A DNA stretch of 64,000 bases from Asterias rubens (lineage: Eukaryota): positions 9,982,001 to 10,046,000 of the forward strand of contig NC_047063.1 in assembly GCF_902459465.1 (NCBI RefSeq). The letters run 5' to 3'. A program made the position numbers and the translations under genes. Below, one piece after another: positions 1-64,000 of the stretch. The notes under the pieces were generated by a model. The model worked only from the letters and a program-made list of their open reading frames with translations, had not been told where the DNA came from and ran no database searches. Positions within the stretch are counted from its first letter, which is position 1. The number at the start of each line of letters is the position of its first letter.

Positions 1-480
1 GGTGTTTTTGCTATAGAAACCATACCAAATCCGCCAAAATCAATCAATTGAAAGACAGTAAATACGCAACTGTACTGAATCCATCATAATCAACCAAAGC
101 ATGTTTGGCATAAATATGAATCCATTAAAATCAATCACTAACATTTTGGAGTATATCCAACTCAAGTGATACTGTTTATTGCAGTAATGAATCCATCACA
201 TACATGTACATGTAGGCCTATAGTGTACATGAAAGGTTGAACGATAATTATCACCTTTGTTCAATTGTCACTTAAAATTACCGGCCCATTATGACCATCT
301 CAAACATAACAGTTTACTTTTTCAGAAATACAATGCATGCAGCATTGTGATTTCAAAGTGAGATCGTTGTGTACCCAATTGGCATGTAGCAGCTAAAAGC
401 TGTTGGGTTTGTAAACTCTATGGCAAAACAGCATCATTGTCTTACGAAACGGGAAGGCAGAAGTAGGCACATTACATTAA

Positions 481-860
481 AGGAACACGTTGCCTTGGAT
501 CGGTCGAGTTGGTCCTTGAAAAGCGTTTGTAATCGTTTGTTATAAAATGCATAGGGGTGGAAAGATGTTGTAAAAGTAGAATACAATTATCCACACGAAC
601 ATGCCTCGAAATTGCACGGTTTTTCGCTTACCTCGTCGACTAACACGGTCGCCATTTATGGGAGTCAAATTTTTTACTCCCATAAATGGCCGACCGTGTT
701 AGTTAGCACAGTAAAAGGAAAACCATGCAATTTCGAGGCAAACTTGTGTGGATCATTGTATTCTACTTTTAAAACATCTTTCCAACCATATGCAATTTAT
801 AAAAACGGTTACAAACGCTTTTTATAGACCAACTCGTCCGATCCAAGGCAACGTGTTCCT
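481..860. mobile_element. MITE family B, full length, TTAA target duplication (Kolobok/T2-like)
   Basis: 34-bp TIRs AGGAACACGTTGCCTTGGATCGG(T/A)CGAGTTGGTC with 1 mismatch; TTAA at 477-480 and 861-864; homologous copy at 54287-54650. Confidence 0.85.
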
Positions 861-1290
861 TTAAGGACTAACAGTGAGTTACGACAAGTTTTGCACTAAC
901 TTGTCATTCTAAATTACAAGGCTTTGGATAATCTTTCTTTCCAGGCTACTACGTATCTAAGTCGAGTCTCCTGTTCGTATGTAGCCACCATCCATTTCAA
1001 ATTGTCCTTATACTATCGGGGACCATACTACCAACCCTGGTCTCCATCTGGTTATTACATGTATTTGCTTGTGTTAAGTGGTCGCAACATCTTGTCAATG
1101 ACAATATTAATAATGCCAAAATGCATATAGCGCCTTCATATTGAAATGCTCTAGGGCGCTGAACAAAAGGCACTTGTCAAAAACTAAGCACAGGTACAAT
1201 TATATGGACAAATTAAAAAATAAGAAACTAAATTATAACAATAGGAGTAAAAAGTCTTAAAAACATTCAACCTGATAATGCTCAACATAC

Positions 1291-4200
1291 CTGTCGTTAT
1301 GGAGAGCAGGCGTTACTAACATGGATCCGTCTAAGACATCGCCCTCTTTCACAGAAATTGGCTCGTCAAAGTACAGTACAGCTTGGTTCCAGTGAGTTCG
1401 ACTTAAAAACAAAATATACAACATACATTGTAAATAGTGTTGTAGCTAGACCAGTTTCAGTGGTGGGCCCAAAATTCAAGGGCGAGAGCGGCAAGATTAT
1501 TCATGTTTAGATATGGGGCCATCATTGTTTAAGTGCAATCCGGGGGAAATCTGTGCTGGGCAGCACAGTGTATTTTGCTCAGAGTGCAGAGAGAAATCTT
1601 TTTGTTCTTGGCAGGCCTGCCCGGCACCGCCCACCGTGAATACAACACTGTACTTATAATAGTAATAGTGTTACCTAGTCTTTGTCATGATCAATAAAAT
1701 CATTATTGTTTTCCTCTATGAACAATAGTAAACAGCAATGGCAAAGAACTATCAACTTTTTACAGAAGAGGACACCGTTCTTTTGGCCCTTTCAAACTCG
1801 GTGCACTTACATTGACTTGAAATGGAGAAGAATGCAAATTACTTGTAAATGTTTGTTTGAGTAGGCCTATAGCGCAAAATAAGTAAAGAAGCACAACACA
1901 AGAGTTTTTTTGCCTTGACAGATATTGAACTTGATACCACTTTGACAACCTTCATTAATTTGGTATTATTGTTTAACAGTAACAGTTGATTCCAGCTGCG
2001 GCAGTTGTTATTATTGTTTTTTTTGTGTTTTTTTTACTATACCGGTTACTTACGTGGCAAACGGTGACGTTGACAAGACAACAGTTTCCTTGCCTTTGAT
2101 CTCAAAGTAAGCGTCAAACCAAGTTGTAAATCCAGACAGTTTGGTCGTCTTGTTGCACGCCATTTTAAAACTCCCCTGCAATGGACAATCGATGAAAAAA
2201 ATGTATCTTTATATGGTACACTTATGGAGAGGCAATGAGGTCCCTATGTTTATCCCAAGGGATTTTAAGTGAGCTGGGGTCACCAAGGGTTAGGACATAG
2301 GACTAGTACTAGGAGATACTAAAACCTTAAGGCTAGTTCTAACTACTATCAAAAATGTACCTTAACGTTGTCTAGATCTTCGATGGTAACGGTGTTGATG
2401 TCGATTTGTGCCAACTCTTGTTCTTTACCGACCACCTCCGAGCTTGGTACATCCTCCCTTCGAACCGAGCCTGCGGGTAGAAAACAAGATTGCTTTTACA
2501 ATGCTGTGTTTTAGTACTTCTTTGTCTAAATTGTACAATGCTGTGTTTTAGTACTTCTATGTCTCAATTGTACAATTGAGCTCAATTGGTCATCGAAGTT
2601 GCAAGGGAAAAGGTTTCAGGCCTGAATTTTTGTATTATTTGACTGCGAAATTACCTCTTTCTTAAAAACTATGTTACTTCATAGTTTTAAACTATCAACA
2701 GCTCTCCATTGCTTGTTACTTGTAGTATAAACCCAACAAAGATACTAGATTTGGAATAATTGAATGAAATGCTCACCAAAGATGCGCTTCTTTGCAAAGG
2801 GAATCATACACTCCATGCTGAGGTCATAGGTTTCTTTAGTACTCGACCAGAAGTCAATCCTAGAATAGGATTAAATGATGTATAAGACACACTGATTAGT
2901 TTTAATGAATATATACATGTACAGCCCAATACACCAGCGAAAATTTTCTTCTGAACTACTGTTAAAGTTCAAGTATGAAGATCCCTAAATCACCACTGCT
3001 TGTTTGTTTGAGTGCAATTAATAAAGCCATACACTGACTTTTACACTGAAGTGTTTTTAAAATATGATTTCAACACGGATTCTGCCTTAGTTTGACTGAT
3101 GTCAGATTCACTCTGACACAGAAATGGTTTAGGCCCCATGGAACCCAGATCCAGTCAATTCTGTTTTTAGTATGCAGTAATAACTGATGATAAGCTTTCT
3201 TGAAATCCCAATGATGTATTGTTTGCTTTCTTGACGCTCATCAAGACCAAAGGCTCATTTTCTCACCTTCTCTCGTAGATCTTTTGGCTATCCACTGGCG
3301 CAACGAACAATGTGCACTTCGATGGTAAAATCAGGCCACCCTGGCAAAAAGAGACAGAAACAAAAACTACCAATTAAAAGCTGACCGGTTAAATTCCTTC
3401 CTGAAAATCCAACAAATGATTTTGGGGAAAAAATCAATCAAGAAGCATCCAACATGTTTGAATAAATCTTCTTCCTGATTGGAGTTTCCAATAAAAAACT
3501 GCTGTTCATTCTAAGACGTGGTTGCGTCTACTTGATATAAAAGTCTCTTTTGAACTTACCTCTTTCAGAAATCTGTCCCTGGCCACGACCACAGAATTCA
3601 GCATGGCTTCAAACAACAAGAAGTTACCCTGTAATGAATTGAAAATTCTTTTTTTCTTAAAATAAATTACTTCTCAACAACAGGCTTTTACAAAAGTCAT
3701 TGACTAAGCTGTATTCATCAAAACAATGTTTTCTACTAGCTATGCACATAATCAGAATCCACTCTATATGTGAACAGAATAGACCTTTATCATGGTGTAG
3801 CCATGCTGAAACTTTCCCATTAGTATCAATGTTTCCAAACCGAGGCTGGAAGAACAAAATAGTCTGGTTCCTATTTGCTAAATGCGTTCAATATTGTTAC
3901 ATTATGTGATGCGAGGATCATGACCAAGATGGAGGTGACATGATAAAGGTCTATATTCCCGTAGCATTAATTACAATGACATAAAGTTTTAAAACGTATG
4001 CTACAACCTAAGATAAACATACGAACTAACCATCCATGAGTCAAATGGATTATGTAGCTTAGTAGTAAACAGTAATACAGCAATGGATCCATTACCATTG
4101 ACTGAATAGTTAAACCAATATTTACCATCCATTCACTGACAATGACGTCAACTTTCTCTGGGAGTTGGACATCTTCTGCTTTCCCCGAGACCAACTCCAC

Positions 4201-7200
4201 TATATTCTCCAAGTTATTCTCCTTGACAACGAGCTTGGCTTGCTCTATTATAGCACTGGCATCGATGGCATAAACTGAAACAAAATGTGAAAATATTACC
4301 ATGTCATAACTCTTACTAAATGTTTGGTGTCAGGCATTTGCAATGGAAGAAACTGTGGAACAAGACATTTCTTTTGTCCATCTATCGTCTGGTGCCAGAG
4401 CTCTTAGACAACTGATTATGTTTTTCATGATGTTGTCGGGGGCCATTTTGAGTCCATTGAGGGAAAAGTAGCAACAAATTGTCACAGATCTAACAATATC
4501 ACCATAGAACTGTTTTTCTCCTTCTGACTCTCTAGAGCATGACGCTGTTGATCATACACCTGACACTAACTAACCAGGTCAATAAGTCAATCTTACGCCC
4601 TCTTGCGCTGGACCCAGCAATTCTCCGATCAATGGCTAGTCTTTACAGACTATCCTTTCTTATGAGATGCCCAACAAAAGTCAGTTGCAGCTTTCTGATA
4701 GACTCAATCTGATCCCTAATTATTTGCACAAAGTTAAGAAGTCCGATTCTTGATCATATAACAATGAAAGTCATGGTTTCCCATAACGGTCTGCTCATGA
4801 TCAAGAAGTCATAGGTCAGCCCCCAAAAGTAACTATATTGACAACAAAACTTTGAAAAGTACTTACCCTTTTTAGCACCAGCTTTAGCACAGAAACAACT
4901 GAGAATTCCTAGATAGAAGGGGAAAAAATAGTCACACTTTATGGTCAATGTTTCTTAATTAATGTAGACGGCACAAGGCGAGTGTGGAGAAAACAAGCCA
5001 GCAAGAGGAAGAGAGGAAAGATATGATTTGAAAATATTTCAAGGCCCATGGTCTTATGATAAATATGGGGAATGAAAGACCGAGAGTAGATGCCCCCCAT
5101 AACACCCACCTGGCCCCAATGTGGTTCTAACACTTGTAGTCCTCTAGTATTTAGCACAGCGTTGTTATTTGTTCATTTCAATGATGTAACAGTGCATCTA
5201 GTAGTGAATTATCAAAAAATGTATCATCAAATCAGGCTCACCTGTGCCACAGCCGACATCTGCTACGACTTTTCCCTTCAACAGGTGACTGCTTGCCATA
5301 ATGGCCTCCCTTTGAAACAATAATAATAATAATAGAAATAATCAATATTTATATTGTGCAATATCAATCTAATAAGGTGCTCAAAGTGCATGAAAAGAAA
5401 AATAGCAGCAATATAGAAAGGAGAAACAGACAAGAGGGAAGAGGGAATGGTAAGGATGGTAAGGGAAATAAAAGACTACTGAAAAGTAAGACAACCACCC
5501 CCCCCCCCAAAAAAAAACCACTTAATTTATAAGCCAAATTCAATACCCAAATTCGCAGCAGCTTTTCGAAGAAATCTCTTTCTAGTTGGCCATACTCTTC
5601 CAGATTGAGTTTCATCTTCACATGTGTTTTAAATAGTTTAATGGAACTGCCCTGCGGTGTAATTTCGCTAGGCTTATTGTGACAACAAAAGACGGTTTCA
5701 AAACTGCAGTAGGCAAAACTGCTCTATGAATACATGACAATAAACAGGCTGCTTGCCCTCTAGGAAGCTCACAAGTCTCAGGTCCTCGATCAGAAAACAA
5801 AAAGTTTGAATAATGCAGTGAATTGGAAGACTCTACTGAGTCATGAACAGTTCAAGCGCACATTATACCTGTAGGTTTGGGTGCGAGAGTGATCCCGAAT
5901 CATATTCTCGTGAATGTTCACATCAGCGTAAGCTCTGCAAAATACAAAATAAAAAGGAATGAGATTAATTCAAGGAGCACAGTGTCTACGGTATATTATC
6001 CAAGACCACACCCTTCCTATAGCGCTTAAAAGGGAGGTATTTTAATCCGTACATCATATCATATCTGGTGCAGAAACTAATAAATAATAATAATAACATT
6101 TTCATGTAATATCACATTTCACTGTTGATAATAAAAAAGAAATTGAGAAACGGTTCCCTCTTACGTAACATACTAGTTTTTGAGAAAGAGGTAATTTCAC
6201 TCAAATGATGAAAGACAAGTTCAGCTGAAGCCTTTTACTTTGCATCTGAAAGCACACAAAGTTGTACAAGGGTGTTTTTTCTTTTATTATTCTCTTGCTA
6301 CTTCAATGACTACTTGAGCCCAAGTTTCACAGATTGATTATTTTATGGATGTTGGGATACACCAAATGAGAATACTGGTCTTTGACAATTACCAAACGTG
6401 ACCAGTGCCTTTAAGTTGATTGCTTGAAGAACACAAAATACTGTTTTTTTTCTCATTGTTAACTGAAATAGTTCAAACTTACGTGAAGAAGAACTTGTCG
6501 GAACCCTTTAGGTCTGACCTAGGAATAAATAAAGCACAAAAAATAATCAACTCAAAACAAACAGACAACCTCCCCCCCCCCCCCAACACAAAAAGAAACA
6601 AAACCCGATGTCTTACATTGTACAACATGAAGACTAACATTGGTAAGGAATTTTAATTAATAGACAGTTCCCAAGCTTTTTTAATGCTATAGCCTGTTAC
6701 TTCTCAACTGAACATCATCGCTTATTTACAATAAATAAAATAGGGTTAAGCATTTTGTACGATTTTGAAGAAGGCAAGGCTTACAAGTCTTTGATTGCCC
6801 TTGGAAATTATACAACAAATAAAATTTGAAGGGAAAGGGGGGAACAAACCAATTGATAAGGGCCTTGTTATACCTCGGCTTTGACTTCAGGCCCCAGGAA
6901 CCATCTGATGTTCAAACAACAGTGCAAAAAACACTCTTCTCCTAAAAATACAACAAAACTCAAGCTGGGATTTTGGAAGGGCAAGGCTACACCTTTTCTA
7001 GCAACTGAAAATGGTTTTAATTGGAACAGTTTGGTGAACTGTTGCAAGTTCGTAAGGTTTCACACAATATCTAAAGCCCAAAACAGTATCACAGTTTGTT
7101 TTATTTGAAGGGGAGGAGTACTGTGAAGTATTGGCTTTGGCAAAGTCTCCCCGGGGGTGGATTTCACAAAGAGTTAAGACTTAGTCTCTCTACTTAGGAT

Positions 7201-8589
7201 GAGTTACTTGTTCTAAGTTAAAAGGACTAGCCTTAAGTTTTTAATATATCTCCTATGACTAGTTCTTAGTTGGGATTTGTCCTATTATTAAAGTCGATTT
7301 CACCAAATAAAGCTGTTGATTTCACCAAACTCTTTCTAACTTAGGATTCATCTTAAGACTTAGGACGGGTTCAGTTCAGTATCCAAACACGTAGGATGCA
7401 TTGAACCCATCCTAAGTTAGGACGGGTTATAAGCTTAATGGGTTACTCGTCCGTACGCATGTTACTCGAGTTAGGGTGAATCCTAGCGTTTCGTGAAATC
7501 GGCTGCAGGGCACATAATAAATACTACAGTCACTGATTGTACTATACTTACTTTGTGGTCATTCCACCATTGATGTCGACTTGATCCATCTTGAAGGTTT
7601 TGTAGGTCTGCAAAGGAAAATGGACTTATTTATTATTATAATCTTTTGACAACAATGATCATAGGCCTACACCATGGGATGTCAAGGCCAAGCGGATAAG
7701 AGCACCCAATTCAAGCTCTGTTGATTCCATTCAGCAGAGTGTGGGTGCGAAACCCGGTCGTGACACTTTTCCCTGAGAAAGACAATTAATTTAATAAACA
7801 CCCAGCAGGGTGGATATGTGCACATTACAAGTCTTATTATTATTATTATTATTATTATTATATTTAATTTAAAGGCAGTGGACACTATTAGTATTAGTAA
7901 TAACTCAAAATAATTATTAGCATAAAACCTTTTTTGGTGACGTGTAATGGGGAGAGGTTGATGGTATAAATCATTGTGAGAAACGGCTCCCTCTGAGAAG
8001 TGCCATAGTTTTCGAGAAAGAAGTAATTTTCCACGAATTTGATTTCAAGACCTCAACTCAAGTTTAGAACTTGAGGTCTCGAAATCAACCATCTAATTTA
8101 ACGCACATAACTTCGTGTGACAAGGGTGTTTTTTCTTCCATTATTATCTCGCAACTTCAACGACCGAATGAGCTCAAATTTTCTCAGGTTTCTTATTTTA
8201 TGCATGCATATGTTGAGATACACCAACTGTGATTGTGAAGGCTAGTCTTTGACAATTACCAATATAGTGTCCACTGCCTTTAATATTATTATGATTAGAA
8301 ACTTGGAAAGGCTATTCAATTTAATTGTGTATTTCATTTCCTAACATGCCTGCCTTTTCGGATTATTTGGCCGAGAGTTGTTCGTCCAAATGTTAATAAA
8401 TACAGGCCTTTTGACAGAGGGTGTCTAGACCCAAAGAAAAGAGCAACGTACTGCTGACCTAGCTGGGGACAGACACTGCTAAATGCGTGCCGTGTAAACA
8501 ACACCAATGAATCGAATGGGAGAGCACGTACGCATGGACACCATTTGATGACACTGACGCATTCATATGCATACAAACATTACCTCCAT
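1291..8589 (-). CDS. PRMT6: Type I protein arginine N-methyltransferase, PRMT6-like; multi-exon gene, 3'-terminal exon not resolved
   Basis: Exons traced by hand, all GT-AG with matching phases: 8584-8589, 7552-7607, 5869-5934, 5242-5309, 4867-4908, 4126-4274, 3560-3628, 3267-3340, 2777-2859, 2361-2470, 2054-2175, 1291-1401 (956 nt). Translation gives AYADVNIHENMIRD..RTQTY, motif I VADVGCGTG, post-I VYAID, double-E loop SEWMGNFLLFE, WFD, LSTSP and THW loop (THWNQ). The FWSSTKETY segment and C-terminal wording resemble my recollection of PRMT6 more than PRMT1/3, so the family is secure but the ortholog name is less so. The first ATG has a good Kozak context (gaaaccATGG). Confidence 0.8.
5330..5800 (-). 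mobile_element. Degenerate 3' end of an L2/CR1-group LINE
   Basis: Minus strand reads SSIKLFKTHVKMKL (like the S...FK..LKT.LF tail) and ends in gcactttgagcacc...(tta)n. Confidence 0.5.
6130..6414. mobile_element. MITE family A-related, one end truncated
   Basis: gagaaacggttccctc...gacaattaccaaacgtgaccagtgcctttaa matches the family A right half. Confidence 0.7.
7873..8279. mobile_element. MITE family A, full length, TTAA-flanked
   Basis: TIR AGGCAGTGGACACTATT...AATATAGTGTCCACTGCCT; TTAA at 7869-7872 and 8280-8283; internal palindrome tttcgagacctca..tgaggtctcgaaa shared with the other copies. Confidence 0.85.
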
Positions 8590-9132
8590 GGTTTCAATAG
8601 GCAAGGCTAACTGTGACCAGATCATTGGAAGATCAATCTGACAGAATATCGAAGTGTTTTAGGTGCAAAAGTTTCTCGGATAGCGCCCTCTTTTGAACCA
8701 TCGATCTTCTCTTTACTTTTCCGGGAAGTCTAGTCTATCTGATGTAAAATCTTTCGGCAATGCGTTCCCCCGAATCCCCGTTTCTCCGAAAGATAATCTC
8801 ACCATGGGACTCTGGGAGGTAATTCATTTACGACTTGAGTAAACAATGAGGTCAAGGTTTTGCTGGAGGTTAACCACTGAGCAATGTTAACAAGATCCAA
8901 TTTGGTTCTCGAGTCGCAGGGAATTTGGACTTGAGTGGTTCACATACATAGGACGGGTTTATTTAAAGTTTGGGGATTCCCACTATTAACACTACCCGTA
9001 AAATACTACGCAGACCCCAGGGATTGCAGATCAGACACCATTTTTGACTGGCCATCTCTCTCCAGTGCAGTGAGCTCCAGTGTAGTGACACACACTTTCA
9101 GCAGTGGTTACGCCAAACACGTTTGCTCCAAG
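8590..9132. promoter_or_regulatory. Probable bidirectional promoter and 5'UTRs between the divergent PRMT and protease genes
   Basis: The two start codons are only 543 bp apart and point away from each other. A plus-strand donor (GAG|gtaatt, 8818/8819) and an acceptor (ctctctccag| at 9065) suggest a non-coding first exon for the protease gene. Confidence 0.55.
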
Positions 9133-11371
9133 ATGGAGAAAGCAAATGCTCCAAAATTGAAGTACATGTACATGTTATTGATCACGTTTGCGTTAGGCAT
9201 CATGTAAGTATTTTTTATAAGAACAATATTATCCAGTAAGTCTGATTATTATTAATATATTATCAAGTAAAGTCTGAACATACCAAGACCCAGTAACTGG
9301 GGCGCTGTACTCCTTTTTTTCGAAATTTTGACCAACCGAGAATGTCAACATTTCGGAAAAAGGAGTACAGCGCCCCAGTTACTGGGTCTAACTCTCTTTT
9401 AACATCGGTCTCTTCGCTAAATGGCTTTCTTTTAACGGCAATTGGACACTTTCGGTAAACAGTATTGTTCAAAGGCCCACACTTCGTGTATCACAACTTA
9501 TAATATATATTAAATAACAAACCTGTGAAAATTTAGGCTCAATCGGTCATCGGAGTCGGGAGAAAATAACGGGAAAACCCACGCTTGTTTCCGCACGTTT
9601 CACCGTGTCTGACATGTGTTGTCTGACATGTGTTTACTATAATCCGTAATTCTCGTTGTCGAGAATTGATAATTTTTTTAATGTTTTTTCAAAAAGTCAA
9701 TTATTTCATGGAATAATATTTCAAGACAAGTCTTTTACCATTGCCTTCTGTAAACCCCGTAAGTTATTTGTAAATCTGTGGACTTTTACTTTTGTTTCTG
9801 TTCTGAAAGTGTATAGGCCCCTAATGGATTTAACAATACATCAGTCTCTTCACTGTGAAGAGACTCGATGTTAATGAGAGTCATTTACAGCTCAACAAGG
9901 TGGGCTAGGTTTTAACTCTTCGCCAGATGTGTTTTGTAATTGTACGATTTTATTTATGATTTTCTGGTATTTGAATTCTCTCTGAGACAGATTTGTATCC
10001 CCGGGTAGTAGTACAGGAGTGAGCTCTTCGCCAGATGAGTGTGGATCAACTCTTCGTGCTGGAATGGGATTGATATCGTCTCCGGTCAAGCCGGGGTTTC
10101 CCATCCAGTACCCTGCCGGCCTCCAATGTGAGTGGACTCTTACTGCTCCAGCGAGTCGCCGTGTGAAATTGCAGTTTTCGGAGTTCGACTTGCAATCTAC
10201 CAGTACCAGCTTGTGCAAGTTAGTCTATCAATTGTCTTCACAAGACGCGTTTATATCTCAGTTTTCTAAAGAAAATTAGGCTTTTAAAGGCCCTGTTCAT
10301 GTTTGGTGTATCCCATCATAAGCATAAAATAACAAACCAGTGACAATTTGGGCTCAATTGGTCATCAAAGTTGCGAGAAAATGATAAAAGAAAAAGCACC
10401 CTTGTTGGACGAATTTGTTTGCTGTCAGATAGGAATAAAAGACTTCTAGCTAGAAGTCTTTTAATATTTTAGTGAGAAATTAACTCTTTCTCAAAAACTA
10501 CGTTACTTCAGAGGGAGTTGTTCCCAAAATGGTTTATACTATCAACAGCTCTCCATTGCTTGTTACCAAGTCAATTTTTAAGTTTATATTTGTTTTGGGT
10601 AATGACCAAACATGTACCTTCCCTTTAAAGGTGTGGAATGAAAGACCAGCATTATAACGGGCCTGTCATGTATTCATGAATATTGAAAAAGAGGGTGAAG
10701 TTTAATATGTGAAGTTGTTGTCAAATGAAAATGTTGATGATGGAATAGTTTTCGGCCTTGCCCAAAGTCCATTTGGCAAAGAAAATATCTTCACAATACT
10801 ATGATTCCAAAGACATTGCTGGTCAAACTAAATAGTGCAGAAATATGGCGCGCTGTTTTAAATTACTAATGGGAGCGCGGTTACAATTCAAAGACCGAAC
10901 TCCGACGTGTTGATATACCCCCAGTAAATGCTAAATACTGAAATTTGCCACTGGTAGATGTGGGACATTTTCCTAAAAACACTGCATGCACAAACTCTGC
11001 ACTCACAACAAAAATTAACGTCTTAATAATGAGACAAATGGAAGAGTAGTATTGTTGAGTCATCTGTGCATTTTGCGATGGTTTGAGGGGTGTTTCCCGG
11101 CCCTCAATCTAAAATCACCTAGGCCTATACACTGTCACATAATATCATTTATTTTACTCATCATTTGATTGCTTATTTCCTGTATTGGTTGACAGAGATG
11201 ATTTTGTGGAGATTATTCAAGATGGTGACAATGCCGAGACGTCTGTATCCACAGTCTATTGCGGACAGCAACTACCGCCAATAACCGTCTCAGCGACTAA
11301 CGTATTGCGCCTGCGTTTCTTTACTGATGACGTCATCGGGGGCTCAGGATTCAGCGCTTTCTACGATACTG
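9133..11371 (+). CDS. Exons 1-3: N-terminal hydrophobic segment (signal peptide or anchor) and CUB domain
   Basis: MEKANAPKLKYMYMLLITFALGIIFVSP, then CG..L....G.ISSP..PGFPIQYPAGLQCEWTL...VKLQFSEFDLQ..C.DDFVEI...YCG...LRLRFFTD...GSGFSAFY, which fits the CUB consensus. Confidence 0.9.
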
Positions 11372-14300
11372 GTAAAAGATAGATAATTAATTTATTTGAA
11401 CTATCATGGACTAATTAATTTGTGGACTCTTGCATATAACCTTAAACAAAGTGTGTAATGTTGTTCGAACCAAAATACAAATCTGCTATCGTTGACAAAA
11501 TGGTGAAAATCCAACGATTTCTCATATTTGATGCGCCAAACCTTGTTTGGCTCGAGCAGAACCTTGGATCCTGACAATCATTCTTTTTTAGTTTTTAATT
11601 ACCATCGACTGAAAATTTGCGGACTGTTGTTCAAACCTAACAATAGCTGTTTCAAATGTAGGTTTAATTTGTTGGGTCAAATAGGGCAATAAATCTTAAC
11701 AAAATTGTAACAATCAAACAATTTCTCATTTCAGTTCCCATGGACAACCCTGATGCACCAATCCTTGTTTGGCTCGAGCAGAACCTCCTAGATTGGACAG
11801 CCAAACTGCAAAGCCTAACAGCAGATCCGGCGGACTATTTCTCGTCTGGAAACATAGTGACCAACACCCTTCTGAAATATAGTCCGGCCAACTGGACCGC
11901 ACTGGCAGCCGACTACCACGACCGTGTTTTCTTCTGGGCTGACCCACGCCTGAAGGTGATTTGGCGCGGTCAGTTGAAGGGGGAGCAACTCATTGCAGCG
12001 CCCCTGTATCGCGGCACCTCCTCGATGGTGCAGGGTATCGCCGTAGATTGGTTAGCTCGTACTGTCTACTGGACTGATGCTTCATACAACCACATCATGA
12101 TGAGTGATTATGAAGGGTCCAAACATACAGTCGTAATTGGGGAAGGATTGGAGGTTCCCACTGGTGTCGCCGTGCATCCACGACTTGGGTTAGTATGCCG
12201 AACGGGGTTTGGCAAATTTAATGTATAGTATGGATTAATGACAAAAACTTCTGGTAACTAGATATCGTACAGAATAGTGCAGTTTTGTTCACATTGCTTC
12301 TAGTGGTTAGTCTTCAAAAACAACAATAACAGCAGCAACAAGACTTCGTTCAATGCTGCAATTCAATTCCTTAAATGAAAGCTAATTATCTTTCTGGAAT
12401 CTATAAATAGAAATATTTTCAATTTAAATCGAAATGTGCCGGTCAAATCTGCCGAAAATTGGATCCGGTATCCTTGACGGACGTTCATACTGGGCAACAA
12501 CGCAAAAACCTACAATGAAATCAAATAATACTCATGACCTTTTAAATAAGTTATGCTCAGTGCTTAGTGCTGTATGACCAAACTTTCACGCTTTTACTGA
12601 GCTGCTTTTGTACTTCTAACATACAGGTGGCTGTTCTGGACCGATACGGGTACCGACCCAAGGATTGAACGCAGCCGTCTGGATGGACGAGAGCGTCGCG
12701 TAATAGTCCGGGGCTCTGAAGCCGGGTATGCGGTAGGACTCACCATTGACCACTCACGTGATAGGTAGGAACTTGTTGGGGTTCTGTATCTGTATCTGTT
12801 TTATTGAGCCTGCAAAGCAATTTTCTAAAGACACATCACACCAGCTTGTGTTCGCGGTGTGGACGGGATGACTCATGATTTTGGACGTGTTTAGTGAGAG
12901 TGTTTTTGAAGATGTCTTAGTATTGCTGGAAATCACACTACACGGTAAGTTCTGGTTTGCTTCTGATCGATCGGATCAAGGGAACTTGAATTTACAAGTC
13001 GCAACATAAAGTCAAATCAGCATCGGGTGGATTTTTTATAAAAATAAACAGTTGATGCTAGATTGATTGGAATGAATGATTGGCATACCTTAGGACTACG
13101 CTTCGAAAGAAACCAAAGTTACACAAAAATCTTGCCTTTTTAGTACCAGTGTCCTGCCGGAGATTCTGTCCCCAAATTGGAAAATGACCTGGGGTCTGGA
13201 GGAGAAGGATCCAACAGAGGGGGCCATCAGAAGCTCTGTTCTTCCTATAGACCTTATCCCAAATACTCAGGCAGGCGCAGTAGGTGTGGAGTTAGGTGCA
13301 TTCTGGGATAGTTAGGGATCAAATTTGATCCATAGCTATCCTGGAATGCACCTCATTAAATAACATTTGGCGCTTGGGCAATGGGTATTTGCGAAAAGGT
13401 CTATGGGGGAACAGAATCTCCAATAGTGTATTTTGGCAACCCAAACCAGAAACATTGGTCATCGGTTGGGCGTTTGTGTGTTCGGTTGAGCGTGGTGACA
13501 CGCTGTTCAGACCAACCGGTAACCAACTTGTTTTGGTTGGGCTTTTGCTGGTGTCGCCAAAATGCACTCCAGGGGGCAGAATCTCTTGCCACACACCGGC
13601 TAACATCACTTATTGTATTATTTTGGGCAGGTTATACTGGACATCTCGGAGTCTGGACGGTATGAGGAGCTCTATCTATTGGGCAACTACTGATGGACAG
13701 TCTGTAACGGTGTATACAGCAGTCGACTACAACCTCTACAGGTTTAACGATTTAACCCTGTACAAGGTAAGGCATAATTTCATCAAAGAATAGTTTCATG
13801 AAGGGTGAAGGAATTAAAGAGGGTGTAATAGGCAAATATTGGGACACATTAAGATCGTTCGAAATTTATGTAAGCTGCAGTTAGACCCAGTAATGCTTCA
13901 CACATCATTTTAGAAAGTTTTGGAAATAATTATTTTTAATTACAGGATTACCTCTACGTTACCGACTCAACAAATCAGCTACATTGCTACTTGAAGGATG
14001 AGGTCAGGGGTCACTACTTCACCTTTAACCTCACACCACGTTTACCATTTGGCATTACTACGTACGCTGGAAACAACCAGAATTGGCGATCATGTGAGTT
14101 AACATCATTGTGTGTCCGTTTTTGAAATGGGTGTTGAAATTTGAAATTTTCGTAAGGTTCCGGGCATTGTGTAACATTTGTGTAACACTTTTGAAGCATT
14201 CGTACATTTGTCTTTATTATTTCATACATTATTCAACAGGGTTCACCCCTACTCTTTCAAGAAATGTGTTTTACCTCCGAAGGGGCATCAAATGCCAAGA

Positions 14301-17300
14301 CCAGGGAAATAGAGGCCACGGCCTTCGTGTAATTCCATGCCTCAAAAAATGCCAATTCTAGCCAAACCGGTTACTCAGTATGAAGAAAATTATTCCTGTA
14401 ATTGCAGTCTTCTCTGCCAAGATACATTCGTTCAATCGAATTTACATGTTAGAATAAAAAAATGTGTGTTTTCTTTGCAAGCAATTTGCATTTTGTATAT
14501 TTTACTAATATTACTATTTAACTTCTGTATTTTACTAATTCACAACAGTAGTATTTATGATCTTCAATATTGAAATTTTGTTGACGGTACTTTGTTTTAC
14601 ATCATAATTTTGTGGATTTGCTGCATGCGCACGATTATAGTTAATAATAGTGATATGGCTGATTGAGTCATCATTCAAACACATTGATCATCCATACTGT
14701 ATTTAAAGGCAGTGAACACTATTGGTAATTACTCAAAAAAGGTTATTAGCATAAAGTGTTACTTGGTAAATGGGGAGAGGTTGATAGTATAAAACATTGT
14801 AAGAAACGGCTCACTCTGAAGTCAAGTAGTTTTCGAGAAAGAAGCAATTTTCCACGAATTTGATTTCGAGACCTCAGAATTAGAATTTGAGGTCTCGCAA
14901 TCAAGCATCTATAAGCACACAACTGCGTGTGACAAGGGTGTTTTTTCTTTCATTATTATCTCGCAACTTCGACAACCAATTGAGCTCAAATTTTCACATG
15001 TTTGTTATTTTATGCATATGTTGAGATACATTAAGTGAGAAGACTGGTCTTTGACAATTACCAATAATGTCTGTCCAGTGTCGTTAACCATGATTTAACA
15101 AAACAACTTATTTTTCAATCTCTGATGACAATTATACAGCTGGTTGTGATGCAAATCCATGTGAGTTTCTCTGTGTCAGTGATGGAGGGGATGCATACAG
15201 TTGTTTGTGTCAACATGGATTCACTGCAATGCAGGACGGAACATGTGTCACAGGTACGGATAAATATATCTAATTATTTCTTCTTTTACTGTAGAAATAC
15301 CAAGTGCATGCACCTTCTGTGTTCCTGGGCCTGATGATGAAACTTAGCCCTGTTAGCATTAGATTTGAATTTAACCGAGACCATTGGTAACATTCCAATG
15401 TGTAAACATTACCAGTGGATTACTTGGATTATACAACTGACTATTTATAAACACAGGCCAGGTCTGGGATCATCAGGCAGCATGCTTTTTGTTCCCCGGA
15501 CTCACCTTACCTCTAATGGTGATAGGCCCTTCTCTAATCTTGCCCCCACCTCTGGAACTCTCTGCCTCAAAGTCTAAGAGATACACATGACATTTCTCAC
15601 TTTTCATCTTTCATCTTTTCAGACTGGCCTTTGAACACATCTGAGATTTCTTTTAGTGACCTGGAGCGGCGCCTTTGAATTTTTTTTACAGAGAAAGAGC
15701 GCCTTACAAATGCTGTGTTTTATTTATTATTATTTACATGAGGGCACTACGCCAGTGACCTTCAACCGGATGTGACAAAATACATGCCCTATAGCTTTTA
15801 ATCAAAGGTTGAAGGGAAGCATATAGCAAATAAAAGGAAGAAAGTAACACCAAATGGTGGCCGGTTAAACTACCATTGGGCTCAATTAATTTACATGTAG
15901 TTACCTGGGTGACATTTGCCTGGGCTGTTCACAGGCTTAAAATGGTCTAGTCACCATTTACCCCCACGTTTGTACATGTGGATACCAGTAGCATTTAACT
16001 AACTGAAGCCACGTTTGCTTGATTTCTTGAAAAAGATAAAACTTTGTACATAGGTGTGGTACTCGCTGCTAAAATATAGGATTCAAACTGTCTCTAGCTA
16101 CTGGGCAATCTCGGTGGTCTAGTTGTCAAGACACTGCTCCAGATGCAAAGGTCATGGGTTTGAATCCCACCCGAGTAGTTGTGATTTTGTTTCACAGGGC
16201 TCGGGAAATTACTGAGTATCACTGCTAACACACAGTGTATAAAGTTAAAACCAAACTTAATATTCGTTATATTCTTGTTGTCTTACTTCAATCAAGACTC
16301 TGACATTCAGGTTCCACCACCCAAGGTATTTGTGCTAGGCCGAACCAGTATCTGCATGTATCCAGACAACATCCAAGACCTACCATCGCATCCTGGTCAG
16401 TGCATCCTGACAGATTTACCCGAAGCAGTCGCAATGGCTACCGACCAAGGGGAAGGGATATTGTTTTACAGCACACTCCAAGACAACATTATATACAGCA
16501 TAAAACTACGCAGCAATGAGAGATCTGTGGAAGTTATTGGTGGAACGACTGAAGTCAATGGTAATGCTTAATGTATTTTTTTTCTTACTTTGATATTGAA
16601 AATCGCTGTTACTTTTGTTCCAATTAACGTGGATTTATTTTTTGTAAAGCCTGTCAAACTATGTTTGTTGGAGTGTTGGGGAATTTGTTTGTTTGTTTGT
16701 TTATTTGTTTGTTTGTTTGTTTGTTTGTTTGTTTGTTCGTTTGTTTGTTTGTTCGTTCATTAGTTTGTTCATTAGTTTGTTCATTCGTTCTTTCATTCGT
16801 TCGTACGTTCGTTCAGTTTTTTTGTTTTTGTTTTTGAAAAATTGCACAATATAAGGATAATTTTCATAAGAAATTGCAAATCTCTTTTTGTACAAATGTT
16901 GGATACTGTATGAATTATTGTCAAAGTTTTCAGCAAGTTTCAGTACACATACGTACATACAACTAAGCATCTGTAAAGCGTCTTTTCAACAAGATCAAAG
17001 GGCTGGACAAGCAAAATGGAACTAAGCTACAACATACATGATATATTACATTTGATACGAACAGGGTGATGCCCCAGCATATTTAAGTGATCTTGTGCAG
17101 ATGTACACCCCAGGACATCGTAGCTTTTTGTTAAGTTAGTATATTTTTCTTATTTTGTTTTGCTATTTTGATCGCTTAATAGCTGTTCTTTTGTAGAGCA
17201 GCCCCATGAGTGACGCTTGCGGCGGATACCGGCGTTTTAAAAGTGTCCATTATTATTATTATTATTAATATTATTTTAAGAGATTTTTTGAAAAATGGCA

Positions 17301-20300
17301 GAGAGGAGGTAGTTTCATAATGACACAATATTATTAGCACTGATGACTAATGTCAGATTATAGAAGTGCCATTTTGCATTCACAAAGTAATGTGGCGAGA
17401 TACACCACTTTATCCATATTAATAAAACCAGCTCTTATATAGCGCAGTTCCAAAAAAATTACCAATGCACTTAAAACATAGCACTGGCTATTTATTAATC
17501 TTCTGAACATCATAGGTATTGCCGTAGACTGGCTTGACAAACTGCTCTATTGGACTGATTCTCGCTTGAACCATATTGCTGTGTCGAAGTACGACGGCAC
17601 GCACCGAACAATCCTTCTGAGTGACGATGTCAGACAGCCCGGACACATCGTTGTGGATCCTCATGCAAGGTATGGGTACAAAGTTTATACTGGACAGATT
17701 TGAGCCAAGAGGCTAGTAGTTTTGGTGTCGGGCCGAAAAAGTCCAGCTGTCTTTTAAATAAAAGTAAATTCTAGCATTCCTAATTGCCCTCCCCTAAATA
17801 CTGCCCTCTCTTGAGTCTTAAAGGAGCTAAATTACTTGCAAAAATACAGCAAATACAGGAACAACACAAAATAATTGCACCTACCATGGAGGAAGGAAAC
17901 TGTCTACTTAATATATTTAACTAGGGTTTGCATAAATTAATAAAGACACTTGTGACACTGATTTTCAATGAAGTGCTGAAACTGGCAAAAAGTTTGGTCT
18001 TTGGACTGCTGACCTTTTGTCTGCTACAGTATCTGGCTATTGTAAGCTGTGAGGGTCAGAGTCTACACATGTTGCAAGCATGGTCTTAGTCAAAATGACA
18101 TCTATTGTAAAAAAACAAGCAGCACAACTTGTGTCTGAGTTATTCAATGATCAAATGAATGTAGACACCTACTAAGTCGGTGTCTTTGTAGCAAATTCTG
18201 ACAGTTTTACCTCATTTTTTGCCACGATTGATTTTAGTAATAATTGTAAAACAATTAATATATCATTCTTGTGAAGTGAACTCATTCCATGAACCAATGC
18301 ACTCTAGAGACATACTTATAAAATGAACATTTTTTAAGGAGTTGTCAATCACTAGTTCTTTTCAGAGGCAACACTTTCAAAAGAGATACGGTGGTGGTGC
18401 TATCCCAAATCTCACCATACAAAGTTTTAAATCCTGCTGACATTTCTTGAAGCAACACGTGACAAAATTTCACAAGATGAAGTGAAATATCTGGCTGGAG
18501 AAACATTTGAAAGTCACATGCCAAGCATCGGAAAAAAATATTTGAATTATTTCTCATTTTCTTTGTCTCTTCTTTTAATTCTTAAGATTTATATTCTGGA
18601 CCTACCTTGGATCCTCAGTGGAGATTGAACGAGCAGCCCTCGATGGTAGTAACCGCGTGGTGATTGTAAGGGGTGTTCTGGAGGCCGACGCTCTGACAAT
18701 AGACTTCGACAGTCAAGTGTGAGTACTATTAAACCACAAATCTGTCTACCCAAACTGCGTACCCTACACTTCACTGCACTAATACAAAGGTGGAAGTCCA
18801 AATTACGACATATGTCTCGGGTACACCCATTGTGTGTTACCGATAACTGTTCCTTATCTTCAGAATAAATCTTACTCTTGCAATCTGTGTGTTCTTATTT
18901 GCACTTGTATGCCTGTTATCAATGACCTATTTAAATGAAGCCTGGGAGAGATGATAGTAAGATAACAATGAACAATGGCATCCGTGTCGACTGTACAAAC
19001 GTTGCTGCTGAGATCTTCAAACTTTATTACAGTCAAATTTATCTGATCCCATTGTTCAATAAAGTAGGATAAGTTCGTCCTCTTTTTTTGTTTTATGTGG
19101 TGTTCTGTTCTACACAAATTATGAATGGTTACATTTTTGCAGTTTGTTCCCTCTCAAAAGATAGTAAATCAATTTCAAATGCATTATTAATATTTTCTGG
19201 TATTAAAGGCAGTGGACACTATTGGTAATTACTCAAAACAATTATTAGCATGAAACCTTACTTGGTAACGAGTAATGGGGAGAGGTTGATAGTATAAAAC
19301 ATTGTGAGAAACGGCTCCCTCTGGAGTAACGTAATTTTTGAGGAAGAAGTATTTTTCCACGAATTTGATTTCGAGACCTCAAGTTTAGAATTTGAGGTCT
19401 CAAAATCAATCATCTGAAAGCACACAACTTAGTGTGACCATGGGTCGACAAGGGTGTTTTTTCTTTCATTATTATCTCGCAACCGATTGAGCTCAATTTT
19501 TCACAGGTTTGTTATTTTATGCATATGTTGAGATACACCAAGTGAGAAGACTGGTCTTTGACAATTACCAATAGTGTCCACTGTCTTTAGGTGAAGTTAC
19601 CGGTAATCACTGTAGCCAACAAACCTGAGGACACCAGTAAACAAGGGTGATTGCTACAAATGTATGTGAACTTGAAACACCAGGTTTAAACCTTACTCTT
19701 GTATGATAAGCGTACTCTGTTCTTTTTACTTGCACTACCAATCCTACACAGGACCACATGAAGGACAAAGTATTTATGATAAAGTATCTTGCTCACAAGT
19801 ACCAAGGACACAAGTACCAAGGACACAAGTACCATGACTGCAAGGCCCTTTTCATTTTGCAATAGAACACTTCAAGTGAAAATCATGAAGTCTATGAGAA
19901 CTTTTGGATAGAGCACAGCAAGGCCAAGACCAGGGCAATATATATATTTACCATGGCTTCCATGGCCTCTGTGTAATTACAGGCAAGGTATATCCATCAT
20001 CAATAATTGTCCTGTGATTATCTTTTTATCATTGGTTAAATATTATACACAAATTGAATGGCAATGAGGTAAAAAGTATACTTCTATTCCTCCAAGGGAC
20101 TTTGATGAATGACCAAAAGAGGGACCTTTTTCCCGAGGCCGAAGGCTGAGGAGGAGGTCTCTCTTCTGGTCAATTACAGGCCCTAGGGGGAATAGTCGTA
20201 CACTAGTTACCGAATTATGCCAGTCAATATGTGTTTTATAAGACACCTCGGTCTTAAATGTGAAATAAGAACAGAAATCTGGAAAAGAAAGGAAGTTTTG

Positions 20301-23300
20301 TAGTTGCTGTTCACGGTTCAAGTCAAGAGAGGGCGCTGTAACCAGGCACTATGACTTATGCCCGCCCGGGTACTATTCCTGCATAACACGCGCGCGCGAT
20401 CACTAGACTATACTAGTTCATCCCACGTGACCGTGTTTCAGCCAACCAGAATACAGAACAAGCAAGGGGTGTGTTTTAATCTATTCTATTCCATCCACCA
20501 GTTCAATACTGAATGCATCATGTAAGTGCATTATCATAAAATATAATCACTACTCCATTTGTCGAGGCGAAGCAAAGGGAATCAGCAAAACCAGATTTCA
20601 CCTAGGCTAGTGGGTGTAATCTGTGACAATGTACAGCGAAATACTCTCTATTTGAAATTTGTCCAAGTAAAAAGAAAATATAGCCTGTAAAACTCATCAA
20701 TGCACCCCACACCCCGGGAAAAATCTTTAACCAAATCTTCTGAACTCCATGGACGACTCCATGTAGACACCAACCATATCTGCAGTGACATGACCTTGTT
20801 TTATTCTGACAATTGGGCTGGAATTATTATTTCAAAATTGTTGCTCAAAATAATCTCTGCGAAGTATCCCAAGTGTCCTATTTTTACCAAAATAGTACTT
20901 CTACTCTTTCTTATATTTGGAAGCATGAAGCATCACAGCAGTAAATACATGGCATTCAAACGACAAAGATGGAATGCGGAATATATTAAGTATTATTTTG
21001 AGCTCTGTTGTCGTTATAATTGTTCAGTAAATTGTGTCTTTTTTGGTTGTAGACTTTACTTTGCTGAAAAAGGAACTGGTATACGCGCTGTTGACTACAT
21101 GGGATCCACAGACAGACTTGTGTTCAAGAAACACGGATCTATGATAACTGGAATGGATCTGTACAAGGTACAAACCTAACAACTACAACATATCTGAAGA
21201 TTGAATGTATTGATTATAGACTATGCAAGTCTCGCAAACAACGTTCTGGGACAAAATTTGTCAATATTTGATGAAATAATTAAATGGAAAATGGATAAAT
21301 GTTTGTAGGGAGGGGGTGTTTTGGCTCATTCCTTGCTGTCAGTGATATTCAATCAAATCAGCTATGAGTTTGTGAGTCAGTGAGTGATATAATATTCCCC
21401 TTTGGATTGTTGATTGATTGATTGTGAAGACCCATTAGTTAGTGATTTCAAATAACATCATGCTTCAACTTTTGCTCTGAAAAAAAAATCAGGAATAAAC
21501 CAAAGCATCCCAGGCAAAGATTAGCAGACCCATTTTTCTAAAAGTGTTTGAACTGGGGTTATCAAATGCAATGGTAGATTACACTATTTTAACATGAGGT
21601 GAGAGACTTGTAAATTTTTCCCCACTCGCATGAGGACTCTATCTATTGGAAAACGAGTACATCACCAAATTGAGTTTGACATTTATCTCTTCCTTTTTAA
21701 AGGAACTATAGACACTATTGGTAATTACTCCAAATATTCGTACTAGCACAAAAAATTCAAATGAGCAGTGGAGAGCTGTTGATAATATAAAACATTGTGA
21801 GAAATGGCTGTCTCTGAAGTAACGTAGTTTTTGAGAAAGAGGTCATTTCTCACTCAAATAAAAAAATACTTCGGCTGAAGTCTTTGAATGCATCAGAAAG
21901 CACACAAATTTGTGCAACAAGGGTGTTTTTTCTTTCATTATTTCTCTTGCAAGTTTGATGAACAATTGACTTCAAATTGTTCACACATTTGTTATTTTAT
22001 GTATATGTTGAGATACACCAAGTGAGAATAATGGTCTTTGACAATTACTAAAGGTGTCCAGTGCCTTTAAGTAATATTTGTTGATTGTTAGTGCAGGAGT
22101 ATTGTCACCGAAAATCTTTGAAATATTCTCACTTGTCATATGTTCTGGTTCATAGGATTATCTTATGTGGACAGAGCGGGCTCCATCAAATGAACTGATT
22201 GCCATAAACAGATTTAACGGCGAGCATGTGGGTCAGCATTCATTGGATGGTCTGTTGGAGTCAGCCTATGGTGTCAGCATGTACGCCAACAGCAGGCAGA
22301 AAGATGGACAAAGTTTGTAATTTTTCATAGATCTATAATGGCATCTTTGCCTTACTAGAGCAGACATCTTGCCACTCGTAGACCACCGTCATGCCAAATA
22401 GCAGGAGTCAGTTCCAAACCTGATTTTTTTTAATAAATATTATTATGGTATGTGTACTTGCCTTAGTTGACTGGCAAAGGTTGTTGAAAAATATGGAGAC
22501 ACCCCCCCCCCCCCCCAAACATAAGTTACAGGTTCTAGTTCCGTTGTGGTCAGTTTTTCTTTGTTCACATCCCCCCCCCAAAAAAAAAAAAAAAAAGAAA
22601 GAAGAAGAAACAAACGGCAACCGAAGTGCCCCTTTCCAGAGGAAAATGTTGTGCCCCTTCACTTTCAAGACTTAAGTATAATATTAACTAAATTGTAACT
22701 GTTTGTCAAAAAAAACCTTTCAGATCCTTGCTCAGACGGCATGCATGATTGTGAGCAACTTTGTCTTCCTGCCCCATTGCCATCTAATAACTACATCTGC
22801 ACATGTGGAATCGGTTATAGACTAAATGAAGACGAGACTTCCTGTACCTCAGGTAAGTTATTAAAATAATGCACTAAGGTTATTAAAGGCACTGTACACG
22901 TTTGGTAAGTGTCAAAGACCAGTGTTCTCATTTGGTGTATCCCATCATAACCATAAAAAAACAAGCCTGTGAAAATTTGGGCTCAATTGGTTATCAAAGT
23001 TGTGAGAAAAAGATGAAAGAAAAAAACACCCTTTTTGGATGAATTTGTGTGTTTTCAGATGGGAATAAAAGAATAGCTAGAATAGGAATGGGAATAGCTA
23101 GAAGTCTATTTTAGTGAGAAATTACCTCTTTCTCAAAAACTACGTTACTTCAGAGGAAGTCGTTTTCCACTATGTTTTATACTACCAACAGTTCTCCAAT
23201 GCTCGTTACCAGCTCAGTTTTTAAGTTAATATTTATTTTGAGTAATTACCAAACATGTACCTTCCCTTTAAAGGCACTGGACTCAAGTTCTTGGGTTTCT

Positions 23301-26300
23301 GATATGAGCAGAGTTTTGGTTCGAGTCCTGCTCTGGACACTTGCGTCCTCGAACAAGATAATAGACCGTTATTGCATAGTCCTTTGAATGGGATGTAAAG
23401 AATTGGAAAGTCAGGCAGGTTCTTGGTCTAAAATAACGGGGAACCCGACCAAAGTTGTTTTCAGGAATTATCACACTCTTCAAATCTCATCGTTCCTGCT
23501 GTATGTTTGTGCTTCTTTGTTTATCTTTTTGGTTGACTATGCATACCCCTTTTATAAGAGTTTATTAAAGAACATATCTATGTTTTGACGGAGACAATAA
23601 TATAGCACTTGATTATTTTTAAATTTCTAAACCTTTTAGTGAGAACACTCATTTCGAAGGTGTCCAGCATTAAAATACCCACTTAAAAATTTATACAATA
23701 AAAACTTCAGAAAAATAATTAAAGTTAAACAAACAAAATCAAAATTATTAAAATCTGGGCCTGCCAGTTTATGCAAATGAGTAAATGCAAAAAAAAAAAA
23801 TAGGAAAAAAATAGAAGTACATGTGTTTAGGAAAATAACATTATTTGTTGATTAAATATTTGTACTGGCCATTTAAAGATTGGCATTGCATTTATATATT
23901 GAATAGATATTTTGAATGACAACTTCATTCTGGTGGCCGATACGTATCTCCATGGCATCTTTCAAGTTGACCTCTCCTCCCCTGACCTCACTCTTCAAGC
24001 TATCCCATTGGTCAACATATCCAACCCACTGTCAGTCGGCTACGATCCGATACAGGGATTGGTTTATTGGAGTGATGTTACTGAGGGTTCAATTAGTAGG
24101 GCAACTCTGCACGGTGGTAATCAAGAGGTTATTGTGTTGGCCAAGGAAAATCAAGGTATTATAAACAGCTTTCTTTGGGTTTAATCTGCTCTGTGAAAAA
24201 ATCAATGAAAATGCTTCTTCTATATTTTTCCTTTTAAAGACACTGGAAACTATTGGTAATTGTCAAAGACCAGTGTTCTCACTTGGTGTATCTCAACATA
24301 TGCATAAAATAACAAACCTGTGAAAATTTGAGCTCAGTTGGTTGTCGAAGTTGCGAGATAATAATGGAAGAAAAAATACCCTTGTCACATGAAGTTGTGT
24401 GCTTTCAGATGCATGATTTCAAGACCTAGAATTCTAATTCTGAGGTCTCAAAATCAAATTCGTGAAAAATGATTTCTTTTTTATCGAAAACTATGTTACT
24501 TCAGCGGGAGCCGTTTCTCACATAGTTTAAACTATCAACCTCTCCCTATTACTCATTAACAAGTAAGGTTTTATGCTAGTAATTATTTTGAGTAATTATC
24601 AATAGTGTCCACTGCCTTTAAAGGCACTTGGGAGGAGTTGCTTCTCACAATGTTTTTTACTATCAAAAGCTCTCCACTCCTTATTACTAAGTAAGTTTTA
24701 ATGCTAACCGAGCCGATGCATACAAAATTAAATGAGCCCTCAGGTTGGTGGTCAGGTTGGTGAAGTTGGTGTCTTGCCTCGCCTTCCACCGGGGGGCACT
24801 ATGTGGATTAGGTTTTCAGTCTCTACTTGACTGCATGGGTTTTCCCTGGAATAATTTCTGAGGTTTTCCTCCCACATCTAAAACTGAAATTTCGTCATCA
24901 TCTTCTCTTCCTGTTTGGCTCTAATTAAAGCGTTGGGAATATTTATCCAGATCCAAGAAAAATTGTTCGGGAAATATTTAGTAATTTTTAACGCATTTCC
25001 ACCCAATATTTGTCAGCCCCTTATTCCATAGTCGTAGACTCCAACTCAAGAGTAGTGTACTGGACAGACACTATAAGTAATACCATCAGAGTGTGCCGCC
25101 TCGATGGCAAATACCACGTCACACTGGTAAATACATCTAGAAGTCCGCGAGCTCTGGCTCTACTACCGAATGAAGAGTGAGTTTGTTGGATATTATCATT
25201 AGATTGTAGACATCCGTGTTATTTTGGTTGGTGGAACACACATGTGCCTCCTATATTTTGGCACACTGCTGTGAGTCATGTGTGGATAATATGCCTCTCT
25301 TAATATTCATGGGTGACGTCATAATTCTTACCCAAAATGAGGCTATAGGCGCACGTCCGCAACCACTTGCAGTGGCTGCATGGCCGCGTTTTGGGTTAGA
25401 ATTGTGACGTACTCATGCATAAATATTAAGAGAGGCGTACTTAGGGGCTTCAGAGGCTCTTAACCATCATTTTCAATATAGTTGTTTACCACCTGTTTGG
25501 CATAATCTTGTCATGGCAGACAGTTGGTAACTACTGTTAATAAGATTTTTTTAATGGATTATCAGAGTGGGGATGGACAAATTTCTTTGTCTTTTTTATG
25601 TTTATTGGGGCAAACATGTCAAATGGTAAGGGCATGTTAGTTAAGGATCTGTTTGTTAGGGAAGTGGACTGCCACTTCCTAAGGTCAAACAAATGTTATG
25701 GTTCTTTGTTGTTGTGTGTAAACTCCTCTTCCCCTTGTAATTTTGTTTTTTATGTAAATGATTTTTGCCTAATTCTTACTTTTTGACCATTTTAAACTTT
25801 CCTCTTTCTTTACTACAACAATTATTCCCATTTTTGTCGTTTCAGACTCCTTTTGTGGACAAGATGGGGTGAGAATGGCGTAGGTATTGACAAAGCATTC
25901 CTGGACGGTTCGGGGAAAGAAACATTGATATCGGCCGAACAAGGTTTTTACCATGGACTAGCAATAGATGAAGCAGGTACGTGTAGCAGTGAAAATAAGG
26001 GCCTTGTCACAAGGCAAGAAGAAAATACATTCCAGGCGTCTGATTTTCCAAGATTTTTCAGGATTTCTCAAAATTCTCTTTTGCAATTAGTTTTTTCTTC
26101 AAAATGAAGCACCCCACCCAAAGGGAGAATGAAATAGTCTGGTTTATGCCCAAACCTGTAGTTCTGCCGATGCACTAAAGTGTCTGTAAACTTTCTAAAT
26201 TGTAACATCTTGGAGCTAATAATATGACTTTATGTTTTATTTAAAATTATCTAATTCATGCTGTGTATATTTTGCAGAAAGACGATTGTATTGGACGAAT

Positions 26301-26774
26301 GGGCAAGCTCACAGTATTGAATCGTGTGATTTGTCCGGCAATTACCACCGTGTGATATCTCTCGGAATAGACTCCCGACCCTTTGGCATTCTCCTGAAAG
26401 GTCCTCATATTTACTGGACGGACCATCAGAGCTTCAATAAGCTGATGCAAGTCGATAAGGCAACGGGATCGAACGTGGTAGCGGTCAGTGGCCTGGACCT
26501 TGCCCGACCAAATGGTGTTTACAGCAGAAGCACATCAGCGAGTCCAGGTAAGAATACATGGATGCGGAGGATCTTTTTAAACTGGTTGTTTAATATTTTA
26601 ACTTTTTTGCCAGCTGTCTGTATTATCTAGACTCCTTAATTTATTTTACTGTGTAATACTTTGCTCTGTATAATTTTGTCTGGTCCAGACTTTTATTGTT
26701 CTTTCCCAGCGCCTTGAGGCAGATTTCTTCTGCTATTGTTTTTGCGCTTGATGAATTTCCCTTGGTTATTATTA

Positions 26775-26808
<34 letters not shown>

Positions 26809-29800
26809 GATCTCCTTCCTAAGCCCATTATTTTGTGCTACGTGATAAAGTGTGTGGTTTTAATTTGCAGTTAAAAGGGTGTCACTCGCGCACCCACTCA
26901 GCCGCCCACAGGCTCGCTTTTCCAAGTAATTCAAATTGCATGAAGGTGGCCATTACGTCTGTTGGTTCTGTTTTCAAATTTGTTTAAAGTCAGCCATCTT
27001 GATATAACTGATTCAACAAGTCGATTACCGTTTGGTTGGAACAGCCTTGTCACAGCGGATAAATTGAACATGCAAAATTGCTCAATTGATGACCAAAACA
27101 TAATTATGTTTCTGGTTACAATTTTGTTGAGAAACTTTAAAGTATAATTGTATACTTCTGTCCACAGTAAGTAATGCCTGTACAATCAACAATGGGGGAT
27201 GCAGCGGTCTGTGTCTTCCGAAGCCCTTTGGTCAATCGTGTTTCTGTCCTGATGGTCTACCGGCAAACGAAGATGGAAGCTGTAACACCATGAACACTGG
27301 TAAGATCTTGTTTAAAAATGGCCATACATACATTCATACATATCAGCATTTATATCCTAAGGTTACAAAGCTGGCTGTTGTTTGGGCAATTGGCTACTAG
27401 CGACTGTTGTAGGTGGCTTTTCTAGGGAGCAATGTCAACCACTAACAAGCCTAGCTATCCAGTCAATATTAATTGAGGCCCTCAGTAGAACCATACTTAA
27501 CTGTGCGTTGTGGGCGGAGCCTAATGGATCGGTCTATTGCAAAGGTTGTGAGTACACAGTGCTAACACACAAACTCAAGATGTCCAATGTGTAGTGGAGG
27601 CTGTGCCACGCTCACAATTTTGGTGGGCATTATGTTTAACGCCGCATGGCCTAAAATGCGCACTTCACTGAATAACGCACAGTGACATTGACCACCAAAA
27701 CGGCGCATTCAAGAATATTCTGATGCATTTTTTACCCAAATTGGATAAAACTGCTGGACTTTACCCCCTTGTGATTTTTTTTCAATTTTCAAGTTTCAAA
27801 CCTTCGGAAGTTTCAAACTTGCGCTAGCCAAAATATGCGACCTACCAACTTAAATTGAGCTGTGATATCCTTACTGTGTTTCACATTTAAATAATATGGC
27901 CATGTGATGTCCTCTCGACCAATCAGAATGACAATTTGCGCTCTCTATTTTTTGCACTGTACCCTTTTATCATTGTATACTGCTTTCATTTTAAATATGT
28001 ACCTCTAGTGGATCTTATGGTAATTTGTCCAGGATTTTTATAATTTACGTATTTTTTTTTTCTTTTTCATTATCTTACGAAATGTTTAGATGAACAAAGC
28101 TATAGTTTTTCTTATTTTGGTTGTAAAGCGCCATGGAGCATTTTTGCGATGGATTTGGCGCTTACTAAATGTTATATTTTTTATTAACATTATTAACAGC
28201 TGACTCAAAACTAGAAACACTTGAAATGACGGATCGACCACATGACGTCACACTCCAAGTGGGCATGGAGATCTTTCAGATGTGTGGCAGCAATCAACTG
28301 TCGGCCAACATTCAGTGGTGGAAGGACGGGGAGGAATTACCACTAGGTGAGTGTGACTTGATAAACGTCTTGACTTTATTTTACCAAATGGAAAGTGAAG
28401 TAATATAGACCTCAATAGTTCCACACCCTTGAGAGCATAGCGTCGACTCAGGACTTTAGGGTTTTTATTAGTGCAGTTTGTATGGATTTCATTAAACTGC
28501 TCTAGCACCTGTTGGAGCTCCTGGGGTGGATTTCACAAAGAGTTAAGACTAGTCTTATCTCGTGTTAGGATGAGTTACTCATCCTAACTTGGGACAAGCC
28601 TTAAGTTTTTTAATATCTCCTAGGACTAGTCCTTCCCTTTTTGTGAAATCGACCCCCCCCCCGTGTATCATGGGGTTAATTGATCAAGAGTTGTCTCCAA
28701 AGTAAGTGTTGACAAAAAGAAGGAAAAACATTTTCTAAGAAAAACATTTTGTTGTGGGTTTTGATTCGTTTTTGTCAAACTTTTCTTCATTTTTCACTTC
28801 ACAGCCTTTTGATTACTACAAGTATGAAATTGCAATTAATGACCTTATAGCAATGAGCCAACAATATGACCCCCAATCACGCAGTGAACTCCACTGGCTA
28901 TAAGAAAATGGATTCATAAAAAAAAAATTGTTTAACTTGTTGACTATTTTACAAATGACTCATTTTAACCGAGTTCTGACCTAGAAACAGTGGAGTGTGA
29001 TGTGAGTTGTTTTGTTTATTTGCAGGTCAATCGGGAAGCATGTATGTTTTTCCCGATGGCGGGTTGCAAATCCTAGACGTTGATGAAACACACAGAGGGC
29101 TTTATACTTGCATTGTGACTGCAGTCGACGGCAAGGCTGTGCAAGCACATGCAGAGTTCCGTAAGTTTTAAACTGTAATGTTTGGCTAAAAATGTGTATG
29201 TAAAACAAACAGATTCAGTCGTGAGACTGGTCTTTTTTAGGCTGGATGCATGTGTTTGACTTGCTTTGTGCGTAATGCTTAAAAGTGAATGTACACGCCA
29301 AGCAATGAACATAAATCCATGCATTTGTATTGCGTACTACATTATCCGTAAGGCCATGTGAATTTCATAGTGTGTATTATATATTCCTTTGTACAACACA
29401 TAGATTTCTGTCCTTATACTTTGTGAGAAAAATTTCATTTCAAAGTAATGTGGTTATGTTAAAAGATATCAGTTTTTACGTATCATACTTTGAATCTGAG
29501 ATTAGATTGTGTATTAGGGATTTATATTAAGCTCATTATGGCTAAAACAAAAGAAATGTTTTCTGAGCAATAACTAAAAATGGACTTGACGTCTCCAAAC
29601 TTGGTTTGTGGATTAGTCATGGGATCCCCCAGAAGCCTATTGTTTTGGGACCCACTCAGATAAATATTAAGCTCATTATGGCAAAACAATGACTCGAAAA
29701 GGACTTGGCGAAGCAACTCCAATCTCAGCGGAGCATTTGTTTTGTCAAAACACTGTTCTTAATCTTCCTGCAGCGACACACTCGCTCTGGATTTTCGGCA

Positions 29801-32779
29801 ATATTTCAAAAATGAACATTTGGAAATGAATTTTTCACATGTTGATTTTATGTTAAACATCTGCATTTATATAGGATTAAAACAATAAAACAGTTCCAAA
29901 AACCAAAGGTGTAGTTTGCCTTTAAACCATTTCCCTTTTCTCCTTCATACCACAGAATTTGATCCAGATGACGTATTCCTAGTTGAACCCAAAGCAGACA
30001 TTGTGATTCCAGAGGGGGGTGATGGTATTCTCATGTGCTCTGCAATAGAGGCCTCTTATGTTATCCACTGGGAAAAGAATGGCGAGCGAGTTCAATTCTC
30101 AGATATGATCCACATGTATTTGGGGGATAATCTGATAATTCGTCAGGCGATTATCTCAGACTCTGGGGTGTATACCTGTTATGCAGAAACGTTCGGTAGT
30201 GGGGTGCGTGTTGCAGAGGTACCTGCCAAGGTCACTGTAGAACCACAGCAAGTTGTAGAAGAAGGTAGGGTGACTCTCTACTTCATCCTCCATTAGGGTT
30301 GGAATGTTAAACCGTTTAACCATCACAAAAAATCCATCGAAAACCATCTCCTTATTACATTGTTTTACTAATTTCTCAAAAACTACAGCACCTCACCAAT
30401 TAATATTTTCAGGGAAGCTTTCTACTATCATTATCTTCAAACTGTGTAAGTTTAATGTAAGTCTGTGGACGTTGTGTTTATTGTCCTATAAAAAGTACAT
30501 AGACCATTTAAAGGCACTGGATACTATCGGTATTTGCTCAAAATATTTGTTAGCATAAAAACTTACTTGTTAGCAATCAATGGAGAGATGTTGTAAGTAT
30601 AAAACATTGTGAGAAACGGCTCCCTCTGAAATAACGTCGTTTTTGAGAAAGAAGATATTTCTCACTGAACAATTTGAAGTTGATTTCGAGACCTCAGTAT
30701 TTGATTTTGAGGTCTCGAAACCAAGTATCTGAAAGCACACAACTTCGTGTGACAAGGGTGTTTTTTCTTCCATTATAATCTTGCAACTTCGATAAACGAT
30801 TGAGTTCAAATTTTCACATGTTTGATATTTTGTGCATATGTTGAGATACACCAAGTGAGAAGACTGGTCTTTGACAATGTGTCCAGTGCCTTTAACAGTT
30901 AAACAAAACCACCAGTAAAAACAAACAAAAAGCTTTCAAATCTACAAGACCACTGGGTTTGTGGCTCAAAATGTTTACTAGACCAGAGTTCCCTTTTAAG
31001 AGACCAGAATCAAAATATTATCAAGCTTCCTGACCCAGTTTAGCGCACATTTTAAGATAACTGTCTTTATTTAAACAAGCACTACAACCAGTAAGAGAGT
31101 AATATTCTCCATAATATTGTTGATTTCATTTTTTTTTTTTTTGAGCGTATACTTCACTTTGTTATTGCTCATAGAATTGGAAGGTATTTTATCAGTTTCG
31201 AAGTCAACATCTGAACATTAATTTTTTGTTCAAAATGTTACTATTATTTTTCATTAGTTCAATTAAAAGACACGAGACTCTGGTGAAAAGTTTAAAGTGT
31301 AAAATTCTAGCCTTGCTCCACATATGTTCTTTGCAGGAAAAACATACTGGGCACTTTGAGACGCCCCTTGGGTGTGGTATAGTGCTATTATGATAAATAT
31401 ATGTTTTATCAATAGTAGTTACTGGTGTTTATACACTGCCATATTTTGATTACTAAATGCTGTAGGCCTACTTTATTTTGCCAACTGAAGCTTGCCCTTT
31501 TTTTTTTGCTGTATGTATTCCCCCATAATATTATTAGTTGTAATGTAGACAGCTGTATTTTGTGTGAAATGATGCACTTTATTTTGTTCACTTATACCTT
31601 TATCTTGTGGACAGGTTCTAAAGTTGATTTACAATGGATGAATTATTATCTAGTAACAATATTTGAGGTCATACTCTCTTGCTACTACAATTGTACACAA
31701 TTGATGTGCAAGTATTTCTATAATTCTAAATAACTATTTCGATGTGTTTATGAAATGTACAGGTATTGCTGATGCTGTTTCTAATGACTGTTTTTGTAAA
31801 TTGTACATTTCAGCTCTTAGCTGCCATATTGCAGTATTTTTTAATAAACCATTAAATAGGCCTAATGTTTATAATTTAATAACAATAGTACAAATTTTGA
31901 ATGAATAAATGACTCTTAACAATATCCTGTGTCTGTTGAATCCCTGCAGTGTGTGGCAGAGTAACATCACCCGAGGCAACCGGGATAGCATCAGAATCCA
32001 GTAACGCATCCCAGAGCGATATCAATGATGATGACCAGACCTTCCGCATCGTTGGAGGTACTACTGCCAAGATGGGATCGTCCCCTTGGATTGCACGTAT
32101 CTGGCTGACTAAAGACCGCAAACACTTCTGTGGTGGGACGCTAATCAACCGCTTCTGGGTCATCACAGGGGCTCACTGTATTACTGAATACTCGGTGACC
32201 AAGGCCGACATCAAGATCAGGCTGGGTGACCACGATATCTACTCGACGGAGGAAAACGAGCGACTGATTGGCGTGCAACACATCAAAGTGCACCAGAACT
32301 TTGTCGCGGATGATTATGACAGCGATATAGCCTTGATCAAGCTTGACGAACCGGTGGAGGAATTCACTGATTACCTCCGTCCAGTGTGCCTTCCCAGCAA
32401 AGCCTTGGCAAGGGCCCTCCTGGTTTCTGGGCGCAAGGGTACCGTCGCGGGTTGGGGTAGGCTGGTTGAGGGTGACAGTTCGCCCTATCCGCGTTTCCTT
32501 AAGGAGATAACGGTACCCGTTGTTGGACAGCGAAAATGCAAAGCCTCCACCAGATATCTTGTCACTGACAACATGTTCTGTGCTGGTTACAAGAAGAAAA
32601 CAGCTGATGCGTGTAGAGGCGATAGTGGGGGACCATTTTCCATAGAGCATGAGGGTAGATGGTATCAGCTTGGCATTGTTAGCTGGGGAGAGGGTTGTGC
32701 CAGGCAAGGCAATTATGGGTTTTATACCAGACTCATTAAGTTTCTCAAGTGGATGAATCAGTATATAGAAGAACATTAA
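9133..32779 (+). CDS. Mosaic secreted or signal-anchored serine protease zymogen: CUB - 3x(YWTD propeller-EGF) - 2x Ig - trypsin-like domain, 1592 aa
   Basis: 23 exons, all GT-AG and phase-consistent: 9133-9203, 9991-10218, 11196-11371, 11735-12188, 12627-12764, 13631-13766, 13946-14093, 15140-15253, 16297-16560, 17516-17669, 18587-18718, 21053-21167, 22156-22312, 22724-22852, 23907-24155, 25017-25176, 25846-25976, 26278-26547, 27168-27299, 28200-28346, 29026-29160, 29956-30264, 31950-32779. They sum to 4779 nt, one open frame ending in TAA. Confidence 0.9.
9286..9389. repeat. Near-perfect palindrome of about 104 bp (mini-MITE); half copy at about 35763-35806
   Basis: agacccagtaactggggcgctgtactccttttt...aaaaaggagtacagcgccccagttactgggtct. 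Confidence 0.75.
9440..9832. mobile_element. MITE family C (TTAA-type); related reverse partial copy at about 39028-39260
   Basis: gcaattggacactttcggtaaacag...ccattgccttctgtaaacccc..agttatttgtaaatctgtg matches the reverse complement of 39030-39250. Confidence 0.65.
10284..10628. mobile_element. MITE family A-related, reverse orientation
   Basis: ttaaaggccctg...ggtaatgaccaaacatgtaccttccctttaa; reverse-complement match to family A. Confidence 0.7.
11735..15253 (+). CDS. Exons 4-8: YWTD (LDLR class B) beta-propeller 1 and EGF-like module 1
   Basis: FFWAD, GIAVDWLARTVYWTD, LFWTD..PRIERSRLDG, LYWTS, LYVTD; then CDANPCEFLCVSDGGDAYSCLCQHGFTAMQDGTC. Confidence 0.9.
14703..15088. mobile_element. MITE family A
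   Basis: ttaaaggcagtgaacactattggtaatt...caattaccaataatgtctgtccagtgtcgttaa. Confidence 0.8.
15410..15735 (+). mobile_element. Degenerate 3' end of an L2-type LINE
   Basis: RPGLGSSGSMLFVPRTHLTSNGDRPFSNLAP..WNSLPQSLRD resembles the L2 ORF2 C-terminus; ends in agcgccttacaaatgctg...ttattatt. Confidence 0.7.
16103..16240 (+). mobile_element. tRNA-derived SINE
   Basis: A-box-like ggtggtctagttg and B-box-like ggtttgaatccc, followed by a non-tRNA tail actgagtatcactgctaacacaca that recurs at about 27550. Confidence 0.6.
16297..22852 (+). CDS. Exons 9-14: YWTD beta-propeller 2 and EGF-like module 2
   Basis: LFYS, GIAVDWLDKLLYWTD, FIFWTY..IERAALDG, LYFAE, LMWTE; then PCSDGMHDCEQLCLP..YICTCGIGYRLNEDETSC. 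Confidence 0.9.
16686..16812. repeat. (TTTG)n/(TTCG)n microsatellite
   Basis: Read directly from the sequence. Confidence 0.9.
16970..17270 (+). mobile_element. L2-type LINE 3' fragment
   Basis: GDAPAYLSDLVQMYTPGHR (G.AP.YL..L...Y.P.R motif) plus an (att)n tail at about 17250. Confidence 0.55.
19203..19590. mobile_element. MITE family A
   Basis: ttaaaggcagtggacactattggtaatt...aattaccaatagtgtccactgtcttta. Confidence 0.82.
21697..22070. mobile_element. MITE family A-related
   Basis: ttaaaggaactatagacactattggtaatt...gtgtccagtgcctttaa. Confidence 0.78.
22882..23272. mobile_element. MITE family A-related, reverse orientation
   Basis: ttaaaggcactgtacacgtttggtaagtgtcaaagaccag...gtaattaccaaacatgtaccttccctttaa. 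Confidence 0.78.
23907..27299 (+). CDS. Exons 15-19: YWTD beta-propeller 3 and EGF-like module 3
   Basis: GYDPIQGLVYWSD, VYWTD, LLWTR..IDKAFLDG, LYWTN..IESCDLSG, IYWTD; then NACTINNGGCSGLCLPKPFGQSCFCPDG...C. Confidence 0.9.
24234..24621. mobile_element. MITE family A, reverse orientation, followed by a fragment to about 24710
   Basis: ttaaagacactggaaactattggtaattgtcaaagaccag...aatagtgtccactgcctttaa. Confidence 0.82.
24735..24895 (+). mobile_element. SINE-like fragment
   Basis: tgtggattaggttttcagtc...gggttttccctgg...ggttttcctcccacatctaaaactg resembles a SINE body; recognised by pattern only. Confidence 0.4.
25274..25436. repeat. Imperfect inverted repeat (mini-MITE) in protease intron 16
   Basis: gcctctcttaatattcatgggtgacgtcataattcttacccaaaa...ttttgggttagaattgtgacgtactcatgcataaatattaagagaggc. 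Confidence 0.65.
26765..26808. repeat. (TTA)n microsatellite; others at 7835-7862 and about 17250
   Basis: Read directly from the sequence. Confidence 0.9.
28200..30264 (+). CDS. Exons 20-22: two immunoglobulin-like (I-set type) domains
   Basis: Ig1 (split over two exons): P.DVTLQVG...MC....IQWWKDGEEL...GLQI.DV....GLYTC. Ig2 (one exon): P.ADIVIPEGGDGILMC....IHWEKNG...LII......DSGVYTCYA. Confidence 0.88.
28521..28657. mobile_element. Small hairpin MITE family D; related pieces at 7151-7510, 34270-34520 and 2290-2345
   Basis: TIR GGGG(T)GGATTTCACAAAG...TTTGTGAAATCGACCCC; internal ctaggactagtcct motifs. Confidence 0.7.
30508..30895. mobile_element. MITE family A
   Basis: ttaaaggcactggatactatcggtatt...gtgtccagtgcctttaa. 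Confidence 0.82.
31950..32779 (+). CDS. Exon 23: linker Cys, activation peptide and complete trypsin-like serine protease domain in a single exon
   Basis: CGR...TFR|IVGG (Ile16 at 32048); His57 in TGAHC (32174), Asp102 in DSDIALI (32324), Asp189 (32606), Ser195 in GDSGGP (AGT, 32624), Ser214 (AGC, 32681), Tyr225 (32714). No intron across these 830 nt. Confidence 0.95.
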
Positions 32780-34555
32780 TCATGGAAACAAATCAACAAG
32801 ATTCGTTTTAGTTCTCATTTTGAGACAAAAATCAGGACTTGTTGAAATTGATCAGGAGGAAACAAAATTGTGTTTCAATCTGAAATTATTAAGCTCATGT
32901 CATCACTAGTCCACAAGAGAAATATTTTTGTATTAAACACTGTCTAGGTTGAAAAGATAGCATCAAAATCCTTTTTAAAATTACCATAGCTTATTTCTCA
33001 AATGTTGCAATCGAAGTATGCTCAATATGAGCTGATACAAAAATCCCTCGCAAAACAGAAGCAGTTTTTGTTGTTTTGATAACCTCCACCAATTTTGGTT
33101 GATATTTCACAGGTTTAACAAAATTTATTATTCATCATAGTCATTAAGTCGAGCGCCATGTGGAAGGTTGAGCCTGCCCAGTGATTTTTGTCCAAATATT
33201 CTGATTTAGCATGCAGGAGCGTAATTCCTCAGCGCTGGCAAAACGGGTGTCTCGTTTCAGGGTGTCTACTAAGCTATTGGATATAATTGATACCTCACGA
33301 CTATGTGCATTTACCCATAGAATATTTTAGTGGCAGCAATTTCTTAAAAATGACCCCCGCCCCCCCCCCCCCCCCCCCCCCCAAGTGAGGAATTGTGCTA
33401 TTCACAGAAATTTTTGCACAAATACTACCATCATAGCATTCCATTTTTAATTGTAAATATTGTAAGATTCTAAAATCATTGTTTTTGTTATTATAATTAC
33501 TAGTTTACTTTTTTGACCACTTCACTTATGTATTCTAACAATTATTCCAAGACCACATGCAGTTTGATTTTCTGAGTCTTTTTTTTTGTTAGCTTCTTAA
33601 GAACTTGTTTTCCTTTGAAAATGTCATTGCCGAAATGAATCCTTGACTTGACAATGGAAAGGCAGCAGATGTTCTCAAAATTAGTTTCAGGATTGATGGT
33701 GTTGTGTGAAAAAAAATAAGTACATAGGCACTCACTGTGGTTCACAGAAAAACAATAGAGGCAGCCTTTTTTTTCTTCTTTCTTTTTTGCTACATTGAAA
33801 CAACAACAGGACTTAGGTCTTGAATCCTATACCTCTGGGAAAGGTTTTTACAATGCATGTTTTCCATAACCTGTAATTGTTGCTCTTTGTTCAGGTGAAG
33901 TATTACTGATGTACATGCCTGGCTGTGCACCCGACACGGCATAAAGTCCAGGTTAAGACAAATACAGACTTTACGGTTGTCTGCCAAAAAAAAGAGTTCA
34001 GAACAATCAACAAATGTCTGCCATAAGTTTCAAAAAAATAAATGCAGACAAACATGCTATTGAGATGAAGTGGTTATATGTGTTTTCGAAATATATATTT
34101 TTTACTACGTTATGGACAACTAGTAGGCTTATGCATGCTTTTATACCGCAAGAGTTTTAGCTATTAAAATCAGTATTTAATGTATTTTGTACATATTGGT
34201 ATGGTTTACTTTCTTATACTAGTCCTTTTCAACCCTGCAGGACATTTGGAAGCCACAGTGATCTCTTTCAACTTAGTCCTGGAGAGAGTTAAGACTAGTG
34301 TTATTCCTAACTTAGGACTAGTCTTGAAGAAGTTGAGTTTGCGTTACGATCTTTGGTTTTGAACATCTCCTAGGACTAGTACTAAGTTAGGACTAGTCCT
34401 GAGTTAGGAATAGTCCTGAGTTAGGACTACATACATGTAGTCCTATAAAGTAAGGACTATAGTCCTTATGTGATGACTAGTCCTAGTTTAGCCTAGTCCT
34501 AACTTTTTGTGAATGGACCCCTTGTCTTGAGATGCTATAGGCCTACTGTAAGTTA

Positions 34556-36098
34556 TAGTTGCGATAACGTAACCCTCCTCCCGACGGCCGCCATCAGCCT
34601 CCCGTGGTAATGTTATGAGGGTTACGTTATTGCAACTAACTGTAGGAAGTATGATTCATCTCCTCAGCAAGTTCTGCGATAAATGTTCAGTTCAAAAAGT
34701 AATTGCAAATATGTTTGAACCACAATATCTCTACATAATTATACTCAAGCAAGTTCTTGAATTGTTGAACTATAATAAAAAGGAGATCTAGTGTTTGTTA
34801 TAGAATAATTAACGAAGCCCTTCCCAGAGCTGTTTTTAGATTTCCTCGTTTGTAAAACAAACAAAAAACACTATTATTATTATTTTTATGAATATGCAAG
34901 ATGGCCATTAACATCGTAATGAATATTCAAATCACCGCTTATTTTTGGAACTATAAGGCGAATGTACCATAAATAAAAGTGTCGGTGGACAGTTTATAAA
35001 AACCGTGTTGTTACCCGCACGACGAAAGAATCTACCAGACTGAATACGACATGGGTGAAAGTTAATTAGCTTTTAATGAATACAGTTATTTTAGTATTGC
35101 CAACTATACGACTGCAAGAGACTAACAAAGCTGTGCGCATGCTCACTTTAATCACAACCACTTTGTAGCTAAATAGCTTCGTACGTCAATGCATTGTGTA
35201 CACACTACTACTAGGTACCCCTAGTACTACATGCTAGTACTAGCTAATCGCATAAAATACATCGTCCGGTCGTCGTCACGTTCAGTCCAGTAAATTCGCA
35301 GCACTCAGCCTTAAATTCTGCCTGTTTCTCAGAAGAGGAAACTTCACTAGTCAACAACCATGGTCTGATTGATATTGGATGGTAAGGAAGACACAACTTT
35401 TCGAGAAATGTATTGGACATTTTGACTGTATAGTATAAATCACTCGCAGCTCATACTGCACAGACTCGGATCGGATCTGATTATACACTTTACCCCCACA
35501 GTACATGCAGTACATGGTGCACTACACTCCCCCATTTCAATACACCACTGTTCAAATAATATTGTTGGTACACAAGACATTTAATACGAGCATGATACGA
35601 GTTACTTTCAGTTTATAGTTAATATTGTAATAAACCATGTCAGAAGCAGTCGTTGCAAATTTCTTTTTGACTTTGTTTGTTCATGAATCATGTTCTCTAA
35701 AGTCTAACTAATCAAGCATCCAGGTTTCCAATATAATACCAATGCAATAGGCCTGATAATGTCAAAATTTCGAAAAAAGGAATCTAGCGCCCCAGTCACT
35801 GGGTCTAGTTTCCAATCTAAACCAAATCCTCAAAATCCTTACCATGCCCGAACTATAGACCCAGTAAATAGGTAATGCATTAAACTAAGCCATAATAATG
35901 GGGCGCTGGCTGTGTGGGGTTGGGGTACTCAATCAATAGCCCCACTTGTGTGGCCAAGGCTACATTATTGAACACGGTCGACAGTGGTTGGTATAGTTGC
36001 GATAACGTAACCCACCTGCCGACGGTTACGTTATTGCAACTACCGATATGGTAGTTGCGATAACGTAACCCGACGGCCGCCAGGCCGGAGGGTTACGA
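34556..36098. repeat. Three short TA-bounded hairpin elements (34556-34638, 35994-36042, 36052-36098)
   Basis: tagttgcgataacgtaaccc...gggttacgttattgcaacta with loops of different length. Confidence 0.7.
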
Positions 36099-36877
36099 GA
36101 TCGGTTCGAGCGGCAAATGACAACTTGGTCCAACACGTACAATTTCGTACAATTTTGACAGCTAGTCACCAGATTTGCCCCATTTTTACCACTTTCAAAA
36201 ATCATGACACAAATTCTGAGGGTACGAACTTAATCCGCAATGTCTAATGCAGCCTGCCATAATACTCAAAACACCATTTAGGAAATATTTTGAAGAAAAA
36301 TTGACAAAAACTTGCCAGATCCCGGAGCGAGTTCCCAGGTTATAGTTTGAACCTGTCGCATCCCTTTGCAAACGCATTATTTTGAAACGCATTATTTTGT
36401 TGTTGGGCAAAACCATTCTGTAAAAGAGGTGTCACAATGTTGCAGTGCGTGCGCGCCATTATGAGTGAACGGCGTGCAATGCAAACAGACAGCGCGCACA
36501 CGCACTGCATGAAATAATATAGTATCTTATTTACCTCAATGAGATATCCCTTTTTGTAAAAATGAGTGAAAAAGTGGTGGCGCTGTATGGAAAGTTATCC
36601 CTACAGTGTAATACATTTTCTCCCATGTTCATCTTTGCAGCCTGTGCCTATGTTGGCAACAAGATCTCACAGGCAATCAGCTCGAGGAAACTCAAGAATA
36701 AAGATGAGGTCCTTGAACATGACGACAGTCAATCGCATACTTGTATGCTCAAAGGAAAGAAGCCAACACAGAATGGTAAATGTTTAGCAGTTTTCCTCAT
36801 TTGGGTTTTATGCACAGGATAAAGAAAAACAATTGGTTGTGTGTGTTTATTTTCGTTGTTCCTTACACAAATGTTTA

Positions 36878-37715
36878 TCAAAGGCAATGGACACTAATGC
36901 CATGGTAATTATTTGGAATAGTTGGTAACAAGCAATGGAGAGCTGTTGATAGTATACAAAATTGTGAGAGACGGCTCCCTCTGAAGTAGCGTAGTTTTTG
37001 AGAAAGAGGTAATTTCTCACTCAAATAATAAAAGACTTCAGCTGAAGCCTTTTATTATGCATCTGAAACACACAAAGTTGTGCAGGAAGGGTGTCTTTCT
37101 TTCATTATTCTCTTGCAACTTTGAAAGCCTTAAGACAACTCGAGAGTAAAGATGATTCATAAAGATTTGTGTCAAAATGTTCACAGATTTGTTACTTTAT
37201 GCGTGTTGGGATACACCAAGTGAGAATACTGGTATTTGACCACTACCAAAAGTGTCCAAGTGCCTGGAGTTGTGCGTAATTAGACATGGTATTGGACTAT
37301 TGAGTTTGAAATGTATTATAGAGTTTTAAAGATTGGACACTAATGGTAATTTTCAACGGCCAGTCTTCTCACATGGTTTGGTGTATCAACATATGCATAA
37401 AATAACGAACCTGTGAAAAATTCAGCTCAGTTGCGAGCTAATAATGAAGTTGCGAGCTAATAATGAAAGAAAAAACGCCCTTGTCACACAAGGTTGTGTG
37501 CATTTAGATGGTTGATTTAGAGATCTCAAATTCTAAATCTGAGGTCTCGAAATCAAATTCGTGGAAAATTACGTCTTTCTTCGAAAACAATGTCACTTCA
37601 GAGGGAGCCATATTTCTCACAATGTTTTATACCATCAACCTCTCCCCATTTATACACGTCACCAAGTTAGGTTTTATGCTAAGAATTATTTTGAGTAATT
37701 ACCAATAATGTCCTT
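36878..37715. mobile_element. Two adjacent family A-related MITEs (about 36878-37265 forward, 37326-37715 reverse)
   Basis: Both carry the family A internal sequence and degenerate AGGC/AGA..GGACAC termini. Confidence 0.72.
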
Positions 37716-38622
37716 TGTTGGGTTTGTTGGAATAAACAATCCTGTTACATTTTTCTTAAACAGGGGCCATTCATCATGAGACACAATACGAAGAACAAAG
37801 CCAAGATTCATCTGGTGAAGCAGCACTGAGTCCGCCACCATATCTGTAAAAAGGAAATAATCACACAGCAAGAGGCCGTAACGTTGTGGTGAACAAAACT
37901 TGAGGTACCAATGAGGACAGACAGTCGTCTTACATTTGCATACAGTGTTCACACGAGTCTTCTGGTTGAGTAATCAGCTGCACTAATAATAAGAATGGCC
38001 ATTCATTATTTAATTATGTCAAAAGGTAGGGTAATACATTGGTAATGACCATCCACCTCAAAATAAATTGTATGATTTCTATCCGAAAGGCGAAAGGAAA
38101 CATACTGCCAAAAAAAATGTTGGGTGTGGAATTCCGTCATGGATTATAAATTGATTAGAACGCTGAGATTGAATTATAACAGGAAAGTTGTTACTTATAC
38201 TAAGGGACAGGAAAACAAAGAAACACAGTGCAGCAATGAGATTTGGGAATTCTGAATATATTCATAAGCAAAACCTCTTCTTCACAGTACTCTTTTTAAA
38301 GAGAGCCGATTGTGTATTTACCACAATGTTAGGGGCCATAATCTCTAGTTAATGAAAGAGTTAAAACTGTTTCACCACAAGCACATGATGGCTCTTCTCT
38401 AAAGTTACAGTTTAACCTGTAAGGGAGAAGAACTTGATTTATATTTCTTGTTGTGGGGTAGTTTTAAATCTTTCTAGGGGCTATGGCGAATGGATTCACC
38501 GCGCTGTGTATTATTATTGTTGGCCACATAGTTTTTTATTATACAATGTCATAAAAGTTATTTTTATATCATTAATTAATATAAAGTGTAAATTTCGTTT
38601 TGTTCGTGATCTTGTTACTAAC

Positions 38623-38869
38623 CTGGGCCCAATTTCATGGAGCTGCTAAGCACAAAAAAATGTCTAGCGTGAAATTTTTGCCTTGATAAAAACAGGAGTA
38701 CCAACCAAATGTCCACGTGATTTTCAGGACAAGCAAACAACAGTTGAATACCTGTAAAAAGCAGTATGCTACAAATGGAAATTTTGTTGGTAATCTTATT
38801 TTTATCAAGGAAGAAATTTCATGCTAAGCAAACAGTTTTGGCTTAGCAGCTCTATGAAATTGGGCCCTG
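38623..38869. mobile_element. MITE family E
   Basis: TIR GGGCCCAATTTCAT(G/A)GAGCTGCTAAGC at both ends; a lone end also occurs at about 39295-39315. Confidence 0.75.
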
Positions 38870-40019
38870 ATTGTGTGTTTGTTATCATTTTGTGCCAATT
38901 ACGGTAAAGAAAACTCCTGAACTAATCAGAGTCCAACTTCATAAAGCTGTGTGAGAATAATATAAAAAGTTGGGCATCAGAGACAAGACTGTACTCTATG
39001 TAATGTTCGCTGGTATCCTCTTTCTGTTAAAGCCATTGGACACTTTCTGAACAGAACAAAAATTTGAAGTTCACAGATTTACAAATAACTTACAGGGTTT
39101 ACAGAAGGTAATGGTTAAAGACTTCCCTTGAAATGTTATTCCATGAATTGCTTTACTTTTTGAGAAAACATCGAAACAATTATCAATTCTCGATATGGAG
39201 AAAAGCGGATTTATTTTAAACACATGTCATGACACGGCGAAATGTGCGGAAACAATGGTTGCTTTAATAAGCAATACTTTTCTGTGTTTACATGCTTTAT
39301 GAAATTGGGCCCTGATCATGGGGCTATGATTTAAAAGTTATTTGAATGTGATGTTTAAGGGAATTTTTCTGACTTTGGATTTTCTCATTAAATCATAATA
39401 CTATCTGTGAGCAAATACCCATAATCTTTACCTCTTGTGTCTATCAAGGTTTTCTCTTGTCATTGGTGGAAAATAATTAGCGTCACCAATTATAATCAAC
39501 AAAATATGCTGCACTTATTAGCCGACAGCACTCAGGAGTGGCAGAAACTTTTGCCATTAACTGATTATCATCATTTGTTTTCCTAGTCAGATTATTTTAT
39601 GCGAGTTGTGGATTTTGGTAAAAATGGATGTGGAATAAATTTGATTGTTTATGAAAAAATTGTGCACCGAGTCAGTATTAAATTAATGATGTTAAAAGTA
39701 ATTGGACATACACCATGGTAATCACTCAGAAATTAAAGTCATGGCTTAATTAAGGATTGTTGGACGATGGTCCAATATTGTACACTAGCTGCCCCCCTTT
39801 GACTGACTAATTCCACCCAAGACGACCAAGCGCGACATTACAGGTTCGCTTACCCTTCAAAACAACACTATTTTCCTTGCTGAAGAGTGGTACAGATTGA
39901 TCAAGAAATTTCCAGTCCATCGAGAGGCAATGCAAGGAATTAAGTGAGCACCCTCTGCTGGTGTAAACCTATTACCCCCCCCCCCCCCATCTCCCACACG
40001 GCAGAGTTGGTTCTTGTCA

Positions 40020-40190
40020 TTGATTAGCTTAGTGTGCTTCATACTTGGCTGTATGCTCGCTCCCGAGGGAGCTGAGATGGTTTAGGGAATGATTTAAGGC
40101 TCAGTAACCCGGGTTATACTGTTGAAGCATCATCAGTGTCACTGCATGACGGACCTGAGCACGATATAAGAAGCCACTATTATTACTATT
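40020..40190 (+). mobile_element. SINE-like 3' fragment
   Basis: ggctgtatgctc..cccgagggagctgagatgg...gcacgatataagaagccactattattact tail. Confidence 0.35.
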
Positions 40191-40332
40191 ATCCTCGGTT
40201 TTCTGAATGTTTTTAGGCATGTGGTGTATTTGTTTTTTTAAAGTAAACTTTAACCCCAAAAAGTTGGGATGGGAAAAGTTCCATTCAAGTCACCCTGTAG
40301 ATATTTTATTTTGATTATCATAAAAACAATTC

Positions 40333-40464
40333 GGGTAACTTTCCGTATGGCGCCACCACTTTTTCACTCATTTTCACAAAAAGGGATATATCAATGAGGT
40401 AAATTAGATACTATATTATTTCATATCGAATGAAAAAGTGGTGGCGCCATGCGGAAACTTTTCC
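40333..40464. mobile_element. Small palindromic MITE family F; half copy at about 36535-36600
   Basis: ttccgtatggcgccaccactttttca...tgaaaaagtggtggcgccatgcggaa. Confidence 0.7.
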
Positions 40465-41328
40465 AAAATTCTTACAGTCTTGCTATTTTGTGCGAGTTGT
40501 GGATAACTGTGTTTGTGGAATTAACTGGATTGTTTATGACGAACAAAAAAATTGTGCACTGAGTCGCATTATTAATGATGTTTTGCATAAAATTGAAGGT
40601 GGATTTAGTAAAATGTGTTTGTCAATAAATGACCAGTATAGGCCTTAGGACCCATGAGTTACTTATGAGAACTTTAATTCAAATCAGGCGACACTTTGAG
40701 AGAAAAACATGTGCAAAGCAACTTGTTTTTAATCCAAGAACATTTTTGAGTTCACTGGCGATAGCCCATTATTAAAGACCCTTTAATTCAAGAGCCTTTG
40801 GCTGCATTGTTGAGAGTAATACAATTTTTCCAATGAGTCTGGTGGCCAATTTACTTATTTTGGAGCCTATCAAAAACACCATCATCGGCTGACCTCCAAA
40901 CGAAGTTTAGTTGTCATACAAATCTTGTTTGTTTGTTTAAGGAGGCTGAGAGAGTTCTAATTATTTTGAAAGTATTTTTAAAAGTTTTGTTTAGCACTTG
41001 TATGTATTTATTTACTTTGACGTGCGCCACCAATTGTCGGTAAATAATTAGTTGGCGCCATTATGAAAAACATTATTTAAAGATGGCGACTTCCGTGGAT
41101 ATGATGGAACAACGAAAACACGAATGGTAATTATGCAACCATAGATTATTAATTGAACCTCGTTTGTACTGTGACTGAAAGCCTTCTGATTCTCATTACA
41201 CGCACAAATTTCTGACCGAAGCTAGTAACCCCACTTCTGTAGCTAAACTACTAAAGCCAGCTAAAATAGGGACCGATTTCATCCAGCCAGGACGAGGGCT
41301 AGTTAATTAATAAATAATACTATAAATA

Positions 41329-41990
41329 GGAATGCTGGTCATCTCGCCACCTGACAAGCTCGCCACCAACAAAGTCGCCCCCTGCAAAGTCGCCCCCTAC
41401 CCGGCTCGCCCCGGGTTAAAACAAAGTCGCCCCCCTGGCAATGTCGCCCCCAAACAATGTCGCCCCCTAGCAAAGTCGCCCCCAGATGTTGTTCGGAAAA
41501 TAATTAGGGCTACAATAATTATGGTAAATAAATATAGTTAAAACATTTTCAGAAAAATTTCCGTATGAAGTAATGTGCTTGTGGAAGGTCTAATTAATAG
41601 GGCCTATCTATTGAAAATCTACTCTGTAAATTATGTTAAATTTAATACAGGTTTCCTGGTCATTAACCCTAACCCTAACCCGAACCCGAACCCTAACCCT
41701 AACCCTAACTATAAAGTAGGCTTTACTTTATATTCTTTCCGATACAAAAATTAAGCCATTATATTACTGAAAGAATCCTTAACTATTTTCTGGGGGCGAC
41801 TTTGCTAGGGGCCACATTGGCTGGGGGCGACATTGTCAGGGAGCGACTTTGCTAGGGGGCGACATTGTTTGGGGGCGACATTGTCAAGGGCGACTTTGTA
41901 ACAACTCGGGACGAGCCGGTTAGGGGGCGACTTTGCAGGGGGCGACTTTGTTGGTGGCGAGCTTGCTAGGTGGCGAGATGACCAGCCTCC
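41329..41990. mobile_element. TA-flanked non-autonomous element with long TIRs built of AAGTCGCCCC units and a central telomere-like tract
   Basis: Termini GGA..GCTGGTCATCTCGCCACCT mirrored at both ends; TA at 41327-41328 and 41991-41992; arms about 41337-41490 and 41790-41982; (T/G)AACCC x7 at 41664-41705. Confidence 0.8.
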
Positions 41991-43124
41991 TATAAGAGTA
42001 TAGTAGTCACAAAAACATTCGGTCAACCGACCGATATCATATGGTTGTTCGTTGTGTGCACACACACATGACACACAGTGTGTCAGAACATATGAATTGC
42101 AATATTGAATAGAAAAACCTGGTTTTGAGTAGCAACTGATACATCTTGTGTAGCATTTTGCTCTGCAATGAATGCAAAGTGTTACAATACAATACATTAT
42201 ACAAGCATGACAAGAGAAATAGTTTCATGCAAGCTGATGTTGTGATGTGTGATGATTCATTCCCATTGGTGAGCTTTGAAAAATCTCACGCATAGCTGGC
42301 CCTGGACTTTGCATCTCTGCGGTACGTTCGAATAGCTTTGACGGGGCTCACCCCGGTCAGTGCCCTGCTTGTGGAGTGGGTCACTTGGGGATACTTCTAG
42401 AAACTGTAAGGCTCCCCTGTGAGCCTTAGGGGTCTAGTATTTGGGGCCTCCGTAACGCTATACGTTTTTCAAATCGGCGTTGATAGGTGAAAGTTTTACG
42501 ACTGTTAGCCAGCCATAACTGAAGTTTCTTTTGTACTACACTACCAAAACTTTCCCCACATACTCAATATACATTCATAATGCTTGTATTTCCTTTTTGT
42601 TGAGTGAAATAAAAAAAATTCTGCCGCATCGCACGTTTTTTGACTTCTCAGTATGCTCAACGCTTTATCTTTTGGTCACTCGACAACCAAGCGCTGTACA
42701 CCAGCCTACTCGCCGAACTGCTGAGCCACGACCGAGTTGGCCAAATTTTGTTGCTTTTTTCGAAATTTGATATACCCCTTGTTGCTTTTTAGGGAAAAAT
42801 TTGATAAGCACACCAGCCTTGTTGCTTTTTAGGGAAAAGTTTGTTGCAATTTCAGAGCATTTTGTTTTTTTGCATTTTCAGAATTTGAGAAGTACACACT
42901 CATAGCCTTGTTGCATTGTATTGTAGGACAAAATTTGAAAGTTTTGTCGAGTGAACATTCATGTTAGAATTGCTGTATATCTTTATTTAAATCGTCGGGC
43001 ATATCGTATGTTGAATGAAAATGTCAAAATTGATGTCAGACAGTGTGTACCGCCTTCGGTTCACCCACCCACCCACACTACATCATGCCCACAGCGCTGC
43101 ACGGTAGCATGCCCACAGTGCTGC

Positions 43125-43255
43125 NNNNNNNNNNNNNNNNNNNNNNNNNNNNNNNNNNNNNNNNNNNNNNNNNNNNNNNNNNNNNNNNNNNNNNNNNNNN
43201 NNNNNNNNNNNNNNNNNNNNNNNNNNNNNNNNNNNNNNNNNNNNNNNNNNNNNNN
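43125..43255. other. Assembly gap (131 N)
   Basis: Run of n characters. Confidence 1.
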
Positions 43256-46200
43256 CGTATGATGTTAAATAAAATTTTCGAAATGCCAGACAGTCACAGT
43301 GTGTACCACCGCCTGGTGGTTCACCCATTCGCACCCATTCACACCACACTGCAGCATGCCACAGTGCAGTCCCATGAGCACGTACATGTACACGTACATA
43401 TACTATGCCGCATGTTGCCGTCCGTAGTATAGGTAGGTAGAGCAAGGCCTTGCTTTATGGTGCTGAATGGCCACTCGACCGGCACAACTATATTCAGTCA
43501 TTTTTCTACCGGCTGTACTGTACTTCCCATGTGTGTCGTGTGTCAGCACGGCGTGTATTCTAGCGGCTAATTAGGTATTAGTTAGTGGACCGATTGAGCT
43601 TCCTCCAAAAATGAAGTCTGCCCAGAGGTATGGTTTATCCGATTCTGTAATAATTTGTCATCTTTTATGCAATATAAATGATTTACCATGGTTTTCGTTA
43701 ATTGCCGCGGCTAATTGCTGGTTAATATGCAACCAATCAATATAATTCTACCTCTAAGTTTGCTCACTGTTGTGTTGTTCAGAATTGTGAAAAAGATTAC
43801 TCTCAATCACATACAAATAAAAAGTTCGTTAAAACTTTAGAGGATTGGAGGATTTCCACCGCCTTTTACTGCATATGTTCTATTTCCCTAATTTTCGGGC
43901 CAGGAATCGGGCCAGAAGTCAGGCCAGAAACTCGGCTAGCTTCAGCTCGGTGGGGGAGCGAGCGGGGTTGAATAGTTGAATGCACCATGTACACTATGAC
44001 TACATTTACAGAACGTACGTGAGAACGAGTCCGGTGTGATTGGTATTTCCATTGATCTGGGTATACCAAGTATTTCTTTGTCGCAGCGCCAAGCATCGTG
44101 TCTCTGTAACATCGTCATCCCGGCAGCTAGTGTGTGCAGCCACAGACAACATTAAGGTAGCGATTTCTTGAGGCAATGTTGGTTTTCTAGTGTTACAAGA
44201 GTTACTAGTGTTATCTTCGTCCTTATCTTCAGTGCCAGTGTTGCTTGAGGTCTTGAGTAAGGTGATCCATTTGCAGCACACATTTGACTAAACTGGGATG
44301 CATAGCCTACACAGTAAAGAGACGCACCAGCCTGTAACAATCGTAAGTTATGTTAGTTGATCATATCCAAAAATCATGAAGATTATTTTTGAACTGAGCG
44401 TATGATTGTTTGAATGAAATATGTTTCCAAGATTTATTTAGAGACGTTAAGGCCTTTATCCAAAAACCTAATTGACTGTGATGTGAGGCTCTGTGGGGCA
44501 ACGTCAGACATAGCGGATAGCCGATGTTTGCAAAAACCACCCTCATACACAAATACCAGGGTTAAATCCAGTGTTGTAAAGAGTTTATTTTTTTGCAAAT
44601 ACCTTATCCTGTCTGTCACTTACAAACCTGCGAATCTAAAATTTCTCAATGCTCATAGTGTAACCATCGTGTGCTGTATTTGGTTGATGTTTCTCGAGAC
44701 TCTTGATGCTATTTCTCTAAATAATGCCAGTGTACCGATATTTCAGTTCTCAAATTGTTCACAACGGCTGTTTAATTCTTTGCACGCTATCGGCGACCAC
44801 AGTCGCTGAGCGTATTTATTCCCTGCGCGCTGTCAGCGACTCCAGTCGCCCAGCAGTACTGCAAGTAAATAGATGAGGATTTCTGGGAAACTATTGACCC
44901 CTGACCCTCATCCAGCTGCATGTATCTAGCTGTACATGTATGCAACGATGTTTCATCTGGAAAAAACGATCTTTTGTCCCAAATTTTCTCACAATTTCCG
45001 ATCAAAAAGCTGTACGCTAAGACAAAATGGGGACACAATAGACGTCCATGCAGCATTTCTGGAAAATTTTAAGGACTCAGACTCCGGAGAATCAGACTTT
45101 AAAGAGCTTTTTTGAGAGATTCTGATGTGTTGAGAATGCTGTACGTGTACTGTGTACGTGTACTGTGTATATGTCAACGATAACGATGTACATGAACACG
45201 ACAATGAGTCGGATGGCAGCAGCGATGGGTCTGGATCGGACGATGGCCCCGATAAAAATCGACAGCAACTAGGCTTGGCGGCCGGTGATAGAATAGTGGT
45301 AATGAAACCAGCGTATCTCGGTTATTCTTTATCCAAAAAACATAATGTTTACTGCATTAGATGGGAAATAAAATACCGAGTATAAACTTATTTTGCAATT
45401 TAGCCCAAAACACTTTCTTCACAGAGTAAAGGTCTTGAGGAAAAATGTATGTGCATTTTAGTAGCCCCACACAGGAAATTCCAGGGGAATACTGTGTGTA
45501 CAGCCTCGTAGCGTGCTAAGGGTTAAAACAGTTGGGGTCGTTGCCTTGTCACACGGCAACGACCCGGCAAGGTTTTAATTTGAAACTAAAGAACAAGTCA
45601 TTACTCCTTTATTCCCATTCATAAATGCCTTTTTGGTTAAAAGGCTTAATTAAGTAAGACACTCATCTGTAAGACAACTTATCCGTTTCCGACGTGCTTG
45701 AGCTCTGTGTGTACATGTATGACGTTCTCGTTTTCCTTTCACACACAGCACGGCCAGCTCACCGACAGCACCCACATAGCCCGTAACAAGAATTGTCCTG
45801 CTCCAAGACTAGCGTGTAGTATCCCACTACAACTGGTTTTAAACAGAGCTCCAGCTGGTCATTATCAACCGTTTAAACACCACCACTTGACGCACTCTCC
45901 CACCAATAGGAATAGCGAAACTGTCTGAGGTATTTATGAATATTTATTTATAATTAATTCTTATTTCTCCACACCATGCTTCAAACAATACTTACTCTGA
46001 AATATTGTCTTAAAATTAATGTTGTTCTTTCTCTGCTAATTGTCTCCGGGCTAATGCTGCACAAATCGTTCAGTACCTGCAGAATTTCGAAACCTGAAGA
46101 GTTTTAATTAACCGATGAGTCCCTGGAGCCAGTTGTGCTGTGTCTGGGAAATGACTGTAGCACATTTCAAAAACAAACAGATCAGAACTTTTTTTTTTTT

Positions 46201-49200
46201 CTTTTTTACTTTTCCATGGTTGGTTGTTTTGCTAATTTTTTGTTTACCTGTCACAGTCCTGCCAATCTAAAACTTTTCAATGCTCAAATATTACTGATGT
46301 TGTGCTGTGATTGTTTTCCGAGGTTCATGATGTTTATTTCTCTACATTTTGCCAATGTACGATATTTCAGCTCTCGGATTGTTCCCGAAGTGGATGTTGT
46401 AATATTTATTTTCCCCAAGCATATTGTGCCATCTCTCAAAGACTTGCCAACCTAATGATTTTCTTCATTATCTCGATTGACAGATTGATTGAATTTATTC
46501 GCGTAAAAACATGTAAAAAATGCATAATACACAACAAAAATGGGAAAAAGACAATGAAATAAGATAAACATAAATGGAGCATAAGATAAAAATACGATAA
46601 AAAAAATATCCGAGGATAACCACAAAAAGCCAATATCTTAGGCTCAAAAATTGGCAACAACATCAACAAGAAATTGAAGTAACAAAAACAGACAAATCTA
46701 GCAAGTGCAACAGGAAGAATCATGTGAAACAAAGCAAGAAAACACCAAATAAATAAATAAAGAAATAAGTAAATAATTAGTTAATTAAATTTAATCAATA
46801 ACAAACATATCGTGTAACTCACAAACCTACCGATCTAAAAATTCTCAATGTTAAAATTATTACTGATGTGCTGTACTCGGGTTGATATTTCTGGAAACTC
46901 ATGTCTATTTCTCTAAATGTGGCCAGTATACCGATATTTCAGCTCTCAAATTGTCAACAAGTGGATGTTATATTTATTTTCCCCACGCATGTTGTGCCGT
47001 CTCACTCAAAGACTATGACGTCACACGTAGCAAGGCACCTTATACCGCATACACTCTACAGTTGCCTTCCAGAAATTGGTTCCGCGTTGGTTTCACGTGT
47101 TTTATTTGGGATGCAGCAGCAAACATCCACTGTGATGATTTTTTCTGCACGCAATGCAAGTATATCGCGATCGCTGTGTGCTACATTTTTTTTTCGGAAT
47201 TCAGTGTTTATCTCTGGTGTATTCAGGTATTCGTACGCTAAGTTCATTAACTGGTTTATGTTCTTTTCATGTTCTTTTTAAATCTCAAGTCGATTTTTAA
47301 ATTTTGTTGTTTGTTTTCACCTTATATTATAAATTCTCCCAGAATTTTGTTTTCCATACACACGTTTTGTTTTTGCCATCTGGAAAAACTTAATGGTACT
47401 GTCTTTCGTTAGCCCTTATTTTTTTCTGCCAAAGATCGTTTGCAACTTCCTTTGACCTGTGTCCTAGTTTTTAAGTGTATTATTCTTTATTGTTTACACA
47501 AATTAAACAACCTATACTAAAAGCTATATACAAACATACAATACAAATACTTTGAAAAAGTCAATTATTCCTAACATGATTAGTCAGTTTAAATTAAGCA
47601 AACAAACACTAGTGTGAATTATGATTTTGATTAATTAATGAATTAATTAATTTTGTTAAAATAAATACAAAATACAAAATATCAGCTGAACATTAAGTAA
47701 AAAGTTTTAGCTTGTTCTTAAAATATGATTCAAAAATTGCCTCTTCATTAAATTTTTTGTTAGTCTTTAAACCACATTCTGTATCAGAAGTATCACAGCA
47801 ATTAAAGGGCTGCGCAACATTTTGTGGAAAAACTTGTACTCCATTATTTGTACTTAAAATAATTTCAGATGATTTTAAGGGTCCAAGAAATGTCTCTGAA
47901 ATGGCCTTAGATTGCACCAGAGAGCATCACGACATAAAATTTCTAATGCTGCCCGGTCCCTAAAGACTTCCTCACCTATAGTGTTTTTAAATCCTCAAAT
48001 ACTATTCTCAAGCAAATGTTCCACAATGAGCAAGTTGTTCAGTAGGCTTACCATAGAACTTCCAGACCCAAAGAGTTGTCAAATTATAAAGTGTTTCTTG
48101 AAGCCAGTGTGACAATCATCTCTGAAATGACCCAAGCACAATTCAAAAAAGCTTTTTTTCTTACCTAAACTTTTCCTGAGATGATTTTGTGCTATTCATT
48201 CGCAAACCTGATTATCTGAAAATAAAACTGATTTGTGTTTAGTTGTTCAAATTTTAGCCAACGTTGTGGTTGATGTTGCTTGAGGCTCACTTGCCAATTT
48301 ACTGATGTTTTACCTTAAAGAAGTTTTACAAGCAGATGTTGTGATCTTTAATTTTCTCCATGCATCCTGGCATATCCTGAAAGACAACCTAACTCGCAAA
48401 CTGTTTCCCAGTGCTGGCCCAACTCTCAAAAGCCAATATTTACCATCTAACACTGTGATTGATGTATGTCTTGATTCGGTTTCTGTTGCCATGCTGGTTG
48501 TTTCTTTGACAGATGATGAAAGTCTAACAACTTGAAACATGTCTAGAAACTCACTGCAGGCTATCCATGTGACTGTAAAGGTTGTGCTATCAAGAAACTC
48601 ACAGCTTCACTCCAACCACTGTATAGTTCATCCATGTGACGGCGACTATTATCTTTAATGGGTAAGTCTTGAAGTTTTATCCCATATCTACACTCAATTC
48701 CAACTTTACTTTGTCTCATCAAACAAACTTGTCCCGTGCACAGAAGTCATATCTCTCAATTTTGTTTTACCTGATCCAGTCCTCAGACACTTGCAACTAC
48801 CAAAAAATTAGTTTTTCACTTTAAATTATTGTTCCCAGGCTGATTTTGTGTTATTTCTGAAATTTTACCAAAGTTTGTGCCATTCTTTAAAAATAAAACT
48901 CTCATTTGTTTCAAATTTAATTAGTTGTTATCTCTTGGGATCCTTCCTTTTAATTGAATTTTATCAAATTTGCCAATATAATCAAGGGCCGATCCTAGGG
49001 GGCCAACCCGGGCCATGCCCTCCCCCCCCCCCCCCTCCTCAACTGTGAGGAATGTAACATTTTGTGCCCGAAATAGAGGATATATTGACAGTTCAAAGAA
49101 CTGACTAATCAGACAACCCTGGATGTAATCAAAAGATTTCCTTTGCCTCCTTAGGACATACCAGCTTCTATTAACTGTTTTTCCCTGAATGCCATTTGGA

Positions 49201-52093
49201 ATTGTACTTAAAAACATGCAATCCAGGAACTATATCGATTTGCATATTTCATGTAAACTCAATGCTACATTCTTACCACTGCAGGTTATTCACGTGACAG
49301 CACAGTTACTGCTCCACTCCTACTGCGGCAGGTCATCCGTTTGTATACTCACTGCTTCACTCCAACCAGCGTAGGTCATCTGTGGGACAGCGACTATTAT
49401 CTTCATTGGGCAAGTTTTGAAGTTTTATCCCATATCTACTTGAACTGAATTTTGATTTGTCTCATCAAACAAAACTTTTCTTATACAGTGAGGCCATATC
49501 TCTCTCCATTGTTTTTTACCTGATCCAATCATGGGACACTTATTTTACAGATAAAATTATTAATCCCAGCTCAATTTTTGTAAATTATGAAGTTCTACCA
49601 AAGTTTGTGCCGTTCTTTTAAAAAAAGTGCAAATCTAATGATAGTTCAACTCATATAATTATTTTAAATTTAATAAACTGTTCTCTCTGTCTGGAGGCCT
49701 GTTTTTTAAATTGATATTTTGTTTAAATTGCCATTATAATCAAGGGACGATCATTGGGGCCATTGCTCTCCCCCCCGACTCTAAAAACAAAAAAGGGTGT
49801 TTTTTATTAAGTTAGGAATGTGACATTTTTGTGTGTGTTCATAGATACTAGATTGGGAGGTTAAAAAAGTTAATCATCGGACAACCCTAGGTGTAAAAAG
49901 CTAAATCCATCGTAACTTCTGAACCTAGTGTTTTTCCATCCTTAAATATTTTTTCAAAGCATGTGTACACAATGTACACATTTGTACTGTTTTGTTGACT
50001 GTATTTAAACAAAACTTACCAATCTTGTGACTTTTAATACTGTGGTTGATAATGTCATGTATGTCTTGATTCTGTGTCTGTTGCCATGCTGGTTGTTTCT
50101 TTTACAGAGTTGGCTGCTGCCTGCACAGATGATGAAAGCCTAACAACTTGGAACATGTTTCTCGAACTCACTGCAGGCTATCCATGCTATCAAGAAACTC
50201 AATTCTTCACTCCGACCACTGTAGGTCAGCCATGTGATAGCAACTATTATCTTCAATCTGTAAGTCTTGAAGTGTTCTCTCATATTTACTAAGTTTGAAT
50301 TTTTCTTAGGGTTCTCCTTTAAAATTTATTTTTTGTCTTCAAAATTTTTAATATCAAGGGAGGGGGACCAACGGGGGCAATCCCCCTCCCCCAACTCTAA
50401 AAAATAAATTGTTTTGATTTTGTTATGAATGTAACATTTTTTGTCTGAAAAAGACGCTTTATTGACATTTAAGAACTTACTAATTGGACAAGCCTGGATG
50501 TAATCTAAAAGTTTTCATTATACCAGCTTTACGTGTTCCCTTTGATGCCATTATTATATCGTACTTAAAACTACAATGCAAAAAACTATATCGATTGGCA
50601 TGTTTCATATTTTGCTGATTAGTAAACTTAATGCTACACTTTTACCACTACAGGTTATCAATGTGACTGCACAGTTACTCCATATACGGCAGGTTATCTA
50701 TTTGTAATCCATCTCCGGGATCTACCTCGGGAAGACGGCTATGATGATATGATGATATATCTATTTGTGTTCTCACTGCTTCACTCCAACCACTGTAGGT
50801 CATCTATGTGACAGCAACTATTATCTTCATTGGGTAAGTCTTGAAGTTTTATCCCATATCTATACTCAATTCCAACTATACTTTGTCTCATCAAACAAAA
50901 CTTTGGCCATATCTCTCTCCATTATTTTTACTCGATCCAATCCTTGGACACCTGCTACTAAAATCGTTATACCTTATAGTTTTAAAATATTCCCATGCTG
51001 ATTTTTCGTCATTCATAAAATTTTATCAAAGTCTGTGCCATTCTTTGAAAAAAAATGCAAATCCAATGATAGTTCAACTCAATTGTTTCAATAGAATAAA
51101 TTGTTCTCTCTTTGAACTTTTTTTTAATTGAATGTTTTGCCAATATAATCAAGGGCCGATTGCTGAAGCCATGCCCCTTCCCACACAACTCAAAAAAAAA
51201 AAGTGTACACATTTGTACTGTTTTGTTGACTGTCTTTTAAAAACTTACCGATCTTGTGATTTTTAATGCTGTGATTGATAATGTCATGTATGTCTTGATG
51301 CTGTCTCTGTTGCCATGCTGTTTGTTTCATTGACAGAGTTGGCTGCTGCATGAACAGATAATGAAAGCCTAACAACTTGGAACATGTCTAGAAATTCACT
51401 GCAGGCTATCCATGTGACTGTCAAGGTTGTGCTATCTAGAAACTCAATGCATTCACTCCAACCACTGTAGGTCAACCGTGTGAGAGCCACTATTGTCTTC
51501 AATGGGTAAGTCTTGAAGTTTTATCCCATATCTACTAAGTTTGACCATAGAGAAAGGCTGGGACGTATGTAAGAACTGCAACACCAACTTTTGCAACCTT
51601 CAATGGCCCTGTGTGCACACTGATCGCCACAGCAAAACTTCTCTGGTAATCGGGAAACTGACCAATATTGCTGCAGCGAGACCGAGATGGTAAAACATTT
51701 TCGGCAAAATAATCAACAAATTTTGGCAAGTTTGAAGTTTTATCCCATATCTATACTCAAATTCAACTTTACTTTGTCTCATCATACAAAACTTGTCCCA
51801 TTCACTAATAAGGCCATATCTCTCTCCATCATTTTTACCTGATCCAATCCTTGCACACTTGCAACTGAAGTCGTTATATTTTTCAGTTTTAAGTTGTTCC
51901 CAGGCTGATTTGTTGTCATTCATGAAATGTCAAAGTTTGTGCCATTCTTTGAACAAATTGCAAATCTATTGGTAGTTCAACTCAATTGTTTCAATAGAAT
52001 AAATTGTTCTCTCTGTGAACTTTTTTAAAACTGAATGTTTGTGTTGAAATTGGCAATATAATCAAGGGCTGGTCGCTGGAGCCATGCCCCTCC

Positions 52094-53055
52094 TGTGATA
52101 TTTTTTTCCAGCTCAGTTGCGGCAGAATCAATAGGGGGCGCTGTTGCAGGATTTTGTCATAGACAAATATATGAATTATGCACGTTTAGCTTCTTGTCGC
52201 ACGTTTTCAGTCCACCGTGCATAGCTGCGTGTGTGTGGCTGATAGTGATAGCATAGTACTGGCTGATACGGACAGAGCTGTTGTGTGTCGCGGGTTTGTA
52301 AGTGTATTGTACATGCACATTTCACTCGCACACACACATCGACTATGGAGGAGTTTCTTCTCCATGGTGGAAATACACTCCGTTGGGTTTGTCCTTCCTC
52401 CATAGCTAGCTAGGGTCGTGGATTCACAGCACTCAGTGAGCTATTTATAACATGGGTGGTCGCACTATAGTCAGCATTTTCGATCAAAAAAGTTTGAGCA
52501 TTTACAAGTACCAATTGGTACACTTAGTTATAGACTAAAGCCATGAGAACACCTACGTCCAAACAGTTTATATTTACGGTGAGCTGAACAGTTAAAAATG
52601 AAATAAGTGGCAGTTGTCATTGGTAATTACCATTGCAGAAATAAAGTGGCAGTTGTTATTGGTTATTCCCATTGCAGAAATTAATGGCAGTTGTGATTGG
52701 TACGGTAATTCCCATTGCAGAAATAAGTGGCAGTTGTAACTTGTGATTGGTAATTCCCATTGCAGAAAATCAATGAATGTGTAAGGTCAAGGAAGAAAAT
52801 ATTTTTTGTATTGTGGCACAATGAATCAATACACAGATGATATGCCAAAAAAAACAACAGTACAGACAAACATGTTGTTGGTGTATCACATTATCACCAT
52901 CAGCGCCTTGCCCGTGTGTGTGCGATCATAGTACTGTGTAGGAAGCAACACACAACTGAGCTAATGCATAATTCATATATCTTTTTATGACGAAATCCCG
53001 CAACAGCGCCCCCTATTGATTCTGCCGCAACTGAGCTGGAAAAAAAAATATCGCG
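52094..53055. mobile_element. 962-bp non-autonomous DNA transposon with about 100-bp TIRs and a 7-bp (possibly 8-bp) TSD
   Basis: TIR (T/C)G(T/C)GATATTTTTTTTCCAGCTCAGTTGCGGCAGAATCAATAGGGGGCGCTGTTGC...; CCCCTCC at 52087-52093 and 53056-53062; the uninterrupted paralogous site is at about 51168-51200; internal 38-bp tandem repeats at about 52600-52770. Confidence 0.85.
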
Positions 53056-54286
53056 CCCCTCCCCACACAACTCAAAAAAAAAAAGTGTACACATTTGTAC
53101 TGTTTTGTTGACTGTCTTTTAAAAACTAACCGAACTTATGATTTTTAATGCTGTGATTGATAACGTCATGTATGTCTTGATTTTGTTTCTGTTGCCATGC
53201 TGGTTGTTTCTTTGACGAGAGTTGGCTGCTGCATGCCTGCACATATGATGAAAGCTATCCATGTTACTAAAGGTTGCCATGTGACTAAAGGTTGTCTAGA
53301 AACTCAATGCTACACTCTATCCACTGTAGGTCAACCGTGTGACAGCTACTATTATCTTCAGTGGGTAAGTCTTGAAGTTTTATCCCATGTACTAAGTTCG
53401 ACATTTTCTTGAGGTTCTTATTTATAATTGATTTTTGTTTTTCAAAATTGATAATAAAATCAAGTAAGGGGGACCAATGTGGGCCATCCCCCCTCTCCCA
53501 ACTCAAAAAATAACAACATTTTATCAAGTTATGAATGTAAAAATTTTCGCCTGAAATACACACTTAATTGATCCAATTGTTGGACACTTAAAATCATTAT
53601 ATTTTTCAGTTTTAATTTGTGCCCGCAAGCTGATTTTGGATCAGTCAGGAAATTTACCAAAGTTTGCGCCATTTAAAAAAAAAAAAATTTATCTCTCCTT
53701 GCATCCTTTTTTCAAAAGCACATTCTGTCCAGTCCCTTAAAATTAATAATTCCACTGATTTTCAAACATGAAACTGTTTATTTGCTGATTTTACGCTTAA
53801 ATTCTCTCAAATTTTCTCAAACCAAACATATACAGACCCTTTAACTTTTGGCTTGACTTTGTTTGGATTGGTCACCCATTTGGTTGTGACACAAAAAGCA
53901 CTCAGCTCATGTTGTGATGTTCCTCAAAACTTGATGTTTGGGCCGTCTTTAAATTTACCGAAAATCATTTGTCAATGGTTTTTCAAAATTTTGCACTCTT
54001 GTGATTTTTATGATGGGATTTATATTGTCATGTATGCTTTGATTTTGATTTCATTTAGGCTGCCATTTTTTTTTCTTCATTTAAGCATGTCAACCTGGAA
54101 CAAAAGAACATCACCGAAGGTTCTACAGCATAGATTGCCTTTACATCATTGAAGGTATATACACATTTTTTTAACCTTGTGGTTTTATCATTTTATTAAC
54201 CTTTTTCACACTTCTATAGTTCCCAAGCCACAACTGTGCCATCTCTGAAAAGCAGAATGTTGAGTCCTTTAAAACTTGCTTAGTAA

Positions 54287-54650
54287 AGGAACACTTTGCC
54301 TTGGATCGGTTGAGTTGGTCGTTGAAAAGCGGTTGTAACCGTTTGTTATAAAATACATATGGTTAGAAAGATGTTTTAAAAGTAGAATACAATTATCCAC
54401 ACACATTTGCCTCGAAATTGTGTGGTTTTCCTTATACTTTGTGAACTAACACGGTCGGCCATTTATGGGAGTCAATTATGGCCAACCGTGTTTGTCGACA
54501 AGGTAAAAGGAAAACCGCGCAATTCGGGTGATACTTGTGTAGATAATTATTTTCTACTTTTAAAATATCTCTCTAATCATATGTGTTTTATAACAAACGG
54601 TTACAAATGGTTTTGAAAGACCAACTCAACCGATCCAGGCAACGCGTCCC
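54287..54650. mobile_element. MITE family B, second copy
   Basis: Collinear with 481-860 along its length; TIRs aggaacactttgccttggatcgg...ccgatccaggcaacgcgtccc, followed by TTAA. Confidence 0.85.
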
Positions 54651-57600
54651 TTAAGTTGAATACATTTTCAATTCACGACAAGTTCATGACCCAAAAGTGT
54701 GCGACCTCTTGAATTTATCAATGTGTTGTCCAGCCTTCAAAAAGCTTACCAACCATACAAATTTGTTTACTCTGAAATTTGTATTTGCGCCGGATGTTGT
54801 GGTGCCTTTTTTATGTTTCAGATTGAACTGCATCTACATTTGGACATGTGAGTATGAAAAAACTTTCTTGAAAAATCACGCCACACGCACAACATGGAAC
54901 GGAGCAAATGCGAAGCAATTGTTGCAGTCAAAAAATAATTCATAGCAGTTCAAATCTGCTCAACTCACTTGTGAATGTTGTAGGGAAAAGAGGATTCTGA
55001 CATAAAATTTGGTATTTGCAGGAAGTATCAACCGGGCTTTACATGTGTTGATATTTGATGCTTTACATGTAGTGGGTTGTTTTGGTAGCTCACTATCTTG
55101 TACCTAAGTACACCCTTGCAAGCAAACAAGCATATACGCGTTTTTTTTGTGCGCTAACTTGGTGGTGCCTGCGGAACGAGTGGTGCGTGCGGATCGAAAT
55201 GGTGGTGCCTGCGGAATAAAACTAAAGGGACCTGGACACGTGCACGTGGCATGTGGGGTCCTACTTCCGGCTCGCTCCACTGAGTGGTTGATCTTAAAGG
55301 TGCATTCGGGCTCCTCATCTGCTAGGATGGTGCCGGTGTAATCACAAATGGTTGACCAACGGAAGTAGTCCCTAAGTTCTTTCCAACTAGGGACCGCGCT
55401 AGTACAGTAGGGGACTGTCCCTCCTTTTGGGATGGCGGACCGGACCCGCCTTCGGGCGGTGCAAAGGCCCTGATGATCTGGAAACCGTGTGGGGCAGGTA
55501 TCCTGGGACCTTCACGTGGTAGCCCTGTTTTAGACGAACCTTACCAGGATGAATAGGCCAAATTTGAAACTGAAATATATTGCTTGTATAGGTCTACTTA
55601 ACTATAAGATTGCCCTACAATCTTACTCTGTTCAATCAGATTATTAAAACAAGACTAATGCAAGAATATTTGCAAGCTGTCCATGTGACTGTAAAGGTTG
55701 TGCTATTTAGAAACTCATTTCACTCAAACCACTTTAGGCCATTCATGTGACAGCAACTATTATCTTCAATGGGCAAGTCTTGAAGTTTGATCCCATACAT
55801 CTACACAATGTGAACTTGAATTTGTACCATTAATAAAATTGAAAATCCAATGATCTCTTTACATTCTTCTTTAAAATTGATTTTGTTTTCAAAATTGAAA
55901 GTATAATCAAGGGAGGGGGACCAACGGGGGCAATACCTGCTCCCCCAACTCTTTCTGTTATTATCATGTTATGACCAAGCATTTTTTGTTTGAAATGGAC
56001 GCTTTATTGACAAGTTAACTAACTTTATACTCAGACTACCCTGCATGTAATCCAAAAGTTTATGTTTGTCTCATTAGGGCAACCCAGCTTTATTAAACTT
56101 TTTCTCCTGAGTGACTGATTGCCATATTGGTAAGGTACTTAATATCATGCAGTCTATATCGATTTGCATGTTTCATATTTTGCTGAAAAGTAAACTCAAT
56201 ACTACATTTTTACCACTGCAGGTTATCCATGTGACGGCACAGTCACTGCTACAGTTGCTGCAGGTCATCCGCACAGGCACAGCTTGTCCAAGTATTAAGT
56301 CACAAGGAACTGGAGTGTATAATGTAAGCCTTTCTTTCATTCTAAAGGGCCAGTCACACTGCAGCAATAAAGATAACGCATAGAAAACGCATTTATTCAA
56401 CCAATCATTGGCGTGCATTGTAATGCTTTAATATTCGTTATCGAGGCCTTTAAGCCACCCCTTTACCGTTTCTTTTTAGGACTAACTGTTCTAACATCAG
56501 GTTGGCCACTTTTTTTAACTCTCTTTCAATTTTTAGTTTTTTACCCAAGTCTTTTCTTCCATGTTATCTTAAGTAAACTCTTGCAAGTTTTTGATCAACC
56601 CAAAAGCACACTCTCTCCAGTCCCTTAAAACTTTTCATCTTACTGATTTTCAAACAGCCAAATGTTTGTGAGCTGCTTTTGTGCTTAAATTCTCTTAAAC
56701 TGTCCTAACCAATTGTATACAGACCATTTATCTAAGGCTTGACTTTGTTTGGATTGGTCATCCAGTTGGTTGTGATGTGGAAAGCTCCAAACTCATGTTA
56801 TGTTTACCGAAAATCATTTGTCAATTATTTTTCAAAATGTGTCATATATCCTTTGATTTCGTTTAGGTTGCCATGCTGGCTGTCCCTAGTTAGGGTGGGC
56901 TGCTGTTAGCACAGATGATGAAAGCATGTCAACCTGGAACAAAAGAACATCGCTGAAGGTTCTACAACATAGATTGCTATGACACTATTAAAGGTATATG
57001 CACATTTAATGAACCTTGTGTTTTTATTACACTTTAATTAGACTTGTACAATCCTTAGCCATAACTGTGCCATCTCTGACAAGCAGAATGTCGAGTCCCT
57101 CAAAATTTGTTAAGCTGAATAAAACTTTTGCTGCAAGTTCACTATCCAATAGTATGTGTTTATTTTGGAGAGAAGGGTTTGCCCTGGTGTTTCTGGCATG
57201 TTTTTTTCAAATGATTTTGTATATGGGTCTTGTATTTCAACAAGCTAGCTTGAAATAATAGGATGTTAAATTTTCATCGGGGATAAAGGATAAGTTAGCT
57301 TAACTGTCTTAAACATAATGGCTCTCATTAACCAAATGGATTATGCTTACCTGTAACGCTTGATTTTATTACTTTCCAACTACTTCAGATCAAGGAGGCT
57401 CTTGGAAGAGGGTCAGAACACTCAACAGACCACCTTGCTTCCCAGACGGTAGAGATTGAACAGAGTATTGACAACAGCAGTGATGAACCTGATGTCTGGA
57501 GTCCCAATCAAGACTCGACCTCAAATCATCAACAGAACACAGGTTGGATGCTTCGTACTGCATCGACCTTTTAAAGTACCAAAAGCACTTTCTGTCCACT

Positions 57601-58789
57601 CCCTCAAAACTTTTCATGTTACGGATTTTCAAACATCAAACTGTTCATCAGCTGCTTAAATTTTCTCAAACCATATGTATGCAGACCCTTACACTTTTGG
57701 CTTCAAAACTTTGTTAAGATTGGTCACCAAGTTGGTTGTGACATAGAAAGTTCCAAGCTCATGTGTGTTGTTCCTCAAAAACTAAGATGCTGGACTGTCT
57801 TTAAAATTACCGAAAATAGTTTGTCAATTATTTTGTAAATTGTGGCAATCCTGTGATTTTCATTTTGGGATTTTTTTGTCATGTTTGCTTTGATTTCATC
57901 AAGGTTGCCATGCAATGTATCATTAGGGCATCCCTGCTATAATTATTTTTTTCACCCTGAGTGCCATACTGGTATTGTACTTACAAACTTGCAATCTATA
58001 TCAATTTTGTCTTGCTGTGAGTTTACACAAGTTGTTCCAGGTACCAGTCATCTTGAGAAATAGTCAATATTAAACATTTTGTTCTTAACTAATATTTCTG
58101 GATAGTTTTTTCAACTGTTCCATTTAACCCTTTGAAGTGTTGTTTTTTGCAACTCATTTTTTCGACTTTTTTTATACTTCAGGATTTTCTTTGACTCATT
58201 TTGTTTTCAATTGTTTTTTTATATTACCAATCATCTTGAGAAATATTTAATAATAAACATGCTGAATTCACAAAAACAAAATCGGTATTATTTTGTTAAT
58301 CTCTCTGACCCATTCCAAATGATTTGTTAAGCTGGTGTTGGGTTTACTAATTTGAACTTAAATCGGCCAAGGACACTTGAGATGGAACTTCTTTTGGCTG
58401 AGAACACTTCAGAAGGAACTTAATTTGTAACTTCATTTGAACCTGTGAGTATGAACACATTCTTTACTAACTTCGCCACATCATGGAACAACGACACTTC
58501 AGATTGAACTGCATCTACATTTGGACATGTGAGTATGAAAAAACTTTCTTGAAAAATCACGCCACACGCACAACATGGAACGGAGCATATGCGGCCCCAG
58601 GCCGACGGTCCTGAGTGCAAATCTTTATCAGAGCTATCCTTTAACTATCCTATTTCTCGCCCCAAAAACTCCTGACAAAACCTTCCCAAGAAATCGTCCC
58701 CCGAAAGTATCTACCAAGTAATCTCCTAGTCTAAGTTTTTATTTCAACTCTTTTTTAACTTTTTTTCAGCTCTGCCAAGCTCTGTCACC

Positions 58790-61570
58790 TCTTCCAAGCT
58801 CTTAATCAACTCTTCCAATTTGTTTTCTCAACTCTTCAAAGTTCTTTATAAATTTGTCCAAGTTATTCAACTCTCCCAAGTTCTTAATCAACTCTTTTCC
58901 AATTTTGTTTTTAGCAATATCAAATCTTCCGAATTGTCTTTACCAAAGCTTCGAAGTTGTTTCCCAAGTCTTTTAAGTTGTTTTCACATCTCTTCCAAGT
59001 TTTTAATCAACTCATCCAAGTTCTTCAACAACTCTTTCAAGCTCTTCATCAAGTGTTCCAAATTGTTTTCCAAGTCTTTTAAGTTGTTTTCCCAACTCTT
59101 CCTAGTTGTCTTAAAGACAGTGGACACTATTGGTAATTATCAAAGACTAGCCTTCACAGTTGGTGTATCTCAACATATGCATAAAAAAACAAACCTGTGA
59201 AAATTTGAAATCAATCGGTCATCGAACTTGCGAGAGAATAATGAAAGAAAAAAACACCCTTGTCACACGAAGTTGTGTGCGTTTAGATTGTTGATTTCGA
59301 GACATCAAGTTCTTAAACTGAGGTCTCGAAATCAAATTCGTGGAAAGTTACTTATATCTCGAAAACTACGGCACTTCAGAGGGAGCCGTTTCTCACGATG
59401 TTTTATACCATCAACCTCTCCCCATTACTCGTCACCAAGAAAGGTTTTATGCTAATAATTATTTTAAGTTATTACCAACATGTCTTAAACACTACACTTT
59501 AAAGTTCTTAGTCAACTATTTCAAGTTGTTTTCGCAACTCTTCAAAGTTCTTAATCGACTCCTTTTCAATTTTTTAAAAGCAATATCAACTCTTCCAAAT
59601 TGTCTTTACCAAATCTTAACAAGGTGTTTCCCAAGTCTTTTAAGTTGTTTTCCCTACTCTTAAAAGTTCTTAATCAACTCTTTCAAGTTTTCTTCTCAAC
59701 TCTCCCAAGTTCTTAATCGACTCCTTTTCAATTTTTTTTAAAGCAATATCAACTCTTCCAAATTGTCTTAACCAAATCTTAACAAGGTGTTTCCCAAGTC
59801 TTTTAAGTTGTTTTCTCAACTCTTTCACGTTTTCTTAAACACTACTCTTCAAAGCAATATCAACTCTTCTTTTTCAAATTTCTGTACCAAATCTTGCAAG
59901 TTGTTTTCTCAACTCTTCCAAGTTCTTAATCATCTATTTCAAACTGTTTTCTCAACTCTCCCAAGTCTTTTAAGTTGTTTTCCTAACTCTTCAAAGTTTT
60001 CTTAAACACTACTCTTCAAAGTTCTTAATCAACTCCTTTTCAGTTTTTTTTAGCAATATCAAATCTTCCAAGTCTTTTTCTCAACTCTTCAAAGTTTTCT
60101 TAAACACTACTCTTCAAAGTTCTTAATCAACTCCTTTTCAACTTTTTTAGCAATATCAACTCTTCCAAATTGTCTTTCCCAAGCTTCCAAGTTGTTTTCC
60201 AAGTCTTTTAAGTCTTTTTCTCAACTCTTCAAAGTTTTCTTAAACACTACTCTTCAAAGTTCTTAATCAACTCCTTTTCAACTTTTTTAGCAATATCAAC
60301 TCTTCCAAATTGTCTTTCCCAAGCTTCCAAGTTGTTTTCCAAGTCTTTTAAGTTGTTTTCTCAACTCTTTCACGTTTTCTTAAACACTACTCTTCAAAGC
60401 AATATCAACTCTTCTTTTTCAAATTTCTGTACCAAATCTTGCAAGTTGTTTTCTGAACTCTTCCAAGTTCTTAATCATCTATTTCAAACTGTTTTCTCAA
60501 CTCTCCCAAGTCTTTTAAGTTGTTTGCCCAACTCTTCAAAGTTTTCTTAAACACTACTCTTCAAAGTTCTAAATCAACTCCTTTTCATTTTTTTTTAGCA
60601 ATATCAAATCTTCCAAGTCTTTTTCTCAACTCTTCAAAGTTTTCTTAAACACTACTCTTCAAAGTTCTTAATCAACTCCTTTTCAACTTTTTTAGAAATA
60701 TCAACTCTTCAAAGTTGTTTTCCAAGTCTTTTAAGTTGTTTTCCCTACTCTTAAAAGTTCTTAATCAACTCTTTCAAGTTTTCTTCTCAACTCTCCCAAG
60801 TTCTTAATCGACTCCTTTTCAATTTTTTTTAAAGCAATATCAACTCTTCCAAATTGTCTTAACCAAATCTTAACAAGGTGTTTCCCAAGTCTTTTAAGTT
60901 GTTTTCTCAACTCTTTCACGTTTTCTTAAACACTACTCTTCAAAGCAATATCAACTCTTATTTTTCAAATTTCTGTACCAAATCTTGCAAGTTGTTTTCT
61001 CAACTCTTCCAAGTTCTTAATCATCTATTTCAAACTGTTTTCTCAACTCTCCCAAGTCTTTTAAGTTGTTTTCCTAACTCTTCAAAGTTTTCTTAAACAC
61101 TACTCTTCAAAGTTCTTAATCAACTCCTTTTCAGTTTTTTTTAGCAATATCAAATCTTCCAAGTCTTTTTCTCAACTCTTCAAAGTTTTCTTAAACACTA
61201 CTCTTAAAAGTTCTTAATCAACTCCTTTTCAACTTTTTTAGCAATATCAACTCTTCCAAATTGTCTTTCCCAAGCTTCCAAGTTGTTTTCCAAGTCTTTT
61301 AAGTTGTTTTCTCAACTCTTTCACGTTTTCTTAAACACTACTCTTCAAAGTTCTTAATCAACTCCTTTTCAACTTTTTTAGAAATATCAACTCTTCCAAG
61401 TTGTTTTCCAAGTCTTTTAAGTTGTTTTCCTAACTCTTCAAAGTTTTCTTAAACACTACTCTTCAAAGTTCTTAATCAACTCCTTTTCAATGTTTTTTAG
61501 CAATATCAAATCTTCCAAGTCTTTTTCTCAACTCTTCAAAGTTTTCTTAAACACTACTTTTCAAAGTTCT
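58790..61570. repeat. C/T-rich satellite built from about 21-bp monomers with a 545-546-bp higher-order repeat
   Basis: Monomers such as ttccaagttcttaatcaactc; near-identical ORFs start at 59787, 60332 and 60878. Confidence 0.9.
59115..59484. mobile_element. MITE family A inserted into the 21-bp satellite
   Basis: TTAA at 59111-59114 and 59485-59488 splits a satellite monomer (gttgtcttaa|acactac). Confidence 0.82.
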
Positions 61571-64000
61571 TCATCAATTTTCTATTGTCTTTTCAAATTT
61601 GCATACTAGTTTCTATTGTCTTTTCAAATTTGCAAACTAGTTTCTATTGTCTTTTCAAATTTGCATACTAATTAATATTGTCTTGAAAATGGACGTTGCC
61701 TATTTTCTATTGTCTTTTAAAATTTGCATACTAATTTCTATTGTCATATTTGGTATGCAAATAAGCTTCTTTTGTCATTTTTCGTATGTTAATAAGCGTT
61801 TTATGCCTATTCAAATTTCCGATTCTATTGTCTTTTTTCGTATGCAAATAAGCTTCCATTGTCTCTTTTCGTATGCAAATTAGCTTCCATTGACCTTTTT
61901 CGTATGCACATTAACTTATTTTGTCTATTCAAATTTGCAATTCTATTGTCTTTTTTCGTATGCAAATTAGTTTTTTTTGCAAATTTGTAGAATAATAAAA
62001 GAAGCTAATTTGCATATTAAAAAGACAATAGAAGCGAATTTGCATATCGAAAAAGACAATATAATCCAATTTACATAATAATAAAAGAAGCTAATTTGCA
62101 TATCGAAAAAGACAATAGAATCCAATTTACATAATAATAAAAGAAGCTAATTTGCATATCGAAAAAGACAATAGAATCCAATTTACATAATAATAAAAGA
62201 AGCTAATTTGCATATTAAAAAGACAAAAGAAGCAAATTTGTAGAATAATAAAAGAAGCTAATTTGCATATTAAAAAGACAATAGAAGCGAATTTGCATAA
62301 AAATAAAATAAGCTATTTGCATATCTAAAAAGACAAAAGAATCCAATTTACATAATAATAAAAGAAGCTAATTTGCACATCGAAAAAGACAATAGAATCC
62401 AATTTACATAATAATAAAATAAGCTAATTTGCATATTAAAATGACAAAAAAATCTAATTTGCATAATAATAAAATAAGCTAATTTGCATATTAAAAAGAC
62501 AAAAGAAGCAAATTTGTAGAATAATAAAAGAAGCTAATTTGCATATTAAAAAGACAAAAGAAGCAAATTTGTAGAATAATAAAAGAAGCTAATTTGCATA
62601 TCGAAAAAGACAATAGAAGCGAATTTGCATAATAATAAAATATGCTTATTTGCATATCGAAAAAGACAATAGAATCCAATTTACATAATAATAAAAGAAG
62701 CTAATTTGCATATCGAAAAAGACAATAGAATCCAATTTACATAATAATAAAATAAGCTAATTTGCATATTAAAAAGACAAAAAAATCTAATTTGCATAAT
62801 AATAAAATAAGCTAATTTGCATATTAAAAAGACAAAAGAAGCAAATTTGTAGAATAATAAAAGAAGCTAATTTGCATATTAAAATGACAAAAAAATCTAA
62901 TTTGCATAATAATAAAATAAGCTAATTTGCATATTAAAAAGACAAAAGAAGCAAATTTGTAGAATAATAAAAGAAGCTAATTTGCATATTAAAAAGACAA
63001 AGAAGCAAATTTGTAGAATAATAAAAGAAGCTAATTTGCATATTAAAAAGACAAAAGAAGCAAATTTGTAGAATAATAAAAGAAGCTAATTTGCATACGA
63101 AAAAAGACAATAGAAGCTTATTTGCATACGAAAAATGACAAAAGAAGCTTATTTGCATACGAAAAATGACAGGAATTGCCAATTTGAATAGGCAGAAAAC
63201 GCTAATTTGCATACGAAAGATGACAAAAGAAGCTAATTTGCATAAGAAAAAAGACAATAGAAGCTTATTTGCATACTAAAAAAGACAATAGAAGCTAATT
63301 TTCATACTAAAAAAGACAAAGGAATTGCCAATTTGAATAGGCAGAAAAGCTTATTTGCATACTAAAAAAGACAATAGAAGCTTATTTGCATTGGAAAAAG
63401 GACAAAGGAATTGCCAATTTGAATAGGCAGAAAACGCTAATTTGCATACGTAAAAAGACAATAGAAGCTAATTTGCATACGAAAAAAGACAATAGAAGCT
63501 TATTTGCATACGAAAAAAGACAAAGGAATTGCCAATTTGAATAGGCAGAAAAATGACAAAAGAAGCTAATTTGCATACTAAAAAAGACAATAGAAGCTTA
63601 TTTGCATACTCAAACAGACAAAGGAATTGCCAATTTGAATAGGCAGAAAAGGCTAATTTGCATACGAAACATGACAAAAGAAGCTAATTTGCATACGAAA
63701 AAAGACAATAGAAGCTTATTTGCATACGAAAAAAGACAAAGGAATTGCTAATTTGAATAGGCAGAAAACGCTAATTTGCATACGAAAAATGACAAAAGAA
63801 GCTTATTTGCATACCCTAATTTGAATAGGCAGAAAACGCTAATTTGCATACGAAAAATGACAAAAGAAGCTAATTTGCATACGAAAAAAAGACAATAGAA
63901 GCTTATTTGCATACGAAAAAAGACAAAGGAATTGCTAATTTGAATAGGCAGAAAACGCTAATTTGCATACGAAAAATGACAAAAGAAGCTTATTTGCATA
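61571..64000. repeat. Tandem array of about 28-30-bp monomers, most containing ATTTGCAT, with an orientation switch near 61975; runs off the window
   Basis: ttctattgtctttt...atgcaaat before about 61970; atttgcat...aaaagacaatagaa after 61981. Confidence 0.9.

What the first reader, a model, noticed from the sequence alone, without database searches (positions are those of the whole stretch)
9133..32779. Mosaic protease joining an LRP-like triple YWTD/EGF ectodomain, CUB and two Ig domains to a clotting-factor-like protease
Seen: one intact 1592-aa frame, CUB-(propeller-EGF)x3-Ig-Ig-activation peptide-protease. It has no LDLa repeats, no Gla, kringle or CCP modules, and no transmembrane segment after the N-terminal hydrophobic stretch. 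Established: tandem YWTD-EGF units are the ligand-binding platforms of LRP5/6, LRP4, LDLR and the EGF precursor, which are not proteases; the modular proteases I know (Nudel, corin, enteropeptidase, matriptase, MASP/C1r/C1s, factor C) use other domain sets. Inference: this is a secreted or signal-anchored recognition-plus-protease zymogen, possibly the trigger of an undescribed extracellular cascade (coelomic clotting or wound sealing, immunity, or egg-coat processing). I recognise no named protein with this architecture.
Basis: partly seen in the sequence, partly recalled or inferred. Interest (0 to 1): 0.85.

Follow-up and report, generated by a model that had tools for sequence, protein, structure and literature searches.

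The report
Sea-star protease with LRP-type propellers
A real, transcribed sea-star gene encodes a secreted thrombin-like protease carrying three LRP-type beta-propellers; the design is conserved across echinoderms, public databases misname it "LRP4-like", and its function has never been studied.

Summary
A 23-exon plus-strand gene (9133-32779, all introns GT-AG) gives a 4779-nt frame of exactly 1592 aa: signal peptide, CUB, three YWTD propeller-EGF units, two Ig domains, an activation linker and a single-exon trypsin-fold protease. Transcript contigs from three runs join the EGF3, Ig and protease exons in one molecule. Annotated proteins of two other sea stars are colinear with exons 2-23. It is therefore one gene, not two.

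The protease looks active: His/Asp/Ser triad, Asp189, an Arg-Ile-Val-Gly-Gly activation site and a linker cysteine. Human thrombin is its nearest solved relative by sequence and by predicted fold.

The architecture is not unique to this genome. Predicted orthologs occur in sea stars, brittle stars, sea urchins and crinoids, auto-named "LRP4/6-like" or "uncharacterized". The Ig-Ig-protease core is wider still (hemichordates, amphioxus, chelicerates, a brachiopod). A 2024 survey calls the CUB...Ig-Ig-protease forms "MASP-like".

I found no experimental work. My reading is a secreted zymogen whose propellers, CUB and Ig domains dock an Arg-specific protease onto an unknown extracellular target. 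I rate it a new variant of a known kind, of moderate interest. The scan's separate note on the protease exon's codon markers is confirmed.

The parts
9133..9203 (+). Exon 1: start codon and signal peptide (aa 1-24; charged n-region, then a hydrophobic stretch of about 16 residues)
   Evidence: The only hydrophobic 19-mers with mean KD above 1.59 start at residues 8-16. Orthologs have classic signal peptides.
9991..10218 (+). Exon 2: first half of the CUB domain
   Evidence: Pfam CUB 5.1e-09, profile 1-54; tblastn of P0009/P0151; splice choice.
11196..11371 (+). Exon 3: second half of the CUB domain
   Evidence: Pfam CUB 1.1e-07, profile 56-110.
11735..12188 (+). Exon 4: propeller 1, blades with FFWAD and VYWTD motifs
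   Evidence: Ldl_recept_b 9.8e-08; 65-68% identity to orthologs; held in the RNA runs X1, X2, X9, X10 that also hold the protease exon.
12627..12764 (+). Exon 5: propeller 1 (LFWTD blade)
   Evidence: Ldl_recept_b 7.7e-06.
13631..13766 (+). Exon 6: propeller 1 (LYWTS blade)
13946..14093 (+). Exon 7: propeller 1, last blade
15140..15253 (+). Exon 8: EGF module 1, flanked by phase-1 introns
   Evidence: EGF/FXa_inhibition hits around 4e-4.
16297..16560 (+). Exon 9: propeller 2, first blades
   Evidence: 55% identity to orthologs.
17516..17669 (+). Exon 10: propeller 2 (LYWTD blade)
   Evidence: Ldl_recept_b 6.4e-10.
18587..18718 (+). Exon 11: propeller 2 (IFWTY blade)
   Evidence: Ldl_recept_b 7.3e-04.
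21053..21167 (+). Exon 12: propeller 2 (LYFAE blade)
22156..22312 (+). Exon 13: propeller 2, last blade
22724..22852 (+). Exon 14: EGF module 2, flanked by phase-1 introns
   Evidence: FXa_inhibition 9.7e-08, EGF_LRP2 9.9e-06.
23907..24155 (+). Exon 15: propeller 3, first blades
   Evidence: Ldl_recept_b 4.6e-07; 71% identity to orthologs.
25017..25176 (+). Exon 16: propeller 3 (VYWTD blade)
   Evidence: Ldl_recept_b 1.8e-04.
25846..25976 (+). Exon 17: propeller 3 (LLWTR blade)
26278..26547 (+). Exon 18: propeller 3, last blades
   Evidence: Ldl_recept_b 1.2e-06.
27168..27299 (+). Exon 19: EGF module 3
   Evidence: FXa_inhibition 9.6e-08. Spliced to exon 20 in RNA contigs of four runs.
28200..28346 (+). 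Exon 20: Ig domain 1, first half
   Evidence: RNA joints 27299>28200 and 28346>29026; ortholog Ig hits.
29026..29160 (+). Exon 21: Ig domain 1, second half
   Evidence: weak Ig_3 hit.
29956..30264 (+). Exon 22: Ig domain 2 (I-set type)
   Evidence: I-set 6.4e-08, Ig_3 6.9e-08. Contiguous with exons 21 and 23 in contigs of X1, X2 and X8.
31950..32779 (+). Exon 23: activation linker plus the whole trypsin-fold protease domain and the stop codon, in a single exon
   Evidence: Trypsin 1.5e-62; thrombin 7.1e-64; RNA contigs.
31952..31954 (+). Cys1318 in the linker. It is inferred to pair with Cys1463 (chymotrypsinogen Cys122), which would tether the two chains after activation.
   Evidence: The Cys-Gly pair is invariant in 22 Ig-Ig-protease sequences (C203/G204).
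32045..32050 (+). Activation cleavage site Arg1349 | Ile1350 (TFR|IVGG)
   Evidence: P1 is Arg or Lys at the same place in the relatives where the automated scan found the site.
32174..32176 (+). Catalytic His57 (His1392). The His-loop cysteines Cys42 and Cys58 are present.
32324..32326 (+). Catalytic Asp102 (Asp1442)
32606..32608 (+). Asp189 (Asp1536), at the base of the S1 pocket; implies specificity for Arg/Lys
32624..32626 (+). Catalytic Ser195 (Ser1542), codon AGT
32681..32716 (+). Ser214 (codon AGC) through Tyr225 (codon TAT)

Best explanation
This is one protein-coding gene of a sea star. It encodes a secreted, 1592-residue mosaic zymogen of an S1 (chymotrypsin-fold) serine protease.

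Shown:
- The order of modules is signal peptide, one CUB, three complete YWTD propeller-EGF units of LRP type, two Ig domains, a roughly 30-residue acidic linker, and a protease domain on a single exon.
- The catalytic triad, Asp189, the Arg|Ile-Val-Gly-Gly activation site, the linker cysteine and the thrombin-like cysteine set are all present.
- The triad motifs and an Arg or Lys at P1 recur in most of the relatives checked.
- Every intron between the CUB, propeller, EGF, Ig and protease modules is phase 1, the classic signature of exon shuffling. The signal-peptide/CUB intron is phase 2.
- The protease belongs to an invertebrate Ig-Ig-protease family found in echinoderms, hemichordates, amphioxus, chelicerates and a brachiopod. 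Its closest solved relative is thrombin. Other members of the family carry different N-terminal heads.
- Four echinoderm classes carry the propeller head.

Inferred:
- After secretion, an upstream protease or self-cleavage cuts at Arg1349.
- The catalytic chain stays disulfide-linked to the large non-catalytic chain.
- The CUB, propellers and Ig domains act as docking platforms or exosites that bring an Arg-specific protease to a particular extracellular macromolecule or surface for limited proteolysis.
- The physiological setting is most likely humoral defence or wound response (complement-like or clotting-like). That last step is a guess, at about one chance in three.
For: - Gene model: 1592 aa, all introns GT-AG, phase-1 introns at the module borders from CUB onward.
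- Domains.
- One transcript: contigs of 6957, 4365 and 3472 nt join exons 19 to 23 without a break. Propeller exon 4 is held in RNA runs that also hold the protease exon.
- Colinear orthologs: 1591 and 1597 aa in Acanthaster and Patiria.
- Same architecture elsewhere: Amphiura, Diadema, Strongylocentrotus and Anneissia.
- Signal peptide only, with no second hydrophobic segment.
- Catalytic residues, activation site and linker cysteine are largely conserved across the family.
- Thrombin is the best solved match: 219 bits, E 7e-64. Only 64 PDB sequences reach 1e-60, and the 60 that are listed are all thrombin.
- The predicted Ig-Ig-protease structure of the Acanthaster ortholog has pLDDT 83.9. 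Both Ig domains and the protease are confident and the linker is disordered. The protease superposes on thrombin at TM 0.89, rmsd 1.5 A, 42% identity.
- Tree of protease domains: window + Acanthaster + Patiria at 100/99. An ambulacrarian clade (84/81) also holds the hemichordate CUB-CUB-Ig-Ig proteases and the holothurian Ig-Ig proteases. A chelicerate/brachiopod Ig-protease clade lies beside it.
Against: - There is no functional data of any kind: no tissue, no substrate, no activator.
- RNA evidence directly bridges only exons 19-23.
- Signal-peptide cleavage was judged by eye and hydropathy, not by a predictor.
- The propeller-bearing proteases do not resolve as one clade in the protease tree (a polytomy), so a single origin of the fusion is likely but not shown.
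- The Ca-binding residues typical of collagen-binding CUB domains are only partly kept and vary among orthologs. This weakens a MASP-like docking model.
Confidence: 0.8

Rival explanations
1. It is a complement-type initiator, a functional MASP analogue. The CUB and propeller head binds a soluble pattern-recognition molecule or a microbial or altered-self surface, and the Ig-Ig-protease unit then cleaves a C3-like thioester protein. This is a specific version of the physiological role, not a rival to the biochemistry.
For: - The Ig-Ig-protease core is what a 2024 survey calls MASP-like (MASPL), with two Ig domains in place of the two CCPs. The survey's list includes Tropilaelaps OQR79970.1, which sits in the chelicerate Ig-protease clade of my tree.
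- The protein has an N-terminal CUB, an AGY codon for Ser195 and a single-exon protease domain. From my own knowledge, the last two are features of the MASP-2/C1r/C1s lineage.
- Some echinoderm orthologs carry Sushi/CCP modules before the Ig pair.
- An oyster MASP-like protease without CCPs promotes C3 cleavage (PMC8605247).
Against: - The oyster enzyme has four CUB and three LDLa modules and no Ig, so it is not the same family.
- The nearest solved protease is thrombin, not a MASP.
- The His-loop disulfide is present, unlike MASP-2/C1r/C1s.
- The CUB Ca-site residues are not consistently kept.
- An unchecked scan note reports classical MASP-architecture genes elsewhere in this genome, so that role may already be filled.
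Confidence: 0.2
2. It is a clotting or wound-sealing protease. On this reading it is a thrombin-like enzyme of the coelomic fluid that converts a clottable or adhesive protein after injury, and the propellers hold it at the wound matrix.
For: Thrombin is the closest solved relative by sequence and by fold. Tyr225 and the AGY/AGY serine codons are present; from my own knowledge these are markers of clotting-type proteases. The activation and disulfide layout is that of a two-chain clotting enzyme.
Against: As described in the literature read here, echinoderm clotting is cellular and mediated by amassin, with no protease cascade reported (PMC9368803). The protein has no Gla or kringle modules. 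The 60-loop is four residues shorter in the alignment to thrombin. No proteomic report of this protein in coelomic fluid was found.
Confidence: 0.1
3. It is a developmental or matrix-signalling protease. The LRP4/5/6-like propellers bind the kind of ligand such propellers bind elsewhere (agrin-, Wnt-antagonist-, laminin- or nidogen-type partners), and the protease processes that ligand or its neighbours.
For: The best non-protease matches of the head are LRP4, LRP6 and LRP1B propeller arrays, at 27-31% identity over 57% of the protein. The three propellers are old and distinct, at 24-30% identity to one another. They are colinear with a three-propeller annelid protein, as expected of a captured ligand-binding array.
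Against: The argument is purely by analogy. No ligand-contact residues were tested and no expression data are available.
Confidence: 0.15
4. It is a type II membrane-anchored ectoprotease: the N-terminal hydrophobic stretch is an uncleaved signal anchor.
For: The hydrophobic stretch is fairly long, about 16 residues, and follows a Lys-rich n-region.
Against: A small, polar c-region (SPGSS) follows the stretch. Orthologs in brittle star and sea urchin have short, typical signal peptides, and Acanthaster has the same SPG motif. No cytoplasmic domain worth the name precedes the stretch.
Confidence: 0.08
5. It is an artefact: two neighbouring genes (an LRP-like gene and a protease gene) read together, or a dead gene.
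For: Run X9 assembled exons 19-22 and exon 23 as separate contigs.
Against: Three runs bridge exon 22 to exon 23 in single contigs of 3.5-7 kb. All 23 exons are intact and in frame. Gene models in at least eight other echinoderm species place propellers, Ig domains and the protease in one protein.
Confidence: 0.02

Closest known systems
Predicted echinoderm orthologs. Examples: Acanthaster planci XP_022109029.1 'LRP4-like' (1591 aa); Patiria miniata 'LRP4-like' (1597 aa); Amphiura filiformis 'LRP2-like' (1594 aa); Diadema 'LRP6-like' (1693 aa); S. purpuratus LOC115919137 and LOC593350 (about 1835 aa); Anneissia japonica 'LRP2-like / complement C2-like' (1047-1104 aa)
   Same: They share the same order of modules. 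The sea-star proteins are 76-81% identical in the parts compared and colinear with exons 2-23.
   Different: Sea-urchin, brittle-star and crinoid forms add Sushi/CCP modules before the Ig pair. The longer sea-urchin forms also have a tail of about 120 residues after the protease, and the brittle-star model lacks the CUB. None has been studied, and their names come from automatic annotation.
MASP-like (MASPL) / Ig-Ig-protease family of invertebrates. Hemichordate, chelicerate, brachiopod and amphioxus proteins with CUB or other heads followed by Ig-Ig-protease; surveyed in PMC11312191
   Same: Two Ig domains lie directly before the linker. The Cys-Gly linker motif, a P1 Arg or Lys and the single C-terminal protease are shared. 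The protease domains group together in the tree.
   Different: Their heads are CUB-CUB, CUB-EGF-CUB, TSP1 or EGF/LDLa. Within this family, only echinoderm members were found to carry YWTD propellers.
Vertebrate thrombin (prothrombin)
   Same: It is the nearest solved protease: about 42% identity, TM 0.89. The thrombin-like cysteine set, Tyr225, Asp189, the interchain cysteine and a long matching stretch around Trp215 are all shared.
   Different: There is no Gla domain and there are no kringles. The 60-loop is four residues shorter, and another loop shows a further three-residue gap in the alignment. The Ser214 codon is AGC; from memory, thrombin uses TCN. The protease is on a single exon. This is not an ortholog in the architectural sense.
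MASP / C1r / C1s (CUB-EGF-CUB-CCP-CCP-protease)
   Same: The overall logic matches: a recognition head, then two small beta-sandwich modules, then the protease. It also shares the N-terminal CUB, the AGY codon for Ser195 and the single-exon protease domain.
   Different: It has one CUB only, propellers instead of EGF-CUB, and Ig instead of CCP. The His-loop disulfide is present, and thrombin rather than MASP is the best solved match.
LDL-receptor family (LRP4, LRP5/6, LRP1B, LDLR)
   Same: Tandem six-bladed YWTD propellers are each followed by an EGF module. Identity to LRP4 and LRP6 arrays is 27-31%.
   Different: There are no LDLa ligand-binding repeats, no transmembrane segment and no cytoplasmic tail, and the protein ends in a protease. 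The database names 'LRP4-like' and 'LRP6-like' are therefore misleading.
Ptychodera flava XP_070534296.1 'LRP2-like' (4285 aa)
   Same: It is another predicted ambulacrarian protein that combines YWTD repeats with trypsin-fold protease domains.
   Different: It is a SEA/CUB x10/LDLa x9/Frizzled mosaic with two protease domains and no Ig pair, resembling corin or enteropeptidase. The YWTD signal is weak and the model may be a fusion.

Membership tests
S1 (chymotrypsin-fold) serine proteases, active members | His57, Asp102 and Ser195 triad in the conserved motifs | tested here: met
   TGAHC, DIALI and GDSGGP at aa 1392, 1442 and 1542. The motifs recur in most relatives. Pfam Trypsin 1.5e-62.
S1 (chymotrypsin-fold) serine proteases, active members | Zymogen activation site, Arg/Lys followed by Ile-Val-Gly-Gly | tested here: met
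   TFR|IVGG at aa 1349/1350.
S1 (chymotrypsin-fold) serine proteases, active members | Measured catalytic activity | not testable with these tools
   This needs recombinant protein.
Ig-Ig-protease / MASP-like (MASPL) family | Two Ig domains immediately N-terminal of the linker and protease | tested here: met
   Exons 20-22. The fold model gives both Ig domains pLDDT of about 86-95.
Ig-Ig-protease / MASP-like (MASPL) family | Protease domain groups with other family members | tested here: met
   Tree: ambulacrarian clade 84/81, beside the chelicerate/brachiopod clade 93/90. The node joining the two is weak (64/32).
MASP / C1r / C1s proper | CUB-EGF-CUB-CCP-CCP-protease architecture | tested here: not met
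   One CUB, no CCP, and three propellers instead.
MASP / C1r / C1s proper | AGY-lineage traits: AGY codon for Ser195, single-exon protease, no His-loop disulfide (the definition is from my own knowledge) | tested here: inconclusive
   AGT codon and single exon are met, but the His-loop cysteines are present.
Prothrombin | Gla domain plus two kringles N-terminal of the protease | tested here: not met
   No such Pfam hits in the exon pieces or in the ortholog.
Prothrombin | Thrombin insertion loops (60-loop, autolysis loop) | tested here: not met
   There is a 4-residue gap at the 60-loop and a 3-residue gap in another loop in the alignment to thrombin.
Vitamin K-dependent factors VII/IX/X/protein C | Gla-EGF-EGF head | tested here: not met
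Vitamin K-dependent factors VII/IX/X/protein C | Marker set Ser195 AGY, Ser214 AGY, Tyr225 (Krem and Di Cera scheme, recalled from memory) | tested here: met
   AGT, AGC and TAT. Vertebrate FX and protein C nevertheless fall outside the Ig-protease clade, with weak resolution.
LDL-receptor family | YWTD propeller-EGF units | tested here: met
   Three units, each with 4-5 recognisable YWTD-type motifs.
LDL-receptor family | LDLa (class A) repeats, a transmembrane segment and a cytoplasmic tail | tested here: not met
   No Ldl_recept_a hit. No hydrophobic segment beyond the N-terminus, and the protein ends with the protease.

The most novel reading that the evidence does not exclude
The three propellers are a built-in receptor for a defined extracellular ligand or surface. 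On this reading the protein is the self-contained sensor-protease that starts an echinoderm-specific proteolytic cascade (defence, wound sealing or matrix signalling). Its Ig-Ig-protease core would then represent the ancestral stock from which the vertebrate thrombin protease domain was recruited.
Probability: 0.15. Interest if true: 0.8.

Novelty: new variant of a known kind. Interest (0 to 1): 0.5.

Why it matters
- **A new use for a known module.** YWTD propeller arrays are known as ligand platforms of endocytic and signalling receptors. Here the same platform sits on a secreted clotting/complement-type protease in four echinoderm classes, which suggests an origin in the echinoderm stem lineage. 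That is a different way of aiming a protease, and it offers a handle for finding the target.
- **Origins of thrombin and MASPs.** The protease is the closest invertebrate look-alike of thrombin seen here, yet it sits in the family that others call MASP-like. The gene is therefore relevant to how the vertebrate clotting and complement proteases arose.
- **Annotation.** The public names ('LRP4-like', 'LRP6-like', 'LRP2-like') hide a protease family from anyone searching echinoderm immunity or haemostasis genes.

Tried and rejected
- **Accession and locus-name searches** in the paper library found nothing.
- **Keyword searches** on echinoderm proteases, coelomic-fluid proteomes and sea-star adhesive proteins found no description of this protein.
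- **Ponczek et al. 2012** (J Mol Evol 74:319, PMID 22752046) could not be read here. Its existence is confirmed from reference lists, but what I say about its content is from memory.
- **Mapping the three propellers onto particular LRP4 or LRP6 propellers** failed. The best matches are not colinear and the scores are close. Only an annelid three-propeller protein is colinear.
- **Ca-binding residues of the CUB domain,** as a test of MASP-like docking, were inconclusive. The first acidic ligand is Gln in sea stars and the others vary among urchins.
- **Separating propeller-bearing from propeller-less echinoderm proteases** in the protease tree failed; they form a polytomy.
- **Vertebrate thrombin and MASP sequences** could not be added to the tree, because no tool returned them as usable sequences.
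- **Rfam** found nothing in the window.
- **Flanking open frames** gave no secure Pfam hits.
- **The full spliced protein** could not be handed to the database tools, because it has no reference. Exon pieces and the Acanthaster ortholog were used instead.
Full report

Yes. Plus-strand open frames between 9.1 and 32.8 kb contain, in order, recognisable pieces of every claimed module. Pfam scans of the individual frames gave:
- CUB in two halves (profile positions 1-54 and 56-110);
- Ldl_recept_b repeats in three separate groups of exons;
- three EGF/FXa_inhibition modules;
- Ig (I-set and Ig_3 at about 6e-08);
- a complete Trypsin domain at 1.5e-62.

I chose splice sites by combining donor and acceptor scores with alignment to two sea-star orthologs, then corrected two of them from RNA. 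The resulting model has 23 exons and GT-AG at every intron. Its coding sequence is 4779 nt, giving 1592 residues and one terminal stop.

**2. Is it one gene?**

Transcript contigs from three independent runs of the same species (6957, 4365 and 3472 nt) lie on exons 19, 20, 21, 22 and 23. Their record coordinates run on without a break across each intron. The joints fall at 27299>28200, 28346>29026, 29160>29956 and 30264>31950.

In the longest contig, about 3.6 kb lies upstream of exon 19. Exons 1-18 supply 3226 nt of coding sequence, so the contig has room for all of them plus roughly 0.4 kb of leader. About 1.66 kb lies beyond position 32900, which implies a long 3' UTR.

Propeller exon 4 is held in RNA runs that also hold the protease exon. 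Independently, the annotated proteins of Acanthaster planci (1591 aa) and Patiria miniata (1597 aa) align colinearly to exons 2-23, and to nothing else in the window.

One caveat remains. Direct RNA bridging was obtained only for exons 19-23, because only one read-laying run of 6 kb was allowed.

**3. What does the protein look like?**

- **Residues 1-24 or so:** a Lys-rich start and a hydrophobic stretch of about 16 residues, followed by a small polar stretch. This is the only strongly hydrophobic segment in the protein. Orthologs have plain signal peptides at the same place. I read it as a cleaved signal peptide, so the product is secreted. The protein ends eight residues after the protease domain, with no anchor.
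- **The head:** one CUB, then three propeller-EGF units (about aa 159-489, 490-806 and 807-1120). Each unit has four or five recognisable YWTD-type motifs.
- **The propellers are old copies.** They are only 24-30% identical to one another, so they are not a recent internal triplication.
- **Two Ig domains,** an acidic linker of about 30 residues, and the protease follow.
- **Intron phases.** Every intron between the CUB, propeller, EGF, Ig and protease modules is phase 1. This is the usual signature of module shuffling in extracellular proteins. The intron between the signal peptide and the CUB is phase 2.

**4. Is the protease functional, and of what kind?**

The features of an active, Arg/Lys-specific enzyme are all present:
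- His1392, Asp1442 and Ser1542 in their usual motifs;
- Asp1536 at the S1 base;
- Gly216 and Gly226;
- the activation site TFR|IVGG (Arg1349|Ile1350).

The domain has seven cysteines. One more lies in the linker, in a Cys-Gly pair that is invariant in 22 family members. This is the pattern of a two-chain enzyme: His loop, 168-182, 191-220, and an interchain bond to Cys122. Thrombin has the same set.

The triad motifs and an Arg or Lys at P1 recur in most echinoderm, hemichordate, chelicerate and brachiopod relatives I checked. That argues for maintained catalysis.

The codons are AGT for Ser195 and AGC for Ser214, and residue 225 is Tyr. This confirms the separate scan note on this exon.

Against all solved structures, the best sequence match is human thrombin (219 bits, E 7e-64). 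Only 64 PDB sequences reach 1e-60, and the 60 that are listed are all thrombin.

A structure prediction of the Ig-Ig-linker-protease part of the Acanthaster ortholog gave confident Ig and protease domains and a disordered linker (mean pLDDT 83.9, pTM 0.59). The protease superposes on thrombin at TM 0.89, rmsd 1.5 A and 42% identity.

The alignment shows a four-residue gap at the 60-loop and a further three-residue gap in another loop. "Clotting-factor-like" is therefore fair, and "thrombin-like" more precise. It is not a prothrombin, because it has no Gla domain and no kringles.

**5. Relatives.**

An exhaustive profile search with the protease exon found a 1591-aa protein at 74% identity and a 1693-aa protein at 51%, both with C-terminal proteases. 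Pfam shows that both have the same architecture.

A full-length search then found the same design in:
- sea stars (Acanthaster, Patiria);
- a brittle star (Amphiura);
- sea urchins (two Diadema species, and Strongylocentrotus with at least three loci);
- a crinoid (Anneissia).

Several of these have Sushi modules inserted before the Ig pair. The sources name them "LRP4-like", "LRP6-like", "LRP2-like", "complement C2-like" or "uncharacterized".

The two sea-cucumber proteins found are short, with Ig-Ig-protease preceded by about 200 residues.

A search with the hemichordate relative showed that the Ig-Ig-protease core is widespread:
- CUB-CUB-Ig-Ig-protease in acorn worms;
- CUB...Ig-Ig-protease in spiders, scorpions, ticks and mites;
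- TSP1-Ig-Ig-protease in Lingula;
- EGF/LDLa forms in amphioxus.

Among the 335 proteins fetched, propeller and protease co-occur only in echinoderms, with one exception. That exception is a 4285-aa acorn-worm mosaic of quite different build.

In a maximum-likelihood tree of 36 protease domains:
- the window groups with the two sea-star orthologs (100/99);
- an ambulacrarian clade (84/81) holds all the echinoderm and hemichordate forms;
- the chelicerate and brachiopod forms are a neighbouring clade (93/90);
- vertebrate factor X and protein C fall outside, with weak support.

The propeller-bearing forms are not resolved from the other echinoderm proteases. The fusion most likely dates to the echinoderm stem, since it is present in crinoids and eleutherozoans, but a single origin is not proven.

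**6. Literature.**

Nothing was found for the accession numbers or locus names. Nothing was found in echinoderm protease, coelomic-fluid or adhesive-footprint papers either.

Two pieces of prior work bear on the core. First, a 2024 survey of complement components (PMC11312191) describes MASP-like proteases, mainly of arthropods, molluscs, annelids and hemichordates, that lack the two CCP domains. In some of them, two Ig domains take the CCPs' place. Its sequence list includes the Tropilaelaps protein that falls in my chelicerate Ig-protease clade.

That survey also cites an oyster MASP-like enzyme that promotes C3 cleavage. On reading the original paper (PMC8605247), that enzyme is CUB x4-LDLa x3-protease without Ig, so it is only a functional analogue.

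Second, Ponczek et al. 2012 surveyed amphioxus, acorn-worm and sea-urchin genomes for haemostatic proteases. As I recall its abstract, it reported thrombin-like proteases with Ig-like domains. I could confirm only that the paper exists, not its content.

Neither source, as far as I could read, mentions a propeller-bearing form.

**7. How it most likely works.**

Shown: the architecture, the secretion signal, an intact activation site and catalytic machinery, conservation, and transcription.

Inferred: the proenzyme is secreted and is cut after Arg1349 by an upstream protease or by itself. The catalytic chain then stays tied through Cys1318 to a non-catalytic chain of about 1320 residues. The CUB, the three propellers and the two Ig domains act as docking surfaces that restrict an otherwise trypsin-like specificity to one macromolecular target.

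This is the logic of MASPs, C1r/C1s and the clotting factors. The Ig pair stands where those enzymes have CCPs, EGFs or kringles. What the target is cannot be told from sequence.

I rank the physiological roles as follows:
- complement-like initiation, about 0.2;
- matrix or developmental ligand processing suggested by the LRP-like head, about 0.15;
- clotting or wound sealing, about 0.1;
- the remainder unknown.

A membrane-anchored form is unlikely (0.08), and a gene-model artefact is practically excluded.

**8. Verdict.**

The novelty claim needs trimming. The gene has predicted orthologs across echinoderms, and it belongs to a protease family already noticed by others. However, the propeller-protease combination has not been described or studied in anything I could read, and public names conceal it.

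I class it as a new variant of a known kind. It is of moderate interest for the evolution of clotting and complement proteases and for echinoderm extracellular biology.

Noticed in passing
window 27488-27681, 28458-28651, 30204-30979 (introns); similar frames at 7894-8034(-), 10484-10654(+), 14746-14922(-), 19229-19425(-), 23102-23387(+), 24313-24469(+), 30570-30854(-), 59201-59660(+): A high-copy interspersed repeat lies in both orientations in several introns and in the flanks. Summed RNA-contig depth over it reaches 10^4 to 10^6, against about 20-300 over the exons. The copies share a pseudo-frame of the type '...NYVTSEGAVSHNVLY...SPLLVT...'. It is probably a SINE- or MITE-like element; Rfam found no match.
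   Followed up: partly
window 59492-64000: Satellite-like tandem arrays with units of 98/140/163 bp, then a 31/55/333-bp hierarchy from about 62.0 kb to the window end. The 31-bp unit contains the octamer ATTTGCAT in some 70 copies, in a very AT-rich stretch (GC 0.26-0.29).
   Followed up: no
window 43125-43255: A run of 131 N (assembly gap or masked). It was left untouched.
   Followed up: no
window 3970-4329 (-): An open frame with a weak methyltransferase-like match (Methyltransf_11, E 0.003, below the curated cut-off). It may be an exon of an upstream neighbour gene on the minus strand.
   Followed up: partly
P0119 (Ptychodera flava XP_070534296.1, 4285 aa): A giant predicted acorn-worm mosaic with SEA, ten CUB, nine LDLa and two Frizzled domains, weak YWTD repeats and two trypsin-fold domains. 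It is named 'LRP2-like'. It is either a corin/enteropeptidase-like giant or a fused gene model.
   Followed up: partly
P0165 (Owenia fusiformis, 1348 aa): An annelid protein with three propeller-EGF units, no LDLa repeats and no protease. Its propellers are colinear, one to one, with the three propellers of the window's protein at 31-35% identity. It is a possible model for the kind of gene that donated the head.
   Followed up: partly
P0153-P0156 (S. purpuratus and Diadema, 1833-1873 aa): The longer sea-urchin paralogs carry about 120 extra residues after the protease domain. At least some of them also have a Sushi module between the last EGF and the Ig pair. Several paralogs lie on the same chromosome-scale contig in S. 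purpuratus.
   Followed up: no
window 30866-31977: In run X9, a low-depth contig (6.9, against 282-291 on the exons) covers most of intron 22 and runs into exon 23. In that run the exons on either side were assembled as separate contigs. This may be unspliced precursor RNA or DNA carry-over.
   Followed up: no
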